Virus record (IMG/VR): IMGVR_UViG_3300017748_000003
Location: 1-64,000 of that record
Strand: one strand, 5' to 3'
Length of the DNA stretch: 64,000 nucleotides
DNA from: a virus
Each line of letters opens with the position of its first letter. The first letter of the stretch is position 1. The notes beneath the pieces were generated by a model that saw nothing but the letters and a program-made list of their open reading frames with translations, was not told the origin of the DNA and searched no databases. This document shows, one piece after another, positions 1 to 64,000 of this stretch. A program made the position numbers and the translations under genes.

Positions 1-458
1 CCGCCTCCACCGCCTCCACCAGAACTTGGAACAGAGACAGACGGTGGTTGAATTGGTAAAGCGCACGCATCTCCACAGGTAGGTGCGTTAGGCGAAGAGA
101 TGTCGGGCTGATACTCAGAAGTCTCTTCTCTTTGATAAAACCCAAGAATATACGACTCAGATACACTATCGCAGCTAACGTCCTCTTGATAACAAGCTAC
201 ACTAAGGGAAGTCCAATCCTGCCCGTAAAAATCGTCTTCAGTAAACTCATCAGCAGCTACAATTCTTTTACCCGCAGTGTCTTCGATAAACCATATACCT
301 TCACAGTAGTAAATCCATATATTAGCAACTTGAACACCACTAACGGTAACTTCCCATGCTCTCCTACGAATACGCAAGGGACGGACCTCTTGCCTATCAA
401 GAGCAACACAAATGTCCTCCATAGTAGGCCAGTTAGCTACCTTAGGTATAGTTTGCAT
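1..458 (-). CDS. Partial CDS (runs off window), probable tail/virion protein
   Basis: Manual translation from ATG at 458 (MQTIPKVANWPTMEDI...PSSGGGGG) stays open to position 1; directly follows 460..1197; absent from the ORF track because it has no stop in the window. Confidence 0.7.
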   Translation of the reverse strand, partial: MQTIPKVANWPTMEDICVALDRQEVRPLRIRRRAWEVTVSGVQVANIWIYYCEGIWFIEDTAGKRIVAADEFTEDDFYGQDWTSLSVACYQEDVSCDSVSESYILGFYQREETSEYQPDISSPNAPTCGDACALPIQPPSVSVPSSGGGGGG

Positions 459-459
459 A

Positions 460-1197
460 CTAAAGCTTACGGCTTAGATCAATGTGAAAAGGATTAGACG
501 TTCTGCTATTATTATCAGGAGTAGATCCTCCTGTCTCTTGCCAATAGTCAAAAGTAGCATCAGCTATAAGCCTAACGTTTGTATTAATGTCTTCTGCTTG
601 ATCCTCAAGAAAGATAGCCAAATTAGCATCGCTAAAAGACACCCCACATCTAAACCTAGTAAATCCTGCGCCACCCCCTATTTTCTGTAATGTCCCCGTT
701 TGAACATCAACACCAAGCTCACCTTCAAACTGCTTAACACGCATCTTAAAATTAGTTACGGGTATATCTTGAATAATACCAGATTTGCTTAAAGAGAAGG
801 AAATAACGAAATCATCAAACTGCTTTAGTCTAAAAGTGTTAAATCCGGTCTCCTCATCAACAACAGCACCCGTGCCAGTAATATCTCCAGTATCCAGATT
901 AAGATCCCACTGAGGTGCGGCAGAAGCATCAAAGTTAGCGAACTTTACTCCCATAGTAATATCAAGGGTTCCTACATCCCCAGAGGCATCAGCCTGTATA
1001 GTAGCTTTGTAGATAGACCCTGCCGAATCAAGAGTAGGGGACCCTGATAGTAAGCCGCTAGAACTCAAGGTCAGTCCTGCGGGTAAGGCTCCATCTGTAA
1101 TAGACCAAGTAGCACTGCTTGGATCGGAGAGGAACTGCACAGAATAAGACTGAGCTTCTGAGAAGGATAATATTGATGTCTTTGGGTTAATTGTCAT
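460..1197 (-). CDS. Tail-associated protein with putative Ig-like (He_PIG-type) domain
   Basis: N-terminal 'TWSITDGALPAGLTLSSSGLLSGSPT' is typical of putative Ig repeats; tail-module position. Confidence 0.65.
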   Translation of the reverse strand: MTINPKTSILSFSEAQSYSVQFLSDPSSATWSITDGALPAGLTLSSSGLLSGSPTLDSAGSIYKATIQADASGDVGTLDITMGVKFANFDASAAPQWDLNLDTGDITGTGAVVDEETGFNTFRLKQFDDFVISFSLSKSGIIQDIPVTNFKMRVKQFEGELGVDVQTGTLQKIGGGAGFTRFRCGVSFSDANLAIFLEDQAEDINTNVRLIADATFDYWQETGGSTPDNNSRTSNPFHIDLSRKL

Positions 1198-1202
1198 ATT
1201 AA

Positions 1203-3878
1203 TTAAGAGATAAAAGCTACTCCGTCTTCCGGTGGATCGCTAGTTGTCTCTTCTCCTTGGTCGTGCTTAAGACCCTTAAGGACTACGAAACCCCTAGGAT
1301 CAGATTCACCGTCTTCCGTATCAAACCTACCAAGTCTTGCACGAATTGCAAAATTAGCTGTGCGAGGAGGAACACAACCCCCAGATACAGCACCATAAAG
1401 CCTCTTCTTAGCAATAAACTTCTCCACAGAACTCTCTACTGTGCGTTGAATCGTAGCTCCGAATCTATGTATAGTAGATGTAGGCATAAGCACGATACGC
1501 TGTTCAAACAGAGGAACTCCTCGGAAGTTAATATTGTCTAGGTTTGGACCTATAGTAGACGGTGTTGTGTCCTCCACAGCTTCACCTATCTCAACCATAA
1601 GCCACCAGTAAGCTCTAACCTCAGACTCACGTATAGCTGCTTCTAACGAGAAATTAAGATCAAGGGTTTTTTTCGTTCTAAGCTGATTATCATTAACGTG
1701 TAATTCAAACAGGAGACGCTCAAAGTGCTTAGGATAAAAAGAAGTCTCACCTACAACAGTAATGTTGTGAGTTCCAGACCCATCGTCAGTAAACGTAACA
1801 GTAGTTCCGCTACTATCTTCAAGAGTAAAAGTTCCTGCGTCAAAGTCTGCTGTTGCTATAAAATAATCAACGCTTGTAGATAATCCAGCAGGTAACGTTC
1901 CTGTAGTCTCTAGCTGAACCTCAGCACCTTCCGGCAAATAATTATTACGGGTTGCTGAAGTATCAAAATTAAAGAGGCTAGCAGACGATGAAAAGGTAGT
2001 AGTAAACGCTACATCATCGTGAGCACCATACTTAAGAACTGGATACCATATAAACCCGTCAGAGCCTACGAAATCTCCATCCTTAGCTGTAAGACTCTTA
2101 TGGCCCCTGCCGCTAGGTATAAGAACGTCACTCCCTGTATTATTTTGATACACTTTATTTGCGTAAGCAGATCCAGCCGTAGGGACAGGAACAGGCAAAT
2201 CTTCTACAGTAACATCATGTAATGCTGGAAGTAATCCACCTGCTCTACCAAACGGAGTCATGTCTAAATCAACAAGACCTTGACCTTCTTCTATAGATTG
2301 AGTCTTAGATACGTTTTTACGGTCAGGATAAACCTCAAACAGACTTGGAAGTGTCCAGCGAGCCGACTCACCGGGATCATCCTCATTTTCCTCGCTTCTT
2401 ATACTACCCCCGATAAGTTCAAGAGCAGACAAACGTGAGTTTATAGAATCAAGCAAAGTTTGAAGTCCAGTAATTTCTGAGATTGTGTGAGTATGATCAT
2501 CAAACTGAGAAGTCTCAGTAAGCCCCATCACAGTTATTAAAACCCCAGGAGACGCTGGAGCACTCGTAAAGGTAACTGTAATAGAATTACTATTACTTCT
2601 AACGAAAGTATAATCAGTCCCTTCCACTAAGGAATCTCCTGGAGAGGAGTTCTCAGATATAATAACTGCAATTCGATCCTCATCCAAATTATGATCAATA
2701 ACATACACCGTAGTAGTAGAAGAACTAATTTGAGTAGAGTAATGCTGATTACCTGTAGATACCTGAGAAGGATCAAAAGGATTATAGCTAACGTGTGTAG
2801 GAGGTCTTAGCCAGTTAATAGGAGCGGAAGTAGCTAATTCGTCCCAATCGCTAGCTTCTACAAAAGTAACATCCTCACGAAATACTGTGTGCCAGTAGTA
2901 AACTCCGGGATCGTCAGGGTCTTCTATTTGTAAGCGAACCTCCAGAACCAGAGTAGTTTCATCTAGAGACTGCATAAGATCAGCCATCTCTCTAGTAGCT
3001 GTATCAAGAGTAATAACCGTATCTGCGTTAGGACCGTCAAAAATTTCAACTCCGAGAAGGTCTTGGTCTATACCAGACATATCACCTTCAAAATAAATAT
3101 AGGCAGTAGACTCGTAAGGATTCTCTACAGTCCAACTTCCACCTTCGTCTGCCAAAACCTTAAGCTTAGTTTGAATATCCTCTACGGTGTCGCTAAGAGA
3201 TATAGGCTTAGTCCTAGCACTTCCCCTACTAAGACGAAACGTCCCCTTAAATGTAGCGGGGATAAACATCTTTTGTATCTCAGGGATTTTAGTATCCCCA
3301 GATACAGCACCCGCACGAAGTTCAGTAACAGTAGGTATTGGCGGGTTCTGAAGCTCATAGTCAGAGGTATGAGCAACAGGAGTTCTAATAACTCTAATTT
3401 CATGCTCCACTATACCGCCTCGCTCGTAAGTCCGAACCCTAACGTGAGATACTGGATGTATTCTATTAGACTCTATAGTAAAAGTCTGAATTGTAGTAGG
3501 GTCATTAGGGAAGGTAACTATTAATGACTCATCTCTGCTAATAACCTCAACATCACCAGAAGAGAAAGACGCAAGTGCTTCGATAGCGGTCTTAAGATCA
3601 GCAGCAGAAACGTCGTGGTCAATAGTTGCCGTGTCCTCTCCGTTAATATCTAAAACCCAAGTGCCGGAGGTAGGGCGCGTATCTACAACACCAATACTAG
3701 CTGTTATAGCATTAATAGTAGGCTCAACCTCAATAGGTATTCCTTCTCTAGTCTCCCTAAACCTCGCCTTAATACGGATAGTCTCACCCACAACTACCCC
3801 TCCGACAGCCACAGAGTCTCCATCTAGAGAACTAAAAAAGCCCTTAGTTCCAATATCGAAATATCCAGATAGGTCCAT
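1203..3878 (-). CDS. Large tail tip/baseplate-region structural protein
   Basis: 891 aa, acidic, beta-rich; 'LETTGTLPAGLSTSVDYFI...FTLEDS...GSGTH' and 'HTHTISEITGLQ' motifs typical of tail proteins; downstream of the tape measure. Confidence 0.6.
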   Translation of the reverse strand: MDLSGYFDIGTKGFFSSLDGDSVAVGGVVVGETIRIKARFRETREGIPIEVEPTINAITASIGVVDTRPTSGTWVLDINGEDTATIDHDVSAADLKTAIEALASFSSGDVEVISRDESLIVTFPNDPTTIQTFTIESNRIHPVSHVRVRTYERGGIVEHEIRVIRTPVAHTSDYELQNPPIPTVTELRAGAVSGDTKIPEIQKMFIPATFKGTFRLSRGSARTKPISLSDTVEDIQTKLKVLADEGGSWTVENPYESTAYIYFEGDMSGIDQDLLGVEIFDGPNADTVITLDTATREMADLMQSLDETTLVLEVRLQIEDPDDPGVYYWHTVFREDVTFVEASDWDELATSAPINWLRPPTHVSYNPFDPSQVSTGNQHYSTQISSSTTTVYVIDHNLDEDRIAVIISENSSPGDSLVEGTDYTFVRSNSNSITVTFTSAPASPGVLITVMGLTETSQFDDHTHTISEITGLQTLLDSINSRLSALELIGGSIRSEENEDDPGESARWTLPSLFEVYPDRKNVSKTQSIEEGQGLVDLDMTPFGRAGGLLPALHDVTVEDLPVPVPTAGSAYANKVYQNNTGSDVLIPSGRGHKSLTAKDGDFVGSDGFIWYPVLKYGAHDDVAFTTTFSSSASLFNFDTSATRNNYLPEGAEVQLETTGTLPAGLSTSVDYFIATADFDAGTFTLEDSSGTTVTFTDDGSGTHNITVVGETSFYPKHFERLLFELHVNDNQLRTKKTLDLNFSLEAAIRESEVRAYWWLMVEIGEAVEDTTPSTIGPNLDNINFRGVPLFEQRIVLMPTSTIHRFGATIQRTVESSVEKFIAKKRLYGAVSGGCVPPRTANFAIRARLGRFDTEDGESDPRGFVVLKGLKHDQGEETTSDPPEDGVAFIS

Positions 3879-3934
3879 AATAAATTAAGTTAGGGTAACG
3901 TTTAGTAGGCAATCAGTCAAGTTAAGGACATCAA

Positions 3935-4153
3935 TCATTCTTCAGTGCGGATAATTTCTCCAGGCCTAAAAGTCTCTGCCTCATCCACACTACCGATAAG
4001 GTCAGATTTTTTAGGTATAGCCCCGCCAATTACCGCTATATCAATAGGGAAGGGTATCATATTAAAAGGGAATAAAGGCTCTAAGCCCGTAGGATCTCTA
4101 AGATCCTCATCCTCTAAAAGCTCAGATTCCCCTTTAGGGGTAAGACCACTCAT
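3935..4153 (-). CDS. Small hypothetical protein in tail module
   Basis: ATGA overlap with 4150..5208. Confidence 0.55.
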   Translation of the reverse strand: MSGLTPKGESELLEDEDLRDPTGLEPLFPFNMIPFPIDIAVIGGAIPKKSDLIGSVDEAETFRPGEIIRTEE

Positions 4154-5208
4154 ACTGTCCAGAACCCCCCTGCTATCTTAGCTGTATTAAGTGCAGAGCG
4201 CGCTTCATCAAAAGCTGCATTAGTAGAATCAACAATACTCTGAGCCACAAATAACCCTGTAGCAAGAAATCCAGCAGGGTTGCTTATAAAAAACGGTGGA
4301 ACATTATTAATATCAACGTCTATCGTATAATCAAGATTCCAATGACACAAATGCTGAATTACAACTTCCCACTCAGAAGTAACGGTCTCGTCGTGATTCC
4401 CGGGAGGACCCATAAGCCATACGCGAGCCATGTGCAGTTCATCAGTTATAGGCTCATTAGCTGATCCATCAAGAATCTGCATAGCCGTTGCCTCTACTGA
4501 ATCAGAAGGGACGGCACTAGTAATAGACTGAGAAACATAAAGAGGATTCCTGTCTCTAGCAAAAACGTAATCAACCTGCACTTCAATAGCTACACTAGAG
4601 GGTGCTGCACCGGCGACAGGTATAGCCTCTAAGATAGGTCGGAACTGCTTTAGCGTAAAATCAGATGCTTTTAGCAAACGCTTATCTTCTTCGGCTACAG
4701 ATTGACCAGATCCAGATTCAAAAAGAATACCACTCTGTATATCATCTACAGAAGCAAGTGTTTTTGGCCTAGGCACGCCTTGATCGTGAAACCACTCAGG
4801 TATCGTATATGGGACTTGAGTTAAGCCGTCAGCATTAATGACATTCGCCCAATTATTAACGGGTATCCTAGGTCTCTCTGTTAAATAAGCAGTAACCGAA
4901 TCTTCGCTATCGCCGGACAATTCTAACCGTCTAAGTGTCTTTTGGCCGCAGAAAGACTCAGGAACATTAACTTCTACATTACCGCCTCTTACAAATCCAG
5001 GGTTAAGGCTAGCTGCAAACTGATTAGTAGCCTCATCCCATTCAACGGACAACCTCCAAGGATGATCTAGCTGATTAGCCCTAGGATTAGGGCCTGTAGA
5101 GAGTGGCCTATTCTGATAAATACGAGTACACACCTTGTTCCAGTGATCGTGCTTTATTGCGAAAGGCTCACTTTTATCGTAGTTAGGTAATGTAAATGAT
5201 ATAGGCAT
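4150..5208 (-). CDS. Hypothetical tail protein
   Basis: 352 aa, translationally coupled, downstream of the tape measure; shares a 'HPW/HPF...G.V' N-terminal pattern with the upstream gene. Confidence 0.6.
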   Translation of the reverse strand: MPISFTLPNYDKSEPFAIKHDHWNKVCTRIYQNRPLSTGPNPRANQLDHPWRLSVEWDEATNQFAASLNPGFVRGGNVEVNVPESFCGQKTLRRLELSGDSEDSVTAYLTERPRIPVNNWANVINADGLTQVPYTIPEWFHDQGVPRPKTLASVDDIQSGILFESGSGQSVAEEDKRLLKASDFTLKQFRPILEAIPVAGAAPSSVAIEVQVDYVFARDRNPLYVSQSITSAVPSDSVEATAMQILDGSANEPITDELHMARVWLMGPPGNHDETVTSEWEVVIQHLCHWNLDYTIDVDINNVPPFFISNPAGFLATGLFVAQSIVDSTNAAFDEARSALNTAKIAGGFWTV

Positions 5209-5891
5209 TAATTAGGATAAAAGAAGTGTCTTTCTTTGACTTTAACCCCTGCTACTTTAGAGCTAGCTACTGAATGCTGTAAATTATGATATACTATCTG
5301 ATATACATCTTCTAGCTCGTTATCTAGCCAATCCATCTGAGCCAGAGCATACCACGCATAACCCCTTTCATCAGTCTGCACACCTCCAGATCCTCTACCC
5401 GCTGGAAGCTCTTTAATCTCTTTAATTCTTAACTGAGAAAACCCAGAAGCACCTTCTGCTACAAGATCAGCCAACTCTAAGGACGCAAACTCAGAATCAG
5501 TTCCCTGTATGTTAACGCCTACAGCAATCCAAGAAGAACCTTCTTGTTGTGGTTCTACCTTAACGCCTACGAACTGACCAGTATTAGGATCAGTATTACC
5601 TACTTGAACATCCTCGCTAACCCAAGGGACTATGTTATTAACAGTTCCCCTACCTACATACATCTCAAACTCTTCTGAAGCATTAATCGCTACCATAAAA
5701 GGGTGAAGCCAAGGTATAGATCTTTTAGCTGGGGTTACAATAGTGCCGTTAGGGAGCCTAGTAATCTTAAAGAACCCTCCCGGAATAATATCCGTAGAAC
5801 CAACGTATCTAACTAATCTTTCCCATTTAGGGAGGACTAAATCGCCTCTCTTAGCCTTTAAGTCAGTAATTTTAATGGGTTCATTTGTCAT
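5208..5891 (-). CDS. Hypothetical tail protein
   Basis: ORF track gives 5208..5906; ATG start at 5891 (MTNEP) preferred; tail-module position. Confidence 0.6.
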   Translation of the reverse strand: MTNEPIKITDLKAKRGDLVLPKWERLVRYVGSTDIIPGGFFKITRLPNGTIVTPAKRSIPWLHPFMVAINASEEFEMYVGRGTVNNIVPWVSEDVQVGNTDPNTGQFVGVKVEPQQEGSSWIAVGVNIQGTDSEFASLELADLVAEGASGFSQLRIKEIKELPAGRGSGGVQTDERGYAWYALAQMDWLDNELEDVYQIVYHNLQHSVASSKVAGVKVKERHFFYPN

Positions 5892-5909
5892 TTGCACGAA
5901 GGGCAAAAC

Positions 5910-6710
5910 TTAGCTGTATAATCCACCAGATCCTTGAACACCTCCGCTAGACAGGGAGCCAGATCCGTAACCTCCGGTATTAGCTAAAGATCCTTGTCCT
6001 TCTATAAGAAAACCATAAACGTGCTTAGGCCACCCACCTTTTTCTGACAAAAGAAACTCATATTGATTCTCATAGTCTCCGCTAGCTAACTTTCTAGACT
6101 TAGGAGGCATAAACATCCAATTATGATCCTTAGGCGTTTTATACCCTCCGGGAACTCTATTCAGCATAGTGCCTATTTGCTTCAAATTAGGTGGCTTACT
6201 TTCAACTTTCGTCTCTCTTACTACAGCAGCAAGATAAAGATAAGTCTCAACCCCAAACATAGGGTTTGTAGTTCTTCTATCTGAGCTTTGAATACCTCCA
6301 CTAGCGGAAGACTCAAGCTTAGGACTAAAAGTAACGTCTTGAGTCCTAGGATCTAGCTTTCCCTTATAAACTGTAAGTATCTTCTCTAAGTTAGGGTGTT
6401 GAGCCAAAGAACGTTCAGCAAACGAAACATCAAGCTCGCACGATCCTTCCCCGCTTGCTGTATTCTCAGGGCCGCTATAAGTCAAGGTAAGGTCATAACC
6501 TTCGTCAGGGCCGGACCACTTCCACTGACGGCGAATCAAGGGAGCACCTTCGTAGTGAGAAGGGCCGTGAGTTTTTGCATCATCAAGACTACCTACATGA
6601 AAAGTTAAGGTTCCGTTAAGGATGCCATCTTCTATAGACCCCGCCTCTCCATCAGTTTGGTAGGCGGTAGAACCAGATCCAGATAATCCAATATGAATGT
6701 TTTCGCTCAT
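5910..6710 (-). CDS. Putative distal tail/hub-region protein
   Basis: Immediately downstream of the tape measure with ATGA overlap; function inferred from position. Confidence 0.5.
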   Translation of the reverse strand: MSENIHIGLSGSGSTAYQTDGEAGSIEDGILNGTLTFHVGSLDDAKTHGPSHYEGAPLIRRQWKWSGPDEGYDLTLTYSGPENTASGEGSCELDVSFAERSLAQHPNLEKILTVYKGKLDPRTQDVTFSPKLESSASGGIQSSDRRTTNPMFGVETYLYLAAVVRETKVESKPPNLKQIGTMLNRVPGGYKTPKDHNWMFMPPKSRKLASGDYENQYEFLLSEKGGWPKHVYGFLIEGQGSLANTGGYGSGSLSSGGVQGSGGLYS

Positions 6711-9442
6711 GTAAATCTTCCTTGTGATCCAAGTAACTTATTCATCTCTTCAATAGCTTTACGGGTAAGCTCAGACTCAATAGCAGTCTTCTCTGCGGCT
6801 GTACGAGTTTTACCCGTTTCAGCAGCTATCTGCGCTTCAGTAGTTCTCCCCATAATAGTATTAATAGCCCCTGCGACAGCCCCCGACTGCATCATTTTAG
6901 GGTCATCTTTTAACTGATCAACCTTAGCTTGCATATCTACAAGCTCTTCAGCTTGCTTAGCAGCATCTGCAATGCCTTTCTTTTCAAGCTCTGCCGTCTT
7001 TTGCTTAATAGCACGCTGACGTTCCAGACGCTTAACTTCGTCTTTATCCCCCGCGACTTTGGCCTTCATAATCGCCTTATCCATATCAAGCTCTTTCTGC
7101 TTATTTACTTTTTCGTTAGCAGCCTTGATCTCATCCTCACGCCCTTTTCTTTGGAGAGTTTGAATTTTTTCTATAAGACCATGCAGCATTGAAGCTCTCT
7201 CAACCTCACCTTCGCTTACAAGTAGGCCCTCAACAAATTTCTTCTGAAGTTGATGTTCGTCAAGGTTACCAGTAGGATCTAATTCCTTTTTATCCGCCGC
7301 AGACAATCCAGCGAATCTAGCCTTCATTTCCGCATTAAGGTCTTCTTGGCTAAGATCCCCAAATTGCTGAGCTTCGTCGGCTTTATCTTTTAATGCTTGT
7401 AACTCATCTCTCGCCTCATCTAAATCTTCAAGCCCATGAACCATAAGAAGAAGCTCAGCTTCCAAGGTTTCATCATCGCCAGCATCAACTTTAGCTTTTT
7501 TCTCTGCCGCAGCTAAATCAGCCTTCTCCATGTTAGTTAGAAGCGTATCAGAATTTTCAGCAGCCTCAGCAAGTTCGTCATTCCACTCGGATAAAGTATC
7601 TCTAACTCTCTGCGCCGCTTTTGCCTTCTCTACAATCGCGGCCCCTTCCCTGTCTATAAGGTTCTCAAGAATAGTCATAGTTTTAACTTGCTGCCTATAA
7701 CTCCTCTCAATATCAGCTTCGACCTCCGAATTACTCGTTTGCTCTAGCAACCTCTCACGCTCTTGCTCAATTTGCGTCCTCCTAAGCTGTATCTGCTCTT
7801 TAAGTGAGTTTAACTCTTCCTCAGACTGCGCGTTTTTAAGACCAGAACTAATTTGTCCAGTAAATTCAAAAGTATCCTGTGTTCCCTGACCTAGCTCCTG
7901 CAACGTCATCAGCCTTCTTTGAGCACGACCGATAAACCCCTCTATAATCATCAAAGCCGCACCAATAACAGCACCGCCAATTATACCCTGGATAGCCCGA
8001 CGCATCGCCAGAGCCTGTGCTTTAACAACCGCTGCTGTTCTCTTAGCATTCGCAATATTTTTCTTAGAATCCAAGCTCATCTGCATAGCAGAGATCTTAG
8101 AAGCTAGCTTAACAGCCATAAAACCCACGACAATACCCTTTAATGCGTGCCTAAGTTCATGTATTATTTTTATGACCCCAATAAAAGGCTTAGAGATAGT
8201 TCCTAGAATACTAGCAACAGACCTAAGACCGACAGCTATATCCCGCCCAAAACTAGCAGCCCCTCCTTCCTGATTAAGCGTATTAAGAAACTCTGTAACA
8301 CCATTAACTACGTCTCTTAGGGCATCGTTAATACCGCTTTTTCCAAGCTGTAGCTGTAACTCTTTAAAGGCTGACACCAGCAGCACTACCGCACCTTTCA
8401 AGTTATCATCCATAGTTTGAGCCATCTGATCGGCTGCACCCTCGGAATCCTTTAAGATACGCTCAAAACCCTCAACATCATCTACCAGCTTACCTAAGAC
8501 CAATGCCGCAGCACCAGACCTTTGAGTAAAAGCAGCCATAAACTTAGAAGCCCCATCAGGTAAGTCAGATACTTTCCTAAGCTCATTAAGGGTATCAACT
8601 AAGCTATTACTGCTTGGATCAAAATCTTCAAACTTCAAACCTAAAGCCTCTAGCTCTCTAACTGTCCTACCATTCTCCTTAGACAAGGTGCTAAGTAGCA
8701 TACGTAATCCAGTTCCAGACATAGCAGATTGAATACCTGCGTTAGAAAGGGTCATCATTGCAGCAGTAGTCTCCTCCAAACTCCTACCTAAGCCTGAAGC
8801 GATTGGTGCTACAAACTTCATACCCATAGCTAACTGCTCAACATCTGTATTAGCGTTAGCTGCTGCTTTAGCTAAAACATTAACGAAACGATCAGTGTCT
8901 TGAAAGGAAGCACCAAACGCCGTCATAATGTTAGTAACGATGTCAGCCGCAGTGCCAAGCTCAAGCGCACCAGCCTGTGCAAGCCTCAAAGTTGACTCTA
9001 AAGCTTGAGTTGATTCTTTAGCCGACAGACCTGCCATAGACAGAAATTTAAGACCCTCAGCAGCCTCTACAGCACTAAATCTTGTAGTAGAACCTAAGCG
9101 ACGAGCTTCAGCCGTCATCTCTTTAAACTGAGCTATAGTAAATCCAACATTCTGCTCAGAAACCGCCTTAACGTGCGACATAGAAGCCTCAAAATCAGCG
9201 TTTACTTGGACAGTAGATTTAATAGTATCTGTAAGCGTCTGAAAGGCTTTATGAACTGCGGTAATAGCTGCCACACCCACACCGATGTTCTTAAAATTGT
9301 GCATCATACCGCCCAGAGTTAGGCGGGTTTTATCTGCTGCACCACCAACCCCTCCCAGAGAAGTTTGAAGCTGAGTCATAGCCGCTTGCGCCTGAGCGGT
9401 ATGCGCGTGAAAATGGATAGCGACTGGAGGGACTGAAGCCAT
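6707..9442 (-). CDS. Tail tape measure protein (TP901 family core)
   Basis: 'ARRLGSTTRFSAVEAAEGLKFLSMAG', 'AANANTDVEQLAMGMKFVAPIA', 'AADQMAQTMDDNLKG' motifs; Ala-rich helical 911 aa. Confidence 0.95.
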   Translation of the reverse strand: MASVPPVAIHFHAHTAQAQAAMTQLQTSLGGVGGAADKTRLTLGGMMHNFKNIGVGVAAITAVHKAFQTLTDTIKSTVQVNADFEASMSHVKAVSEQNVGFTIAQFKEMTAEARRLGSTTRFSAVEAAEGLKFLSMAGLSAKESTQALESTLRLAQAGALELGTAADIVTNIMTAFGASFQDTDRFVNVLAKAAANANTDVEQLAMGMKFVAPIASGLGRSLEETTAAMMTLSNAGIQSAMSGTGLRMLLSTLSKENGRTVRELEALGLKFEDFDPSSNSLVDTLNELRKVSDLPDGASKFMAAFTQRSGAAALVLGKLVDDVEGFERILKDSEGAADQMAQTMDDNLKGAVVLLVSAFKELQLQLGKSGINDALRDVVNGVTEFLNTLNQEGGAASFGRDIAVGLRSVASILGTISKPFIGVIKIIHELRHALKGIVVGFMAVKLASKISAMQMSLDSKKNIANAKRTAAVVKAQALAMRRAIQGIIGGAVIGAALMIIEGFIGRAQRRLMTLQELGQGTQDTFEFTGQISSGLKNAQSEEELNSLKEQIQLRRTQIEQERERLLEQTSNSEVEADIERSYRQQVKTMTILENLIDREGAAIVEKAKAAQRVRDTLSEWNDELAEAAENSDTLLTNMEKADLAAAEKKAKVDAGDDETLEAELLLMVHGLEDLDEARDELQALKDKADEAQQFGDLSQEDLNAEMKARFAGLSAADKKELDPTGNLDEHQLQKKFVEGLLVSEGEVERASMLHGLIEKIQTLQRKGREDEIKAANEKVNKQKELDMDKAIMKAKVAGDKDEVKRLERQRAIKQKTAELEKKGIADAAKQAEELVDMQAKVDQLKDDPKMMQSGAVAGAINTIMGRTTEAQIAAETGKTRTAAEKTAIESELTRKAIEEMNKLLGSQGRFT

Positions 9443-9451
9443 AAGATAAGT

Positions 9452-10059
9452 CTACACTTCAGATATTAAATCTGCAAGAGACTGTTCAGCGGATAAATCT
9501 TTAATCTTAAAGCCTTTTTTAAGAAAATATACGTGCTCATAAGCAAATACCGACTTCAAAGGCATATTATTATGAACATAATCAACAGTATGATTACTTA
9601 CTTCGGCCACCACGGAGCAGATCCTTACCCTCCACGGCGGCCCTACGAGTTTCCCTCAGAATCATCCACCTGTTGATCTTCTTTCTCAACTAAAGGCTCA
9701 ACCTGAGTGCTCATAGAATCTTGAAGCAAGCTAACAATCTGATTAAGCACATCCTCAGCCTCTTTAGGTAAAATGGAATCGGCTAAATCTAAAGCAGCAG
9801 TATCAAGCTTAGCCAAATTAAGAGAGTATTGACGAGCCTCTTCTAGATCACCAGTTTGAAGAACCAAGAACTTCAAGCACTCCATAGTAATCTCAGGCGT
9901 TGCCTCAATCTTAACACCAGCGATAAGAGGGCTTCCGATTCGCTCTAAGAGAGCAACAGTAGCTAACGTAACTGGCCTTACTGTGCGACCTAGAATAGTA
10001 GGCTCATCGCCTAACATTTCTGAGATCATATTTGGGGTATCTGGCAATTCTTTACTCAT
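9452..10059 (-). CDS. Tail assembly chaperone, long (G-T type) form via -1 frameshift
   Basis: In-frame slippery G GGA AAC at 9655-9649; -1 frame open to TAG at 9452, adding ...KLVGPPWRVRICSVVAEVSNHTVDYVHNNMPLKSVFAY...DLISEV. Confidence 0.85.
9605..9655 (-). promoter_or_regulatory. Programmed -1 ribosomal frameshift signal (GGGAAAC plus 3' hairpin)
   Basis: X XXY YYZ heptamer, 6-nt spacer, then 13-bp stem GGCCGCCGUGGAG/CUCCGUGGUGGCC. Confidence 0.85.
9643..10059 (-). CDS. Tail assembly chaperone, short form
   Basis: Lies between the tail tube and tape measure genes; ends EGNS at the slippery site. Confidence 0.85.
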   Translation of the reverse strand: MSKELPDTPNMISEMLGDEPTILGRTVRPVTLATVALLERIGSPLIAGVKIEATPEITMECLKFLVLQTGDLEEARQYSLNLAKLDTAALDLADSILPKEAEDVLNQIVSLLQDSMSTQVEPLVEKEDQQVDDSEGNS

Positions 10060-10061
10060 GA

Positions 10062-10580
10062 TTATTTTCTTTTAGGCGCACTACCATCTTTCATAGGGTC
10101 AGTCCTAGTCATCCCTTTAGCTATACATCTAGCTTCTTTTTTAGAGCCTTTTTTAACTAACAAAAGACCTTTACCCCTGCCTTTAAATGCAACCCAAGGC
10201 ACAGAGTCTTTAAGATGCTCCATCAGCTTCTGACGGTTCTTCATAGAGCACATAGCGAAGGTAAAGGGATGTGCAGGATTCTCGTCAATAAATTTCATAT
10301 CCTCAGAGAATGCCTTTACAAGATCCCCCGTTTTTAAATCACCCTCACGGTTTTCGTTTTCAAAGTTCCACACGATAACTTTGCGATTATCTGCCATCTC
10401 CGCATAAACATAGGGAGGGTCTTCTCGCAGGGGGATGCCTACAGATAAGAGGCAGCAAGCCAGATCAACGTTTTGAACTTGATACACAAAAGAACCTTGA
10501 GCTAGCTTCGTTAGAGGCTGCTCAGGTTCTTTAGGCTCATCAAAAACGAACGAATTATCTACAATATTTCCTTTACTCAT
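10062..10580 (-). CDS. Hypothetical protein between tail tube and chaperone
   Basis: 172 aa ORF in operon context. Confidence 0.7.
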   Translation of the reverse strand: MSKGNIVDNSFVFDEPKEPEQPLTKLAQGSFVYQVQNVDLACCLLSVGIPLREDPPYVYAEMADNRKVIVWNFENENREGDLKTGDLVKAFSEDMKFIDENPAHPFTFAMCSMKNRQKLMEHLKDSVPWVAFKGRGKGLLLVKKGSKKEARCIAKGMTRTDPMKDGSAPKRK

Positions 10581-10657
10581 GTTAACGGTTCCATCTCAGG
10601 GAGGTTCAAAGCCCTCCCCTTTAGATGTCGTTTTTGCACAACGGGCAAAAGCTTCTA

Positions 10658-11026
10658 TTAGCTAGAAGCTATCCCGTCATAAGACGTAGCACGAATGGAG
10701 GACTTAACGAACTCTTCGTTCTCCTTTTCGACAGTAACCTCATCAACGTAGATGGGTCTTGCTGTAGAGCCACCGCCTGGTGTGAGATAAGTCCCACTAA
10801 GGCTAAGGGTAGTTCCAACAGTTGCCGAAACCGTTCCAAGACCTTCGATAGAGATTTCAGAGGTAGGGTTGTAGTAAGCCACCGATACGATGACTCCACA
10901 GCTATCTCTAGCCTCTTTTTTATCCATCTTATTAGTCATAGAAACGGACTGAGTTGTGAGGCTGGCCTCATCATCAGTAATTCCGAACTCTAGGGCTTGT
11001 CCTACTATTGTTCCGCAAGCTGGCAT
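10658..11026 (-). CDS. Major tail tube protein (small)
   Basis: 122 aa, beta-rich, Thr/Ser-rich; lies after the tail completion genes and before the chaperone. Confidence 0.65.
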   Translation of the reverse strand: MPACGTIVGQALEFGITDDEASLTTQSVSMTNKMDKKEARDSCGVIVSVAYYNPTSEISIEGLGTVSATVGTTLSLSGTYLTPGGGSTARPIYVDEVTVEKENEEFVKSSIRATSYDGIASS

Positions 11027-11091
11027 AATTTATAATCAATTTGGGTTGCTAAAGAGTATCCCTCTTATAAGGAAATTAGTCAACGGCAAAA

Positions 11092-11652
11092 TTAACCTAA
11101 TTCTTCTGGAAAGGAAGCAGAGCGTTCGCCTCTGCAATAATGCCGTGTATCCAGTGTAACTTCTAAAAAAGCTTCAAACGCTAACTGAGAAGGTGTTTCA
11201 CTTTCCAAGGTCCTAAATGATACAGGCTTTTCTAGGGTATTAAGAAGGCGGGAATCAGGCTCATCAAGACCATCAGTAGTAGTCTCGATAGCGTCACATA
11301 TTAAAGCAATCCACTCAAGCAAACCTTTTTTACCCCCAGATTCGGGTGTCCTACGGAAAAAGAAGTCTTTTCTAGCGCAGTATAAACGAAACGTTAATGT
11401 TATAGAGGGTGCTATAGGGCTATTAGCCCTGCTACTTTGGCCGGAAACTTGGCCTGGGGATATATCTTCGATATGCTGCAAGGATCTAGGCTGTAGTGCT
11501 GGCATATCATCATACCCATCAACTTTTAACCTACCCTCCTTATCATAATTCAAACCATCAAGCATTCTTCCATTCTGAGAATGATAAATTAAACGCTCGT
11601 TAACAACCCAAGCAGGGGTAGTAAGCTGAAATGTATCTGTCTTAGCCATCAC
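11092..11652 (-). CDS. Putative tail terminator/completion protein
   Basis: Canonical position between the gp10-like gene and the tail tube. Confidence 0.5.
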   Translation of the reverse strand: MMAKTDTFQLTTPAWVVNERLIYHSQNGRMLDGLNYDKEGRLKVDGYDDMPALQPRSLQHIEDISPGQVSGQSSRANSPIAPSITLTFRLYCARKDFFFRRTPESGGKKGLLEWIALICDAIETTTDGLDEPDSRLLNTLEKPVSFRTLESETPSQLAFEAFLEVTLDTRHYCRGERSASFPEELG

Positions 11653-12134
11653 CTCATTCTAGACGCAACGCTAGCATACACAAGCGAAGGGAATCGGGCA
11701 ACCGCAAAGTCGCGGCCTTTCTTAGAGATATTAAGGGGTCGGATGCCTCTAACCTTATTAGCTAATACATAATCTCTGCCTCTTACAAAAGATTTGTTTT
11801 TAAGTGCTCTATACGCTCCAGCCCTGCCAGCGCGTATAGTTAGGGGTATAAATAATTTTTGCGCCCTAACTGGTCCATGAGCTTTAGTCCCTCCGTCTAA
11901 GAAGTGAATAGTTTTAGTTCTATTATATAACATATACTTAGACGGGCCTTGCTTTCTAATCTCCCAAGCAGCACGAGTCGCGCCCGTCCATCCTTTAGGG
12001 GTAAGATCTCGAACCTTATCCTTAGTAGCAAGAACAGCTTTCCTAACTCCTGGATCCATACCAGAAGCAGTTAGTGCAGAGGAAATTTTTCCTAACGCAC
12101 GCATTGTAGCCCCAGAGGAAACACTAACCCTCAT
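11649..12134 (-). CDS. HK97 gp10-like tail completion protein
   Basis: 'LTPKGWTGATRAAW...IHFLDGGTKAHG...VRGIRP' pattern; basic protein. Confidence 0.7.
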   Translation of the reverse strand: MRVSVSSGATMRALGKISSALTASGMDPGVRKAVLATKDKVRDLTPKGWTGATRAAWEIRKQGPSKYMLYNRTKTIHFLDGGTKAHGPVRAQKLFIPLTIRAGRAGAYRALKNKSFVRGRDYVLANKVRGIRPLNISKKGRDFAVARFPSLVYASVASRMR

Positions 12135-12745
12135 AAAGCATAGTTAGACCATTGACGATACTTTTTAAGCAGCATCGTAGCTTCTGAGGGAACTGAGGTA
12201 TCTAACATACTCGTAACTACACCATCAAGCCCTACTACTTGCTTATTATTTTCACCTGAGAAATTAGCAGCAATAAGGGTGCAAGCTCTTCTAATGGATT
12301 GAGGCAAAGTAGCTGGGGGAGTTTCGTTATCGGTAATAGGATAACCAAACGTGCCTTTTAGCTCCATATTAAGCACAAAAGGATGTTGTTCCCCGAATAC
12401 ACCACCCTCTGCACGTATTTGACTTCTCCCAACGTCAAAATAATACTCGTCAAAATCAAACTTATCGTTATCTACAGCACCTATTTCCCTATCAGAGTAA
12501 ACCCAGAGGTCAGTAAGAGTAATAATAGGCCAAGGCAAGGTAACTATATTTTTAGTAACCCAAGACCTAGGAACTTCTAAGGCAGTAGAACTGTAATCGT
12601 GAAACCAGAAATCAGTTTGGCAATACTCTTCTACATAACGAGACGCTGTATTAATAGCGTTCTCGTAAAGAGAATCAGGCGCATCGCTATTTTGCGTTTC
12701 GCCGGATACGTCTGAGATAGAGCAGTATGGTCTTTCCAGAGCCAT
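12131..12745 (-). CDS. Head-tail connector/adaptor (gp6/gp15-like)
   Basis: Start MALERPYCS at 12745; 'AINTASRYVEEYC', 'GTFGY...LPQSIRRACTLIAA', 'MLLKKYR' pattern. Confidence 0.75.
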   Translation of the reverse strand: MALERPYCSISDVSGETQNSDAPDSLYENAINTASRYVEEYCQTDFWFHDYSSTALEVPRSWVTKNIVTLPWPIITLTDLWVYSDREIGAVDNDKFDFDEYYFDVGRSQIRAEGGVFGEQHPFVLNMELKGTFGYPITDNETPPATLPQSIRRACTLIAANFSGENNKQVVGLDGVVTSMLDTSVPSEATMLLKKYRQWSNYAL

Positions 12746-12749
12746 TAGA

Positions 12750-13010
12750 TTACTTCTTAGGCGACTTAGCTTTAATGGTCTTAGCCTTAACGGTCTTAGC
12801 TTTAGTAGAACCACCTTTAGCTTCTTTAGTCTGAGCAGACTTAGATGCACCTCCAGCTTTACGCTGAAGTTTGTTAAGTAGATCAGAACGTTCTTTTTCA
12901 GACGCGCATTGATCAAACTGAGCGCATACAGTCTGAATCACGTTATCAGAGGCTCCTTGGGAAGCTAGAAGTCTCTCTATAGTAGCTTTAGTAGTAGGTT
13001 TAGTGCTCAT
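12750..13010 (-). CDS. Small Lys-rich hypothetical protein
   Basis: ATG at 13010; C-terminal KAKT repeats. Confidence 0.6.
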   Translation of the reverse strand: MSTKPTTKATIERLLASQGASDNVIQTVCAQFDQCASEKERSDLLNKLQRKAGGASKSAQTKEAKGGSTKAKTVKAKTIKAKSPKK

Positions 13011-13048
13011 AATATATCCTTTGTTTAGATGATTGTTTCTAAGTAACA

Positions 13049-13633
13049 TTAAGCCGCAGACACTCTACGCGACCGTAGAGCTTTTGTCTTGGGTTTATTA
13101 GAAGAAGTTTTCTTAGTATCTAATTCCTTTTTAGATGGCTTAGCATTACCAGAAGACTCTTTCTTAGTCTCAGTGCCGTCCCACTTAGGCAGAGCCAAGC
13201 GTTCAACTTTACTAAGCTTAGTCCAGCCCATAAGCCTAGCCCCTTCGACTATACGATCAACTAGCATAGCTCTTGTATCATGAACTGAGGATTTAGATAT
13301 AACTCCCCCGATGTCGTTAATAGCCCCTACCATTTTAACCAAGCGTAACTTAGACACACGGGATTCAAGGATATTAATAATCTTACTATGCTCCCAAGGA
13401 ACAGATCTTAAATCAAACCTAGGTGTACCGAGAGGTTTAATTTTTTCAGCAATAACTCTTTCTTCTTTAGATACAGGCTTAGTAATAATCTTATAATTAC
13501 TTTTAGCCGCCACTTCATCTTTACAGATGAGATCCCATTCTTTTTCGTAGAGATCGAGTTTATCTCCCTTTTTTACCTGACCGAATCTAGACAAGGTATT
13601 TACTGTATCGCCTATGTATTGAACTTTCTTCAT
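13049..13633 (-). CDS. Hypothetical basic protein downstream of capsid
   Basis: 194 aa ORF. Confidence 0.7.
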   Translation of the reverse strand: MKKVQYIGDTVNTLSRFGQVKKGDKLDLYEKEWDLICKDEVAAKSNYKIITKPVSKEERVIAEKIKPLGTPRFDLRSVPWEHSKIINILESRVSKLRLVKMVGAINDIGGVISKSSVHDTRAMLVDRIVEGARLMGWTKLSKVERLALPKWDGTETKKESSGNAKPSKKELDTKKTSSNKPKTKALRSRRVSAA

Positions 13634-13718
13634 TAAATCTAAAGGTAGCAGATATAATGCTACTAGACTTTGCGATTCAGTGCAAGTTTAAAATAAACAC
13701 TAAGAATTGCACAGAGTG

Positions 13719-13761
13719 CAAAAAAACACCCCGCCTAGACTAACGAACTAGACGGGGTGTT
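13719..13761 (-). terminator. Intrinsic terminator after the major capsid gene
   Basis: ACACCCCGTCTAG/CTAGGCGGGGTGT stem followed by a T run on the minus strand. Confidence 0.85.
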
Positions 13762-13818
13762 ATGTGCTACCAACACTAACGAGGGGCGATACTCGCTAGA
13801 GAGGGAATTTGGTAGGGA

Positions 13819-15543
13819 TTAGGCATCGTAGTTGAATCCCATAACAACGGATGGGACAGCAGCCGTAGGAGTCTCCTTAGGCACGAAGTCCCTGCGGAAC
13901 GAGGCGATAACAGAGTTAATCTGTCGCTTCTTATCTACGTCAACCTCAACGGTAAATCCACGCTTGGAACCGACGATGAAAGAAGGTCGGTGAACAAGGA
14001 GGATAGAACCTTTAGTGGTGGTAGTGCCGTCATAAACGCCACTAGCGTTAAGATCTTCACGCACTTGTGAAGAAACAACGATGCGGATTCCAAAGATGGA
14101 AGCAGCTTCACCAGTAAGGATGCGAGCAGCAGCAGCGTTACCCACCTTATCAAAGGTAAGGGTCTCATCAAGCGAAACGAGTTCGTTGTAAGCTTGTGAG
14201 TTTACTACCAGCATAAGATCGCGTGGACGGATGCCCCAACGCTTAAGCTTCTTACGCATCTCGATGATATTAGCAGCGGAGATACCTCCAGTGCTGATGT
14301 CAACTGAAAGTGCTCCGGTATTAGCAAGAGCTAGCTTTCTCAATCCATTAAACAGCTTGCTGGAGTGACCAGCTACTGCATCAATGTCAGAGTCTTGGTG
14401 AGTTCCAGCGGTATCACCGTTAACTACAGCACCTTCAAAAGCATCAGCAGCACCTGCTGCAAGATTCTCTGTAAGAAGGGGAAGCACAGCGATGATAGCA
14501 TCTTCGTCGGACTCGTAAGAATACTCACTCATTCCGATAAGCTTCTTGGCATCCAGCGTAATGTCGCTAGTTCCAGGCTCACTAGCCGTAGGATCAGAAC
14601 CCGGTGCCTCAGAACCAACAAAGAAGCTGGTCCGTGTAGTGGTCATAGGGAACTTGAACGGATTAGTTGGCATATCAATCTCAGACGCAAGCAACTCAGC
14701 AGCGATTTGAGACTCAAGATACATACGAGCCTGAAGGTCGCTAGAAAGGTCGCTTGGGATAAGCTCAGCACCTGATCCAGAACCGCCAGTAGTAAGAGCC
14801 TTACCACCGTAAACAACAGCATGACGAGCACGCTTAATGTTTGCTGCGCCAACAGCATGGGCAGACTTAACCTGATCTTCGCTGATGCCGTGGTTCATAG
14901 AAGTAGGAACTTCTACTCCAGCAGACTTCATCTCAGACTTACGCTCGTCAGAAACGTGAGCAAGGCAGAGGTTAAGTAGCTGCTTTTGTCCAACAGACAG
15001 GTTGCCTGAGCGATGCTCAACAGGGAACTCGTTACCATTTCCGGCATTAAACTCAACCTTAGAGGCTTGCTTAATGGAGGAAGCGAAAGTATCAAGCATT
15101 TGCTTCATGCTATCTTCGGTAAGAGCTTGTGCTGGAATAGCTTTCTTGATGTCAGCTACAAGAGCTTCTTTATCAATGCCAGTGCCACCGTTATGCTTAA
15201 CGATAACAGCCTCGATTTGCTTAATGTCTGGAACACCTTCCTTAGCGGCTTTAACGATGTCGTCGCTGAGCTTGTCAACGTCTACACCTGAACCTGCTGG
15301 AATACCGTCCTTGACTGCCTTAGTAATAAGGCTAGTAAGCTCTTCTGAGGTAGTCTTAGTGTCTTCGGGGCTGTTGCCCTCGCCGTCTTCTACATCAGGA
15401 GCGTAGTCCTTGATGATAGCGTCAAAAAGCTCACCGGCCTTAGCAGTAAGGTCCGAAAGCTCATTGTTCTCTTCGTCGCTGAGGTGGCCGGCTTTAGAAT
15501 GGAGAGCCGCCAACCGCAGTTTTTCCTTGAGTGTTAATTTCAT
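13819..15543 (-). CDS. Major capsid protein, HK97 fold, with long N-terminal scaffold (delta) domain
   Basis: 'K|ALTTGGSGSGAELIP', 'ITLDAKKL', 'AVVNGD', 'IFGIRIVVS' motifs; follows the prohead protease; strong codon bias. Confidence 0.92.
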   Translation of the reverse strand: MKLTLKEKLRLAALHSKAGHLSDEENNELSDLTAKAGELFDAIIKDYAPDVEDGEGNSPEDTKTTSEELTSLITKAVKDGIPAGSGVDVDKLSDDIVKAAKEGVPDIKQIEAVIVKHNGGTGIDKEALVADIKKAIPAQALTEDSMKQMLDTFASSIKQASKVEFNAGNGNEFPVEHRSGNLSVGQKQLLNLCLAHVSDERKSEMKSAGVEVPTSMNHGISEDQVKSAHAVGAANIKRARHAVVYGGKALTTGGSGSGAELIPSDLSSDLQARMYLESQIAAELLASEIDMPTNPFKFPMTTTRTSFFVGSEAPGSDPTASEPGTSDITLDAKKLIGMSEYSYESDEDAIIAVLPLLTENLAAGAADAFEGAVVNGDTAGTHQDSDIDAVAGHSSKLFNGLRKLALANTGALSVDISTGGISAANIIEMRKKLKRWGIRPRDLMLVVNSQAYNELVSLDETLTFDKVGNAAAARILTGEAASIFGIRIVVSSQVREDLNASGVYDGTTTTKGSILLVHRPSFIVGSKRGFTVEVDVDKKRQINSVIASFRRDFVPKETPTAAVPSVVMGFNYDA

Positions 15544-15682
15544 GGAGTGAATAATTAATAAGTTATTATTATTAGTTAGGGTTTGCTTATGGCTTTCCGG
15601 CTGACCTCTTACTTACAATGTGCTTTCGGGGCTTGAGGCAGAAAATCTTAAAAATATACTGTCTTCAATTTTTATATGCTAG

Positions 15683-16576
15683 TCAAGCAGAATTTTTTAG
15701 TCGGAGTTCACCTCCGAATCGCTTGCAATGCATTTCAAATGCTTTCTCTACAAACTGCTCATCAAGTGCGCGGACTTGAAATTTTGCGTCTGGATTAGCG
15801 GGGACAACGACCAGAGAAGTTTCATATAAATCAATTTCCTCAATACCTTTATAATCTTCCTTGTAGAAGAAGCCTCCTCCAATAGAGAGAGTTTTAAGAG
15901 AACCCTCCATAATTTGGTATCTAGTATGAACAGCGTCTGGGTGTGGGCTATTAGTGACTACGCCTTTAAGGGCAAGGCCGCGATCATTAACGCTAACCTC
16001 TGAGTAATGACCCATAAGGTTTCCTACCTCACGAACATGGTCAGTGAGCATTACAGGATTTTCTCTAAAGCTCTTAAGGGATGCATCAAAAGCACCGGCC
16101 TCTATGTAGTCACCGTCTCTGTCTTCTGGAGTAGTAGAGGCGAATGTAGAACCGTAACCTTCAAAAGTTACATTTTTATAATCTACGGTAAGATCACCGT
16201 CCTTAACTTCGACAGCAGCCTTACAATTTTCCAGAGGATCACGAGTTTGGAAAGATTTTGCATCACGATCAAGCAATGCTACGGCATCCAAAGGCGTAGC
16301 CAAGTCTCTAGAAATAGTAGTTCCAGCTTCTTTAGCGGCAACAAGAACACCCGAAGCATTTGGCAAGCATAACCGAACATCATAGTTTGAGCCTTTCTCT
16401 GCCGCTACAACAGCTACCACAGGCTGATCTCCGAGCTTAAACATAATAGTCTTGCCTACCATGCTAGGACGCTTAGGTGCAGGAGACTTTTGGCTCTTCT
16501 TGTTCTCCCTGCTGCTAACTATGCTGATAGTTTTCTTAGCCGCAGGTTTGGGATTAGTAATAGTAATCTTGCCCAT
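15683..16576 (-). CDS. Prohead maturation protease, HK97 family
   Basis: 'FEGYGSTF..DRDGDYIEAGAF..NPVMLTDH..LSIGG..LYETSLVVVPANPDA'. Confidence 0.92.
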   Translation of the reverse strand: MGKITITNPKPAAKKTISIVSSRENKKSQKSPAPKRPSMVGKTIMFKLGDQPVVAVVAAEKGSNYDVRLCLPNASGVLVAAKEAGTTISRDLATPLDAVALLDRDAKSFQTRDPLENCKAAVEVKDGDLTVDYKNVTFEGYGSTFASTTPEDRDGDYIEAGAFDASLKSFRENPVMLTDHVREVGNLMGHYSEVSVNDRGLALKGVVTNSPHPDAVHTRYQIMEGSLKTLSIGGGFFYKEDYKGIEEIDLYETSLVVVPANPDAKFQVRALDEQFVEKAFEMHCKRFGGELRLKNSA

Positions 16577-16638
16577 GCTATTTACTGTAACCTCTGACAA
16601 TATTATACGCAAGAAGTTTTGCACATCGTGCAAATTGA

Positions 16639-17610
16639 TCATCTAACCCTAGCTGGGCCTGTGTAAGGGAACGCCTCCATTACTAATGGGGGAGGAGATC
16701 CATCCCTAAGATAAAACCCAGAAGCGAATATAACGCCGGTATGATTAGGGTGAAACACAAGCTCACGCTCTCTCCATATAGGAACATTAGATATATTACA
16801 GGTAGGATTACCGTCTATGTGCGGTGATGCAATCTCAACACCCGCACAACCAAAAACCGAAAGATGGCTCACAGACCCTGCGTGTTTCATTGATAATTTA
16901 GTGCCTAAATCCGAAGCCTTGCCCATCTCAGTTCTTGATATAGTAGCAATTCTAGACTCACCTATCTTATTAGCGTCTCTTATAGAGTTAGCCACCTCAG
17001 CCTGATTAAACCCTAACTGTATTGATCCAGCTACTACCTCCTTAATCCTTCTTTCGGTAGTTTCGTTAATACCCCTAATACCAGAGGCAACCTCATTAAC
17101 TCTCTGATTTAACTCTGATCGAAAGGCAGGTAACGGCTGCCAAGGCTCATTTAAATTTGTCCTGTTCAGCAAGGAGCCTACCTTAACATAAGCATCAGAA
17201 GATACAGATTGAACTGCTGGAAGAATATCAAGAACTAACTCATCAGACATAACAGCGAGAACGCTGATAATTGATTCTTCCCATATAGACGCTTGTTGGT
17301 CTTGCGTAAGTCTTACTTCAGACCTAACGCCATAAACTCTTCTAGAAGTAGATAATGCTCGGTCTATTATAGACTCTTTAAGCCTCTTAAAATACTTAGA
17401 CAATTTTTCGTCAAGAAGTCTCTGTCCACGACCACGAGCAAAACGTTGTATATTAGAGATGTCGTAGTTAAGCTTAACACCTGCATCACCTCGCGTATTT
17501 TCCCATGTCCAGCCCTCGTCGGGCATTTTACTGCGACTATACCTCTGGAATATCTTCCAAGGTGACTCACGGCGGTAACGAGTCCTTATTCTATTAAAGG
17601 CTTCGCTCAT
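16639..17610 (-). CDS. Minor head protein (Mu gpF/SPP1 gp7-like)
   Basis: 'INETT...IATISRTE...HPNH' pattern; between portal and protease. Confidence 0.75.
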   Translation of the reverse strand: MSEAFNRIRTRYRRESPWKIFQRYSRSKMPDEGWTWENTRGDAGVKLNYDISNIQRFARGRGQRLLDEKLSKYFKRLKESIIDRALSTSRRVYGVRSEVRLTQDQQASIWEESIISVLAVMSDELVLDILPAVQSVSSDAYVKVGSLLNRTNLNEPWQPLPAFRSELNQRVNEVASGIRGINETTERRIKEVVAGSIQLGFNQAEVANSIRDANKIGESRIATISRTEMGKASDLGTKLSMKHAGSVSHLSVFGCAGVEIASPHIDGNPTCNISNVPIWRERELVFHPNHTGVIFASGFYLRDGSPPPLVMEAFPYTGPARVR

Positions 17611-17620
17611 AGCTACCGCC

Positions 17621-19870
17621 CTATATCAATTCTCTTCTTCTTGCCTCAGAAGGCCAGTAAGTCATGCCAGCCCTGCCGCCCCAAAGCTGTGCTGCGGCAT
17701 AAGCAGGGCTACCTTTTGGTTCGTCTAAGAATCTTTTATTTCTTCCCCACCAGCGATTAGCTTTAGAAGTCCATTCATCAGTAGGCATACCGCCAGAGAT
17801 AAAGTCCTTAGCCATCCTTACAGTTATTGGCTCCAAGCCACCACCTGTTTCCCCATTCTCATGCCGCCTAATTCCATCTCTATAGGAGGCTATAGCTCCT
17901 TTTGGGGGTTTTCTGCGCTTAACAGCTTTTTCTTCTTCCTCGTCATCGTTGTAGCTGGATTTATCTTCCTCTTCCTCGTCATCGTAGCTATATTTATCCT
18001 CTTCCTCATCGTCGTAGTAAGAGTCTTCTTGTTCTTCTTGTCTTATGTAAGTCAAGTAAGCGTGAGGTTGATCGCTATGGGTTGCTCCCACCATAGGTCC
18101 TCCGTCTGGATGTATATGGTAATAACCTACATATTCCTCGCCCGTTCTTGTCAAGACTAACTCTCCACCTTCAGTATAAAGATTTTCTACCAATCCGGGA
18201 GGATTTTCACCATCGTGATACCCTTTACTAGATAAAGGATGTCCTTTAGGAAGAAGGTCTGTGTCATGCTTGCCGCTCCTAAATCTACCGTTTCTTAAGA
18301 CATATAAGAACGAGTTTACTCTAGCGTAAGCCCACTGATCTGGCGATGTAACGTTCGGTCTAACAGAGCCTGGATTTGTATTATAAGCACCAACACCCCG
18401 TTTAAATACCGCTATAAGCGTGCGTAGGTTAGTCCTCTTTGTTTTAGCGTTACCTACTTTTTCGTTATGATCCTTAACTTTCTTTTGTAGACCTTTACGA
18501 ACTGCGGCACTTACATCTTTTTCTTGCTCCTCATCCTCTTCCTCATCGTCATCTTCGTCGTGATAACTCTTATCTTCTAAGGACTCAGAGATCTCATTAT
18601 CGGTAGGGCTTGCTAACCCAGACATCTCAAGAGGGATAACTTGAAAATTCACAGTAAATATATCCATAAGAGGATCATCTACCAACTCAAGATGCGCCCG
18701 TTCTCTAACCTCATTACGGGTCATAATACCCCTATCAACCAAAGGACCAAAATCTTTAGAGATCTGCTCCATGTCCACAAGACCATCAAAGTCATAGGAC
18801 AGCATAAGGTTTGCGTTTTTAGCAGAAATAAAACCATCGTTATTCAGCTTAGTAACGATAACGTCAATGAGTGGAACGATAGTGTAACGTCTAAAATTAA
18901 CTTCCTCTTGCCTAGATGTAGCATAATTCTGAGCATTCTTAAGCCCAAAGACAGAAAGAGGAACACCGTGATTAAGAATAATCTGCTCAGTAGTCCACCT
19001 CTCTTTTTCCAGTGCTTGCATCTCAGCCATAGTCATGCCGAGCTTAATGTAATTCCAATCACCGTTAAGAAAGGCCGTCTTTCCGGCGTTTTCTTTACCA
19101 CCGTAGTCAGCTTCCCACTTAGACTTAAGTGCCTCCCACTGATCTTGATCCTCGATAGAATCTTTTCTGTGTAAGATACCAGAGGGCTGAGCACCTTGAC
19201 TAAGAAACTTTTCGTTAAGGGTATCCTTGTTAATAAAATCGTTAAAAACGGCTTCAGATCCTTCTACGTCTCCAAGACCCATGCACAAGTCGTTAGGGTG
19301 CGTGCGCTTAAAGTGTATAATCTCTTTAGCATCAAAAATAATTTCTTGCCCATTAACTCTGTAAATATAAGAAGATATTTTCTGCTTACGGTCTGGGACA
19401 GGTTCGATGTGCTGAGGCAGTAATGGATAAAGTGCGGTAGGTCTACCTACCAAATCAACTTCATCTTTAAGCCAATAAGCGTTTCCTGTAAGCCCAAGAT
19501 GCCAACAGGTAAGAGCCATTACATCTGTCCAAGTATCGTAAGGGTTAGGCTCCGTAAGAAAGCCTCCCTCAGAAAAATTACCAGCACCAGAAACCCTGCT
19601 ACCGTTCTTATTAGGATCAACTACTTTAAATCTAGCTGATATAACACGAGATTCTATCAGCCTCATACACCTAAAAGTAACCCATACTCTTTTGCATCCA
19701 GCGTCTAAGTAAGACTGATAGTCAGTAAACTTATGAATAGGTATACCTAAAGCGCGTTCAATATAGTCACGCTCTTTAGTAGATACAAGAAACCGCGACA
19801 TCATCGCAACGTCTGACGGAGATGCGTTCTCCGTCCTAAAAGATTTATTTCGCTTAAGGAACCCTAGCAT
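17621..19870 (-). CDS. Portal protein (HK97 family) with ~330 aa C-terminal multi-domain extension
   Basis: 'LTGNAYW', 'LYPLLP', 'EIIHFK', 'GAQPSGIL', 'NAGK', 'GIMTRNEVR'; the extension has acidic linkers and three further domains. Confidence 0.92.
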   Translation of the reverse strand: MLGFLKRNKSFRTENASPSDVAMMSRFLVSTKERDYIERALGIPIHKFTDYQSYLDAGCKRVWVTFRCMRLIESRVISARFKVVDPNKNGSRVSGAGNFSEGGFLTEPNPYDTWTDVMALTCWHLGLTGNAYWLKDEVDLVGRPTALYPLLPQHIEPVPDRKQKISSYIYRVNGQEIIFDAKEIIHFKRTHPNDLCMGLGDVEGSEAVFNDFINKDTLNEKFLSQGAQPSGILHRKDSIEDQDQWEALKSKWEADYGGKENAGKTAFLNGDWNYIKLGMTMAEMQALEKERWTTEQIILNHGVPLSVFGLKNAQNYATSRQEEVNFRRYTIVPLIDVIVTKLNNDGFISAKNANLMLSYDFDGLVDMEQISKDFGPLVDRGIMTRNEVRERAHLELVDDPLMDIFTVNFQVIPLEMSGLASPTDNEISESLEDKSYHDEDDDEEEDEEQEKDVSAAVRKGLQKKVKDHNEKVGNAKTKRTNLRTLIAVFKRGVGAYNTNPGSVRPNVTSPDQWAYARVNSFLYVLRNGRFRSGKHDTDLLPKGHPLSSKGYHDGENPPGLVENLYTEGGELVLTRTGEEYVGYYHIHPDGGPMVGATHSDQPHAYLTYIRQEEQEDSYYDDEEEDKYSYDDEEEEDKSSYNDDEEEEKAVKRRKPPKGAIASYRDGIRRHENGETGGGLEPITVRMAKDFISGGMPTDEWTSKANRWWGRNKRFLDEPKGSPAYAAAQLWGGRAGMTYWPSEARRRELI
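17931..18030 (-). repeat. Three imperfect ~30-33 nt tandem repeats encoding (K)SYxDDEEEE in the portal extension
   Basis: DSYYDDEEED / KYSYDDEEEED / KSSYNDDEEEE. Confidence 0.8.
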
Positions 19871-19914
19871 GGCTTGTCAAGGTAATTACCAGCAAAAGAC
19901 TACTATCTATAACC

Positions 19915-20661
19915 CTATTTGTCGAGCTTCCTCTTTCGAGAACGAGTAGCTTTATTAGAACTACTTTCTTTAGTCTTCTTTTCTGGATCAATAGTAAGGT
20001 CAGTAGCTACCCAGCTTTTACCTCTATTAGCCGCGCAAGAGGCGCAGTATCCAGTAACTAATCGCACAGCATCTTTATTAGGAGTCCAAACTAATAAAGT
20101 TTCAAATAGTTTGTAATCGTCTGCATACAGATCTCTAAGTATAACATTTCCTCCGTCAGGTATAAATGCGTTCTTTGCTCCAACGGCTCGCACATTCTTA
20201 TTACTTCTAGCACTATATACTCCTGAGTAATTTGACCACTCAGCTATAGAGTAAGAAGCGATAACTAAATTAAAGTGAGACTTTAACCACTCGCTCTGTG
20301 GCTTCATAAACTCAGGAAGATCTCCACCTTTACTTGCGTGCTCAAGAATAGCTGCTCCTCTTTGGGCCGGAGTTGCATCCTCAGGCATCTCTAGTATCAA
20401 ATCGAGCAACGGACCCGCAAACTCATCGGGCTTAGTGAAGGCCAGTGTAGCCCCACTCTCAAAGCGAGCCTCTACGGGTCTTACTAGAACGATCTTCTGA
20501 AACTTCTTCCACTGATCGCCCAAAACCTTGCGGCACTCATCAGGCTTAGCCCATTTATCTAAAGTCAATTCTGATTCAAGCTTAAGCGCATTTCCCAGCG
20601 AATCGTTTCCAGTTAGAGGATTCTCTACCAAAACTATCTTTTTTTCTTCACTAACTTTCAT
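19915..20661 (-). CDS. Divergent sulfotransferase-family-like protein
   Basis: 'IVLVENPLTGNDSL', 'KIVLVRPVEARFESG', 'MKPQSEWL', 'DLYADDYKLF' follow the Sulfotransfer_2 motif order with degenerate PAPS-binding residues. Confidence 0.5.
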   Translation of the reverse strand: MKVSEEKKIVLVENPLTGNDSLGNALKLESELTLDKWAKPDECRKVLGDQWKKFQKIVLVRPVEARFESGATLAFTKPDEFAGPLLDLILEMPEDATPAQRGAAILEHASKGGDLPEFMKPQSEWLKSHFNLVIASYSIAEWSNYSGVYSARSNKNVRAVGAKNAFIPDGGNVILRDLYADDYKLFETLLVWTPNKDAVRLVTGYCASCAANRGKSWVATDLTIDPEKKTKESSSNKATRSRKRKLDK

Positions 20662-20693
20662 AACAAGTAAAGTATTTGCACGAAGTGCGAATG

Positions 20694-21335
20694 TCAATGG
20701 CGGTTACGCCGCTTATGCCTAGTAGCCCTATTACGATCAGCACGGTTCTTATCTCTTTTCTTACGCATAGCCCTATCTCTATCCTCTTTCTTACCTCTAG
20801 CCATTTGAACCTTAAGCTTAACCGCAGCCCTAAGACGCTCAAATCCTGTAAAAAGCAGTTGAGTTTGTTCTTCGTCAAGCTCTTCACCCTCTTTCGTTAC
20901 AAAAGCTTCTCCGTGAGTAAAGACTGGATGATCAGTCCTATCTCTAAGTAATAACCCTCCCTTAGTAACATGGTTAACCGCAGTCTCAGACTTGTTCCTT
21001 ACTAACTTCTGATACTCTTCCAAAGACGGGGCATACCATTCATGTGTTATATCGTCCACATCATACTCACCAACCTTTACGGTATAAAAACTAGATAACA
21101 TATAACCATCACACACTAATGCCTCAGTTCCGTGCATATTAAGAAGTTTAGATGACTTCTTTTGGCAAGGTATAGCTGGCTGAGAAGATCCGTCAGCACA
21201 ATCAACGGTATAAGTAATATCCCCGCACTTACTACAGATGTAAGCATTAACTCTAGGAGCCAGCCTAGAATGCTTAATAGTATTAATATTCTTAATCCTA
21301 CTAGATAACCTAGCTATCCTATCTTCTGCAATCAT
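20694..21335 (-). CDS. Hypothetical protein with Cys motif and Arg-rich C-terminus
   Basis: CSKC plus further Cys; 213 aa. Confidence 0.7.
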   Translation of the reverse strand: MIAEDRIARLSSRIKNINTIKHSRLAPRVNAYICSKCGDITYTVDCADGSSQPAIPCQKKSSKLLNMHGTEALVCDGYMLSSFYTVKVGEYDVDDITHEWYAPSLEEYQKLVRNKSETAVNHVTKGGLLLRDRTDHPVFTHGEAFVTKEGEELDEEQTQLLFTGFERLRAAVKLKVQMARGKKEDRDRAMRKKRDKNRADRNRATRHKRRNRH

Positions 21336-21336
21336 A

Positions 21337-21582
21337 CTACTGACTAATCAGCATCTCTCTAAAAGAGTAATCAGAATGAAATTTCTGACCACGGCCCATA
21401 AGAACACCTTCTTTAAACTGATAGCTTTTACCACTAATCAGATGAATCTCCATCGGGTCGTATAGTGCTGAGTTGTTCAAGGTATCTCTGTTTTCTGCCC
21501 AAGAGCCTCTTGATACGCAGCTTGCCAGCAGCGTCAGAGGAGTAAGCAGCAATAGAATCAATTTCGTCTTCGATGTCATCAA
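21337..21582 (-). CDS. Lipoprotein, putative o-spanin (Rz1-like)
   Basis: Basic N-terminus, Leu-rich h-region, lipobox LAS|C; starts inside the upstream ORF in another frame. Confidence 0.6.
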   Translation of the reverse strand: MMTSKTKLILLLLTPLTLLASCVSRGSWAENRDTLNNSALYDPMEIHLISGKSYQFKEGVLMGRGQKFHSDYSFREMLISQ

Positions 21583-21676
21583 TGTAGGTCTCTCTTTTCC
21601 ATTGTATATGAGCAGCGTAAGCCTTAAATGCGGCTGTCGCTGCGGTTAATGCAGACTTTACTATTCCCATCATCAT
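21434..21676 (-). CDS. Putative i-spanin (Rz-like)
   Basis: N-terminal Ala-rich hydrophobic segment then a charged helix; overlaps the lipoprotein gene by ~150 nt. Confidence 0.5.
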   Translation of the reverse strand: MMMGIVKSALTAATAAFKAYAAHIQWKRETYIDDIEDEIDSIAAYSSDAAGKLRIKRLLGRKQRYLEQLSTIRPDGDSSD

Positions 21677-22236
21677 AGAGAAGCAGAGTCCTTTTTAAAC
21701 TTAGCTTGAACCTTATCCTCTAGCAGCAAGATAAAATCATCCCCACCAACCCTGTAGTGCGTTCCCTGTGTTCTAGACACGAATACATAATCTCCGTTAT
21801 CAATTATTTCACAGTCATCAGACACCCCAACTACCACTCCGAACTCTTGTGTCTGCTTGCTACCCTCCGGCAACCAAAGCAAGCCCTTCTTCTCATCAGG
21901 AGGTAACATCCTCACTACTATTCTTCTATTAACGGGAACTATAGAGTCTTCAGTAGGTAGAAAAGCTAGAATATCGCTCTCCTTAACAATAACATAACCT
22001 TCTCCAAGGTCTTGCCCTCCGAACTTTTCTAAAAGAACTCTATCGTCTTGTTGAACTTGCCAAGGATAATCTCCCTCAGGCCATCCTGTCCCAAGCCGAA
22101 CAACAGTAGCCTCTGGTGAACGTTCTGCGTTAGTATATGCGAGATGTATTCCTCCCTTAGTTTGTGTCTTAGCGTCATCCATTTTAAGGACAACCTTATC
22201 TCCAAGGGGTGTTAGTTTTTTTGGATCAATAGTCAT
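21673..22236 (-). CDS. groES: Co-chaperonin with two tandem GroES domains
   Basis: Domain 1 'LTPLGDKVVL..TKGGIHL..VVRLGTG..DRVLLEKFGG..IVKESDILA'; domain 2 'PVNRRIVV..KGLLWLP..GVVVGV..GDYVFV..ILLLEDKVQA'. Confidence 0.88.
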   Translation of the reverse strand: MTIDPKKLTPLGDKVVLKMDDAKTQTKGGIHLAYTNAERSPEATVVRLGTGWPEGDYPWQVQQDDRVLLEKFGGQDLGEGYVIVKESDILAFLPTEDSIVPVNRRIVVRMLPPDEKKGLLWLPEGSKQTQEFGVVVGVSDDCEIIDNGDYVFVSRTQGTHYRVGGDDFILLLEDKVQAKFKKDSASL

Positions 22237-22329
22237 TAGTAGTTTGCTCTCTAGGTTAAAAATCGCCTCACCGAGAAGGGAGCGTTAGTATTGTAGTTAA
22301 TCATAAGTAATTGTCCAGAACTTTTGCAA

Positions 22330-22902
22330 TCAAGATAAATCAATAGATCTACGTCCAGTTCTTCTCCCAGACAGAACTATCATCTTCAAAGTCTCCTTCT
22401 CTTTAGGAGGAGCAACATCAATCTCCATAACACCTGACCCGTCACATTTAGGGCATCTCTCAAGATCAATAAAATCAGAATCTCTCTTCTCAATCCGACC
22501 AGTGCCTGAGCACTCAGCGCAAGGAACCTGCATTTTCGTAGCATGGCTATCTACCTGAGCATCCAGAAAAACCAGTATGCATACCTCAGCCTTAGCCTCC
22601 CTGTCTACCTGACTATAAGAACGATAATCTACTGCGAACTGAGCCTCTATGTCCCTGAGTAAATAATCAACTGCGCGAATAGCGGTAGTCCCTAAATCCA
22701 CAGCGCACTTAGCGGATTCGTCAGGCAAGATATGACTACCTTCCTCCAAAACGTAAAACGCTATCCTAAACGCACGCTCACCTATCTGCTCATAACTCTT
22801 AATGGTCACAGCGGGAACATCTACAGAGAACATATAGTTAAGCTTATCAACAATCCCTGCGCTAACTTCAGCAGCAGACATTTCGTTAGTAAGTGTTCTC
22901 AT
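22330..22902 (-). CDS. Hypothetical protein with DnaJ-type zinc-finger repeats
   Basis: CAECSGTG and CPKCDGSG (CxxCxGxG twice). Confidence 0.7.
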   Translation of the reverse strand: MRTLTNEMSAAEVSAGIVDKLNYMFSVDVPAVTIKSYEQIGERAFRIAFYVLEEGSHILPDESAKCAVDLGTTAIRAVDYLLRDIEAQFAVDYRSYSQVDREAKAEVCILVFLDAQVDSHATKMQVPCAECSGTGRIEKRDSDFIDLERCPKCDGSGVMEIDVAPPKEKETLKMIVLSGRRTGRRSIDLS

Positions 22903-23096
22903 GGGCTAAGAAATCCTAAGTCTATTCCAAGTGCCTTCCTAACCTCATTTACGAACACGCCCCATTCCACGCATCTTGGATTGTTCCTCTCCCAAGTAAC
23001 GAGAGGGCTGCTACCCGTATCAGTAGTAACGAATACGATACCCTCAATGGAGTTTACTAAGACTTTAAAGCCAGATATATGATGCTCTTCGCTCAT
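22899..23096 (-). CDS. Hypothetical protein
   Basis: ATG at 23096 (MSEEHH) avoids overlap with the ligase; ATGA coupling to the next gene. Confidence 0.6.
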   Translation of the reverse strand: MSEEHHISGFKVLVNSIEGIVFVTTDTGSSPLVTWERNNPRCVEWGVFVNEVRKALGIDLGFLSP

Positions 23097-23118
23097 TACC
23101 TTAATTTTGCACGGCGTG

Positions 23119-23955
23119 CTATTTATGGCAAGGCCATACACACTCCTCTGGGCGTTTATCTTCACGCCACCTAATCTGACTATCCACTCCACGCACCGCA
23201 TTAGGATGTCGCATAGATCCAGAGTCAAATATATGCCAGCCTTTCACCTCCAGCACCCTACCCTTAAACTCGTCAAAATTCTCAAATATATACCTCCCCT
23301 CAATATCAGTAAACCCCCCGCCAACCTTTACCTTACTCACAAGCTCCCCTTCTTCGTAAAGGCCGCACAGCAGATTACCCACCATTCCCTTACGCCTACC
23401 CCCACCTTCATTCACCCCCATAACAACGTAGTCCATCGTAAACACCTGCTTACGCCTCCACACCGTAGAGCCTATGTAAGCCTCCTTACTGTTCTTCCAG
23501 ACCAAACCCTCTGCATCCCCATTCTCCACGTATTCGTCCCACAGAGCTTCGGAACGATCAGCAGGGTAATGCTCAGCCATCTTAAGAAAAGAGCAGCCGG
23601 AAATACATTTCTCAGCCATCATCTTCCTATCCACGCAACTATTCAAATACACATCCTGACATCCTACAGAAATACAATCAAACACCTTAACCACTCCGGT
23701 ATCTCCGTCTGCCCCTTCAACCGCTCTCTGAGTCCCAACCAGATACTCTCCGATATACACTCCATCCAAAGCCTTAACCTCTTTCTCAGCTTTCAACTGA
23801 CCTTGACGAGAAAAAACCTGAGCAACCCCACTTCTAACCACAACCCTAGCCCACCACCCATCATACTTAATCTCTACAATGTCAGCACCCCTAGCAACAG
23901 CAGTCTCGTGGTCCTCCACATTCACATACTTTTGAATCCTCTTTGTAAAATCCAT
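23119..23955 (-). CDS. ATP-dependent DNA ligase (minimal adenylation plus OB domains)
   Basis: Motif I EIKYDG, 'FSRQG', 'YIGE', 'VFD', 'EGLVWK', 'KVGGGFT', 'MRHP', 'WREDK'. Confidence 0.92.
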   Translation of the reverse strand: MDFTKRIQKYVNVEDHETAVARGADIVEIKYDGWWARVVVRSGVAQVFSRQGQLKAEKEVKALDGVYIGEYLVGTQRAVEGADGDTGVVKVFDCISVGCQDVYLNSCVDRKMMAEKCISGCSFLKMAEHYPADRSEALWDEYVENGDAEGLVWKNSKEAYIGSTVWRRKQVFTMDYVVMGVNEGGGRRKGMVGNLLCGLYEEGELVSKVKVGGGFTDIEGRYIFENFDEFKGRVLEVKGWHIFDSGSMRHPNAVRGVDSQIRWREDKRPEECVWPCHK

Positions 23956-23971
23956 ATACTGCTAGATTAGA

Positions 23972-24154
23972 CTAAGACGTAGAATGAGTAAACCCGCCAG
24001 TTCTCCTCAGATAACGATGCGTCACCAAGTCTCTAAGCTTAACATCATAACCCGCCTCGATAAGGCGAACAGCTACTTCCCTCTTCTCATCCCTAGGAAT
24101 ATCCTCCTTAAGACGAGCGAACAACGATTTTGCTATATCTTCTTCCATTACCAT
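23972..24154 (-). CDS. Hypothetical protein
   Basis: 60 aa, coupled to neighbours. Confidence 0.55.
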   Translation of the reverse strand: MVMEEDIAKSLFARLKEDIPRDEKREVAVRLIEAGYDVKLRDLVTHRYLRRTGGFTHSTS

Positions 24155-24417
24155 ACACTTAGCGATATTCCGATATTAGACTGCACTACAACGTCGAAAC
24201 CGTTTTCTACAAGAAACTCAGCACGCTCCATAGCATCCTCCAAGGTGTGCTTATATGAGAGAGGGGAAAACCCAGCATCTAACATCATCCTATGAGTAGA
24301 TCGGAACCACTCTCTCTTATCCTTACCCTCCCTAACCACCTTTGGGATTAGCCGATAGGAGAGGTATTCTCCCTTATCAGGATCAGGCTTATACTCAGTC
24401 AAATCGCATTCAATCAT
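24148..24417 (-). CDS. Hypothetical protein (near-leaderless)
   Basis: ATG 8 nt after the -10 of the promoter at 24426-24453. Confidence 0.7.
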   Translation of the reverse strand: MIECDLTEYKPDPDKGEYLSYRLIPKVVREGKDKREWFRSTHRMMLDAGFSPLSYKHTLEDAMERAEFLVENGFDVVVQSNIGISLSVW

Positions 24418-24425
24418 AACAAGAC

Positions 24426-24453
24426 ACTATAGCACAGAATAGAATATTTGCAA
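24426..24453 (-). promoter_or_regulatory. Conserved phage promoter copy (TTGCAA-N16-TATAGT)
   Basis: One of 15 copies; sigma70-like -35/-10 with TGTGC before the -10. Confidence 0.8.
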
Positions 24454-24926
24454 GCAAAAAACATATAACTATCCAAATTTATTATTGCACGAACGTGCAA
24501 ACTGTCGTTAAGGCAACCCACAAATGACAAGGGGGAAACCCAGCGGAATGGAAGAGGGTATAGGCGAGCGTAGCGAAGCCGACGCGCGACACACTACTCA
24601 CCCAATAACCTTCCACGATACCCCACACAGACCAGACCACGCCGACAATCAATTAAAACAATACCCAAATCTTTATTCGCTATCTATAACCCTGTTTGTT
24701 TGCAATACTATAAAAAACCAACATAAATACCCCACGGGACAAACTCTGTTCAGAGCCGGGGGGCACCAGGGAATTTAACCCCCCACCCCCCTCTGTTGAG
24801 GACGGGCTACACTAAGAGAGTAAAGCCCTACGCCAACCCTCCAAAGCTACGACAAGGAGCCTACCACCTCACGGTGTTATCACCAGCGCACTACGGGCAG
24901 AACCGTAAGAGTGTGTAAGCGGACGC

Positions 24927-24963
24927 AAAGAGACCCTCTAACCTACGAGAAGCAAGAGGGTCT
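24927..24963 (-). terminator. Probable intrinsic terminator ending the small-gene island
   Basis: AGACCCTCT/AGAGGGTCT stem followed by CTTT. Confidence 0.55.
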
Positions 24964-25008
24964 ACTCTGTTGTGTTAATACTGTGTAGCGGGGCTAAGGC
25001 CCACCGCG

Positions 25009-25227
25009 CTAGTCTTCGTCCGCGAACCAAGAGCCAAAGCTAACCTCTAGGGAGAAGTTACGTTCTGCTGTAATGCTCTTAGGGAATGTCTCCGCTAGGA
25101 GTTCTCGAAAGACTTGGTTTGCGCGTGCCACAGCGTCAGGTCTGTCGGTTGCCCTAACGAAGAAGGTAGTGTAACGCTGGCCGCTTGACTTTATGATTGA
25201 GCTAACTGTATACCAATGCTTGTCCAT
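25009..25227 (-). CDS. Small hypothetical (putative early) protein
   Basis: 72 aa in the promoter-cassette island. Confidence 0.65.
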   Translation of the reverse strand: MDKHWYTVSSIIKSSGQRYTTFFVRATDRPDAVARANQVFRELLAETFPKSITAERNFSLEVSFGSWFADED

Positions 25228-25230
25228 ATT

Positions 25231-25509
25231 TTATTCTCCTGTAAAGCGGCTAATAGGTAGGGCGTAGACTCTCTTGGACTTGGCCCATGCCCCGCCCTCC
25301 GATGATAGCGAGTCGTAGCAGTCAAATAGGTTGTCGAACTCATACTCAAGTCTAAGGATCTCAACCTTCCCCTCATTATCTCCCCACTGTTCAACGTAGT
25401 CCTCTACTCCGTATTCGGCCACGAGCGCGATGCACTCCTTCTTAGTCCTAGCGCGGACGCTGTAGCAATCTTCTGCGCAGTGTTCTGCTTTCCAAACTAT
25501 TAACTTCAT
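25231..25509 (-). CDS. Small hypothetical (putative early) protein
   Basis: 92 aa, 'YSVRARTKKEC' motif. Confidence 0.7.
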   Translation of the reverse strand: MKLIVWKAEHCAEDCYSVRARTKKECIALVAEYGVEDYVEQWGDNEGKVEILRLEYEFDNLFDCYDSLSSEGGAWAKSKRVYALPISRFTGE

Positions 25510-25529
25510 AGTCTTATCCTTTCTACTGG

Positions 25530-25652
25530 CTACCCTGCTGCGTTAAGGATGATGTAATGCTTACCGACCCATGCGGCAAACAGTCCAGCCGCGATTAGCA
25601 CGGCACTAATGATGATGAATGTCTTGGTGATCTCTAATAGGATGTTTTTCAT
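25530..25652 (-). CDS. 40 aa single-TM membrane protein
   Basis: ATG 8 nt after the promoter -10; hydrophobic FIIISAVLIAAGLFAAWV. Confidence 0.65.
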   Translation of the reverse strand: MKNILLEITKTFIIISAVLIAAGLFAAWVGKHYIILNAAG

Positions 25653-25731
25653 AACACCCAAGTATAGCTCACCCACGAACATTTGCAAGCAATAAATGCA
25701 TATTTTTTTTAACTTTCTTTGCACGGCGTGC

Positions 25732-25758
25732 AAAAGGGAGGACCGCTAAGCCCTCCCT
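25732..25758 (-). terminator. Intrinsic terminator
   Basis: GGGAGGGC/GTCCTCCC stem plus TTTT. Confidence 0.65.
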
Positions 25759-25790
25759 CTAGTCTCCCACTCGGGGTTTGCGTTCCCAGC

Positions 25791-26015
25791 CTACAGTAGG
25801 CCCTCCTCTGCCATCTGCTCTACCGATGGTAGGGTCGCTGCATACTTCTGTAAGTCTGAGATAATGTCTTCTAGGATTTCTCTGTAATGCTGAGAATCCA
25901 AAGCTGACCTGCTGTTAAACTCTACCGTCCGGTCAATCTCCTCCTTAATCATTCTGTGAAGGACATCGGAGTAAGCCTTGTTTAAGTATTCTTCTGTTTG
26001 GGTAATTTGATTCAT
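25791..26015 (-). CDS. Small hypothetical protein
   Basis: 74 aa, acidic, helical. Confidence 0.65.
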   Translation of the reverse strand: MNQITQTEEYLNKAYSDVLHRMIKEEIDRTVEFNSRSALDSQHYREILEDIISDLQKYAATLPSVEQMAEEGLL

Positions 26016-26072
26016 GGCTTGGATGGGTTTGCATAGCCCTCCCGCCGTAACGGGAGAGCATCTGCGCTTGTG

Positions 26073-26282
26073 TTATGAAAACAGATTCTCTTCGTCTTCG
26101 ATTGCCATTGCTCCGGCGGCGAACGTTGCCACGCCCGGGTGGAGGAACTCATCCTCCATCCACTCTAGGTCTTCCGCGCTACTGCTCTCAGCATAACGCC
26201 CGTGTTGAAGGGCTAACCCGATTGACTCGGCCATTGGCTTGTGGGTCTCGACCCCTGATGTGATTTGATCTAATAGATTCAT
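26073..26282 (-). CDS. Small acidic hypothetical protein
   Basis: ATG at 26282 (MNLLDQ) downstream of promoter 26337-26364. Confidence 0.65.
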   Translation of the reverse strand: MNLLDQITSGVETHKPMAESIGLALQHGRYAESSSAEDLEWMEDEFLHPGVATFAAGAMAIEDEENLFS

Positions 26283-26494
26283 TTGGTTTGTATTGGTCTG
26301 TGGTTGTGGCAAGCGCAACCTGCGCTCACCTATAAAAGTATAACTCAGGAATGATTCTTTGCAAGTAATAAATGCATATTTTTTTCAGCTAATAAATTCT
26401 CTAGCGATTCCCTTGAGGTGAAAGACGATCTGACTAAACCTCCTCCTTACGACGCACATTAAGATGCAGCCAAGGTGCAGCGTAATTCTTGCTG

Positions 26495-26671
26495 TCATAG
26501 TAAGATAAGACCGTCAGTGTTGTGGCCCTTGCGCCTCGCTTTCTTAACGACGGATGCTAAGACCTTTCGGATTTGGTAAGGCGACGGATTGCGCTTCCGC
26601 ATCTCGGTCCGTATAAAATTCATCGCCTCCCGCTGATCGGGAGGTAGATGGTCATTCGGGTTAGGCTTCAT
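26495..26671 (-). CDS. Small basic hypothetical protein (58 aa, below ORF-track cut-off)
   Basis: Manual translation MKPNPNDHLPPDQREAMNFIRTEMRKR...; overlaps the stop of the upstream gene. Confidence 0.45.
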   Translation of the reverse strand: MKPNPNDHLPPDQREAMNFIRTEMRKRNPSPYQIRKVLASVVKKARRKGHNTDGLILL

Positions 26672-26873
26672 TGAGCAGATTTATCACGGATCTAATGAGA
26701 CGCGCATTCATCGCGTGCACGGATTTAGAGTATTCGTCTACGTTGCAAGCACCGGCCCACTGAGCCGACCGCAGCAGTAAACTCTCTAGGGCTTCAATGT
26801 CTCGATCTTCTGATGCTCGCGCCACTAATCCCGTAAAAACGGGCGTATCCATATATTGGTTTTCGTTTTTCAT
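26661..26873 (-). CDS. Small hypothetical protein (near-leaderless)
   Basis: ATG 8 nt after the promoter -10. Confidence 0.65.
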   Translation of the reverse strand: MKNENQYMDTPVFTGLVARASEDRDIEALESLLLRSAQWAGACNVDEYSKSVHAMNARLIRSVINLLNEA

Positions 26874-26936
26874 AACACCACAGCATAGCTCAGCTATGAT
26901 TCTTTGCAAGTAAATAATACATATTTTTTTCGGAAA

Positions 26937-27170
26937 TCAGGCAAACTCAGTCCATTCGGACACCCACTCAGACTCAGAAATCTGCTTCCACTTCTTCCCA
27001 GGATCAAGATCGAGCGTAGGATAAAGCGGCGAAGTGTCGATCAAATCCCAAGGCTCGGTCGAAATCTCCGGGCCAGTATATACAGCGACGACCTCTCGGC
27101 CATCCTTGCCGTAGTCCAACATCAGGGCGGAAGAATCCAGCCCAGCGACATAATGATATCTTGTTTTCAT
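26937..27170 (-). CDS. Small hypothetical protein (near-leaderless)
   Basis: ATG 8 nt after the promoter -10. Confidence 0.65.
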   Translation of the reverse strand: MKTRYHYVAGLDSSALMLDYGKDGREVVAVYTGPEISTEPWDLIDTSPLYPTLDLDPGKKWKQISESEWVSEWTEFA

Positions 27171-27449
27171 AACACCCAAGTATAGCTCAGGAATGATTCT
27201 TTGCAAGTAAATAATGCATATTTTTTTGCACGACCGGCAAAATGGGCAAAAACCTTCATTTCGCCCCTAATCCATCCTAAAGCTTTTCAAGGGTCCCCAC
27301 AGCGGAGAGGGTCCCGGACGCGCCTACGGCCCTCCTGTGGCCCGTTTCTATGTCAGCATTAATGTAGGCATTTTCATACGCTAGCGTTGCGTCCCAGTAA
27401 CAAGTCACCCCCATAATATAGCTCAGTATCGTTTATTTGCAAACTTTTA

Positions 27450-28200
27450 TTTTGGCGCGATCGCGGCGGTCAATCTAGACTAATCTGCCGCTCGGGTCTC
27501 CAATTAGGTCGGCCCCATTTATCGGTGCGCGTTAGTCCCGGTTAGGTTGCGCCGCTTAGCTTGGCCTTAGTCCGTGGCCTTAGTCGGCGGTTAGGTTGTG
27601 GCCTAAACATTTGCACGGTCGGGCAAACGGTTGGTGCGGCGGTAAGACGGAGGCTAGTGTTGTGAGTTGTCTTATCGGTAAAGCAGACAGTCAGCTTAGT
27701 GTGTTAGCCGAGGTAGAGTTAGTGTGTTGTCGGAGCGTAGAGTTGGCTGTTGTTTTCTTTAGCGGTGCATATCTTATGCTCGGTCTTGCACGAACGTGCA
27801 TCTTCGACTTGGCTAAATCCTTTGTATCAACGACTTACATAATCCTTCAATTATCTCTTATATTCTGTCTTGTCTTATGTCTTGTATGGGGTTTTAAGTT
27901 GTCCCTGCCGCAGACCTAATCCTTAGTATTACTCTTCCTCTAAAGGGGAAACCTTGTCCTTATACCTGCCGCAAATCTGTTAAGTTATCTCTTAGATTAT
28001 CCTAAATCTAAATCCTTCACGCAAAGGTAAACCGCAATCGTTAAGTAAATCCTAAGATATTTAAGTTACATATTGACTTGGGTATTAGTGTTACCACAGG
28101 CTTGCCGCAAAGCTAAGCTCTCTTGCCGCACCTAACGCGCCGTAATACATAAGCAGGGATTACCACGGCGGATTATATGATCGGCGCGTCTAAAGCGATC
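27450..28200. other. Non-coding block with short repeats and an IHF-like site; candidate terminus/packaging or origin region
   Basis: No credible ORF; TTAG-rich repeats at 27530-27600; TGCCGCA four times; WATCAANNNNTTR match at 27825-27837. Confidence 0.4.
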
Positions 28201-28413
28201 TTACGAAGAGATAACCTCCGTTTTGAGGAAGCCGTGAATTGGATTCTCAAAGGCGTGGTCGAACTGGTAAATCTCGTCAAACCCGTATAGGACGGTCGCA
28301 TCAACGAACTCGGTGTCATCTCGATCCACTACGATCAGGTCGTAACCTGCAAGCATCGCCCCCTTAAAAGTCTTCGGGTCAATCTGGGTAAAAGTGTTTT
28401 TGAAGGTAGTCAT
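28201..28413 (-). CDS. Small hypothetical protein
   Basis: 70 aa. Confidence 0.65.
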   Translation of the reverse strand: MTTFKNTFTQIDPKTFKGAMLAGYDLIVVDRDDTEFVDATVLYGFDEIYQFDHAFENPIHGFLKTEVISS

Positions 28414-28449
28414 TATGTTGTTGGATTCTCGGTTTGCACGGTGTGCGAA

Positions 28450-28767
28450 TTATCTAGTAGCATACATTCCATCTTCAAATACGATTGGGTCAGACCCATC
28501 ACGCTCCAGATACCACTCCCAATCTCGCTGGTATAAAGAACATTCCGCTGGCATATACTGATTAATGCGAGCTTTGGTGGTAACTGTTCTCCAGCCTCCA
28601 CTGTCTAGGATAACAGAACCGTCAGGGCGGTAAGTAACTATGTCAGTTCTGTGTAGACGCACTGCAATCTCTCCTCCCGGTCTGCGCTGTAAGTAGGTGT
28701 TATTTCCAATCCTTCGGGATTCATGGCATCTTCCAGTAAGAAGCTCGTTAGCTTTAGTGTAGTTCAT
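28450..28767 (-). CDS. Phage hypothetical protein
   Basis: ATG at 28767; 'IAVRLHRTDIV...LDSGGWRTVTTKARIN' resembles a motif recurring in phage proteins. Confidence 0.75.
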   Translation of the reverse strand: MNYTKANELLTGRCHESRRIGNNTYLQRRPGGEIAVRLHRTDIVTYRPDGSVILDSGGWRTVTTKARINQYMPAECSLYQRDWEWYLERDGSDPIVFEDGMYATR

Positions 28768-28808
28768 ATTGTGTATTGGTAGTAGGTGTTTATCTGTAAC
28801 TATTTGGC

Positions 28809-29189
28809 TTACCCTATGTAAGCCAGCGTCTCCAAGCGGCTTGAATCTCTTATCGTCGTTGACGGCTGAGCGTTCATGCACTCCCAGGAAAATGTAACTC
28901 TAGCATTATCGACCATCGGATTCTCGTGGAACGGGTCGCTAGTGTGATTGCGTCTGCGGAACGTAAGAAGGTTAGACCCTCGATGCCCTAGCAGTAAATC
29001 TGCTGAAACCATGTCCAACTCAAAGCCCCAAGAGTGCAGATGCTCATTAAGCCGGTTCAATGCCCTTCCGAAGCTGCCCTCACGGTCGTTACCGTTAAGG
29101 ACTGCATCATCTGCGAACAGTCTGTTAAGCTCACGGCGTTCTTCGGAGTAAAGGCGGGCTGGCTGGTTTGGTAAAGTGTTTTCAGTCAT
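28809..29189 (-). CDS. Hypothetical protein (near-leaderless)
   Basis: ATG 9 nt after the promoter -10. Confidence 0.7.
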   Translation of the reverse strand: MTENTLPNQPARLYSEERRELNRLFADDAVLNGNDREGSFGRALNRLNEHLHSWGFELDMVSADLLLGHRGSNLLTFRRRNHTSDPFHENPMVDNARVTFSWECMNAQPSTTIRDSSRLETLAYIG

Positions 29190-29202
29190 AACAAGATCAC
29201 TA

Positions 29203-29673
29203 TAGCTCAAGAATGATTATTTGCAAGCAATAAATATCTAAAAGTTAAACTTTTTGAACGGTGTGCAAATATCAGGCATTTATTTCAGCCTCCCATACCG
29301 CAGGTTCCACAATCGCCTCCATCTTACGATTAACCCAATTACGAATCCACCGTGGCAAATCATCGGCATTCTTAACAATCCAATCAATTAGTCGATTAGA
29401 GTGCGATGCACCCTCTACCGTAATTGAACGAACGTCAGAAACTTCAACCATGTGAAATCCAGGGTAGCCAGATCCATCACGGTAGTAACGAACCATACCC
29501 TCGTGAATAATGCAGATGTCAATATCAGCTTCGGCTTCGATAGTCCATCCATCTTCCTCTACGGTAAGGCAGTGACTAATTGTATCGTGTGCAGTGTAAT
29601 CTCTCATAACAATATAACCATAGCTCAGGAATGATTATTTGCAAGCAATAAATATCTAAAAGTTAAACTTTTT
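29203..29673. repeat. 53-bp direct repeat (29203-29255 and 29621-29673) flanking one gene
   Basis: tagctcaRgaatgattatttgcaagcaataaatatctaaaagttaaacttttt, one mismatch. Confidence 0.9.
29272..29607 (-). CDS. Hypothetical protein (near-leaderless)
   Basis: ATG 9 nt after the promoter -10. Confidence 0.7.
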   Translation of the reverse strand: MRDYTAHDTISHCLTVEEDGWTIEAEADIDICIIHEGMVRYYRDGSGYPGFHMVEVSDVRSITVEGASHSNRLIDWIVKNADDLPRWIRNWVNRKMEAIVEPAVWEAEINA

Positions 29674-29676
29674 AGC

Positions 29677-30204
29677 CTAAGCATAAAGCGACACCTCAAC
29701 GTGCTGCTCAGCCTTCTCACGAAGTAAGCTCTGAAAATCTACTTCACGCTGCTTACGCTTACGGTCGTTATTCTCCCACGCTGCCCAATCATCAAGACAG
29801 TTAGAGTAAGGTCGCCGCTCTGCCGGAACTGAGATAAATCCATAATGATTGTTAAGCACTCCTGTATTCTCCAGATACGCCAAGTGCGGCCTTACGTAAG
29901 ATAATTCAACTCCGCTAAGCTCACTTATCGTCTCAGCGTCAAGGTTAACCGGCATTGTCGGATCAAGGATAGACAGATCAATTTTAACGCCCTTACCAGC
30001 TTTAAGCATAGAACCGAACGCATTCCGTAACGGTGTGCGCTTACCTCGCGCCCGTTCAAGGCATGGACCCCATGCAATAAACGTAACGCGCTCTGCACCT
30101 ACCGATGCTGCGGCTTCGCGTCGTATGCGCCATGCTTCACGCATAATGTTTGAGTTAACTTGATTTTTAATAAACTTAGGATGTTGGGATGCGATGTCAT
30201 TCAT
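29677..30204 (-). CDS. Hypothetical protein, possible winged-helix DNA-binding domain
   Basis: 'AETISELSGVELSYVRPHLAYLENTGVL' resembles a wHTH; ATG 9 nt after the -10. Confidence 0.55.
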   Translation of the reverse strand: MNDIASQHPKFIKNQVNSNIMREAWRIRREAAASVGAERVTFIAWGPCLERARGKRTPLRNAFGSMLKAGKGVKIDLSILDPTMPVNLDAETISELSGVELSYVRPHLAYLENTGVLNNHYGFISVPAERRPYSNCLDDWAAWENNDRKRKQREVDFQSLLREKAEQHVEVSLYA

Positions 30205-30262
30205 AACGAGATCACTATAGCTCAGGAATGATTATTTGCAAGCAATAAATGATATTAGACAT

Positions 30263-30305
30263 AAAAAAAACTGGCTCACCTCCAGTAAAGAAGATAAGCC
30301 AGTTC
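30263..30305 (-). terminator. Intrinsic terminator after the terminase/phosphoesterase operon
   Basis: AACTGGCTTATCTTC/GAGGTGAGCCAGTT stem plus T run. Confidence 0.85.
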
Positions 30306-30329
30306 TAGTTAGGCATCTCGGCCTATAAA

Positions 30330-31232
30330 TTATAAGGAGCGTCTTACGTCATACGTAACTTTATGATTAGAACTATCCCAAGCAAACTTTAGCCATAAAC
30401 AACCTAAGGGCTTAGGTGGCATACCCCTAAGGTCTTCCCACGAGTCTTTGCCGAACTTGTTCTTAGCTGACGGTATCTTTAAGTGCAGCCTCTCGCTATG
30501 AACGAGGTTACCTTGCTGACTTACCCTCACGGTAGACTGCGGCCATATCCAAGAGTCGTGAGTATGCCCACTAACCACTATGTCCACGTTGTCTAAATAC
30601 ACACCCTGTCTATTAGCTTGAATGGTATCCTTAGTAACGGGTCCACCGCCGCCGTAACCGTGAGTATGCCACATAACCACCGTCTGAGAGTAGCCTTTCT
30701 TCTGGTCCAGAGTCTTATGATCTTTAAAGCAGATCCTAGTAAAGCCTGAGTATCGGTGTCGGATACACTGGCTTCCCTTTGCCCTCAGATTAGATACGAG
30801 CCTTTCAGTAAGGTTAGTTTCCCTGCGGTCGTGAATAGACTTCTCATGGTTCCCCGGACACATCCAAGCAAACAGGTCAGCGTAAGGGCTAAGATAGTCG
30901 GTAGCTGTGTTTACAAGAGCATCCAAGTAATCTCCTGATGTGTGCTCTGGTCTTAGTGCTGACTTGCTTGATCTAGGGTCATACTTGCCTTGCATAGCGC
31001 AAAAGAAATCACCTACGTCAATGATAGCGGCATTCATTTGCCTAGCCTGACGCAACTGCTCATTCATCATCTTATGATCTGAGTCAGGGTTGTCCCAATG
31101 CCTGTCAGCCCATAATAAAACCCACCAATTCCAATCTCCGTTTCTAACTACCGGAACATCTATCCTTGCGGAGTCTCCCTCCCATGCGCTACTAAACAGG
31201 GGCTTTTCTTGAGGTATAAGATCATCGCTCAT
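30330..31232 (-). CDS. Calcineurin-like metallophosphoesterase
   Basis: DxH (ADRH), GD, GNHE, HG and GHTH motifs. Confidence 0.88.
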   Translation of the reverse strand: MSDDLIPQEKPLFSSAWEGDSARIDVPVVRNGDWNWWVLLWADRHWDNPDSDHKMMNEQLRQARQMNAAIIDVGDFFCAMQGKYDPRSSKSALRPEHTSGDYLDALVNTATDYLSPYADLFAWMCPGNHEKSIHDRRETNLTERLVSNLRAKGSQCIRHRYSGFTRICFKDHKTLDQKKGYSQTVVMWHTHGYGGGGPVTKDTIQANRQGVYLDNVDIVVSGHTHDSWIWPQSTVRVSQQGNLVHSERLHLKIPSAKNKFGKDSWEDLRGMPPKPLGCLWLKFAWDSSNHKVTYDVRRSL

Positions 31233-31318
31233 ATATAAGGTATTTGGGGTAATAAATCGCAGTCCTCAAATACAACGATTACACTAAATGTGTATAAAGT
31301 CAATATAAAGTAAAGACA

Positions 31319-31573
31319 CTAAGTCTGCTCTCCAGATTTCTTAAAATCATCATACATAATTACCTTAAGTATAAACGTTAACTCATCAACCGCAGCATTA
31401 ACCTGAGAGATCTCATTATCTATGCTAGTCATAGTATCATCATACTGCTCTAACATACCGGATAAGATAACTCCGTTGTCATAAAACGTTTCTCTCATCT
31501 TAAGCTTATGCTTAACTAGCTGAGATATTTTACGCTGCAAATACTCAATCCTTTGTTCAATAATCTGATCCAT
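31319..31573 (-). CDS. Hypothetical coiled-coil protein
   Basis: 84 aa. Confidence 0.6.
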   Translation of the reverse strand: MDQIIEQRIEYLQRKISQLVKHKLKMRETFYDNGVILSGMLEQYDDTMTSIDNEISQVNAAVDELTFILKVIMYDDFKKSGEQT

Positions 31574-31575
31574 AA

Positions 31576-31779
31576 TTACTCACTCCAAGCGATTAGTGAT
31601 TTAGGGAATTTCTTCAGAATCTTGTCTCGGTAAGCCTCAGCCTTTCGGCGGTTACCGTAAAACGGTATCACTCGGGTTTCTCCAACGGCAACGCCGTTGC
31701 TGTCTTTCAGTTGGTAACTCAGTTCAATCATAACATACCAATCTAGCACATATCCGAATGTATGCAAGCAATAAATCAC
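31576..31779 (-). CDS. Hypothetical protein
   Basis: Small ORF after terL; start uncertain. Confidence 0.5.
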   Translation of the reverse strand: MIYCLHTFGYVLDWYVMIELSYQLKDSNGVAVGETRVIPFYGNRRKAEAYRDKILKKFPKSLIAWSE

Positions 31780-33269
31780 GCTATAAGCAATCTAGGCTTA
31801 GACTGAAGTAACTCATAAGCTACTGATACGGCATCAACCTGATCGTCATGTAAAGCCTCAGGGAAAAGCTCAAGCTCAGTAGTAAAGTCTAAATTCCATG
31901 CTCCACGGACAATAAATACTTTACCTGCCTCTACCAAGTTAATCCACGGCTGAGCACGCAGTAACTTTCCTCCTCTTGGTGGATTTTTCTTCTCCACTTT
32001 TACATCACCCATCAACTGCTCCCTAACATCTTGATAAACTGCATCAAAGCCGCCCACTCCTTCTACGCCTATCCTAAAAACTCTGTAAGCTTCTCTATCT
32101 ACACGGCTAGTCTCTAATATTCTTGCTCTCATTCTAGCCCAAGCTAACTGACCTTTAGTTACATCAATAATGTAAAATCTCTTCTCTCGATCAATAGCGC
32201 ATAAAGCCCCTGCCGTGTAGTCAGAAGATTGCTTCTCAGTCAACGCTAAATCCCATCCACGAACCCACTCAACGTCTTTAGGGACTTCTTCAAGGGTAGT
32301 GTAATTTATTTTAGATACATCAACCTGACCTGACGATGCAGCTACGGGTCTTCCCATGTATTGAGATTCCCACTCATAAGAGGGAATCATAGCTTTTTGA
32401 CCTTCTAAGAATGAAATAGGTCTTTCCTCTGGAAATAAAGCATCTCCTATCTCTCTGCCTAAAGGATCATCTTCTGAGTTACAGATTGCCGGTAAATTAG
32501 TAACTTGAAATATTCTATCAGCCTGACCTGCATCTTGCAGTCTTTGCTTAGACTCTTCTGATATAAGGTGTCCTATAAGATCGTCAGGATGCCACCTAGT
32601 TCCTATAATGAAGATTTTAGCATCTTTAGAAATACGGCTAATACAATCACCGTAAAACCACTGAATAATATTTCTCCTTGAGGACGGCGACTCTGCTTCC
32701 TTACGTCCAGCATGAGCATCATCAATGATAAGCCAATCAACCCTTCGTCCAGTAAGTTTAGATCCGGCAGACCTTATCTGAACAGAAGTGCCATTTGAGA
32801 ATACCTTAGCGAATCTAGTGTTTTGACCCCATACGGGATGAACATCAGGGAATATCTGCTGATATATTGAACTCTCAGTTAGCGAGATAACTTCTTTCAT
32901 GAAGTCAGCTAACAATGCTCCAGAGAATCCTGTCATCCCTATGTGTAAGCCTGGGAACTTTCCAATAAGCCAAGCAACTGCACGAACGCATAACATACGG
33001 CTCTTACCATGCTGAGGTGGAACTGAAATAGTTTGGTTAGGTCCTCTATCTCCAGACAAGACTTCAGTTACTATGGTAGCCAAGTATTTATGTAAATCAC
33101 CTATCGTATAATTACGTGACTCAACTTGAGGATGTATTATATGTAAAAACGAAAGAAGATCTTCCCTAGCAGCCTCAACAAGGGCCTCCATCACAGCTAA
33201 GTGTTCCTCTTGAGTAAAAGTAACTTGCTGGTCTTGTGGTTCAGCTTCCGGCATCGCCATCTCCTTCAT
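31776..33269 (-). CDS. terL: Terminase large subunit
   Basis: Walker A 'VPPQHGKS', Walker B 'LIIDD', 'GTRWH', nuclease 'GWDLA...SDYTA...HDDQVDA'. Confidence 0.95.
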   Translation of the reverse strand: MKEMAMPEAEPQDQQVTFTQEEHLAVMEALVEAAREDLLSFLHIIHPQVESRNYTIGDLHKYLATIVTEVLSGDRGPNQTISVPPQHGKSRMLCVRAVAWLIGKFPGLHIGMTGFSGALLADFMKEVISLTESSIYQQIFPDVHPVWGQNTRFAKVFSNGTSVQIRSAGSKLTGRRVDWLIIDDAHAGRKEAESPSSRRNIIQWFYGDCISRISKDAKIFIIGTRWHPDDLIGHLISEESKQRLQDAGQADRIFQVTNLPAICNSEDDPLGREIGDALFPEERPISFLEGQKAMIPSYEWESQYMGRPVAASSGQVDVSKINYTTLEEVPKDVEWVRGWDLALTEKQSSDYTAGALCAIDREKRFYIIDVTKGQLAWARMRARILETSRVDREAYRVFRIGVEGVGGFDAVYQDVREQLMGDVKVEKKNPPRGGKLLRAQPWINLVEAGKVFIVRGAWNLDFTTELELFPEALHDDQVDAVSVAYELLQSKPRLLIA

Positions 33270-33843
33270 CTTGGGTAATAGCTAACTTCAAATCTGGCTT
33301 TGTAGCTAATACTCCTCTTAAAGCAGCTAACTTCTCCTCGTCGTTTAAAGTTCCCTCGTCTACAGATCCAGTAAGAAATACGCCGCCATCTGCATTTCCC
33401 ACATCTACTCTCTCGCGCCTACCGAACTCTTGAGGATTACGCCTTTCTAGGAACCATGCCGCCGCTTGCCACGACTTTCCAGAGCCAGCAGCTTTTTGTA
33501 TAACCATAACATTTCTATGTTCAGCCTCTGCACAAGCGGATTCAATACGGTCATAAACTTCCTTAGCTTTACAGCCTTCTGGAGCTTTCTCACCTTCCTT
33601 TCTCCAGCGATAAAGTGCATCCTTAGATATACCCGCTAAGCGTGCAGCGTTAGTATAAGTATTACCTGCGATAAGCGCATCGCATACCTTCTTAACTACC
33701 TTGTCATCAAAACGTCGATCTGGTCTACCTCCTTGATCTAAAGGAACGGTGTTACCCATAACATCAACCCTAGTAGCAACGCGCTCTTGGGTTTCAATAG
33801 CTCTCTTCCGTCTTCTAGCCCTGACTGCTTTAGTTACTCCCAT
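33241..33843 (-). CDS. terS: Terminase small subunit
   Basis: HTH 'YTNAARLAGISKDALYRW' and 'WQAAAWFLERR'; directly upstream of terL. Confidence 0.85.
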   Translation of the reverse strand: MGVTKAVRARRRKRAIETQERVATRVDVMGNTVPLDQGGRPDRRFDDKVVKKVCDALIAGNTYTNAARLAGISKDALYRWRKEGEKAPEGCKAKEVYDRIESACAEAEHRNVMVIQKAAGSGKSWQAAAWFLERRNPQEFGRRERVDVGNADGGVFLTGSVDEGTLNDEEKLAALRGVLATKPDLKLAITQDEGDGDAGS

Positions 33844-33898
33844 AATACGTAAGGTTACATTTGCACGAATGGCAAACCATCAACGCTAAGATCTTTGC

Positions 33899-34513
33899 TT
33901 AGCTATCATCCTCAGCATTAGCCACAGATCTAGCTTTAGCTACAATCTCTCTAAACTCTTCTATGGTAAATACATTCTCCTCAAGACAATGTGGGCAAAG
34001 AAGATCGATCACCGTATCTTCTGTTTCTCCGTCAGAACCTTGAGAGGACCCAGGCGTGGGGACTTGCTGATCGAGCGGCTCCTCACCTTCGTCAGTATCA
34101 TCTTGTGCATCGTTAAAAGAGCTTAGATCCATAATGTCTTTCCACTCCTCCGATTGAAAGAATCCAGCAATATTCTCCATTGACCCAGCACCGAGATCCT
34201 CAAGCTCTTTTTCAAGAGTATCCATGTCCCACTCAGTAAACTCTCCAGCCTTATTGTCTGCGATCCGAAACTGCCTAGCCTTCTCTTCATCTAGTTCAAC
34301 TTGGACAATCCTTACCTTCTCGTATCCAAGCTGAACCAAGGCCCTATACCTAGCGTGACCAGCCAAAATAACTCCGTCTTGGTCAACTACGATAGGCACT
34401 GTGTAGCCATATTTCTGTATAGAGTCCTTAAGAGCGGCTACCGTATCATCGTTTTTCCTTGGATTACGCCAGTAAGGTCGGATGTCATTAATGCTAACTT
34501 CTACAATGTTCAT
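33899..34513 (-). CDS. ParB/Srx-like N-terminal domain protein
   Basis: 'IRPYWRNPRKN..SIQKYGYTVPIVVD..ILAGHARY..FRIADNK'; C-terminal CPHC. Confidence 0.9.
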   Translation of the reverse strand: MNIVEVSINDIRPYWRNPRKNDDTVAALKDSIQKYGYTVPIVVDQDGVILAGHARYRALVQLGYEKVRIVQVELDEEKARQFRIADNKAGEFTEWDMDTLEKELEDLGAGSMENIAGFFQSEEWKDIMDLSSFNDAQDDTDEGEEPLDQQVPTPGSSQGSDGETEDTVIDLLCPHCLEENVFTIEEFREIVAKARSVANAEDDS

Positions 34514-34558
34514 TGAATGGTGGGGTAATGTTTTAGAATTAGTGATCGTTATATGCAT

Positions 34559-35125
34559 TTAATCGCCAAGTCTTGAATCAACGTAAAATTTTTCTGAACA
34601 ATGACCGCACTTAATCTCTACCATGCGTGAATGAGCCTCTTCATCTCTGTTCTTATAATGATTCTCGTTAGCCTCAAGCTTCTTATCAATCTGTTCTTGC
34701 GTGGGAGCTATCGCAGAGGCTCCAGCCTCATCTAACGACCCCATAATATTCTCTAACTCACTTTCATCATACCAATCAGCCATTTCTCCGGCTGCTGCTA
34801 CTGCACGAAGTTCATCCTTGAGAAGATCGTGATCCCATACAGACATCTCAGAGATTCTATTATCAATAATACGGAACTCTCTGGCTTGCTCTTCTGTAAG
34901 ATCTGACGCTACTAAAACCGTAACTTTTTCCCACTTAAGTTCCTTTATAGCTAACAACCTTGTGTGGCCTGTAAGGACTACGTTGTTTTCGTCAACCACT
35001 ATTGGCACGTTGTATCCAAACCGTTCGATAGATTTCTTTACGGCATTAATAGCGTCAGCAGAAGCCTTACGGGGATTCTTTTCGTAAGGCTTAATGTCAG
35101 TTATAGGTAAAACTTTTTTATTCAT
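34559..35125 (-). CDS. ParB/Srx-like N-terminal domain protein (paralog)
   Basis: 'IKPYEKNPRK..SIERFGYNVPIVVD..LTGHTRL..FRIIDNR'; C-terminal CGHC. Confidence 0.9.
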   Translation of the reverse strand: MNKKVLPITDIKPYEKNPRKASADAINAVKKSIERFGYNVPIVVDENNVVLTGHTRLLAIKELKWEKVTVLVASDLTEEQAREFRIIDNRISEMSVWDHDLLKDELRAVAAAGEMADWYDESELENIMGSLDEAGASAIAPTQEQIDKKLEANENHYKNRDEEAHSRMVEIKCGHCSEKFYVDSRLGD

Positions 35126-35961
35126 TCTATAATTAATTGTTGGTGATTTTTCTGGTGAAATTCGTGAGCGGCCTGAGTCAGTGCTGAATCCCCAACGTGG
35201 AAGTCAACCCCCTTCATGGTCTTCATCATCACGTCCCACCCATCCTTGGCCCCCTTCGGCGGTTCGGCAGGAACTATATACTCCTCTGGGAGCCTGACAA
35301 GCGTAGTGTTACCAGTCATCTTTGCCCACATTCGGAACATCGCTTTCCCGTCAACGTGCTGAATGGCATGGACAGCACAGACCTTGTTGTAGTGGTAGTT
35401 AATCCCTCCGGCGAGGTAGGCGTGCAGGGAGTAGCTCAGGTCATCCCAGCAGAAGTTCCTGCCTTCGTGGAGCTTCATCATTCGCTTCGCGCTCGCCCTC
35501 GACATCATCATCCCGCCGCGCAGGTGAAGCATCACTTTCTTCTCGATGGTTGGCTTGTCCTTGCGGACGAACTCCTTCACGCGATTGACCGTGTTCTTGC
35601 TCTCAACCGTCACGACCCCAGTATCATGCCGCATCGCCAGAGGCTCGGCTAAGATGTAGGGCTTCGTCTCTTCGATGAAATACATATCATCGTCTGCAAA
35701 GCAGATGAGATCGTAGCCTTCCTGCAACGCTAGATTCAGACCAGCGAACCGTGCGCCTACCATCCCGATCATGTCCGGGAAGCTAAGCACCGACCTAACC
35801 TTCGGGAATGGGGAAAGCTGTTTTTCGGTCGGATGGAATCCCTGCGGCACGAGGATAATGTCCCATCCCCTAAGAGGCTGGTGCTCTTCCTCAGTCTTGA
35901 GGAAACGCCAGATCATCTCCTCTCGATGATGTACGCAGGGAACTATAACGGCTCTTCTCAT
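35122..35961 (-). CDS. GT-A fold glycosyltransferase (GT2-like)
   Basis: 'AVIVPC', 'GARFAGL', 'FADDD' (DxD), 'WDDL' motifs. Confidence 0.7.
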   Translation of the reverse strand: MRRAVIVPCVHHREEMIWRFLKTEEEHQPLRGWDIILVPQGFHPTEKQLSPFPKVRSVLSFPDMIGMVGARFAGLNLALQEGYDLICFADDDMYFIEETKPYILAEPLAMRHDTGVVTVESKNTVNRVKEFVRKDKPTIEKKVMLHLRGGMMMSRASAKRMMKLHEGRNFCWDDLSYSLHAYLAGGINYHYNKVCAVHAIQHVDGKAMFRMWAKMTGNTTLVRLPEEYIVPAEPPKGAKDGWDVMMKTMKGVDFHVGDSALTQAAHEFHQKNHQQLIIE

Positions 35962-36641
35962 ACGGTCATCTCTTCTTCCGGGTGCTCCTCTTTATATTTC
36001 TTTTTAGCCAAAAGCTGATTTTTCATTTCCCACGCTTTCTTATACTCTACGTCCTCAAATAGCTTACTAAATCCTGTAACGTGCTTAAGCCTTACAAGTT
36101 CGTCAGCCTCCATGCCAAGCTCAGCGCAAATCTCAGCATCAGACCAGCCATTATCTAACATCTCCAACACCATATTACCCATACCAGCCACCGAATGCTT
36201 ACCCCGTGCGCGGTTATGCCTAACAGTAGATGCCATGCGATCATTAATCTGCTTGTCTAGGACAACGATAGGGAGGAAGCCCTTGCACCACTTCTTAATA
36301 TCAGCGTTCATACGCATTGTGGTAAATCTGTGAAAGCCGTCAATGATAACATACTTATCTTTAGCCTCATCATAGATAGTAACCACAGGCTGAGTATAGC
36401 CGTCATGCTTAATCGAAGTGTATAGAAGCCCCATCTCAGTTTTAGCTACGGAGTTAGGGTTATAGTCATTCGCCTCAACTTGCTCTACAGGGACCCATCG
36501 TATATTGGCAATAGGTTGTTCTGAGAGAGGGCTACGATCAAAAATCCATTGAGAGATTTCTTGCTGCCTGTCTATCTTCTCTCTAGCGTTATCGCAGTCT
36601 GAGAAGAGGGACTCCAAGGTAGATTGCTGTTCTTTAGTCAT
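35958..36641 (-). CDS. IbrB-like ParB-domain protein
   Basis: 'VEANDYNPNSVA..SIKHDGYTQPVV..IIDGFHR..RMASTVRHNRARGKH..GWSDAEICAELGM'. Confidence 0.9.
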   Translation of the reverse strand: MTKEQQSTLESLFSDCDNAREKIDRQQEISQWIFDRSPLSEQPIANIRWVPVEQVEANDYNPNSVAKTEMGLLYTSIKHDGYTQPVVTIYDEAKDKYVIIDGFHRFTTMRMNADIKKWCKGFLPIVVLDKQINDRMASTVRHNRARGKHSVAGMGNMVLEMLDNGWSDAEICAELGMEADELVRLKHVTGFSKLFEDVEYKKAWEMKNQLLAKKKYKEEHPEEEMTV

Positions 36642-36701
36642 TAGTCTTTATACTCAATTACAGTTTTTGGTAAATTATCTAAGAGATAAAAGCTACACCA
36701 C

Positions 36702-37904
36702 TCACACAACGGAATCCTCGTGTTCGTCATGCGTTTGCACGATGGGCAAATCACCGTCTTTAGGGTCAGATGCTTCTGTAGCTTCTTTTCTAGCTTTTCG
36801 GTTAGCTTTGGCGATTCCATAATTCTGAGGTGCAGCCATAAAATTATCCATCTTTACTCCCTCCCAATCATTACATAAAACAGCACGGGCTTGGCATTTA
36901 TACATACCCTTTTCATTATGACCAGCTAGGTCTAGCTCCATCCTAGCAAAATTTTTCTTAAATCTCTCTTTCCAATCTTCGTCTTCTATAAGCTTATCTA
37001 ATAAATGATCCCTATACTCACGCCAACCAGAGAACATTGGTGGAACTTCTTTTGGGAAATAATCAGCAAAGCCCATCTTACCTGCCATATCTATTCCTGA
37101 GATTCTTTGAACTAACTTCTCGTAAGTCTCAGGCTCCACTTCTTGAATTATAAATAAAGACCATACCGCTGTTTCATGGTGGACGTTAGATACTCGCATC
37201 TTACCCGTCTCAACCCCATAACGATAAAAATGATCGTAAAGCTTACAGTAAGACCAGCCATGCTCGTGAATTGCCTTCCAGACATCAGTATATGACCAAT
37301 CGTAAATAGGATAAAAGGTAAGATTAGGGTTCTCCTCCTTCTGAGTTATCTTAAGCTTTTTAACCCAAGTAACCCATTTGTGTCCCGGAGTTCCTGTAAG
37401 TCCAGCAGCGCGTGAAGGGGACTCTTCTGCTCGGACACCAGCTAAAAAAGCTGTTCTCTTATCCGGCCATATAGCTTTTGGTATATGGGTAAACATCTTA
37501 CTAAAACGATCAGTCCCTAAGTTGTTTTCTGTAATAGCGTAATCTTCCTTAGGACGAATCCACCGATCCTCCTCCTCAGGACTCCAGCACTGTAACCAAT
37601 GCTCTTCAGTAGATGTAGCATTAAAGAGCCTAAAAGGAACCTGTAACCAGTAAGGCTCAACATCAGGGTGCTCCATCTGCTCTCTTACAGCATCAATGGT
37701 AGCTTGCCACTCTGCTTCTTGATCAAGGAATAACACTTTAAGCTTCTCACCACGGGATTGAGCCTCAGCCAGAGCAAGTTCAAATACGATTGTAGAATCC
37801 TTACCCCCAGAAGAACTAACTACGACGTTCTCAAATTCATCAAAGATCCACTTGATCCTCGCCTTTGCCGCCTCAAGAACGTTTCTATTTGAGTAAATTT
37901 TCAT
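36702..37904 (-). CDS. IbrA-like PAPS reductase-family (PP-loop) protein
   Basis: 'VSSSGGKDS', 'FLDQEAE', 'GVRAEESPSR', 'YPIYDW..DVW', 'MRVS'. Confidence 0.9.
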   Translation of the reverse strand: MKIYSNRNVLEAAKARIKWIFDEFENVVVSSSGGKDSTIVFELALAEAQSRGEKLKVLFLDQEAEWQATIDAVREQMEHPDVEPYWLQVPFRLFNATSTEEHWLQCWSPEEEDRWIRPKEDYAITENNLGTDRFSKMFTHIPKAIWPDKRTAFLAGVRAEESPSRAAGLTGTPGHKWVTWVKKLKITQKEENPNLTFYPIYDWSYTDVWKAIHEHGWSYCKLYDHFYRYGVETGKMRVSNVHHETAVWSLFIIQEVEPETYEKLVQRISGIDMAGKMGFADYFPKEVPPMFSGWREYRDHLLDKLIEDEDWKERFKKNFARMELDLAGHNEKGMYKCQARAVLCNDWEGVKMDNFMAAPQNYGIAKANRKARKEATEASDPKDGDLPIVQTHDEHEDSVV

Positions 37905-38416
37905 TCAGGTAGGTGACCTCCTTTTGATCCAGTAAGCAGTCCCAAGAGAAGAGGAATGGCTTCTTCTGGTGCGTAAGGTTTTGAAGAGTCAACCGATGCC
38001 GCAAGATAATATTTAGGCTTCTCTGTAGCATCCTCGCGTGGTAGCACGGCGTGAGGCGACCACGTATCCAGCAGGAAATAAGTCCCTCTAGTTAGGGGCA
38101 GACCTACTTTATTGTAGCCTGACAATTCATACTCATCTACGAAGAAAAGAATCTGCATGGTGTAACGCAGAAATCCCGGGTCAATATGAAGAGGCACACC
38201 CTTCTTCGCTCCAATGTAATGAGGGTCCATCTCTGCTCTCTTATCGGGAGCACGCTTCCACGTCTTAAGGTATCTGTTTGGTCCTCCGAACACTATATCC
38301 AGTTCTTCTTGAGTAGGTGTCCATGCATCGTCAGGCAACTCAACGTAAGTAGACATCAGCACAGGGTTCGGTACCATGTGGGTTTCTAAAGGGTCTGTGT
38401 ATTTAAAAGCTCCCAT
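37901..38416 (-). CDS. Putative 2OG-Fe(II) dioxygenase (DSBH fold)
   Basis: HxD 'VPLHIDPG' and distal His 'LDTWSPHAV'; the terminal Arg is not evident. Confidence 0.55.
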   Translation of the reverse strand: MGAFKYTDPLETHMVPNPVLMSTYVELPDDAWTPTQEELDIVFGGPNRYLKTWKRAPDKRAEMDPHYIGAKKGVPLHIDPGFLRYTMQILFFVDEYELSGYNKVGLPLTRGTYFLLDTWSPHAVLPREDATEKPKYYLAASVDSSKPYAPEEAIPLLLGLLTGSKGGHLPE

Positions 38417-38418
38417 AA

Positions 38419-38991
38419 TTAATAAGGTATTGGATTTGAAAATGTTTTCGATTGACGCTTGGACGAACGCTTAGGATCAATCACGCTCTTGCCTTCAAGA
38501 TGGTCGACTAGGCTCGGACAATGAATCCAGTATTTCTTCTTCTCCACTTTCTTAAAGTAAAACCGGACAACCATATCAAGAGGCTCCTTGTATAGCAGCT
38601 TAGGATCGTCACGATCTTGACGTAACATGTATTCAGACATTCTTCGGCTCCACCCTGCCGGAAGGTAAAAGCACTGAGCCATAAGAAAGCTGTTGTCCCA
38701 ACGAGACCCTTCGGTAAGGTCGGCCTTCCTCATAGAAAAGAACTGGATAGCGGTATCGGGCATCGAGGCGATCACAGATTCAACCTTCTCGTTAAATCCC
38801 TGAGTCAGAATAATGTCATCTTCCATGTGCAAAGCGGCATCGTGACCTGCTTGCAGAAGAGCGCGGTAAAAGGTATCCCACGCTGATTGGGTCGTATCCA
38901 TACAGAACTCCGCACCCTTCAAGTGCTTCTGTAAATAATCAACACAATGAGGTCGATGATTAGGAACTGCTCTTACGATTCGTCTTGTCAT
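38419..38991 (-). CDS. Glycosyltransferase-like protein (GT25-like)
   Basis: 'LHMEDDIIL' and 'CPSLVDH' motifs. Confidence 0.7.
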   Translation of the reverse strand: MTRRIVRAVPNHRPHCVDYLQKHLKGAEFCMDTTQSAWDTFYRALLQAGHDAALHMEDDIILTQGFNEKVESVIASMPDTAIQFFSMRKADLTEGSRWDNSFLMAQCFYLPAGWSRRMSEYMLRQDRDDPKLLYKEPLDMVVRFYFKKVEKKKYWIHCPSLVDHLEGKSVIDPKRSSKRQSKTFSNPIPY

Positions 38992-39524
38992 GGTCGGTAA
39001 GTCTTAGATACCCATTGGGTGTTAGTTACACGGTCTACTGGATTCGGGCAATGAATCCAGAACTTACGCCCTGTCTCTTTCACCCAATCAGCAATCCCTT
39101 CGTCATAATGAATAGCCCGTGATGCCTTCTGAATCTCGCGCCATCTAGGAAGGTAGTCCAATAGTTCCTCACTCCACCCAGACGGTAAGTAAAAGCAGGT
39201 TGTCATCATAAGATTCCGATCCCACCGAGAGCCTTCGGTTAAGTCTTTCTTTCTCATTGAAAAGAATTGGACCATTCTGTGTGGGTCTTCTAAAATGACA
39301 TCTTCTACCACCGAGCGAAATTTACCATTAACGCGAACACCGGATTCCATGTGAAGAGCAGCGTCACCTTCAGCTTTACCCAAAGCAGTCAAGAACGTAG
39401 AGAACCGATCCTGCTCATTTTCGGGGACGTGGACGCGGCCTGTAGTATCGGAGAAGAATCCCCACGTAGACAGGAATCCTCTCACGTCCTGCGGCCTATG
39501 ACGAAGAATAAAACGATAATTCAT
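38988..39524 (-). CDS. Degenerate paralog of the adjacent glycosyltransferase
   Basis: Shares AALHME, QFFSMRKxDLTEGSRWD, CFYLPxGWS and WIHCP, but EDD is ESG and DH is DR. Confidence 0.75.
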   Translation of the reverse strand: MNYRFILRHRPQDVRGFLSTWGFFSDTTGRVHVPENEQDRFSTFLTALGKAEGDAALHMESGVRVNGKFRSVVEDVILEDPHRMVQFFSMRKKDLTEGSRWDRNLMMTTCFYLPSGWSEELLDYLPRWREIQKASRAIHYDEGIADWVKETGRKFWIHCPNPVDRVTNTQWVSKTYRP

Positions 39525-40153
39525 AACTTGCCAATCTTAGCGTGATCCCATCTTCTCAAAAGGTCTTTAGAGAAGAGCGACGAGACTCTTGCTTTACCTT
39601 TGATGGACTTAGGATGTCCTAGGGTAGATGGGATTTGGTTGTTATGGTTGCAGAGATTTGGTAGTGTTAAAAGGAATGACTTTCCAGTCTGCTTAAGGAA
39701 CTTCTGTAATCCATAGTCATCCGCCCTTGTGATCCTTCCTTTCTCCGGCTGGTATAAATTCTCATCGGTAGCCCACTCAAGATACTCTTCGATGAACTTA
39801 CCTGTGTAGTAATTCGCCGGACACCAGAGCCTTTGTGTTTCAGCATAACAGAATCCTTCATCGTAAAGCTGCCTTTGTTTGTCTGTTAGACCGATGAGAA
39901 AAATCATACACCGATCAGGAACCATAGCTTTATCGAGTTCCTCTCTAAACCACGTAGGGATAATGACATCATCTTGGATAATTAGAACCCCATCTCTATT
40001 CTCCTTCATTATCTTAGTCAGATGCCAATGTGTTCCTAGGTAATCTGGATCAGTAGACACATAGGGGTTAAGGCCCTTCAGCCTTTCGACCAAGGAAGGA
40101 ATCATAATAGACCTTGAGGGAACAGTCTGAATAACCGTATTCTCAGGAATCAT
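39521..40153 (-). CDS. Glycosyltransferase-like protein
   Basis: 'LIIQDDVII', 'ADD', 'LPNLCNH..STLGH'. Confidence 0.65.
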   Translation of the reverse strand: MIPENTVIQTVPSRSIMIPSLVERLKGLNPYVSTDPDYLGTHWHLTKIMKENRDGVLIIQDDVIIPTWFREELDKAMVPDRCMIFLIGLTDKQRQLYDEGFCYAETQRLWCPANYYTGKFIEEYLEWATDENLYQPEKGRITRADDYGLQKFLKQTGKSFLLTLPNLCNHNNQIPSTLGHPKSIKGKARVSSLFSKDLLRRWDHAKIGKL

Positions 40154-40634
40154 CTCTAAACTTTTTCTTCATAAGCTCGAAGTCTTGCTTTGCGGTCATC
40201 GCTGGGCGTTTAGGTGGCCCCGGAAGATGAGTAGCGATGTTCGGCAGCTTCGACCGATTGACTAGACCGACCACTCGATAGTCCTTGTCCATATACCAGT
40301 AACACCTGCCCTCAAAATCGAAGTAACGTAGCTTCAGCTTCCAGAAGTAAGCGTCGTAGCCGTAGTCATGAATATGCTTAATGAACCGCTTGTAGTCAGG
40401 GATTCGGTTCTGTGGTACGGTAGCCTCGATACGTGTGTATTCGTGAGGATACTGCGGCATTGTTTTCGCAGGCTCCCAAGTGCAATCTTCTACTAAATCT
40501 TTTATTTCTTCTTCCGTCATAAATGCGGGTAGCGTTAATTCGCCGTTGTGTGCTGTGCGTGTAAAGACGTAACGGTTCCAAGGCGCGTTGCCCCAAGTGA
40601 CTGTCGTAACTGTCTTTTTCTGGTTACTTTTCAT
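40143..40634 (-). CDS. Hypothetical protein heading the modification operon (true start may be 40520, MTEEE)
   Basis: 'WEPAKTMPQYPHEYT...YWYM...VNR' core. Confidence 0.7.
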   Translation of the reverse strand: MKSNQKKTVTTVTWGNAPWNRYVFTRTAHNGELTLPAFMTEEEIKDLVEDCTWEPAKTMPQYPHEYTRIEATVPQNRIPDYKRFIKHIHDYGYDAYFWKLKLRYFDFEGRCYWYMDKDYRVVGLVNRSKLPNIATHLPGPPKRPAMTAKQDFELMKKKFRDDS

Positions 40635-40675
40635 TGTAAGGCCGGCCTGCCGTCATAAATGCGGGTAACGTTAAT

Positions 40676-40704
40676 ATCTTACTGCGCCTGTTTCTTTGTG
40701 TCAA
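40676..40704 (-). promoter_or_regulatory. Sigma70-type promoter for the modification/terminase operon
   Basis: TTGACA-N17-TAAGAT. Confidence 0.7.
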
Positions 40705-40725
40705 GACTTGATATTAAGAGCTACC

Positions 40726-41205
40726 TTACTTCCTCCTTACGCCTAGTATCTTACCTTCGTAGTAAGCCAGAGGAGTTTTACAGACTGCCCTGCTTTGGGT
40801 AGGGCGATGAATGCACTGCCCGTTACCTACATAAATTAGGATATGCCCAGAGGTTCCAGACCTACTACCCCTCCAAGTTATAACAACATCACCGGGTCGA
40901 ATACCAATAAGCGACACTTGCCTGCCCCACGATAGCCAGTTCCTAGCCATAGCGTAGTGGGGTGGTGTATTACCACCAGAGTCGTTAATGATTCTTCCCA
41001 CCCAATTAGCGCACTGACGAGACTGCCCGTAACGGTAATGTTTTCCTTCCCACTTTTTAGCCTCAGATACAATAGCCGTAGCGGTGTATTGTCCGGGAAT
41101 AAGGTCTCTAAATAAACGTTTCTCTTGGCCGTAAGAAGTCCCTAGGCAACTAGAAACCAATACAAAGATAACCAGAAACTTATGTATTAACGTGTTAATG
41201 TTCAT
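40726..41205 (-). CDS. NlpC/P60 (CHAP-related) peptidoglycan peptidase with signal peptide
   Basis: Catalytic Cys 'QCANWV', 'RPGDVV', His 'SGHILIYVG..IH'; hydrophobic N-terminus. Confidence 0.85.
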   Translation of the reverse strand: MNINTLIHKFLVIFVLVSSCLGTSYGQEKRLFRDLIPGQYTATAIVSEAKKWEGKHYRYGQSRQCANWVGRIINDSGGNTPPHYAMARNWLSWGRQVSLIGIRPGDVVITWRGSRSGTSGHILIYVGNGQCIHRPTQSRAVCKTPLAYYEGKILGVRRK

Positions 41206-41348
41206 GGATTAATATATCACAGATCCGAATATTTGCAAGTAATAAATACCTAGTGTTTTTGCACGCTGTGCAAACTAAAGACAGAGACTAGGAGTCTTTA
41301 ACGTCTTTTGCATCAGATAACTTTTCGCAAAGCATAACTAATCGTTCG

Positions 41349-41579
41349 TCAGCTTGAGAGTCTGGTAAGAGCGTCTGCTGCTCTTCTAATCCATCTCTTC
41401 CAGAGTCTAACTTTCTCTTTAGTATCAGGCTTGCTAGGCTTAATAGCTTTCTTAGCATTGTGATGAATCTCTTCTAAGGTTTCTCCAGAAAACTCTTCTG
41501 GTATATCATCAATAAAAAGAACGGGTCCATCGGTCCCAGACTTTACTATCTTATCTATGTTATCCGAATTTTCCTCCAT
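41349..41579 (-). CDS. Hypothetical protein
   Basis: 76 aa. Confidence 0.6.
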   Translation of the reverse strand: MEENSDNIDKIVKSGTDGPVLFIDDIPEEFSGETLEEIHHNAKKAIKPSKPDTKEKVRLWKRWIRRAADALTRLSS

Positions 41580-41589
41580 AGTAAATTAT

Positions 41590-42258
41590 CTAATTAGCTC
41601 CCCAAGATAAACCAAACCGTTCAGCGCATACAGGACCATAACCTACTGACACGCTTCTATCGTCAGTCAAGGACCGATTACAGAAGCAACACCTACCTGT
41701 AATCTTACCAAACTCAGCAGCTACCTCCTCAGGGCTTTCAGCCAACCTAGACAGAGCAGCCCTAACTGCGGGTGTGCTATCCCTGCCGGGATAAAACTTA
41801 CCATCTTGTGCTATACGGCCATACCAACCATCTCCGAACTTAGGAGATGCAACCATAACGTCTCCAGTGTAACGAGACCGCGCACCTGCTATAGACACCT
41901 TAAGCTCTATGCCCTCAGCGTTAAGCCTAATAGATGGTGACTTAACGTGCTCACCCGCCTTAGATAACATACGCTTAATACCCTCAAGAGGCATTCTAAT
42001 ACCCCTATCATGCCTAGGTGCTGACTCCTCTTCCATAGTCAAGGAGTGAAGCCAGTAACGCTTAGCATCAGACAAGTAAGACCAACGCCCCGCAGAGAAA
42101 TTAGCGTAAGCCTCTGCGACTCTGCGCTCAAAGTTGCTAACTTTGTCGCTCTTACTGATCTTATCCAGTAGGGCATCGTAAGCAGATTTGTCATTATCAT
42201 ACGGGCTATCAATCTCGCGGACCTGACCTGTTTTGCGATGAGTGTATCCAATCTTCAT
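41590..42258 (-). CDS. DUF6011-like zinc-binding domain protein
   Basis: C-terminal 'CCFCNRSLTDDRSVSVGYGPVCA'. Confidence 0.8.
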   Translation of the reverse strand: MKIGYTHRKTGQVREIDSPYDNDKSAYDALLDKISKSDKVSNFERRVAEAYANFSAGRWSYLSDAKRYWLHSLTMEEESAPRHDRGIRMPLEGIKRMLSKAGEHVKSPSIRLNAEGIELKVSIAGARSRYTGDVMVASPKFGDGWYGRIAQDGKFYPGRDSTPAVRAALSRLAESPEEVAAEFGKITGRCCFCNRSLTDDRSVSVGYGPVCAERFGLSWGAN

Positions 42259-42280
42259 AATGTAAATATAAGGGCTAGGG

Positions 42281-42541
42281 TTACTTAGTTGTAGGAAATA
42301 ACTCGTTAATCATCTGGATTCTGTGGCTCACTTCGGCTAGGTCCTTTTCGGTCCTAAGTATATCGTTTCTCCAGACTGTAAGGAACCCACTGTCGTAGGC
42401 TCTCGCCCCTGTCATTCCATCCTTCCACCGCTCGTTAATGTCTGCTCTGTCGGCTAAAATAGCCTCAGCCCTAGCTCTAAGTAGCTCCAGAGATTTGTGG
42501 GCGTTTTCTTCTTGTGATGTAACTGTATTGATCTCGTTCAT
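42281..42541 (-). CDS. Hypothetical protein (near-leaderless)
   Basis: ATG 8 nt after the promoter -10. Confidence 0.65.
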   Translation of the reverse strand: MNEINTVTSQEENAHKSLELLRARAEAILADRADINERWKDGMTGARAYDSGFLTVWRNDILRTEKDLAEVSHRIQMINELFPTTK

Positions 42542-42595
42542 AACATTACAAGGTAGCACAGGTCCGAACGTTTGCAAGTAATAAATAAAAAGAAA

Positions 42596-43462
42596 TTACA
42601 TAACCTCTTTATAGTGCTTGCCTCTATCAACTAAAACCATTTCGTAATTATCTATCCCGCTACCTACAGAAACACCTTCAGACCTAGTAAGCTTATTCTC
42701 CTTAAAAGAAGAGTAATCAACTTGGTGATGCCAGCGATTAAACTTACGAGTAACCCTAACTACATCAGGATGCTGCTCAGCCAGAGACTCAGCAAACTCC
42801 TTACGGTCATTAGTCTTCTCGTATAAATCATTCGTATTGCCGCCATCCATTCTCATCGTAGTCACCTTCCCGCAGAGGAAAGCGTTAAACAAAATAGTGC
42901 ATAACCCAGACTTAAGGACGCGAAGTGACAAGTCTGTGTCCTCGTTAAATCGTCCTCGCCACCGGAACTCTAGAGAGTTGTTCACTAGAATGCATGAGTA
43001 AATCCTAGTGTTGGTATAAAAAGGAGGAACAGGGTCTGTCGCTTTAGCGAAGGAATAATAGTTCATACCCGACAGACCTACATTTGAGAACCTGTCAGTA
43101 AAGTCTTCACAGGCTCGGAACGTAGCATTAGTCCTAACCCTAAACTTAGTATTCTTGTTAAGACGATTAAAATCCTCAATGTTATCGTCCAGAATCCAGT
43201 GCCTCTCGTCGCCTCTAGCGAGCGAGTGATTCCAGACCCAATTACGGACGGGTATAGACCCGCAGCCTCTCTCAGAGAAGTCTAAGGGCAGCACTAGGAC
43301 ATCTGACCCCACCCACTGATTGCGTCGATAAGCATCAACCTCAGAAGGCTCCACTACTACCTTAAATGGAACGTTACACTTCCTAAGAGATCTAACAGTA
43401 ATGCACGAGCTAGGTCTACCTTTAGATATAACGTAGACAGGATATCTTAATTCTTTTGCCAT
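42596..43462 (-). CDS. TAGT/GREB1-like glycosyltransferase (phage base-modification type)
   Basis: 'YPVYVISKGR', 'HWILDDNI', 'IYSCIL', 'NEDTDLSLRVL', 'GGN'. Confidence 0.8.
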   Translation of the reverse strand: MAKELRYPVYVISKGRPSSCITVRSLRKCNVPFKVVVEPSEVDAYRRNQWVGSDVLVLPLDFSERGCGSIPVRNWVWNHSLARGDERHWILDDNIEDFNRLNKNTKFRVRTNATFRACEDFTDRFSNVGLSGMNYYSFAKATDPVPPFYTNTRIYSCILVNNSLEFRWRGRFNEDTDLSLRVLKSGLCTILFNAFLCGKVTTMRMDGGNTNDLYEKTNDRKEFAESLAEQHPDVVRVTRKFNRWHHQVDYSSFKENKLTRSEGVSVGSGIDNYEMVLVDRGKHYKEVM

Positions 43463-44202
43463 ACGTTAGGACGGTCATTCCAAAACCCCGTCTTTACTTT
43501 TTCATAGCCTGATTGCTTAAGGATATTAGCAAACATCCTACCCATCTTACTATGATGAATATACGAATCAAGAGGGATAACCTTAGAAGACCAGCGAAGG
43601 TTGTAGAAGTAATCAAAATGCCCAAATGATTTTGCATTAAAAGCATTAGCCATAACTATTACCTTTGGCTTGTTCACTTCTAAGATTTCAATTAGGTGAT
43701 CGCCAGCGTGATAAATATGCTCAAAGTATTCACTAGCGAAGACTAAATCAACTGGCCCAGCTTCTTTGTGGTCAGGCAATACGTCTATGTGGCTAGCGCA
43801 AAAATCATACTGCTTAGTGCCTTTAAGATTAGTGCCAACCACCCTGCCACATCCTATATCCTCAAGTGCTTTAGTGGTAAGGCCCAAGCCGCACCCTAAG
43901 TCTAAACAGGTATCAACAGTAAGATTAAGAGACCCCACCTTCTTTATATACTCTGATGAATATATTTTGTAACAGGCTAGTAGGTCGCAGAAATACCAAT
44001 CATCGTCATATAACTTGTAAGCGGCATCCTCATAGTCCAAGGCTTCATACCATTTATTCCTCAAGTCTTCAGCCCACTTAGAGCAGCCTTTTCCGTTGTA
44101 GTGATTTAAGACATCCGTATACCTCTGCTTTGCAGATGTAATGTCTATAGAATACATCTCGCAGTATAATTTAATCGCCTCTTCAATCTTCATCTCAATC
44201 AA
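43447..44202 (-). CDS. Class I SAM-dependent methyltransferase
   Basis: 'LDLGCGLG', 'DLVFASEYFEHI'. Confidence 0.8.
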   Translation of the reverse strand: MIEMKIEEAIKLYCEMYSIDITSAKQRYTDVLNHYNGKGCSKWAEDLRNKWYEALDYEDAAYKLYDDDWYFCDLLACYKIYSSEYIKKVGSLNLTVDTCLDLGCGLGLTTKALEDIGCGRVVGTNLKGTKQYDFCASHIDVLPDHKEAGPVDLVFASEYFEHIYHAGDHLIEILEVNKPKVIVMANAFNAKSFGHFDYFYNLRWSSKVIPLDSYIHHSKMGRMFANILKQSGYEKVKTGFWNDRPNVWQKN

Positions 44203-44479
44203 CTATAACTTTTCTTCTAACTCGGCTACGCTTCCGCTTTCGAGTCTTTGATGGAGGCAGTGCATCTACATACATCTTACCTCTGTTAAGTCCCTTAATC
44301 AGTTTAGGAAACCAGACGCTCTTAGTCTTAGGTGTAAGCTTCTGATCTAAAGCCTCAGATAATTTGTCTAGGCTCTCCGCATCAGGCACACGAACAATAA
44401 TCGTTGCGTATGCTTCTTGCTTCTCCTGTTGAAACTCAGGCATCCCCTCCCACAGGTCTTGTGATTCTTTCTTAGTCAT
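44195..44479 (-). CDS. Small protein of a type found beside TAGT-like genes
   Basis: 'WEGMPEF...Q.LT.KTKSVWFP' motif; Arg-rich tail. Confidence 0.65.
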   Translation of the reverse strand: MTKKESQDLWEGMPEFQQEKQEAYATIIVRVPDAESLDKLSEALDQKLTPKTKSVWFPKLIKGLNRGKMYVDALPPSKTRKRKRSRVRRKVIVD

Positions 44480-44485
44480 ATCGCC

Positions 44486-44950
44486 TCAATCTAACCAAGC
44501 AGGGGCTTGTCTCTTAGTCCACTTATGCAGATGTGATTTAGCAGAGCGGTAATAAGATCTATAAGCAACTATAGAATCTTCGTGATAAAACTCTTCTGGC
44601 ATAGCTTGGGCAAACGGTGTCATTGACGAAGACTCAGGAATAATGTCGATAGAGATATTATCCCAGCACCATTGAATTACATCAATACTAGCATGACTGC
44701 CTCCGAACCGATAAACCTTTTCCTTACCTAAAGCCATGCCGTGGTGATAAAGCCACTCGTAATTCTTTAAGCATTTCCTAGCCCATATAGTGCAGGGGTG
44801 ATTGTAGTAAGCCCTAAGATAAGGAGCGTCCCCTTTGGGGTAGGCTGAGCACATCATCTGTGCTGTCTCTAGAATCATCTTATTTACGTGCTTGTCTCCA
44901 AGTGCTTTTGCTGCACGCTGCGGTCGTATGTCTACTGCGAATATGTTCAT
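44486..44950 (-). CDS. Pyrimidine-dimer DNA glycosylase (endonuclease V/Pyr_excise-like)
   Basis: 'MNIF..DKHVNKMILETAQM..NHPCTIWAR..FAQAMP..AYRSYY..WTKR..P.W'. Confidence 0.85.
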   Translation of the reverse strand: MNIFAVDIRPQRAAKALGDKHVNKMILETAQMMCSAYPKGDAPYLRAYYNHPCTIWARKCLKNYEWLYHHGMALGKEKVYRFGGSHASIDVIQWCWDNISIDIIPESSSMTPFAQAMPEEFYHEDSIVAYRSYYRSAKSHLHKWTKRQAPAWLD

Positions 44951-45399
44951 GTTAGGTCTATAGATCTTTTAGAGCGCATAACATAACTTTTCTTATGAGC
45001 CTGTGGTCGCCTCCTACGCTTAGCTTTCTTAATAGAGCGACCTACCCACTCATCCTCAGCTTCTGATTGTAAAGTCTCGTGATTCTCTCCGGCGATCATA
45101 CGCTCCATGTATTCTATAGGTAGGTAGCCCCATGACTTAACCTGCCACTCGTTAAAGGAATTAAGATCATCCCAAGAAGCATTTAGCCTACGATAAGGCG
45201 AAGGCTTACCTGCATCGCGCTTCCCTATTACAGTCAGCCAATCAACCTTACTGACTGCTGGCTTACTTTGATTCTCAACCCTATACCTGTCACTACAGCG
45301 TGTAGCGATAAACATAATAATCTTATCTGCGTCAGGCTTACGTGCTGTCATAGAATAAAAAACCATAGGCACACGAAACGGTCGCTTTTGTTCTTGCAT
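44947..45399 (-). CDS. Hypothetical protein (leaderless)
   Basis: ATG 5 nt after the promoter -10. Confidence 0.7.
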   Translation of the reverse strand: MQEQKRPFRVPMVFYSMTARKPDADKIIMFIATRCSDRYRVENQSKPAVSKVDWLTVIGKRDAGKPSPYRRLNASWDDLNSFNEWQVKSWGYLPIEYMERMIAGENHETLQSEAEDEWVGRSIKKAKRRRRPQAHKKSYVMRSKRSIDLT

Positions 45400-45457
45400 G
45401 ATTTAGTATAGCACAGAATGAGAATGTTTGCAAGTAATAATTTACTTACGTAAGATG

Positions 45458-46177
45458 CTAATTCAAAGAACCGTAACTCCAGTTAGGATACTTAGCAGTA
45501 GTATCTTCTTCCTTTAAAAGCTCTATGTGCCAAGGCGCATCACACTCAGACCCTTCAAGAATTTTAACCTTCATAGAATCTTTAGGATCAATCTTAGCTA
45601 TAATACAATTACCCTTACCCGGCTTAAGCTGAGTAGCCATCTTATCGTCTCTCATAGCTATGACTTCGATGCCTAGGTTAAAGATACTATTAATATCATC
45701 CATAACCTTAGGATTCAAAAGAGCCTTAACTACGTCCAAGCAATGACCAGTAACCATCAGCGGCATACTGCTAGGAGGGCCTTCTGTCCAAGGCTGAAAA
45801 GACCACGCCACACCGCCTTTATCTGGCCTTACATCAGTAAGCCCTAAAAGGTAAAGGCATTTATAAGATTTACATACTGTAGGTCTGTTACTGTATACAG
45901 TGCAGCCTACACCCTCCACTGCGTAATAACACTCAACGCAAGCTGGCTTAGGATCAAAATCAATAGGCTCATCAGCCAGTATACTAGACTCTTCGATAGC
46001 CGGAGCCTGACAACAGTAAATGCAATCTCCGCACTCTCTACCCTCAGCGTTACTTAAAGAAAACTTTGATAAAAACTCTACGTCTTCTCTCTTAAGCAGC
46101 TTAATATTAGTAGCAGCTTTAATCATAAGATACTCAAGCTTCTTAGCATCCTCTGGTGTAAGATCATTTATATTCAT
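45458..46177 (-). CDS. YkgJ/CxxCxxCC family cysteine-cluster protein
   Basis: 'CGDCIYCC..C..GCTVYSNRPTVCKSYKC'. Confidence 0.8.
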   Translation of the reverse strand: MNINDLTPEDAKKLEYLMIKAATNIKLLKREDVEFLSKFSLSNAEGRECGDCIYCCQAPAIEESSILADEPIDFDPKPACVECYYAVEGVGCTVYSNRPTVCKSYKCLYLLGLTDVRPDKGGVAWSFQPWTEGPPSSMPLMVTGHCLDVVKALLNPKVMDDINSIFNLGIEVIAMRDDKMATQLKPGKGNCIIAKIDPKDSMKVKILEGSECDAPWHIELLKEEDTTAKYPNWSYGSLN

Positions 46178-46189
46178 TATCTAATACAG

Positions 46190-46293
46190 ACGTGCCTCCT
46201 ACTCGGATACCAAACCGAGTAGGAGGGCTTAGCCAACAGACCAATTCCCCTACCAAGGGAATCAGAAACAAGCTCCTCCTAGTAAGCCTGTTA
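46190..46293 (-). ncRNA. Candidate structured RNA/leader (three hairpins)
   Basis: Directly downstream of promoter 46299-46327, contains no ATG; stems at 46267-46292, 46244-46262 and 46195-46226. Confidence 0.45.
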
Positions 46294-46348
46294 GTATTAG
46301 TATAGCACAGAATGGGAATGTTTGCAAGTAATAATTTACTTGGATAAT

Positions 46349-46975
46349 TCAATCCCACAAGTTTGACGTATGCAACGATTCCCAAGACTTAAGCGCATAC
46401 TCTCTTATGGTGCTCATCTGAATTAAGATACAAGACCTAGTAAGAACGGCAGTAACGGCTAACACCCAATGGCTAGCATCAATAATAGAAGCCAAGCACT
46501 GAGATAAAAGTATTGCTGCTATGCCATACTTCATAGCCTCAAGCTGACTCTTCTGAACTACAGGCATAATGCTAAGCATCCAGCCAGAACTATGGTATTT
46601 CTTTTCAAGCTGAGACGCACGCTCTTTAAGCAAAGTAGTAACCCCAAGATCACCATCTTTATCAGCTTTTATATTAGATAACCCTAGCCACTCAGACTCC
46701 TGTGAATAAGATTTAGTAAGCTTAGACCCTACTCCCATAGCCATCATAACGCCAAATAGGATAACATTAATAAGTATAAGCCAGCCATAAAGGAACTCTA
46801 AGATCCAATCACCTGTAGGAACCTCAGGAATAAGGCTAGCTATAACTAAATACATATAACCCACTAAAATACTGGCTTCCGCTCCCCAAGCCCCTACAGG
46901 CCAAGTTTGAGTAATATGAAACTTCTTCTCCTCAAGGTGGGGAGCTATAATACGCTCAGCATCAATCATCTTCAT
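46349..46975 (-). CDS. Multi-pass membrane protein
   Basis: About four hydrophobic segments. Confidence 0.65.
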   Translation of the reverse strand: MKMIDAERIIAPHLEEKKFHITQTWPVGAWGAEASILVGYMYLVIASLIPEVPTGDWILEFLYGWLILINVILFGVMMAMGVGSKLTKSYSQESEWLGLSNIKADKDGDLGVTTLLKERASQLEKKYHSSGWMLSIMPVVQKSQLEAMKYGIAAILLSQCLASIIDASHWVLAVTAVLTRSCILIQMSTIREYALKSWESLHTSNLWD

Positions 46976-47219
46976 AAATAAGTAAAATATAGTCTTTTCT
47001 AAAAATATTAGGCATAAGGACACGGCCAGCCTCAGGCATCCTAAGCATAAACGTAAGCAACTCCCCTCTTAGAGATCTATAAGCTACGCGATCAGCCTTA
47101 ACCCTTTTACCGGATACATGAGTCCCCATTTCAATAGCTATTTGCACGGCGTGCAATCCTGACCTAGCCACGATGTAACTAATCTTCCAATAACGGCTAA
47201 CTACTCGGTATAGATTCAT
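46962..47219 (-). CDS. Hypothetical protein
   Basis: 85 aa. Confidence 0.55.
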   Translation of the reverse strand: MNLYRVVSRYWKISYIVARSGLHAVQIAIEMGTHVSGKRVKADRVAYRSLRGELLTFMLRMPEAGRVLMPNIFRKDYILLIYEDD

Positions 47220-47227
47220 TAAGTAAA

Positions 47228-48751
47228 TTACCCATCATCTACTGAGCTAATGTGCTTCATGGTTAAAGCCTCATGCACTTGAAGCTCTACATAATTAACC
47301 CAGCAAGGATTACCGGCTACCCTGCTAGCCAACGCTGGTATAAACCCTGGATTATTAGCAGTCATAGTCCCTACCTGAGATGCAGCTAAGACAGCCATAT
47401 ACTTCTCTCTATTATCTCTTGAAGCAGGTAAACAGAACTGAGATAACTGAGAATCGTTTAAAGATAACGTAGAGTAGCCTAATACTTCACGCTTCCAGTA
47501 GACCTTAACTTGACCACACATCTTACTTAAGGTTGAGATCTGTTCATCGTCATCAATGTTAACGTAAAAGGCCGTAGTAAGCTCTTTAAAGTCTTCCCCC
47601 CATAAGCGAGACATAGCTACCTCGTTAGCGTAAAATGGGTCATCTGAGAAACGCATAAGGCTCTCTTCTGTAAAATCATCCCTAAGCTTTACTCTGCCAT
47701 TCTTTATAAGCCATTCAAAAGAGTCCTTACTCATAAAAGACACCGGCTGGTAAAGCCCATTGCGCTCCCTGTCTCTAGCTAAAGCCCACGACCTAGCTAA
47801 ATAATCCTCAATATCTTTATATGGATCACCGATACTAGAGTCTGTAACTACAAGATCAACAGACTGCTGCCAAGTCCTGTTAGAACACTCATCTCTAATA
47901 ACCTGCAACTCATCATCAATGTTGCCGTTTCTCCAATGCTGAGATCGTTCAAAAGGATCGCTATACTCAGGACCCTCCTCTAAATTTACAGGCTTGTAGC
48001 CATTCATCATAGAGTTAAAGCAGCAATCCCATACTACCTCCATGCTGTAATTATTTAGGTCCTCCATCTTCTGAAATGCCCACATTGCTTTAGAAGGTAA
48101 GTGGATAAACTCAGGTCCTATCAAAGAACTCAATGTTGTCTGAGATGCTAGTATAACTGTAGAAGCTACCTTATCATCGCCAAGCTCGTCCTTAATATTA
48201 GCAGCACTCCAACCAGACGCTCCTATAAGAGATCCTGACATACACTGATGAGACACCCAATCAATAGTCTTACGATGATCTTCTGGTAAATCTAAAAGAC
48301 TAATTATGTATTGTAGAGCATCACCACCATTCTCATCGTCATACCCATTACACTCGCTTTTGCCTATCCGTAGGCATTGAGACATAATATGAGGAATGTT
48401 AATATCAGGCTCTCCACCATACTTAGTAGACAGGACCGCTGAAATCTTATTGTCTATGCATATATCTTGAAGCCTTTGACAAAACATAACAGCCCACTCC
48501 ATATCTGGCTGTAGATAATCTGGGTCCTCTTTAGCCCACGCCTCAATGTGTAGCTCTGCCGCCGCTTTAGACCATGCCCATATAATAGGCATAATGTCTC
48601 TACGGCCATAGATAAGCGGGATAACTAAGGAGAAATAAATGTTAAGGTTAGCCCTAGTCATGTGCATTTTAGGGCAATCAGCAGGAGAGTTTACCTCAAC
48701 TCCAAGCTCGTGAATTTCTTTTCCTTCTATAGGTGAATTAATAAGTGGCAT
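47228..48751 (-). CDS. Large hypothetical protein
   Basis: ATG at 48751 (MPLINS); no motif recognised. Confidence 0.75.
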   Translation of the reverse strand: MPLINSPIEGKEIHELGVEVNSPADCPKMHMTRANLNIYFSLVIPLIYGRRDIMPIIWAWSKAAAELHIEAWAKEDPDYLQPDMEWAVMFCQRLQDICIDNKISAVLSTKYGGEPDINIPHIMSQCLRIGKSECNGYDDENGGDALQYIISLLDLPEDHRKTIDWVSHQCMSGSLIGASGWSAANIKDELGDDKVASTVILASQTTLSSLIGPEFIHLPSKAMWAFQKMEDLNNYSMEVVWDCCFNSMMNGYKPVNLEEGPEYSDPFERSQHWRNGNIDDELQVIRDECSNRTWQQSVDLVVTDSSIGDPYKDIEDYLARSWALARDRERNGLYQPVSFMSKDSFEWLIKNGRVKLRDDFTEESLMRFSDDPFYANEVAMSRLWGEDFKELTTAFYVNIDDDEQISTLSKMCGQVKVYWKREVLGYSTLSLNDSQLSQFCLPASRDNREKYMAVLAASQVGTMTANNPGFIPALASRVAGNPCWVNYVELQVHEALTMKHISSVDDG

Positions 48752-49277
48752 CAGGGATAGTTTTGCAGTCACTTTTAGGCGACCAATTAGTATGTTGTTG
48801 TGTTCTAGCGTTATTAGCTGCACGGTCTACAAGCTCATTCTCAGGGATTCCAGAATGACCCGGAACCCATCTAAGTTGAAACAATCTGTATTCTGAGTGC
48901 GTGTGAATTAACTTCTCGCCAAGCTCAATAAGTTCTCTGTTCTTAACTTCAGATCCATTAGATGTCCTCCACCCTGAGATCTTCCAAGCATCAACCCAAT
49001 CAGTTAGGGCATTTAAAGCGTATTTAGAATCAGTAAAGATAAGCAGGGGATTAGTATACGAGGGTCCGGAAGGAATAAACTCAAGCGACCTAACGATAGC
49101 TAACAACTCCATCATGTTATTAGTAGCATCATCAAAACTACCGTAACGAACGGCTTGCTTACCTAAGTATGTAACGTAAAACGCCCACCCTCCTTGTCCC
49201 GAAGGATTAGGGTAACAAGACCCGTCAGTATATACTACTACGGTATTTGGATCATCAGCATCTATAAAGTCGCTCAT
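48738..49277 (-). CDS. rnhA: Ribonuclease HI
   Basis: 'YTDGSC', 'TNNMMEL', 'TDSKY', 'VKNREL', 'WVPGHSG..NELVD'. Confidence 0.95.
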   Translation of the reverse strand: MSDFIDADDPNTVVVYTDGSCYPNPSGQGGWAFYVTYLGKQAVRYGSFDDATNNMMELLAIVRSLEFIPSGPSYTNPLLIFTDSKYALNALTDWVDAWKISGWRTSNGSEVKNRELIELGEKLIHTHSEYRLFQLRWVPGHSGIPENELVDRAANNARTQQHTNWSPKSDCKTIPDATY

Positions 49278-49283
49278 AATTAT

Positions 49284-49324
49284 AAAACCCAGCCCCGTTT
49301 GTATAAGACAGCAGGGGCTGGGTT
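49284..49324 (-). terminator. Intrinsic terminator
   Basis: AACCCAGCCCC/GGGGCTGGGTT stem plus T tail. Confidence 0.8.
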
Positions 49325-49343
49325 CTTGTCCAGCTTAAATTAA

Positions 49344-50339
49344 CTACCCTTCCTCTGGAGCGTTGTGAACTGCAATCCACTCCGTAATTATATGATCCAT
49401 ACAGGCAGACTCGGTAGCCTCAGCACCGATAACCTCCCTAGCAGTATCAAACGCCTTGCGCCAATTAGTAGCCATATCCTCAGGAGCAGCTAGATGGAAA
49501 GTCTCCACCTTAGCAGTCTGACGAGAGCCATGCACCGACCCTTCAGTATCATTGCTGACCAACTCCTCGGTAACATAATCGTGAAGCTCGACCGCAGTAT
49601 GATCCTTAGCCTTCTTAAGCCAATCACCTACGTTATCCTTAGTAAGATGCTCTTTAAGGGGGATAAGCTCTCTTAGCTTAGTCCACCCTACCTTAGCAAT
49701 AGCAGACTCAGTAGTAATCTGCGAGAAGCACTCGTAGATATTAACGTAGTAATCAGCAGTCCTAGGGGCTAAACCTAGCTCGTCCTTAACATACTGATTA
49801 AACCCCGTAAGGTCTGATCCGTAAACAGGAACCTCAATGCCTTCGTCATTCTCTTCTACAACTTCAGAGTGAAGATTATTACGCTTAATAAAGGCCAAGA
49901 TACCTCCTAACACCCAGACCGTCTTCTCCTTACGCTCAGCGTAATCATAAGCTGCATCAAGGGCATCTCCTTTGTGCTCCTTCAAAGCAGCAGTAATGGA
50001 TGCGGTCTTCTTAAACTTAGGAACAACGCTTTCCAGCAACTCATCTGCTTCCTCCTCTAAGACTTTTGCCTCATCCTCTAAAACTTCTGCTTCGGACTCT
50101 AAGTCTTCTGCCGACTTCTCTTCAGCTTTTGGCTTTTCCTTTAGAACCTCAAACTCTTCAGAATCTAAAGAGTCTTCAATCCCATCCTTACCCTCTACAT
50201 TATAAAGGTCTTCCTCTGGGTCGTAGCCTGTAACAGTAAGCATAGCCCCCGCTTCTAAATCGCCTTCGGGCATACCCTCTGCGTATTTAATGAACTTAAC
50301 CTTAGTCCCATCGGGAATAATCTGTTTCTTTTTTGCCAT
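49344..50339 (-). CDS. Hypothetical acidic protein with its own promoter and terminator
   Basis: ATG at 50339; N-terminal small beta domain, acidic linker, 'KVGWTKLREL' core. Confidence 0.8.
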   Translation of the reverse strand: MAKKKQIIPDGTKVKFIKYAEGMPEGDLEAGAMLTVTGYDPEEDLYNVEGKDGIEDSLDSEEFEVLKEKPKAEEKSAEDLESEAEVLEDEAKVLEEEADELLESVVPKFKKTASITAALKEHKGDALDAAYDYAERKEKTVWVLGGILAFIKRNNLHSEVVEENDEGIEVPVYGSDLTGFNQYVKDELGLAPRTADYYVNIYECFSQITTESAIAKVGWTKLRELIPLKEHLTKDNVGDWLKKAKDHTAVELHDYVTEELVSNDTEGSVHGSRQTAKVETFHLAAPEDMATNWRKAFDTAREVIGAEATESACMDHIITEWIAVHNAPEEG

Positions 50340-50471
50340 ATTGTATTGTTGGTAGTGTTTATTAAGTGGTAGCCGGAACACCCAGCATTCACGAGAAAGA
50401 CTATAGCACAGCGCGGGAATGTTTGCAAGCACTTTTTTACTTACAGTCAAACAATTTGCACGAATTGCAAA

Positions 50472-50894
50472 TCATCTTCTTGTTCTTTTAGCCTTAGCCA
50501 GCGTTACTCCTTTGCGTTGGAGCCTCTCTGCTTTACTCTTTCTGTCGTGACAGTTCTTGCAGAGAGCTTGGAAACCTTCAACCTCTACAAACATCCTTTC
50601 AATGTAAGTATCCCAATCAACAAAACCTGTATTAGGATCTACCACTGGCTTAATATGATCTGCTCTCATCTCGCTCTGAGGGAACAAATCATCGCACATA
50701 GAACACTTATGAAGTTTACACATTCTACCCGTTTTAGGGTTAGGGCCTCTGCTAACAAAAGCTCTCTTAATGCATAAATACTTAGGACCCCATCTAGTTG
50801 AAGCATTACGGATAGCAGACGTAATGAAGCTACGAAACCGCGCCTCAGTCCACTGATTTGTATTCCTAGTTTTTGGGCCTCCTAATGGCATCAC
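50472..50894 (-). CDS. HNH endonuclease
   Basis: 'CSMC..ADHIKPVV..QALCKNCHDRKS'. Confidence 0.85.
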   Translation of the reverse strand: MMPLGGPKTRNTNQWTEARFRSFITSAIRNASTRWGPKYLCIKRAFVSRGPNPKTGRMCKLHKCSMCDDLFPQSEMRADHIKPVVDPNTGFVDWDTYIERMFVEVEGFQALCKNCHDRKSKAERLQRKGVTLAKAKRTRR

Positions 50895-51808
50895 TCTCTA
50901 GCGAAACAAGCTACACACTGATCACAGTTCTTCGCAGTTGAAGTTATTGGGGTATTACACGAATCTAAACGTAAAGGGAGCCGTGGTAAGTTTTTAGAGC
51001 CTTTAGCAGCAGCCCTCCAATCCCTCACACGCTCAGCCTTACCCCACATATTATCAAGAGTATCAAGAATCATCTTATCGGGCTTAACGTGAAACTCCTT
51101 ATACGGTCTAGCTCTAAAATCTTTAGCTACATAAACCACAGAAACTTCATCATCAGTATCATACACCGAAGATGCCATTCTCTGATAACTTGCAGCTTGA
51201 ATAATATGATCCGGTTTTGGCCTATCTAAAGTATCAAACTCTTTTGCGGCTATAGATTTAATCTCAACTACACGCTTCTTCTTAGTATCTGGTCTTATAT
51301 AAATAAGATCTGGGTTTCCTACGATCATGTAATCGTAATCCCATACAGGTATTTCTCTAAACCTATCAGCAGGATACCCACACTTTTGGCAAACTTCACC
51401 AGTAAATTCTCCTTCAACCTCCAAATCACCACAACGGCATACCCATTTAGCTAAAACATTCTTATGTCCAACGTTTGATATAAAAGAAGTTCTAACATGA
51501 TGTTCAGCGGCACGACCCAAAGCCCATATAATCCTCATCGCAGACATAACCTGTCTAGTAGCTTCTCCGGTTATCCCTTTAAGAATTTCTCTGCGCTCAC
51601 ACATACCTATCAGAGAAGACAGGTGAATATAGTCAGAGCCTCCGCGCATTACATCAGGAGATGAGTCAGCCTGTAAAACCTTCCCGATAAAATAGTTATC
51701 GCCATGCTCATCCTCAGACCTAACTGGTGTCGGAATAGGCGGGGATTCTATAGAAGGTTTAGGCGTATCTCCATTAAGCCTAGACTCAAGCTTGTTAATT
51801 AAAGCCAT
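50891..51808 (-). CDS. Cas4-like PD-(D/E)XK exonuclease
   Basis: 'CERR', 'G.PD', 'EIKS', 'QAASY', C-terminal Cys cluster. Confidence 0.75.
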   Translation of the reverse strand: MALINKLESRLNGDTPKPSIESPPIPTPVRSEDEHGDNYFIGKVLQADSSPDVMRGGSDYIHLSSLIGMCERREILKGITGEATRQVMSAMRIIWALGRAAEHHVRTSFISNVGHKNVLAKWVCRCGDLEVEGEFTGEVCQKCGYPADRFREIPVWDYDYMIVGNPDLIYIRPDTKKKRVVEIKSIAAKEFDTLDRPKPDHIIQAASYQRMASSVYDTDDEVSVVYVAKDFRARPYKEFHVKPDKMILDTLDNMWGKAERVRDWRAAAKGSKNLPRLPLRLDSCNTPITSTAKNCDQCVACFARE

Positions 51809-52148
51809 CAGTAAGTGCGTCTAAGACATAAGTAGGGACTACAGCAAGTTCGTGTAATCTACGTCCTTGATCATCAATAAACTCAACTACGATAGCAGGG
51901 ACCTCACCATTAGGCAAGGCTGCTCCCTCAATCTTATTTACTATCTCTTGAGTAACCGAGAAAGATTTATTCTTAGTGGTCTTAGCCTCAATACGGACAA
52001 CCTTTTCTACGCGAACATCGCCTTTCTCATTACCAGATCCTGAGCCTCGTGTAACTCTACCGCCTACCCTATCGGCAATCTCACTCTCTTGCTTAGGGGA
52101 TCTAGCATGAGAATTAGATTGAAACCTTTTACGCTTAGGTGTCTTCAT
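51795..52148 (-). CDS. Holliday junction resolvase-like PD-(D/E)XK nuclease
   Basis: 'QE..IA..GSGSG..KGDV..IEAKTT..SFSV'. Confidence 0.75.
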   Translation of the reverse strand: MKTPKRKRFQSNSHARSPKQESEIADRVGGRVTRGSGSGNEKGDVRVEKVVRIEAKTTKNKSFSVTQEIVNKIEGAALPNGEVPAIVVEFIDDQGRRLHELAVVPTYVLDALTDGFN

Positions 52149-52152
52149 ACAA

Positions 52153-52698
52153 TTAAAACGGGCAGTTAGAATCTGTATCAGACCCCCAATCAATATCAGA
52201 TAAAGTTGACTGATCTATCCAATCATCCTCCTCTGGGCTTTCACTAGAAGGGAGACCTATGCCTATTTCATGCAGCATAACCCAACGGCCATCACCTAAC
52301 TGAATTTTTTTCTCGTAACACCCTTTTCTAGAGTTTTCGGAGGCAGTAATAACTCTTACGTTTTCTACCGAATAACCTAACCTAGCGTTAATTCTATCTA
52401 TATGTAACTGCTCGGCTCCACGACCCTTTGCATCAAGGTATCCACTAGCTTCAGCTATAGCCATAAATTCATCGTAGGTAAGACTAAACGATATATTTTT
52501 CCTAGAAGCGCGGGACTTAACCTGATGATAAGAGTTACGTCCAGGATTCCTAACTCTCCAAACACGCTGCTTGCATTTAGAGCAAAGCTTACGGTGCTTA
52601 AGATGCGGGTTTCTACAGTGCTTTACAGCGCAAAGCCTACCTTTATCGTGCTCAACCAGAGTAACAATATCTTCAAGAGGAATGTCAATCTCAGCCAT
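52153..52698 (-). CDS. HNH-like endonuclease domain protein
   Basis: N-terminal Cys motifs; 'HIDRINARLGYSVENVRVITASENSRKG'. Confidence 0.7.
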   Translation of the reverse strand: MAEIDIPLEDIVTLVEHDKGRLCAVKHCRNPHLKHRKLCSKCKQRVWRVRNPGRNSYHQVKSRASRKNISFSLTYDEFMAIAEASGYLDAKGRGAEQLHIDRINARLGYSVENVRVITASENSRKGCYEKKIQLGDGRWVMLHEIGIGLPSSESPEEDDWIDQSTLSDIDWGSDTDSNCPF

Positions 52699-52716
52699 CT
52701 AATTAAGCTTTAATGA

Positions 52717-53889
52717 CTACGATACCTCTTTCAGCTTAACTAACCTGCCTATATGAGAAGTAAGATACCCGTCAGGCGGTAACGCATTAAGACCTTTCAT
52801 TTCTCTCTGATGCGAAATAATAGATCTAGCCAGAGTATCACGCTCTTCTTCATGCTCTTGAAGAAACTCTGATATTTCAGAGAGCCTACCAAACTTTGTG
52901 CTATTAGTCTCTTTAGTAAGGCATTTCCAAGAAGAGCCGCCTCCTGTAATAAAGCCCATCTTCTTACCGTAAGTCATAATCTGATGAACATTATCATAAG
53001 CCCCTTGCTCTAACCCCGCCTCATTATCGGGGTTTAGTATAAGCTGCCATGCACCTTCTTTAATAGATGCGCCATGCTTAGTTTTCTCAAGCTTAAATAA
53101 CTGCTCGTCATACTCAGGAACATCAATACCCATGCTATCCTTACCCATAACTGTCTTAGCTAATGCAAGCTTAATCTTGGTAGTAGGTATGTGATTAATC
53201 TGCCTACCTCCGGGTAACGTGTAAGGAGACCCTAATACGAATCCTACCTTCATACGATATTGATTAACCATCCAAGGTGTAACGAAATGACCTTTACGCT
53301 TTTCAGCGTTACCTGTGCCTATCCATTTCTGGCATAGCTTACCCATAAGCCTTGGAAGCTGAGCCATTGTATCGTCCTCTGCTGACTTCTGTAAAATCTG
53401 CATAGGAATACACCCGGGAATTGAATCAATAAGAACGACACCCATAGAGGGTATCTGAAGCCAATCCTCAAAGAAGTCTACGGCCTCCTCTCCTGTCTCA
53501 GGCTGAGTAACTAGCATCCTAGTAGTATCAACCCCAAGCTTAGCACCCCAATCTGGATCATAAAGACCCTCAGAGTCTATCAAACCTACTATTCGGTCTG
53601 GATTCTTTTTCTGGTATTGTGCCAAGCCTTTAAGAAGAAGGGTTGATTTTCCCGTAGATTCTTTGCCGTAAGCCATAGTAGGAAACGACTGAGGAAATCC
53701 TCCTAATAACGCTAAATCAAGTATAAACGATCCTGTAGGTATATGATTACACCTAGGTAATTGATCTCCTCTAAGAACAGCACCCTTGCCAGATCTCTTC
53801 TCTGCCCTATGTATAGCTTCTAACGCATCCTCTGGTAAACCTGATGCCCGTATTGTTGTTGCTCTTCTCTTTCTTACTGTAGTTGCCAT
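52717..53889 (-). CDS. recA: RecA-like recombinase
   Basis: 'IPTGSFILDLALLGGFP', Walker A 'GKESTGKST', 'IDSE', 'QPETGE', 'IDSI', 'NQYR', 'PGG'. Confidence 0.92.
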   Translation of the reverse strand: MATTVRKRRATTIRASGLPEDALEAIHRAEKRSGKGAVLRGDQLPRCNHIPTGSFILDLALLGGFPQSFPTMAYGKESTGKSTLLLKGLAQYQKKNPDRIVGLIDSEGLYDPDWGAKLGVDTTRMLVTQPETGEEAVDFFEDWLQIPSMGVVLIDSIPGCIPMQILQKSAEDDTMAQLPRLMGKLCQKWIGTGNAEKRKGHFVTPWMVNQYRMKVGFVLGSPYTLPGGRQINHIPTTKIKLALAKTVMGKDSMGIDVPEYDEQLFKLEKTKHGASIKEGAWQLILNPDNEAGLEQGAYDNVHQIMTYGKKMGFITGGGSSWKCLTKETNSTKFGRLSEISEFLQEHEEERDTLARSIISHQREMKGLNALPPDGYLTSHIGRLVKLKEVS

Positions 53890-53922
53890 AAATGTAACTG
53901 TGTTCTTTGCACGGTGTGCGAA

Positions 53923-54225
53923 TCAATTTTCCGCTCCTTCCATAGCTTTATCGTATTCTTCGTCTAAGTATTTCTCCACCAGAGCGGAAGCTCTTTCCTT
54001 AGCCTCGTCATAATCCTTGTCGGTTACACCGCACGGAACTACAACATTAACGTGAACTTTCACAAAATCGAACTCGCTTACTTTCTTAGTAAGCCCACCT
54101 CCGACTTCTACTGATCCTAATTCGCCCTCAGTCTCTTTGCCCGTCACTTCAAAGCTAACAGGACTTGTCCCCGTTGTAGCTTCTCCATGCTTGACAGACC
54201 TTCTTGATCTCTTTGCTGTTGTCAT
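53923..54225 (-). CDS. Hypothetical protein
   Basis: 100 aa. Confidence 0.7.
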   Translation of the reverse strand: MTTAKRSRRSVKHGEATTGTSPVSFEVTGKETEGELGSVEVGGGLTKKVSEFDFVKVHVNVVVPCGVTDKDYDEAKERASALVEKYLDEEYDKAMEGAEN

Positions 54226-54779
54226 TATTTATTAAGCTCGGTCATCTTCTCATGTAATTCTATGATAACCAAATTATCGGTTGCCCTAAAAGCCGAACGT
54301 CCTGCAAGACCATCCCTAAGAACTCTAGCTAATCCATCAGCCTCCTTAACAGTAAAAACTCTCTGGCCTTCTACAGTAGAACGTGTAGGTCTTGGAAATT
54401 TGTTAGACTCAATCCAACCAGACAATACTTTAGGAACAATACCTATAACCTCTGCCATCTTGTCTATAGTAAGAACCTTCTTAGATCTAGTAGAGCTACC
54501 TATCTTCATCTTCCTAGTAACCGTAAAGGCCGCAGCGTTACCTGCGTGACCCCCAAATCCTTTAGCTTCAAAGCTACCTGTAGAATCTCTGTAAGATTTA
54601 CGAGAACGCTTAATACACTTGCGCCGATACTCTGCATCTTTCTCGTAACGCTCTCGCCTAACTTTAAGATATTTCTTCTGATATTCCTTATTACGCTTCC
54701 TACGAGCCTCATCAGCTTCTTCTTGTGTAGCGTATTTTCTTGGCCTACCGGGACCCGCCTGTTTGTTACTTGCACTCAT
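54225..54779 (-). CDS. DNA-binding protein with MerR/excisionase-type HTH
   Basis: AT-hook-like 'GRPRK'; 'LTIDKMAEVIGIVPKVLSGWIESNKFPRP...RVFT'. Confidence 0.7.
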   Translation of the reverse strand: MSASNKQAGPGRPRKYATQEEADEARRKRNKEYQKKYLKVRRERYEKDAEYRRKCIKRSRKSYRDSTGSFEAKGFGGHAGNAAAFTVTRKMKIGSSTRSKKVLTIDKMAEVIGIVPKVLSGWIESNKFPRPTRSTVEGQRVFTVKEADGLARVLRDGLAGRSAFRATDNLVIIELHEKMTELNK

Positions 54780-56176
54780 ATTGAACTATATTTTATCTTC
54801 TTTAAAGTAATGTTGCCATCATTCTCATACCCCCTAAGTCTAGCCCTAGCATAACCTTGAAACTTATTAATGCCTGTATCTGTAATAGAGAACCATATAG
54901 GATCAGGTTTATCTGGGTGTGGCCTTCGTGCCCTACCTATAGCTTGAATACCGTCAGCTATTGGAAGTGCTTCTACGCCAGCATCTATACGTGGTATATC
55001 AACACCTTCCTTCATCATAGCATAAGTTGCAACAATAATCGGACACGATTCTTTGACAGTCTTTAAGTAACTCTGTTTATTCTTAGTTTCATTACCTTCC
55101 TCGTCTACACGAACCCCACAGAACTGACCAATATCTTCCCAAGGTATTCCTTCTGCTGCTAACAATCGTGATAACCGATGAACGTGCTCGTTAAACCTAG
55201 TAAGGAACAGCCCGTTTCTACCCTCATCATAAAATCTAACTCCAAGCTTAACCAGCATAGCGTTCCTATCTTCTAGGCGAGCCAAGTATTGCATACCTTT
55301 AACATCGCTTCTGCACTTATCAATCCATCTAACCCCATAATGAGGATAACTAACATTATAACAGGTAATACCAAGTCCTTCTTGTTTAGAATTTACTCTA
55401 ACAGGACCAAAATAATTAAACACTAAATCATCGCACCCGTCTTTCCTCTTAGGGGTAGCCGATACTGCAAGCTTATAGCTAGCGTGAAACAGCGGCATTG
55501 TCTTAGAAAACTCAGCGGCCCCAAGCCTATGACACTCATCCCAGCAGACAAAACCAAAATACCTGTAAAACTCTTCAGAGTATTCCTTAAGAAATAAATT
55601 ATGTAAAACTACAGTAACTAAATACTTCCCCTTCCAATCTTCCTTACCCGCTCCTACAGATCCAATCTCAGACCTATCTAACCCTAAGTGATTAACAGCT
55701 TCGTCTTGCCACTGATCAGCCAAAACATTAGAAGGCACAATAATAAGTGCTGGCCTAGAGAACTCGCCTATAGCGTTAAGAGCGGTAACTGTCTTTCCAG
55801 ATCCAGTAGGGGCGCACGCTAATACAGTGTAATTGTCTTCTAATGCTTTAATAACGTCATTAAAGAATTTTTCCTGACCGGGTTGAGCCTTAGGATGCTT
55901 AGGATCAGGTCGTTTACGAACGGGAATCTTGTGCTCGCCTAGAGACAAGTTATCGTCAAACTTTAATTCGCTAAACCTATCAAGCCCAAAGTTTATCGGA
56001 ACTCCTATCTCTCCATCCTTCTCTTTCCAATTATAGATAGGGTCATTAGCCGCCTCAGTCATATAATCAGGAGGCGGTTGTATAGTAAGTCTACTCAATG
56101 CTACGTCTAATCTCCCAGCCGGAACTTCCTCCGGCCTAAACCATAACATAGAATCTAACCTAGCCATAACAACCAC
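54776..56176 (-). CDS. Superfamily 2 helicase
   Basis: 'APTGSGKT', 'DECH', 'SAT', 'EGVDIP', 'QAIGRARR'. Confidence 0.92.
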   Translation of the reverse strand: MVVMARLDSMLWFRPEEVPAGRLDVALSRLTIQPPPDYMTEAANDPIYNWKEKDGEIGVPINFGLDRFSELKFDDNLSLGEHKIPVRKRPDPKHPKAQPGQEKFFNDVIKALEDNYTVLACAPTGSGKTVTALNAIGEFSRPALIIVPSNVLADQWQDEAVNHLGLDRSEIGSVGAGKEDWKGKYLVTVVLHNLFLKEYSEEFYRYFGFVCWDECHRLGAAEFSKTMPLFHASYKLAVSATPKRKDGCDDLVFNYFGPVRVNSKQEGLGITCYNVSYPHYGVRWIDKCRSDVKGMQYLARLEDRNAMLVKLGVRFYDEGRNGLFLTRFNEHVHRLSRLLAAEGIPWEDIGQFCGVRVDEEGNETKNKQSYLKTVKESCPIIVATYAMMKEGVDIPRIDAGVEALPIADGIQAIGRARRPHPDKPDPIWFSITDTGINKFQGYARARLRGYENDGNITLKKIKYSSI

Positions 56177-56212
56177 CCCCTAATATAATTTGCACACAGT
56201 GCGAATCAGACC

Positions 56213-57241
56213 TTACTCCCAGATAACATCATCGGGAGCATCATCAGAAGCAACCTCCTCCGTATCACCCTCGCTAACCTCGTCAGCTTCTTCTGCATCA
56301 GAAACAGGTCTACGCCGTCTACGAGTAGAGCTTGGCTTCTCCTCTTCTACATCAGAAGTTTTACGCCGACTTCTACGCTTAGACCCCGCAGGTGCTGACA
56401 TATCAAGATCATCACCACTATCTACGATAGATTCAGCGCGTGATCCGGCTGGATCATCAGGATGCCCGAACTCCTTATAAATCTCTTCTGGATCTACGGG
56501 AGGGAACACCTCACGATAATTAAATGGCTGTAAGTCTTCGTTTTCTTGTTTGTAAACTTTCCCATCTCGATTCTTCATAGCCTCGTGACCGAAATCTTCA
56601 ATCAAGTCTTCTTCACTAAGCATATCAAACATAGTCCCGTCATCAAGCAGAGTAGGAACTCCGGTCCTAAACGTCTTTCCACCCGGCTCACGCTTCATAA
56701 ATAGAAGCATACCGCGCATAGTTCCATGCTTCTTCATAGCTATCTCTTCAAGCTTAGCGAAAGCTGGATACTGGCCTCTAGTAAGAGGGAGTAGCTTACG
56801 AGACTGTTCAATGACTTCGCCACTCTTCGTAGTATAAGGCTTAAGCACAAGCACAGTAAGAAACAGCATAAGTGATGGATCTCCATACTTAGCACTAATA
56901 GGACAAGGTAAGTCAGAGTCTTTAAGACTAGGACGTATATTACCCCAAGTAGACTTACCTGTATTAGGATCTGGTAGTTGTAGATTATGCTCGTAACGGA
57001 CAAATCCACTATCAATAGATTCATCTAAGATAATAATCTCAGCTTCATCATCGCCTTCTTTAAACTTCTTAGAGTCAGGTGATGTAAGCCAGAAGCGGAA
57101 AGGCATAAAGCCTGAGGAACGCTTAGCATCTTGACGCTTAGCCTCCTCTTCCATCATCTTTGCGACACGCCCTTTTGGAGCAGATTTTGCTTCGCTATCA
57201 TCAGCAGAAGCCCTTCTTTTTCTTGTAGTTGATGTTGCCAT
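56213..57241 (-). CDS. Putative single-stranded DNA-binding protein
   Basis: Between primase and helicase; 'FRFWL...EHNL' core and long acidic tail ending DDVIWE. Confidence 0.65.
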   Translation of the reverse strand: MATSTTRKRRASADDSEAKSAPKGRVAKMMEEEAKRQDAKRSSGFMPFRFWLTSPDSKKFKEGDDEAEIIILDESIDSGFVRYEHNLQLPDPNTGKSTWGNIRPSLKDSDLPCPISAKYGDPSLMLFLTVLVLKPYTTKSGEVIEQSRKLLPLTRGQYPAFAKLEEIAMKKHGTMRGMLLFMKREPGGKTFRTGVPTLLDDGTMFDMLSEEDLIEDFGHEAMKNRDGKVYKQENEDLQPFNYREVFPPVDPEEIYKEFGHPDDPAGSRAESIVDSGDDLDMSAPAGSKRRSRRKTSDVEEEKPSSTRRRRRPVSDAEEADEVSEGDTEEVASDDAPDDVIWE

Positions 57242-57316
57242 CTTTTTTATTTAGTTACCCCACCTTCGGGGCCGTTAGAAACTTAATACAGCGAATGATT
57301 ATACGCAAGTAAATTT

Positions 57317-58360
57317 TTAATACCACTGACATTTACCCTTAGTAACCATCCACTTAATATGGTCATAATGAAGCTCATCTGGATCTGTAAAACCTTTAGG
57401 GTATAGGCATCTAGCAGTAGGAACTTCCTCCCTTAATTTATCTATAGCCCCAAGAGAGCTAGAGTCATTATCTTTACCAAACAACCCTAAGTCACCCGCA
57501 GCATCCTTGTCATACAGCATAAACACGGGCTTACCATAAGACGCTATAATATCTCTCTGAGAATCAGACAAGTAAGAACCCATCGTAGCTACTGGATCAC
57601 AGAACTCACGAACCCCCAGATCAACCATAGAGGCAAGGGCAAATAAGCCTTCTACCACTAAAAAGGGTATATCAGTATCTTCTCTCACGAGATGCTCTCC
57701 AAGTATAAGTCTGTCTTTCTTAAGACCCGCATAATCTTTTACTTTAGAATATCGGCTACGCTTATCCATAGATCTAGGCCATTGAATATCAGGTAACACT
57801 GTCCTTCCTGTAAAGCCATACAAGTCTCGGTCAAAACCATATACAGGAAATAAAACTCTTCTTTGCTCAGGATCAAACCTCAAGTCCAGAAGACGCGCAG
57901 CTTGTTCTTGTATATCCCTCTCTACTAAGTATCTCCTAGATTCAAAATGCTCATAAGCTAAAGGATACATAGACAAGTGAAGTTGAGCCATACCCGGATC
58001 TAAAGGCTCAACCTCCTCAAGCACTCTCTCTTCCTCTCTAATTTTATCCCACTCCTCAAAATTCTCAGGAGTCTCTTCCGTCATAGCGCGAATGATTAGA
58101 CTATTATAGTCTTCCTCGCGGTAGTTACCAAGCTTAGTAAGTAGACCTGTTAGATTACCTCTCTGATGGCAAGTAAAACAATTAAACCCAGAATACCCAG
58201 AAGGGTTTACTTTAACGAAAAACGAAGGGTTACGGTCAGTTCCAAACTCATGGAGATAAGGGGCAAAGGGACACTGGCTTACTAGCCACCCTCTGCCATT
58301 CTTATGAATAACCTCGACATCTATCTCGCTCAGCAACTCTCTAAGAGGCTCTTCTTTCAT
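57317..58360 (-). CDS. DNA primase (CHC2 zinc finger plus TOPRIM)
   Basis: 'CPF..H..D.NPSF..CFTC', 'YLVER', 'VVEGLFA', 'YDKDAAG', 'DPDE'. Confidence 0.9.
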   Translation of the reverse strand: MKEEPLRELLSEIDVEVIHKNGRGWLVSQCPFAPYLHEFGTDRNPSFFVKVNPSGYSGFNCFTCHQRGNLTGLLTKLGNYREEDYNSLIIRAMTEETPENFEEWDKIREEERVLEEVEPLDPGMAQLHLSMYPLAYEHFESRRYLVERDIQEQAARLLDLRFDPEQRRVLFPVYGFDRDLYGFTGRTVLPDIQWPRSMDKRSRYSKVKDYAGLKKDRLILGEHLVREDTDIPFLVVEGLFALASMVDLGVREFCDPVATMGSYLSDSQRDIIASYGKPVFMLYDKDAAGDLGLFGKDNDSSSLGAIDKLREEVPTARCLYPKGFTDPDELHYDHIKWMVTKGKCQWY

Positions 58361-58557
58361 ACCCGCCCATACATTCTATCTATGTGTATCTGCTCCAACT
58401 CCTCAAACTTAAGAGTATTGTAGCCTTGAGATCTACATACAAAGGTAAAGCCTTCTAGAGTTACTTTTGTAATCCTAACAGTAAGGTCGCCGCACAAAGG
58501 AGAAGGGACCTTCTTCCTGTTTTTACTCTTAAGGAATTTTTTAACCTCTTCCATCAA
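58357..58557 (-). CDS. Hypothetical protein
   Basis: 66 aa, coupled to neighbours. Confidence 0.55.
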   Translation of the reverse strand: MMEEVKKFLKSKNRKKVPSPLCGDLTVRITKVTLEGFTFVCRSQGYNTLKFEELEQIHIDRMYGRV

Positions 58558-59010
58558 TCACTTACGAGGACCTACAACTACGTTAGGGTCTCCGACCTTA
58601 GCTGTGCTAATCTCAGCGATAACGTCAGTAGGGCATAATGCCTTAGCCTTAGTAACTCCGATACTAGCGCAAGCAATAAAGATAGAATCATCTACCTTGC
58701 TACGGAACTTAGCTGGGTCAATAACCGTAGTAGACCTTCCGGGTTTAATCTCAGAATCAAGGATAATGTCCTTATCATTAATTCTAGCCTTAACCTCAAA
58801 GTCCTCAACTCCAGACTCTCTCATCTGCTTAAGAAGCTCAGCACGGACCTTTTTAGCTTTATTAGCTGCCTCGTTTGCTCTTTTGTTAGCTACGTATAGC
58901 TCAACAGCTAACTCCTTCATATTACCAGTAACCCCTGTAGGAGATTCATCCTTAGTAGGCTCTTCTGTAGATAAGACTGCGCGTCTGCGCCTAGTTGCTT
59001 TTTCTTTCAT
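58558..59010 (-). CDS. Hypothetical protein (leaderless)
   Basis: ATG 6 nt after the promoter -10. Confidence 0.75.
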   Translation of the reverse strand: MKEKATRRRRAVLSTEEPTKDESPTGVTGNMKELAVELYVANKRANEAANKAKKVRAELLKQMRESGVEDFEVKARINDKDIILDSEIKPGRSTTVIDPAKFRSKVDDSIFIACASIGVTKAKALCPTDVIAEISTAKVGDPNVVVGPRK

Positions 59011-59079
59011 AGATTTAGTATAGCACAGAAACAGAATGTTTGCAAGCAATTTTTCGGAAAGATTTGCACGAAGTGCAAA

Positions 59080-62067
59080 CTAATCTGTAAGAACAATACC
59101 TCGTTGCCGTTTCTTAGCCCACGCCTTACCTAGCGTATTGTTATTCTCAGGTGGTTTTTCTCCAGACTGATACCACGAAGGTTTTATAGCCTCAATGTCA
59201 GGACGTTCTTCCATCTCAGCCAAATTAGAACCAACAGAAACGTCTGCCTTAATAGGCAAAGGGACGTTCAAGCCGAACCAGTTTTTAAGTGGTGGAGTCT
59301 CCATGTAAAAGCGAAGAGCAGAGGCTGCATCCTCTAAGATATCGTTCCTAGCCTCTACAATAACCGCATCGTGAATAAACATAACAGGTCTAATCAAATT
59401 CAAATCAACATCCCTAGCTAACCTAGTCATAGCTATAAGGCCAAGGTCAGAAGCAAACCGCTGCACCGGACTATTAATAGCCTGACGAACAGAACCACCT
59501 GCAATATTCTCATCAATAGATTCTACATTTGGTAATCTTCTCAGCGCACCGTGTAAGGCTCTAACATAAGTATTTTTCTGCACGAACTCACTCATAGCTC
59601 TATGCCATTGTTGCAGCCTTGGATACTCAGCGAAGTAAGCATTACGTATATCAACAGCCTCCTGTTCTGTCATATCAATGCCATAATCAATACGAGCATA
59701 TCTTCGGAACCCAGCCCAGCCCATACCATAGAGAAAGCCGAAATTAACCGCCTTAGCTTGAAATCTTTTAAAATCGCAAAAATCTGACACCGTATATTTA
59801 TCCCTCTCAGATTTGTTCATCTCCCTAAGTTTCTGAGAAGCACCTGCCCAATCCGATACGCAATCAATAAGCAGGGTATCTTTCATAGCCTTACCCTTCA
59901 TAAACTTATCGAAACTAACCCCCATAACGGTAGCTGCCGTAGCTGAATGGATATCTCCATCTGCCTTATAGATGTCTATCATCTTACGTTCATTAGCCAT
60001 CCAAGCAGCAACCCTAATCTCAGCCTGACTCAGATCAGACTCAATAAAAGAATAGCCTTCTGTAGGGACGAAGATCTTCCTAAAAGACTTAGCCAAGGCT
60101 CCCCGCTTAGGTATATTTTGAGCGTTTGGGTCGCTAGACGCAGTTCGTCCAGTAACAGTTCGGTGTAGATAAAAGGACGGGTGTATTTTAGGGCATTCTT
60201 CTCTGTTCTGTAAGTATTGCCAAAATCCAGTAGGAGGCTCATAGATCACCTTGCTCACATTGCCGCTCTCGTCCACTCTAAGACGCTGCTTGCCAAAAGG
60301 AATATCCACAGACCCCGAATCCTTTTTAACGCCGCTGCGCCGCCTCCTAACAGCCTTTGACTTACCTAAGTCAGAACCTAAAGCATTCTCTACCGCCTCT
60401 TGGACCTTGGCGGTATAGCCGCCACTTTTAAGACGCTTAAGAGGCTCTACAACTACAGATTCGTCAGAGCCTACATAAGTTCCGCTCATCTTCTTAAGGG
60501 TAGCGTATTCCATGTAATCTCTAACATAATCAATATGCTGAAAATTAATTAAATGGTCCTTAGAAGTAGAAGGTAACCTATCATCCCCTTTAAGCTTACG
60601 GGTGCTCTTAGTAAACTCTGTAGGCTTCAAGCTCTTACCGCTATCGTCTTTAATACCTCCAGCCCCAAACAGTATATCCCTAACAAAATTAGGTGAGCCA
60701 AAATTCCAATTACTTTCGTGCCGCCTAAGCACCGGACTAGGTGTATTTTGAAGCAGTCGATGATAAAGCTCTTGCTCCCTAGCCTTTATGTCTTCTCCAA
60801 GGGAAGTAAGAGCCTCGACATCAATCTTAATTCCTTGACGCTCCATCTTAACGAACGTGCGAAGTGATGGCATTTGAACCTTAGTGTAAGCATCCCAATT
60901 TCTCCTATCCTCTTTCGCTTCTTTAAGTAACACCTTAGTTAATCTATATGTCGCGTCTGTATCTCCTCCAGCATATGATCTCATGTCCTCATGCTCAACA
61001 GTGTGCATCTTCGACTTGTCTACACGAGCATTAAAATCATCGGCATAACCAGCCATCTCAGGAACCCAGCGGCGGGTGCAATCGTCAAGGGTCTTAGTCA
61101 GCATATTATCGTCACACACGAAAGCAAGCTGCATAGAATCACAATACCAATTGTCCTGCACATTAATGCCTAAGGTAGCTAATCCATGCACATCAAATTT
61201 AAAGTTATGACCTGTAATAGCTATGTCAGGGTCTTCGATAAGTTCTTTTAGATCCGCAATAAGCTTACTTCTAAGACGAGTATTAAGCCTAGGCATCTCA
61301 GCAGACTCATTACTAAAAAGCGTAGCATCATTCCAATAATCAATATCCAAAGGAACAACATAAGCACTACCTATTTCTGAAGTAAGACTAACGCAAAGGA
61401 CACGGTAAGAAGGCTCTAACGCCCTCAGCCCTACAGTCTCCAGATCAACCGCCATAGCCTTTGGGCGGTTCTCAAGCAAGTCACTTAAATCAAGACACCA
61501 ATCATATCCATCATCTAAGCCACCCTTAAGAAAAGTATCAACATTCCAGCTATGATCCTTTAAAGATCTCACCTGTTGAAAATCCGAAACATAGATGTCG
61601 TTAACCTCAGGTCGAGCTAATACGTTCATAGGACTAAGCGTAGGCAAGACAGGTATAGTTCCTGTTGATGAATAGGTCTTAAATGTTCCACGAGATTTAG
61701 TAATAGCAGAAGGTCTACCAGAAAGCTGCCTAAGCGCGAGATTTCCCTGCGGTATAATAAGCCTAGCATTAGGCAAATACCTACCCAAAGCCTCGACAAA
61801 CTCCTCACGATACTCAGCTATAAACTTACCTAAACGGGAGGCAGAGTCTGCGTCCTCTGCTGGGATTGGTGGAGACGGATTAATAAATACAAAATCGTCT
61901 TGGCTAAACCCACACTTATTAGCTTGAGTAATAAAAAACTTAGCCGCAGGGACGCTCATAACTCTGCTGGCATCCCATAAGGTCTCAGATATAGCATCCG
62001 TTATAACGATAATGGTAGGGTTTTTACCTTCACGTATATTAAGATTCTCTGTATTCGCCTCTTTCAT
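59080..62067 (-). CDS. polA: Family A DNA polymerase with degenerate N-terminal UDG-like domain and 3'-5' exonuclease
   Basis: Exo 'DLET', 'HNFKFD', 'YAGGD'; polymerase 'TGRTAS', motif A 'DLSQAEIR', motif B 'RFQAKAVNFGFLYG', motif C 'IHDA'. Confidence 0.95.
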   Translation of the reverse strand: MKEANTENLNIREGKNPTIIVITDAISETLWDASRVMSVPAAKFFITQANKCGFSQDDFVFINPSPPIPAEDADSASRLGKFIAEYREEFVEALGRYLPNARLIIPQGNLALRQLSGRPSAITKSRGTFKTYSSTGTIPVLPTLSPMNVLARPEVNDIYVSDFQQVRSLKDHSWNVDTFLKGGLDDGYDWCLDLSDLLENRPKAMAVDLETVGLRALEPSYRVLCVSLTSEIGSAYVVPLDIDYWNDATLFSNESAEMPRLNTRLRSKLIADLKELIEDPDIAITGHNFKFDVHGLATLGINVQDNWYCDSMQLAFVCDDNMLTKTLDDCTRRWVPEMAGYADDFNARVDKSKMHTVEHEDMRSYAGGDTDATYRLTKVLLKEAKEDRRNWDAYTKVQMPSLRTFVKMERQGIKIDVEALTSLGEDIKAREQELYHRLLQNTPSPVLRRHESNWNFGSPNFVRDILFGAGGIKDDSGKSLKPTEFTKSTRKLKGDDRLPSTSKDHLINFQHIDYVRDYMEYATLKKMSGTYVGSDESVVVEPLKRLKSGGYTAKVQEAVENALGSDLGKSKAVRRRRSGVKKDSGSVDIPFGKQRLRVDESGNVSKVIYEPPTGFWQYLQNREECPKIHPSFYLHRTVTGRTASSDPNAQNIPKRGALAKSFRKIFVPTEGYSFIESDLSQAEIRVAAWMANERKMIDIYKADGDIHSATAATVMGVSFDKFMKGKAMKDTLLIDCVSDWAGASQKLREMNKSERDKYTVSDFCDFKRFQAKAVNFGFLYGMGWAGFRRYARIDYGIDMTEQEAVDIRNAYFAEYPRLQQWHRAMSEFVQKNTYVRALHGALRRLPNVESIDENIAGGSVRQAINSPVQRFASDLGLIAMTRLARDVDLNLIRPVMFIHDAVIVEARNDILEDAASALRFYMETPPLKNWFGLNVPLPIKADVSVGSNLAEMEERPDIEAIKPSWYQSGEKPPENNNTLGKAWAKKRQRGIVLTD

Positions 62068-62068
62068 A

Positions 62069-63334
62069 TCACTCCATCCAATCTACTAGGTCTTCTACCT
62101 CTCCTTCCTCTTCATCAAGCAAAGGAACTTCATTAAATCTAACTGGATAAAAGCTAAAATTAGTAGCAAAGCGTGGTGTCTCTCCTTCACGGTTCTTCAT
62201 AAACTCAAGAATCCTCTGCTGCTCTGCAAAAGGCTGCTGACCTTTTCTTATACCCCAAACTATTGATGCGTCCTGAGGAATAGAATCAGACCCAGAAATA
62301 TCTCCAAGATCAAACTCCTTCGTGCTACTGTTTCTCTGGTTCCTATTAAACTGCACAGATATAACAACGGGAACATTGTAACGTAACGATAACTCCTTAA
62401 GCTCGCGCACCACCTCAGAAATAGATTCCCATCTGCTTATATACCCCTTCTTCGCCCCTGCCGGAGAAAGTAAATAAGCTGCATCTACAAAGACTATATC
62501 AGGGGAAAACTCTAAGATCATACCTTCAACCCCAGCTACGTTTTTTCTCATATCCCCTGCAAGGCAATGAACAGGATTAGGCATACTCTTAAGACGCTCA
62601 ACCTCTCGGAGCATTTCCTCTTCTGCGTAAGTGCCAATCTCTCCGGCCCTTATCATGTTAGGATTAATGCCTGTAGTCCTACCAAGCCACCTCCTAGCAA
62701 TCTGCATAAGGCTCATCTCCATAGATGTAAAGGCAACAGAGTGTCCAGCCTCGTTAGCATTCCTAGCCATCTCCATCATCATCCAAGACTTACCTAGCGA
62801 CGGCCTACCAACTATAACCACTAAGTCGCCTCCCATAAGACCGTTAGTAGCAGCATCAGCAGTCTCCCAGCCAGTAGGCACTCCTCTAAGTCCTGGATTA
62901 CGCTTAGCCTCTCTATAATCGCTAACTACAGCATCCATCTCATCGCCTAGAGTAGAATAACGCTGCGACTCTATAGCAGACGCTGCTGCCTGAGTCATCT
63001 CTCTAAGGACATTGAGCATACCCTGCGTATCTTGATTACGCATAGCCTCTACGAACTTCGGATTACGCTCGTTAACCTCGGTATAACCATACCTAGCCCT
63101 AAGCGTATCATAATAATATTCTGGGCTAGCCTGTCTGCGATTACTAGGGAAAGTAAAACCCTCCTGTGTAGCAATATCAATAGATGGAACCTCTCGGTAT
63201 CTATTTACATAAGACACCATCCACTCGTAGGCAGGAGTTTCTTCTTCAGTAAAAAGCTCAGGTGTTGCTCTTCGTAAAAGGGCTACCTGACCAGAATCAA
63301 TAATTGATCTTAGGAAATTAGTTGCTGCTGACAT
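62069..63334 (-). CDS. dnaB: DnaB-like replicative helicase
   Basis: 'GRPSLGKS', 'SMEMS', 'VFVD', 'QFNR', 'SDSIPQDAS', 'KNREG'. Confidence 0.92.
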   Translation of the reverse strand: MSAATNFLRSIIDSGQVALLRRATPELFTEEETPAYEWMVSYVNRYREVPSIDIATQEGFTFPSNRRQASPEYYYDTLRARYGYTEVNERNPKFVEAMRNQDTQGMLNVLREMTQAAASAIESQRYSTLGDEMDAVVSDYREAKRNPGLRGVPTGWETADAATNGLMGGDLVVIVGRPSLGKSWMMMEMARNANEAGHSVAFTSMEMSLMQIARRWLGRTTGINPNMIRAGEIGTYAEEEMLREVERLKSMPNPVHCLAGDMRKNVAGVEGMILEFSPDIVFVDAAYLLSPAGAKKGYISRWESISEVVRELKELSLRYNVPVVISVQFNRNQRNSSTKEFDLGDISGSDSIPQDASIVWGIRKGQQPFAEQQRILEFMKNREGETPRFATNFSFYPVRFNEVPLLDEEEGEVEDLVDWME

Positions 63335-63336
63335 AT

Positions 63337-63939
63337 TTATGTAATTGAGATCTGACGCTGCTTAAGGCGGTTAATAAATCTATTAGAGAATGGGTTACTT
63401 TGCGGGGTGCTTTCTTCTGTAATAAAAGGGACATCATTAAGCATAATTAACGACTTTCCAGACGATAGCCACCTTAGAAGAAACCACTCAATCCTAGCCA
63501 TCTGGTCTGCTGAAAAAGGGAGCCTATCCTCTGTAATTAAACCATCAATAGCAAGAACTCCCCTGCCGTCTAAACGATCATCTTGCATAGGAGACCCAGC
63601 CTCAATAATAGACCATAGGGTATCGCAATCTAAAGCGAAGACAGGAACCCTCCTAATAACCAAAGCTCTCACAAACATATAAAAAGCATCACATATTATT
63701 GACTCAGTTCCTACTACCTCTAAAACCCTGCCCCTCTTGCTCAGACCTTTAGCCCCTCCTGTTCGTAGCCACAGACCAAGCCTAGTCCCTACCTTACCCT
63801 GCTCCATAATAGAGAGATCAGGGTCTTGGTAACTCATAGGAACACCGGCATAACTCATAGCACGTAAGATATCCTCTGATGGAATCTTATGATGCTCTCC
63901 TTCTTCAATGTCAATATTACTCATCAATCCAATCATCAA
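63337..63939 (-). CDS. Possible degenerate DnaC/IstB-like helicase loader
   Basis: 'AGVP..Y', 'VLAIDGL' Walker-B-like, no intact Walker A; directly upstream of dnaB. Confidence 0.4.
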   Translation of the reverse strand: MMIGLMSNIDIEEGEHHKIPSEDILRAMSYAGVPMSYQDPDLSIMEQGKVGTRLGLWLRTGGAKGLSKRGRVLEVVGTESIICDAFYMFVRALVIRRVPVFALDCDTLWSIIEAGSPMQDDRLDGRGVLAIDGLITEDRLPFSADQMARIEWFLLRWLSSGKSLIMLNDVPFITEESTPQSNPFSNRFINRLKQRQISIT

Positions 63940-64000
63940 ACGTGCCGCCTCCTGACTTTAACTTAGACTTAGGTTTTGCACGCTGTGCAATTCTTCCTTC

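Follow-up and report, generated by a model that had tools for sequence, protein, structure and literature searches.

The window, the whole stretch of DNA that was analysed (64,000 nt), comes from the 74-kb record of an uncultured tailed phage (G000), whose genes all lie on the minus strand. A 15-17-bp palindrome with the consensus t-TTGCAC-N3/4-GTGCAA-a recurs along it, always in the orientation of the genes, with 23 copies in the window and 26 in the whole record compared with ~2-3 expected. All 23 starts listed in a first-pass annotation, which had reported about 23 copies, are present in the sequence; 20 match TTGCAC-N3-GTGCAA with no more than two mismatches, and those at 24485, 27611 and 27786 belong to the same element, their spacer being 4 nt instead of 3. 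Past the window end, three further copies lie at 65127, 67116 and 70720. The copies in the window and the genes of two candidate reader proteins are as follows.

1337..1351, minus strand, element with 5' arm TTGCAA; in the last ~45 codons of an 891-aa tail gene, upstream of gene 460-1197
5892..5906, minus strand, element with 5' arm TTGCCC; stop 3 nt upstream, ATG directly downstream; the homologous G004 junction is occupied
10634..10648, minus strand, element between tail genes; G005, G006 and G009 have a copy at the same junction
13707..13721, minus strand, perfect element after a terminator-like hairpin that follows the capsid gene; TTGCAC -35-like box 21 nt downstream
16619..16633, minus strand, perfect element 5 nt past the stop of 16639-17610
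20676..20690, minus strand, element with 5' arm TCGCAC, 3 nt past the stop of 20694-21335
23107..23121, minus strand, element with 5' arm TAGCAC, where the ligase gene ends
24485..24500, minus strand, element with N4 spacer; predicted promoter TTGCAA-16-TATAGT begins 31 nt downstream
25719..25733, minus strand, perfect element after a terminator-like hairpin; predicted promoter TTGCAA-16-TATACT 30 nt downstream
27226..27240, minus strand, element with 5' arm TTGCCG; predicted promoter TTGCAA-16-TATACT 19 nt downstream
27611..27626, minus strand, element with N4 spacer within an ORF-free stretch
27786..27801, minus strand, element with N4 spacer within an ORF-free stretch
28434..28448, minus strand, element with 5' arm TCGCAC, 1 nt past a stop codon
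29254..29268, minus strand, element with 3' arm GTTCAA; predicted promoter TTGCAA-16-TATAGT 27 nt downstream
33861..33875, minus strand, element at the junction of a ParB-N gene and terS
36735..36749, minus strand, element within the final 11 codons of the IbrA-like gene and ahead of the IbrB-like gene; the G006 junction is also occupied
41259..41273, minus strand, perfect element; predicted TTGCAA promoter 20 nt downstream
47142..47156, minus strand, perfect element downstream of a 531-aa gene; its sole overlap is with a doubtful 85-aa ORF
49344..50450, minus strand, gene of the 368-aa candidate reader (SH3/KOW-like barrel, Lys-rich linker, ParB/KorB-like HTH DNA-binding domain)
50456..50470, minus strand, element 1 nt past a stop; predicted promoter 27 nt downstream; the 368-aa gene has its ATG 116 nt downstream of the element
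53907..53921, minus strand, element 1 nt past a stop and 17 nt before the RecA-like start; the G004 junction is also occupied
54225..54779, minus strand, gene of the second candidate reader, 184 aa (basic N-terminal region and MerR/CarH-type winged HTH)
56190..56204, minus strand, element 13 nt before the SF2 helicase start; the G004, L131 and L132 junctions are also occupied
59064..59078, minus strand, perfect element 1 nt past the PolA stop; predicted TTGCAA promoter 18 nt downstream
63976..63990, minus strand, perfect element in the last ~20 codons of a 397-aa gene, 36 nt before the next start

The element is strongly enriched. Dinucleotide shuffles of the window gave 1.7 +/- 1.2 matches against 21 observed, and the codon-preserving shuffle suggested in the first-pass annotation gave 3.0 +/- 1.3 (maximum 7) against 25. 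The 21st pattern match in the window, at 52571, looks like a chance occurrence. Conservation is limited to the element and one flanking base, and the third spacer base, read on the coding strand, is a pyrimidine in every copy. The widest gap is 5.9 kb, in keeping with the ceiling of about 6 kb given earlier, and the density peak described at 24.5-29.3 kb is reproduced. The motif had been noted as not a known one, which holds: full-text literature searches found no published mention of it in these phages.

Copies concentrate at gene junctions, as had been claimed. Although coding sequence fills all but 7.7% of the genome, 16 of 25 sites fall largely in non-coding DNA; a called start follows within 120 nt for 76% of the 25, compared with 19% of random positions. 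At least 10 copies begin 1-5 nt after the stop codon of the upstream gene; downstream, an ATG follows several elements within 0-5 nt, and for about one-third of G000 sites the next ATG is merely 5-20 nt away, leaving no room for a promoter, so a single role in transcription initiation cannot cover all sites. Three copies had been placed inside coding sequences: 1337 and 36735 fall, like 63976, in the final 10-45 codons of the upstream gene, and 47142 lies in the doubtful ORF. The element is also oriented, as proposed, when read on the coding strand: the 3' arm is constant, (C)GTGCAA, and variation falls on the 5' arm, the weaker arm being the 5' one in 16 G000 sites and the 3' one in 2.

Related phages, another check that had been suggested, carry the element clade-wide with lineage-specific arms. 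Across relatives of 43-63% GC the frame TTG-xxx-(N3/4)-xxx-CAA is kept and the inner arm bases change jointly on both sides (CAC/GTG, CAA/TTG, ACC/GGT, AAA/TTT and AAG/CTT); eight larger genomes spanning that GC range each carry one arm type in 13-45 perfect copies. The dyad is found in all lineages, most copies being perfect in G004, G006, G008 and G009; spacers of 3 and 4 nt coexist inside G000 and inside G004, where the loops include GNRA-like ones. Polarity is strong in G000, G005, G006 and HJ05, and partial in G009, G010 and G002. Sites of the type TTGCAAT-NN-ATTGCAA occur in a more distant group to which the cultured phages RcZahn and HJ05 belong; for HJ05, both the array (7 sites, ~1 expected) and a copy upstream of its homolog of the 368-aa protein were predicted beforehand and then found. 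The shared frame, the lineage-specific change in both arms and the number of perfect copies together point to a specific reader encoded by the phages, rather than to a host factor or simple inheritance.

Some of the sites are associated with predicted promoters. By crude promoter predictions, a sigma70-like -35 box lies within 45 nt of 30 elements compared with 2.9 expected. The intervening gaps cluster at 7-10, 15-22 and 27-32 nt and are helically phased (vector strength 0.48 at 10.5-11.5 nt, P ~0.003, from 30 non-independent sites and the same crude predictions). The gap to the predicted -35 box is 7-10 nt in G009, G005, G007, G010, L093, L159 and the RcZahn group, and 15-32 nt in G000, G004 and G006 (18-31 nt in the window phage). 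A promoter-like partner is lacking at most sites.

The most likely reader of the element is the 368-aa protein encoded at 49344-50450. Its family is found in every element-bearing locus, including RcZahn (gp66) and HJ05, and the lineage's own element precedes the family gene at a conserved offset in 22 of 29 loci; G005, G007 and G009 lack a clean element there. The gene is probably autoregulated, because an operator-plus-promoter unit precedes it in nearly all lineages. In the structure model, an SH3/KOW-like barrel forms the N-terminal part and leads into a disordered Lys-rich linker, and Pfam returned no ParB-N (CTPase) match for seven members of the family. The model of the DNA-binding domain (pLDDT 89) matches ParB-parS (6s6h, Z 8.4), Spo0J (1vz0, Z 7.4), KorB-operator (1r71, Z 6.2, 109 of 114 residues aligned, no detectable sequence homology to KorB) and 8qa8 (Z 5.8), all fold matches under the safe level for helical domains, where the Raf1 alpha-domain scores equally high. 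Foldseek matches to Noc have probabilities of 0.96-0.97 but E above 0.5, and at the sequence level the family gave no match to a ParB-type DNA-binding domain. In G006, the sole member of its subclade with a changed motif, the recognition-helix sequence is unique. The Vibrio phage SIO-2 encodes a distant homolog, yet has no such array, and no homolog was found in mycobacteriophages.

This protein was not among the binders listed in the first-pass annotation. The HTH protein listed there, 54225-54779, has a genuine MerR/CarH-type winged helix and ranks as the second candidate reader; its gene is missing from its slot in two site-bearing relatives and from the RcZahn group. The other two proposals fared less well: the supposedly wHTH-like protein 29677-30204 belongs to no detectable family, and no test tied the ParB-N/IbrB genes, that of the IbrB-like protein included, to the sites.

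With moderate confidence, we read the element as an operator bound by a phage-encoded dimer, likeliest the 368-aa protein, which partitions or times transcription and has co-evolved with the operator in each lineage. The earlier interpretation, that a dimeric protein binds the sites and acts across the genome, is the best supported; we infer the binding, the identity of the binder and its effect (repression, roadblock or activation) from the enrichment, placement, polarity, clade-wide co-variation and promoter phasing of the sites and from the fold and distribution of the candidates, all computed here. A dimer of the sequence-specific protein would bind the 15-17-bp operator on duplex DNA, each lineage co-evolving its own operator sequence with its own protein, and occupancy of ~26 junctions in a genome transcribed in one direction would divide and time its transcription. 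At about one-third of sites, on one helix face just upstream of sigma70-type promoters, the bound protein may touch or exclude RNA polymerase in the manner of KorB at OB sites close to promoters; at the remainder, in junctions too tight for a promoter, it may act as a polar roadblock or insulator comparable to stoperators.

It is unlikely that the sites instead serve as docking points outside transcription, for genome organisation, segregation, replication or packaging in the manner of ParB-parS or Noc-NBS, their junction position merely marking where a 15-mer is tolerated. Such a role would suit the ParB/Noc/KorB-like domain of the candidate reader, the many sites with no promoter partner, the three ParB-N-domain genes of the phage and the fairly even spacing, with all gaps at or below 6 kb. 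It sits poorly with an orientation that follows transcription, with phasing to -35 boxes and with a site consistently ahead of the candidate reader's own gene; no ParA-like partner is found among the annotated genes. The parS-like option of the first-pass annotation survives in the ParB/KorB-type DNA-binding domain of the best candidate, and falters on the missing CTPase domain, which clamp loading and spreading need.

A hairpin in mRNA or single-stranded DNA is also improbable, whether as a processing or 3'-end-stabilising stem-loop after stops or as a translation structure just ahead of the ribosome-binding site; its reader would be a nuclease or RNA-binding protein of the phage. Strict alignment with gene direction, the close stops and starts on either side, arms that change together between lineages and an invariant 3' arm beside a loose 5' arm would all be expected of one; the mixture of 3- and 4-nt spacers within G000 and G004, with GNRA-like loops in the latter, is natural for a hairpin loop and unusual for a rigid dimer. 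However, in G006 (20 of 25 copies), G009 and G010 the dyad continues inwards until just one central base is left, which argues against a hairpin, as the innermost positions cannot pair across a 1-nt loop. Variants of the G000 5' arm have no compensating change in the opposite arm, and the innermost arm pair of G005 is complementary in 15 of 43 sites, fewer than the 21 expected. Consensus elements of the AAA class reach merely -1.8 to -2.3 kcal/mol (MFE), polarity is only partial in three lineages, and copies upstream of predicted promoters would be absent from the downstream transcript. An intrinsic terminator or RNA stem-loop was rejected on the uncompensated variants, these weak energies and the lack of a U-tract after the element, where an A follows. 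A dimeric protein on duplex DNA is favoured over a hairpin by the central symmetry, the weak A/T-rich hairpins, the unselected pairing in one genome and the -35 phasing.

We give little credence to the sites being targets of a phage nuclease or modifying enzyme, whether nicked on a specific strand as in T5, hypermodified at the site or acting as recombination hot spots. Strand-specific nicks occur in T5 DNA, and this phage has a distantly T5-like capsid, two HNH/EndoVII-type nucleases and a resolvase in its replication module, a large modification operon and strand-polar sites. The HNH gene at 50472-50894 is, however, absent from G005, and the EndoVII-like gene from L131, L132 and G007, all of which keep their sites, and nicks give no reason for -35 phasing or for preceding one particular gene in every lineage. 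The nick consensuses of phage tf and the phiKMV group reportedly have no dyad symmetry. Least plausible is that the element is itself a promoter, used by a phage-specific RNA polymerase or sigma-like factor that escaped recognition: the elements do lie upstream of genes in every module, with short, A/C-rich leaders devoid of Shine-Dalgarno sequences and an arm, TTGCAA, identical to the phage's own -35 hexamer, but they are symmetric, lie at variable, phased distances upstream of complete predicted sigma70-type promoters and in several cases have an ATG within 0-5 nt, and neither a T7-type RNA polymerase nor sigma70 region 2 or 4 was found in four genomes (one complete).

The operator reading may extend further, a possibility we advance tentatively and consider somewhat doubtful. 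Throughout a large, mostly uncultured group of 75-100-kb one-strand siphophages (hosts of 43-63% GC; including RcZahn, RHph_TM16 and HJ05), one master protein may run the whole gene programme through a lineage-specific 'operator code' of 20-50 polar palindromes. This protein would have a ParB/KorB-type domain, would have lost the CTPase clamp and gained an SH3/KOW-like barrel, and would work at promoters and, at junctions that have none, serve as a directional roadblock. If true, this would be an independently evolved stoperator-like system in virulent phages of Gram-negative bacteria and a natural series of re-coded protein-DNA specificities. The array offers a natural experiment on joint shifts of specificity in a DNA-binding protein and 20-50 sites, a way to test how the large genomes of one-strand phages are split into timed units of transcription, and a simple sequence signature for marking gene-block boundaries in many uncultured phage genomes.

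Dispersed operator arrays are known from few systems, namely Cluster A stoperators, the unexplained Cluster O repeat and KorB on RK2; added here is a broad phage group with cultured members, in which array, polarity and likely reader can be traced across many re-coded lineages. Noc-NBS and ParB-parS of bacterial chromosomes (PDB 6y93, 6s6h) likewise combine dispersed 14-16-bp palindromes with a ParB-fold HTH dimer and give the best structural matches to the modelled domain of the candidate. Their proteins, in contrast, have a CTPase domain and serve division-site selection or segregation, and their sites are neither at gene junctions nor oriented with transcription. Cluster O mycobacteriophages carry a 17-bp palindrome, TGTTCGG-N3-CCGAACA, with 34 copies in Corndog and an inferred dimeric binder (PMC4351075). 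It resembles the element in its 7-bp inverted repeat, 3-bp spacer, >30 copies, frequent location in short gaps or near starts and positions conserved among relatives, but the likeness is of form only: the sequence is unrelated, orientation there is not meaningful, one-third of the Corndog sites lie well inside genes, and a single closely related cluster offers no co-variation series.

Cluster A stoperators (L5/Bxb1-type immunity repressor; PMC9283540, PMC6550527) are closer in that ~25-35 copies per genome occupy short intergenic gaps, are oriented with transcription and have lineage-specific sequences co-evolving with the binding protein, which is putative here. They are, however, asymmetric 13-14-bp sites of a monomeric repressor in temperate phages (PMC9283540), and neither an integrase nor a CI-type repressor was found among the ~60 proteins scanned from our 84% complete record. 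The stoperator-like option raised in the first-pass annotation is borne out in polarity and junction placement and not in symmetry, the element being a dyad. Stoperators stop elongating polymerase, and similar blockage here is proposed by analogy. KorB of the IncP plasmid RK2 binds 16-bp operators (OB) 4-10 bp or 45 to >1000 bp upstream of promoters (PMC11790492). The likeness comprises a ~16-bp palindromic operator scattered over the whole replicon, some copies close upstream of promoters (predicted in our case) and others far from any, a ParB-type HTH reader (here a candidate by fold model; PDB 1r71 shows the KorB DNA-binding domain on its operator) and, presumably, a self-regulating global circuit. 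The candidate differs from KorB in having an SH3/KOW-like barrel in place of the N-terminal CTPase domain, so that clamp sliding is not expected, and no KorA-like partner was identified; the replicon is an apparently virulent phage rather than a plasmid, and its sites are polar and ~2-4x more numerous.

The array of polar palindromic sites is real and strongly selected, and it is common to, and re-coded across, a wide group of phages. All 23 copies that the first-pass annotation placed in the window exist, three of them (24485, 27611 and 27786) with a 4-nt spacer, and three further copies lie in the record beyond the window. On the coding strand the element reads t-TTGCAC-NNY-GTGCAA-a, the third spacer base being a pyrimidine in every case. 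It is enriched over dinucleotide shuffles (21 matches vs 1.7) and over a codon-preserving shuffle (25 matches vs 3.0 ± 1.3 expected), and the element accounts for 25/27 coding-strand GTGCAA hexamers. The orientation and the junction bias that the annotation had described both hold: the coding-strand 3' arm is invariant and the 5' arm degenerate (16 sites vs 2), and 76% of elements lie no more than 120 nt upstream of a called start, vs 19% of random positions, with the stop codon of the preceding gene ending 1–5 nt before the element in at least 10 cases. Copies that had been placed inside coding sequences do overlap them, but only within the final codons of the gene upstream. Half-site avoidance, considered as a sign of a strand-specific cost, was dropped, being found only in the window phage (2 vs 10.6) and in 0/5 other genomes.

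Record IMGVR_UViG_3300017748_000003 (74,020 bp, 84% complete, 43.5% GC; the window is its first 64 kb) has the gene content of a tailed phage with a long tail, and every long ORF is on the minus strand:

Structural and packaging genes, minus strand: tape measure, HK97-fold capsid, portal, TerS and TerL
Replication and recombination block, minus strand: PolA, DnaB, primase, SF2 helicase, RecA-like protein, resolvase, Cas4-type exonuclease and ligase
33899-38416, minus strand, running into terS: DNA-modification operon with two paralogous ParB-N genes, an IbrB-like ParB-domain gene, an IbrA-like PAPS reductase with DUF3440, and glycosyltransferase-like genes
49344-50450, minus strand: 368-aa protein, candidate reader (the putative protein that binds the element)
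54225-54779, minus strand: 184-aa protein, second candidate reader

Neither an integrase nor a CI-type repressor was found among the scanned proteins, and searches for a T7-type RNA polymerase and for sigma70 regions 2 and 4 found none; the polymerase negative is weak because the control genomes of that search lack the family. Cultured relatives of the capsid, namely T5-like phages and one Microcystis phage, are only distant (28–30% identity). The portal protein (17621-19870, 749 aa) is extended at its C terminus by a long segment that matches DUF5824. A 190-aa protein (22330-22902) weakly matches Q-like antitermination proteins (E = 5.5e-5, 32 residues); along the direction of transcription, its gene comes just before the structural genes. 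The replication block includes two patchily distributed HNH/EndoVII-type nuclease genes, that at 50472-50894 being absent from G005 and that at 52153-52698 from G007, L131 and L132 (G numbers denote large viral genomes, G000 being the window phage, and L numbers further viral loci). Past the window end, at 65973-68778 (L071), an AAA ATPase (548 aa, phrog_8638) adjoins a DUF1257 protein; both are clade core genes, and the ATPase is common to Rhodobacter phage RcZahn too. In the early region, 27415-28200 (about 0.8 kb) contains no ORF; within it lie two N4-spacer elements and numerous short direct repeats, such as TGGCCTTAGTC(C/G)G in tandem and two copies of CGGTTAGGTTG. Scans of this stretch for Rfam families and tRNAs gave no match, and it may be a replication origin or may encode an unknown non-coding RNA.

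Relatives, namely nine more large genomes and about 60 loci, came from an exact-pattern scan of viral contigs and then from searches that used the capsid and RecA genes as anchors. The frame TTG-xxx-(N3 or N4)-xxx-CAA is kept in syntenic relatives (the close clade; 30–60% amino acid identity, 43–63% GC), and the inner arm bases are lineage-specific, altered on both sides of the palindrome:

CAC/GTG: G000, G002 and G004
CAA/TTG: G007, G010 and partly G005
ACC/GGT: G006
AAA/TTT with N3: G009
AAA/TTT with N4: G008
AAG/CTT: L102
AAC: L130
Hybrid of the AAA and CAA classes: L143

Each of eight larger genomes holds 13–45 perfect copies of one arm type (both spacer lengths pooled for G004), and in the larger genomes of the clade no conservation was found outside the element and one flanking base. 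The hybrid operator of L143 (IMGVR_UViG_3300020049_004541), TTGAAAAC-GTTTGCAA, has arms that differ at one position, with six copies facing one way and two facing the opposite way, and is an apparent intermediate between the two classes. A distant group, with only the replication block in common (RecA about 30% identical), carries sites of the type TTGCAAT-NN-ATTGCAA, up to 18 per 20 kb. It includes the cultured phage RcZahn, with 18 copies; these go unmentioned in the RcZahn paper, and full-text literature searches with motif words and RcZahn found no description of the element in these phages. Perfect TTGCAC-N3-GTGCAA copies were also noted in G001 (IMGVR_UViG_3300025762_000010), G003 (IMGVR_UViG_3300031999_000057) and loci L066-L070. 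G001 and G003 are contigs with several copies, yet none of their proteins matches one of the window phage at E below 1e-5; unrelated phage groups may have the same word, or the two contigs may span genome parts that are not shared.

Four results favour a site in duplex DNA rather than a hairpin. The palindrome extends to a single central base in G006, G009 and G010 (for example TTGACCG-T-CGGTCAA in 20/25 G006 copies), and across a 1-nt loop the seventh bases of the two arms could not pair. Computed RNA hairpin energies for AAA-class consensus elements are only -1.8 to -2.3 kcal/mol. The innermost arm position of G005 has A or C in one arm and G or T in the opposite one; 15/43 sites combine complementary bases there, vs 21 expected, so pairing is not selected. 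Variants of the 5' arm in the window phage come without a compensating change in the other arm. The annotation's binding site for a dimeric protein acting genome-wide thus stands as a favoured duplex dyad, but 3- and 4-nt spacers coexist in G000 and G004, and a dimer would need flexibility. Homogeneity within genomes and coupled change between them point to a specific phage-encoded reader that would co-evolve with its sites. Recognition by a host factor is rejected, since the frame is constant over 43–63% GC and the arms differ by lineage.

Part of the array is positioned relative to a family of predicted promoters in the window phage:

24426-29226, 41.2 kb, 50.4 kb and 59.0 kb, coding strand: predicted promoters with near-identical TTGCAA, 16–17 nt, and TATACT or TATAGT

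An A/T-rich 'tatttattgc' stretch often precedes these promoters, and those at 26364 and 27442 have no element upstream. Eight elements of the window phage lie 18–21 or 27–31 nt upstream of a predicted -35 box. Pooled over the clade, 30 elements have such a box within 45 nt vs 2.9 expected, with gaps of 7–10, 15–22 and 27–32 nt and none between (vector strength 0.48 at 10.5–11.5 nt, P about 0.003); in the RcZahn group the gap is fixed at 7–8 nt. This phasing suggests that the element-bound protein sits on one helix face relative to RNA polymerase. Two-thirds of sites have no promoter-like partner, and a search found no -10 box at a fixed offset after them; at about a third of sites the next ATG is just 5–20 nt off. 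A role in initiation is impossible at such sites, where a roadblock, insulator or structural role is therefore assumed. A sigma54 promoter is rejected by inspection, as its spacing would be wrong and it would be on the wrong strand.

The reader is tentatively taken to be the 368-aa protein, to which we give slightly less than an even chance. Its family is found in every element-bearing locus of both groups, and no other gene has the lineage's own element in front of it so consistently (22/29 loci, at about 100–122 nt in the close clade and 54–84 nt in the distant group), which looks like autoregulation. In the predicted structure an SH3/KOW-like barrel is followed by a disordered Lys-rich linker and then by a helical domain. 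The model of the latter domain on its own (pLDDT 89) matches ParB-parS (Z 8.4), Spo0J (7.4), KorB-operator (6.2) and KorB (5.8), the rest of the 9/48,161 chains at Z of at least 5 being Raf1 alpha-domains; Foldseek probability against Noc is 0.96-0.97. No sequence-level family was found in Pfam or PDB sequences, PHROGs gave an unknown-function family only, and a protein Atlas search gave leads only (DUF3102 and 'ParB HTH' clusters). An HTH-like core, GF..YV...LG...R(K/T)A.Y.(V/I).IY, is conserved, and G006, the sole member of its subclade with an altered motif, has a unique version of the core helix; beyond G006, no simple residue-to-base rule in the putative recognition helix is evident by eye. 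Aeromonas phage HJ05 was found solely through homology to this protein, and has seven TTG(C/A)AAC-NN-GTTGCAA sites in 26 kb vs about one expected, with the same polarity and loose 5' arm, one of them about 140 nt upstream of the homolog: an independent prediction from the protein that came true. Vibrio phage SIO-2, with a weaker homolog, was tried as a further positive case, and no such array was found.

The 184-aa protein, which the annotation had proposed as a binder, stays a candidate, though an unlikely one. Its N-terminal region is basic, it carries a winged helix of MerR/CarH type (PDB 2jml, E = 3e-5), and its gene is syntenic throughout the close clade, but the slot is empty in L131 and L132, whose sites persist, refuting a joint loss of gene and motif. 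It is undetectable in the RcZahn group, where gp59 and gp60 of RcZahn were rejected as homologs. Another or an additional reader takes up the rest of the probability beside these two proteins.

On balance, the array is most likely an operator network for a putative phage DNA-binding protein acting on transcription, and the cultured members RcZahn and HJ05 make direct testing of the reader and of the sign of its effect possible. KorB has 'proximal' operators 4-10 bp upstream of promoters (PMC11790492), which the phased gaps between elements and predicted -35 boxes resemble. In form, the element is close to identical to a 17-bp repeat, itself unexplained, in Cluster O mycobacteriophages (PMC4351075). 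The array is a member of none of KorB/OB, the Cluster A stoperators and the Cluster O repeat, because KorB and ParB have a CTPase domain that the candidate 368-aa reader lacks, the stoperator is an asymmetric monomer site whereas the element is a dyad, and no homolog of the candidate reader was found in mycobacteriophages. By analogy, it would work most like KorB/OB on RK2 and the Cluster A stoperators.
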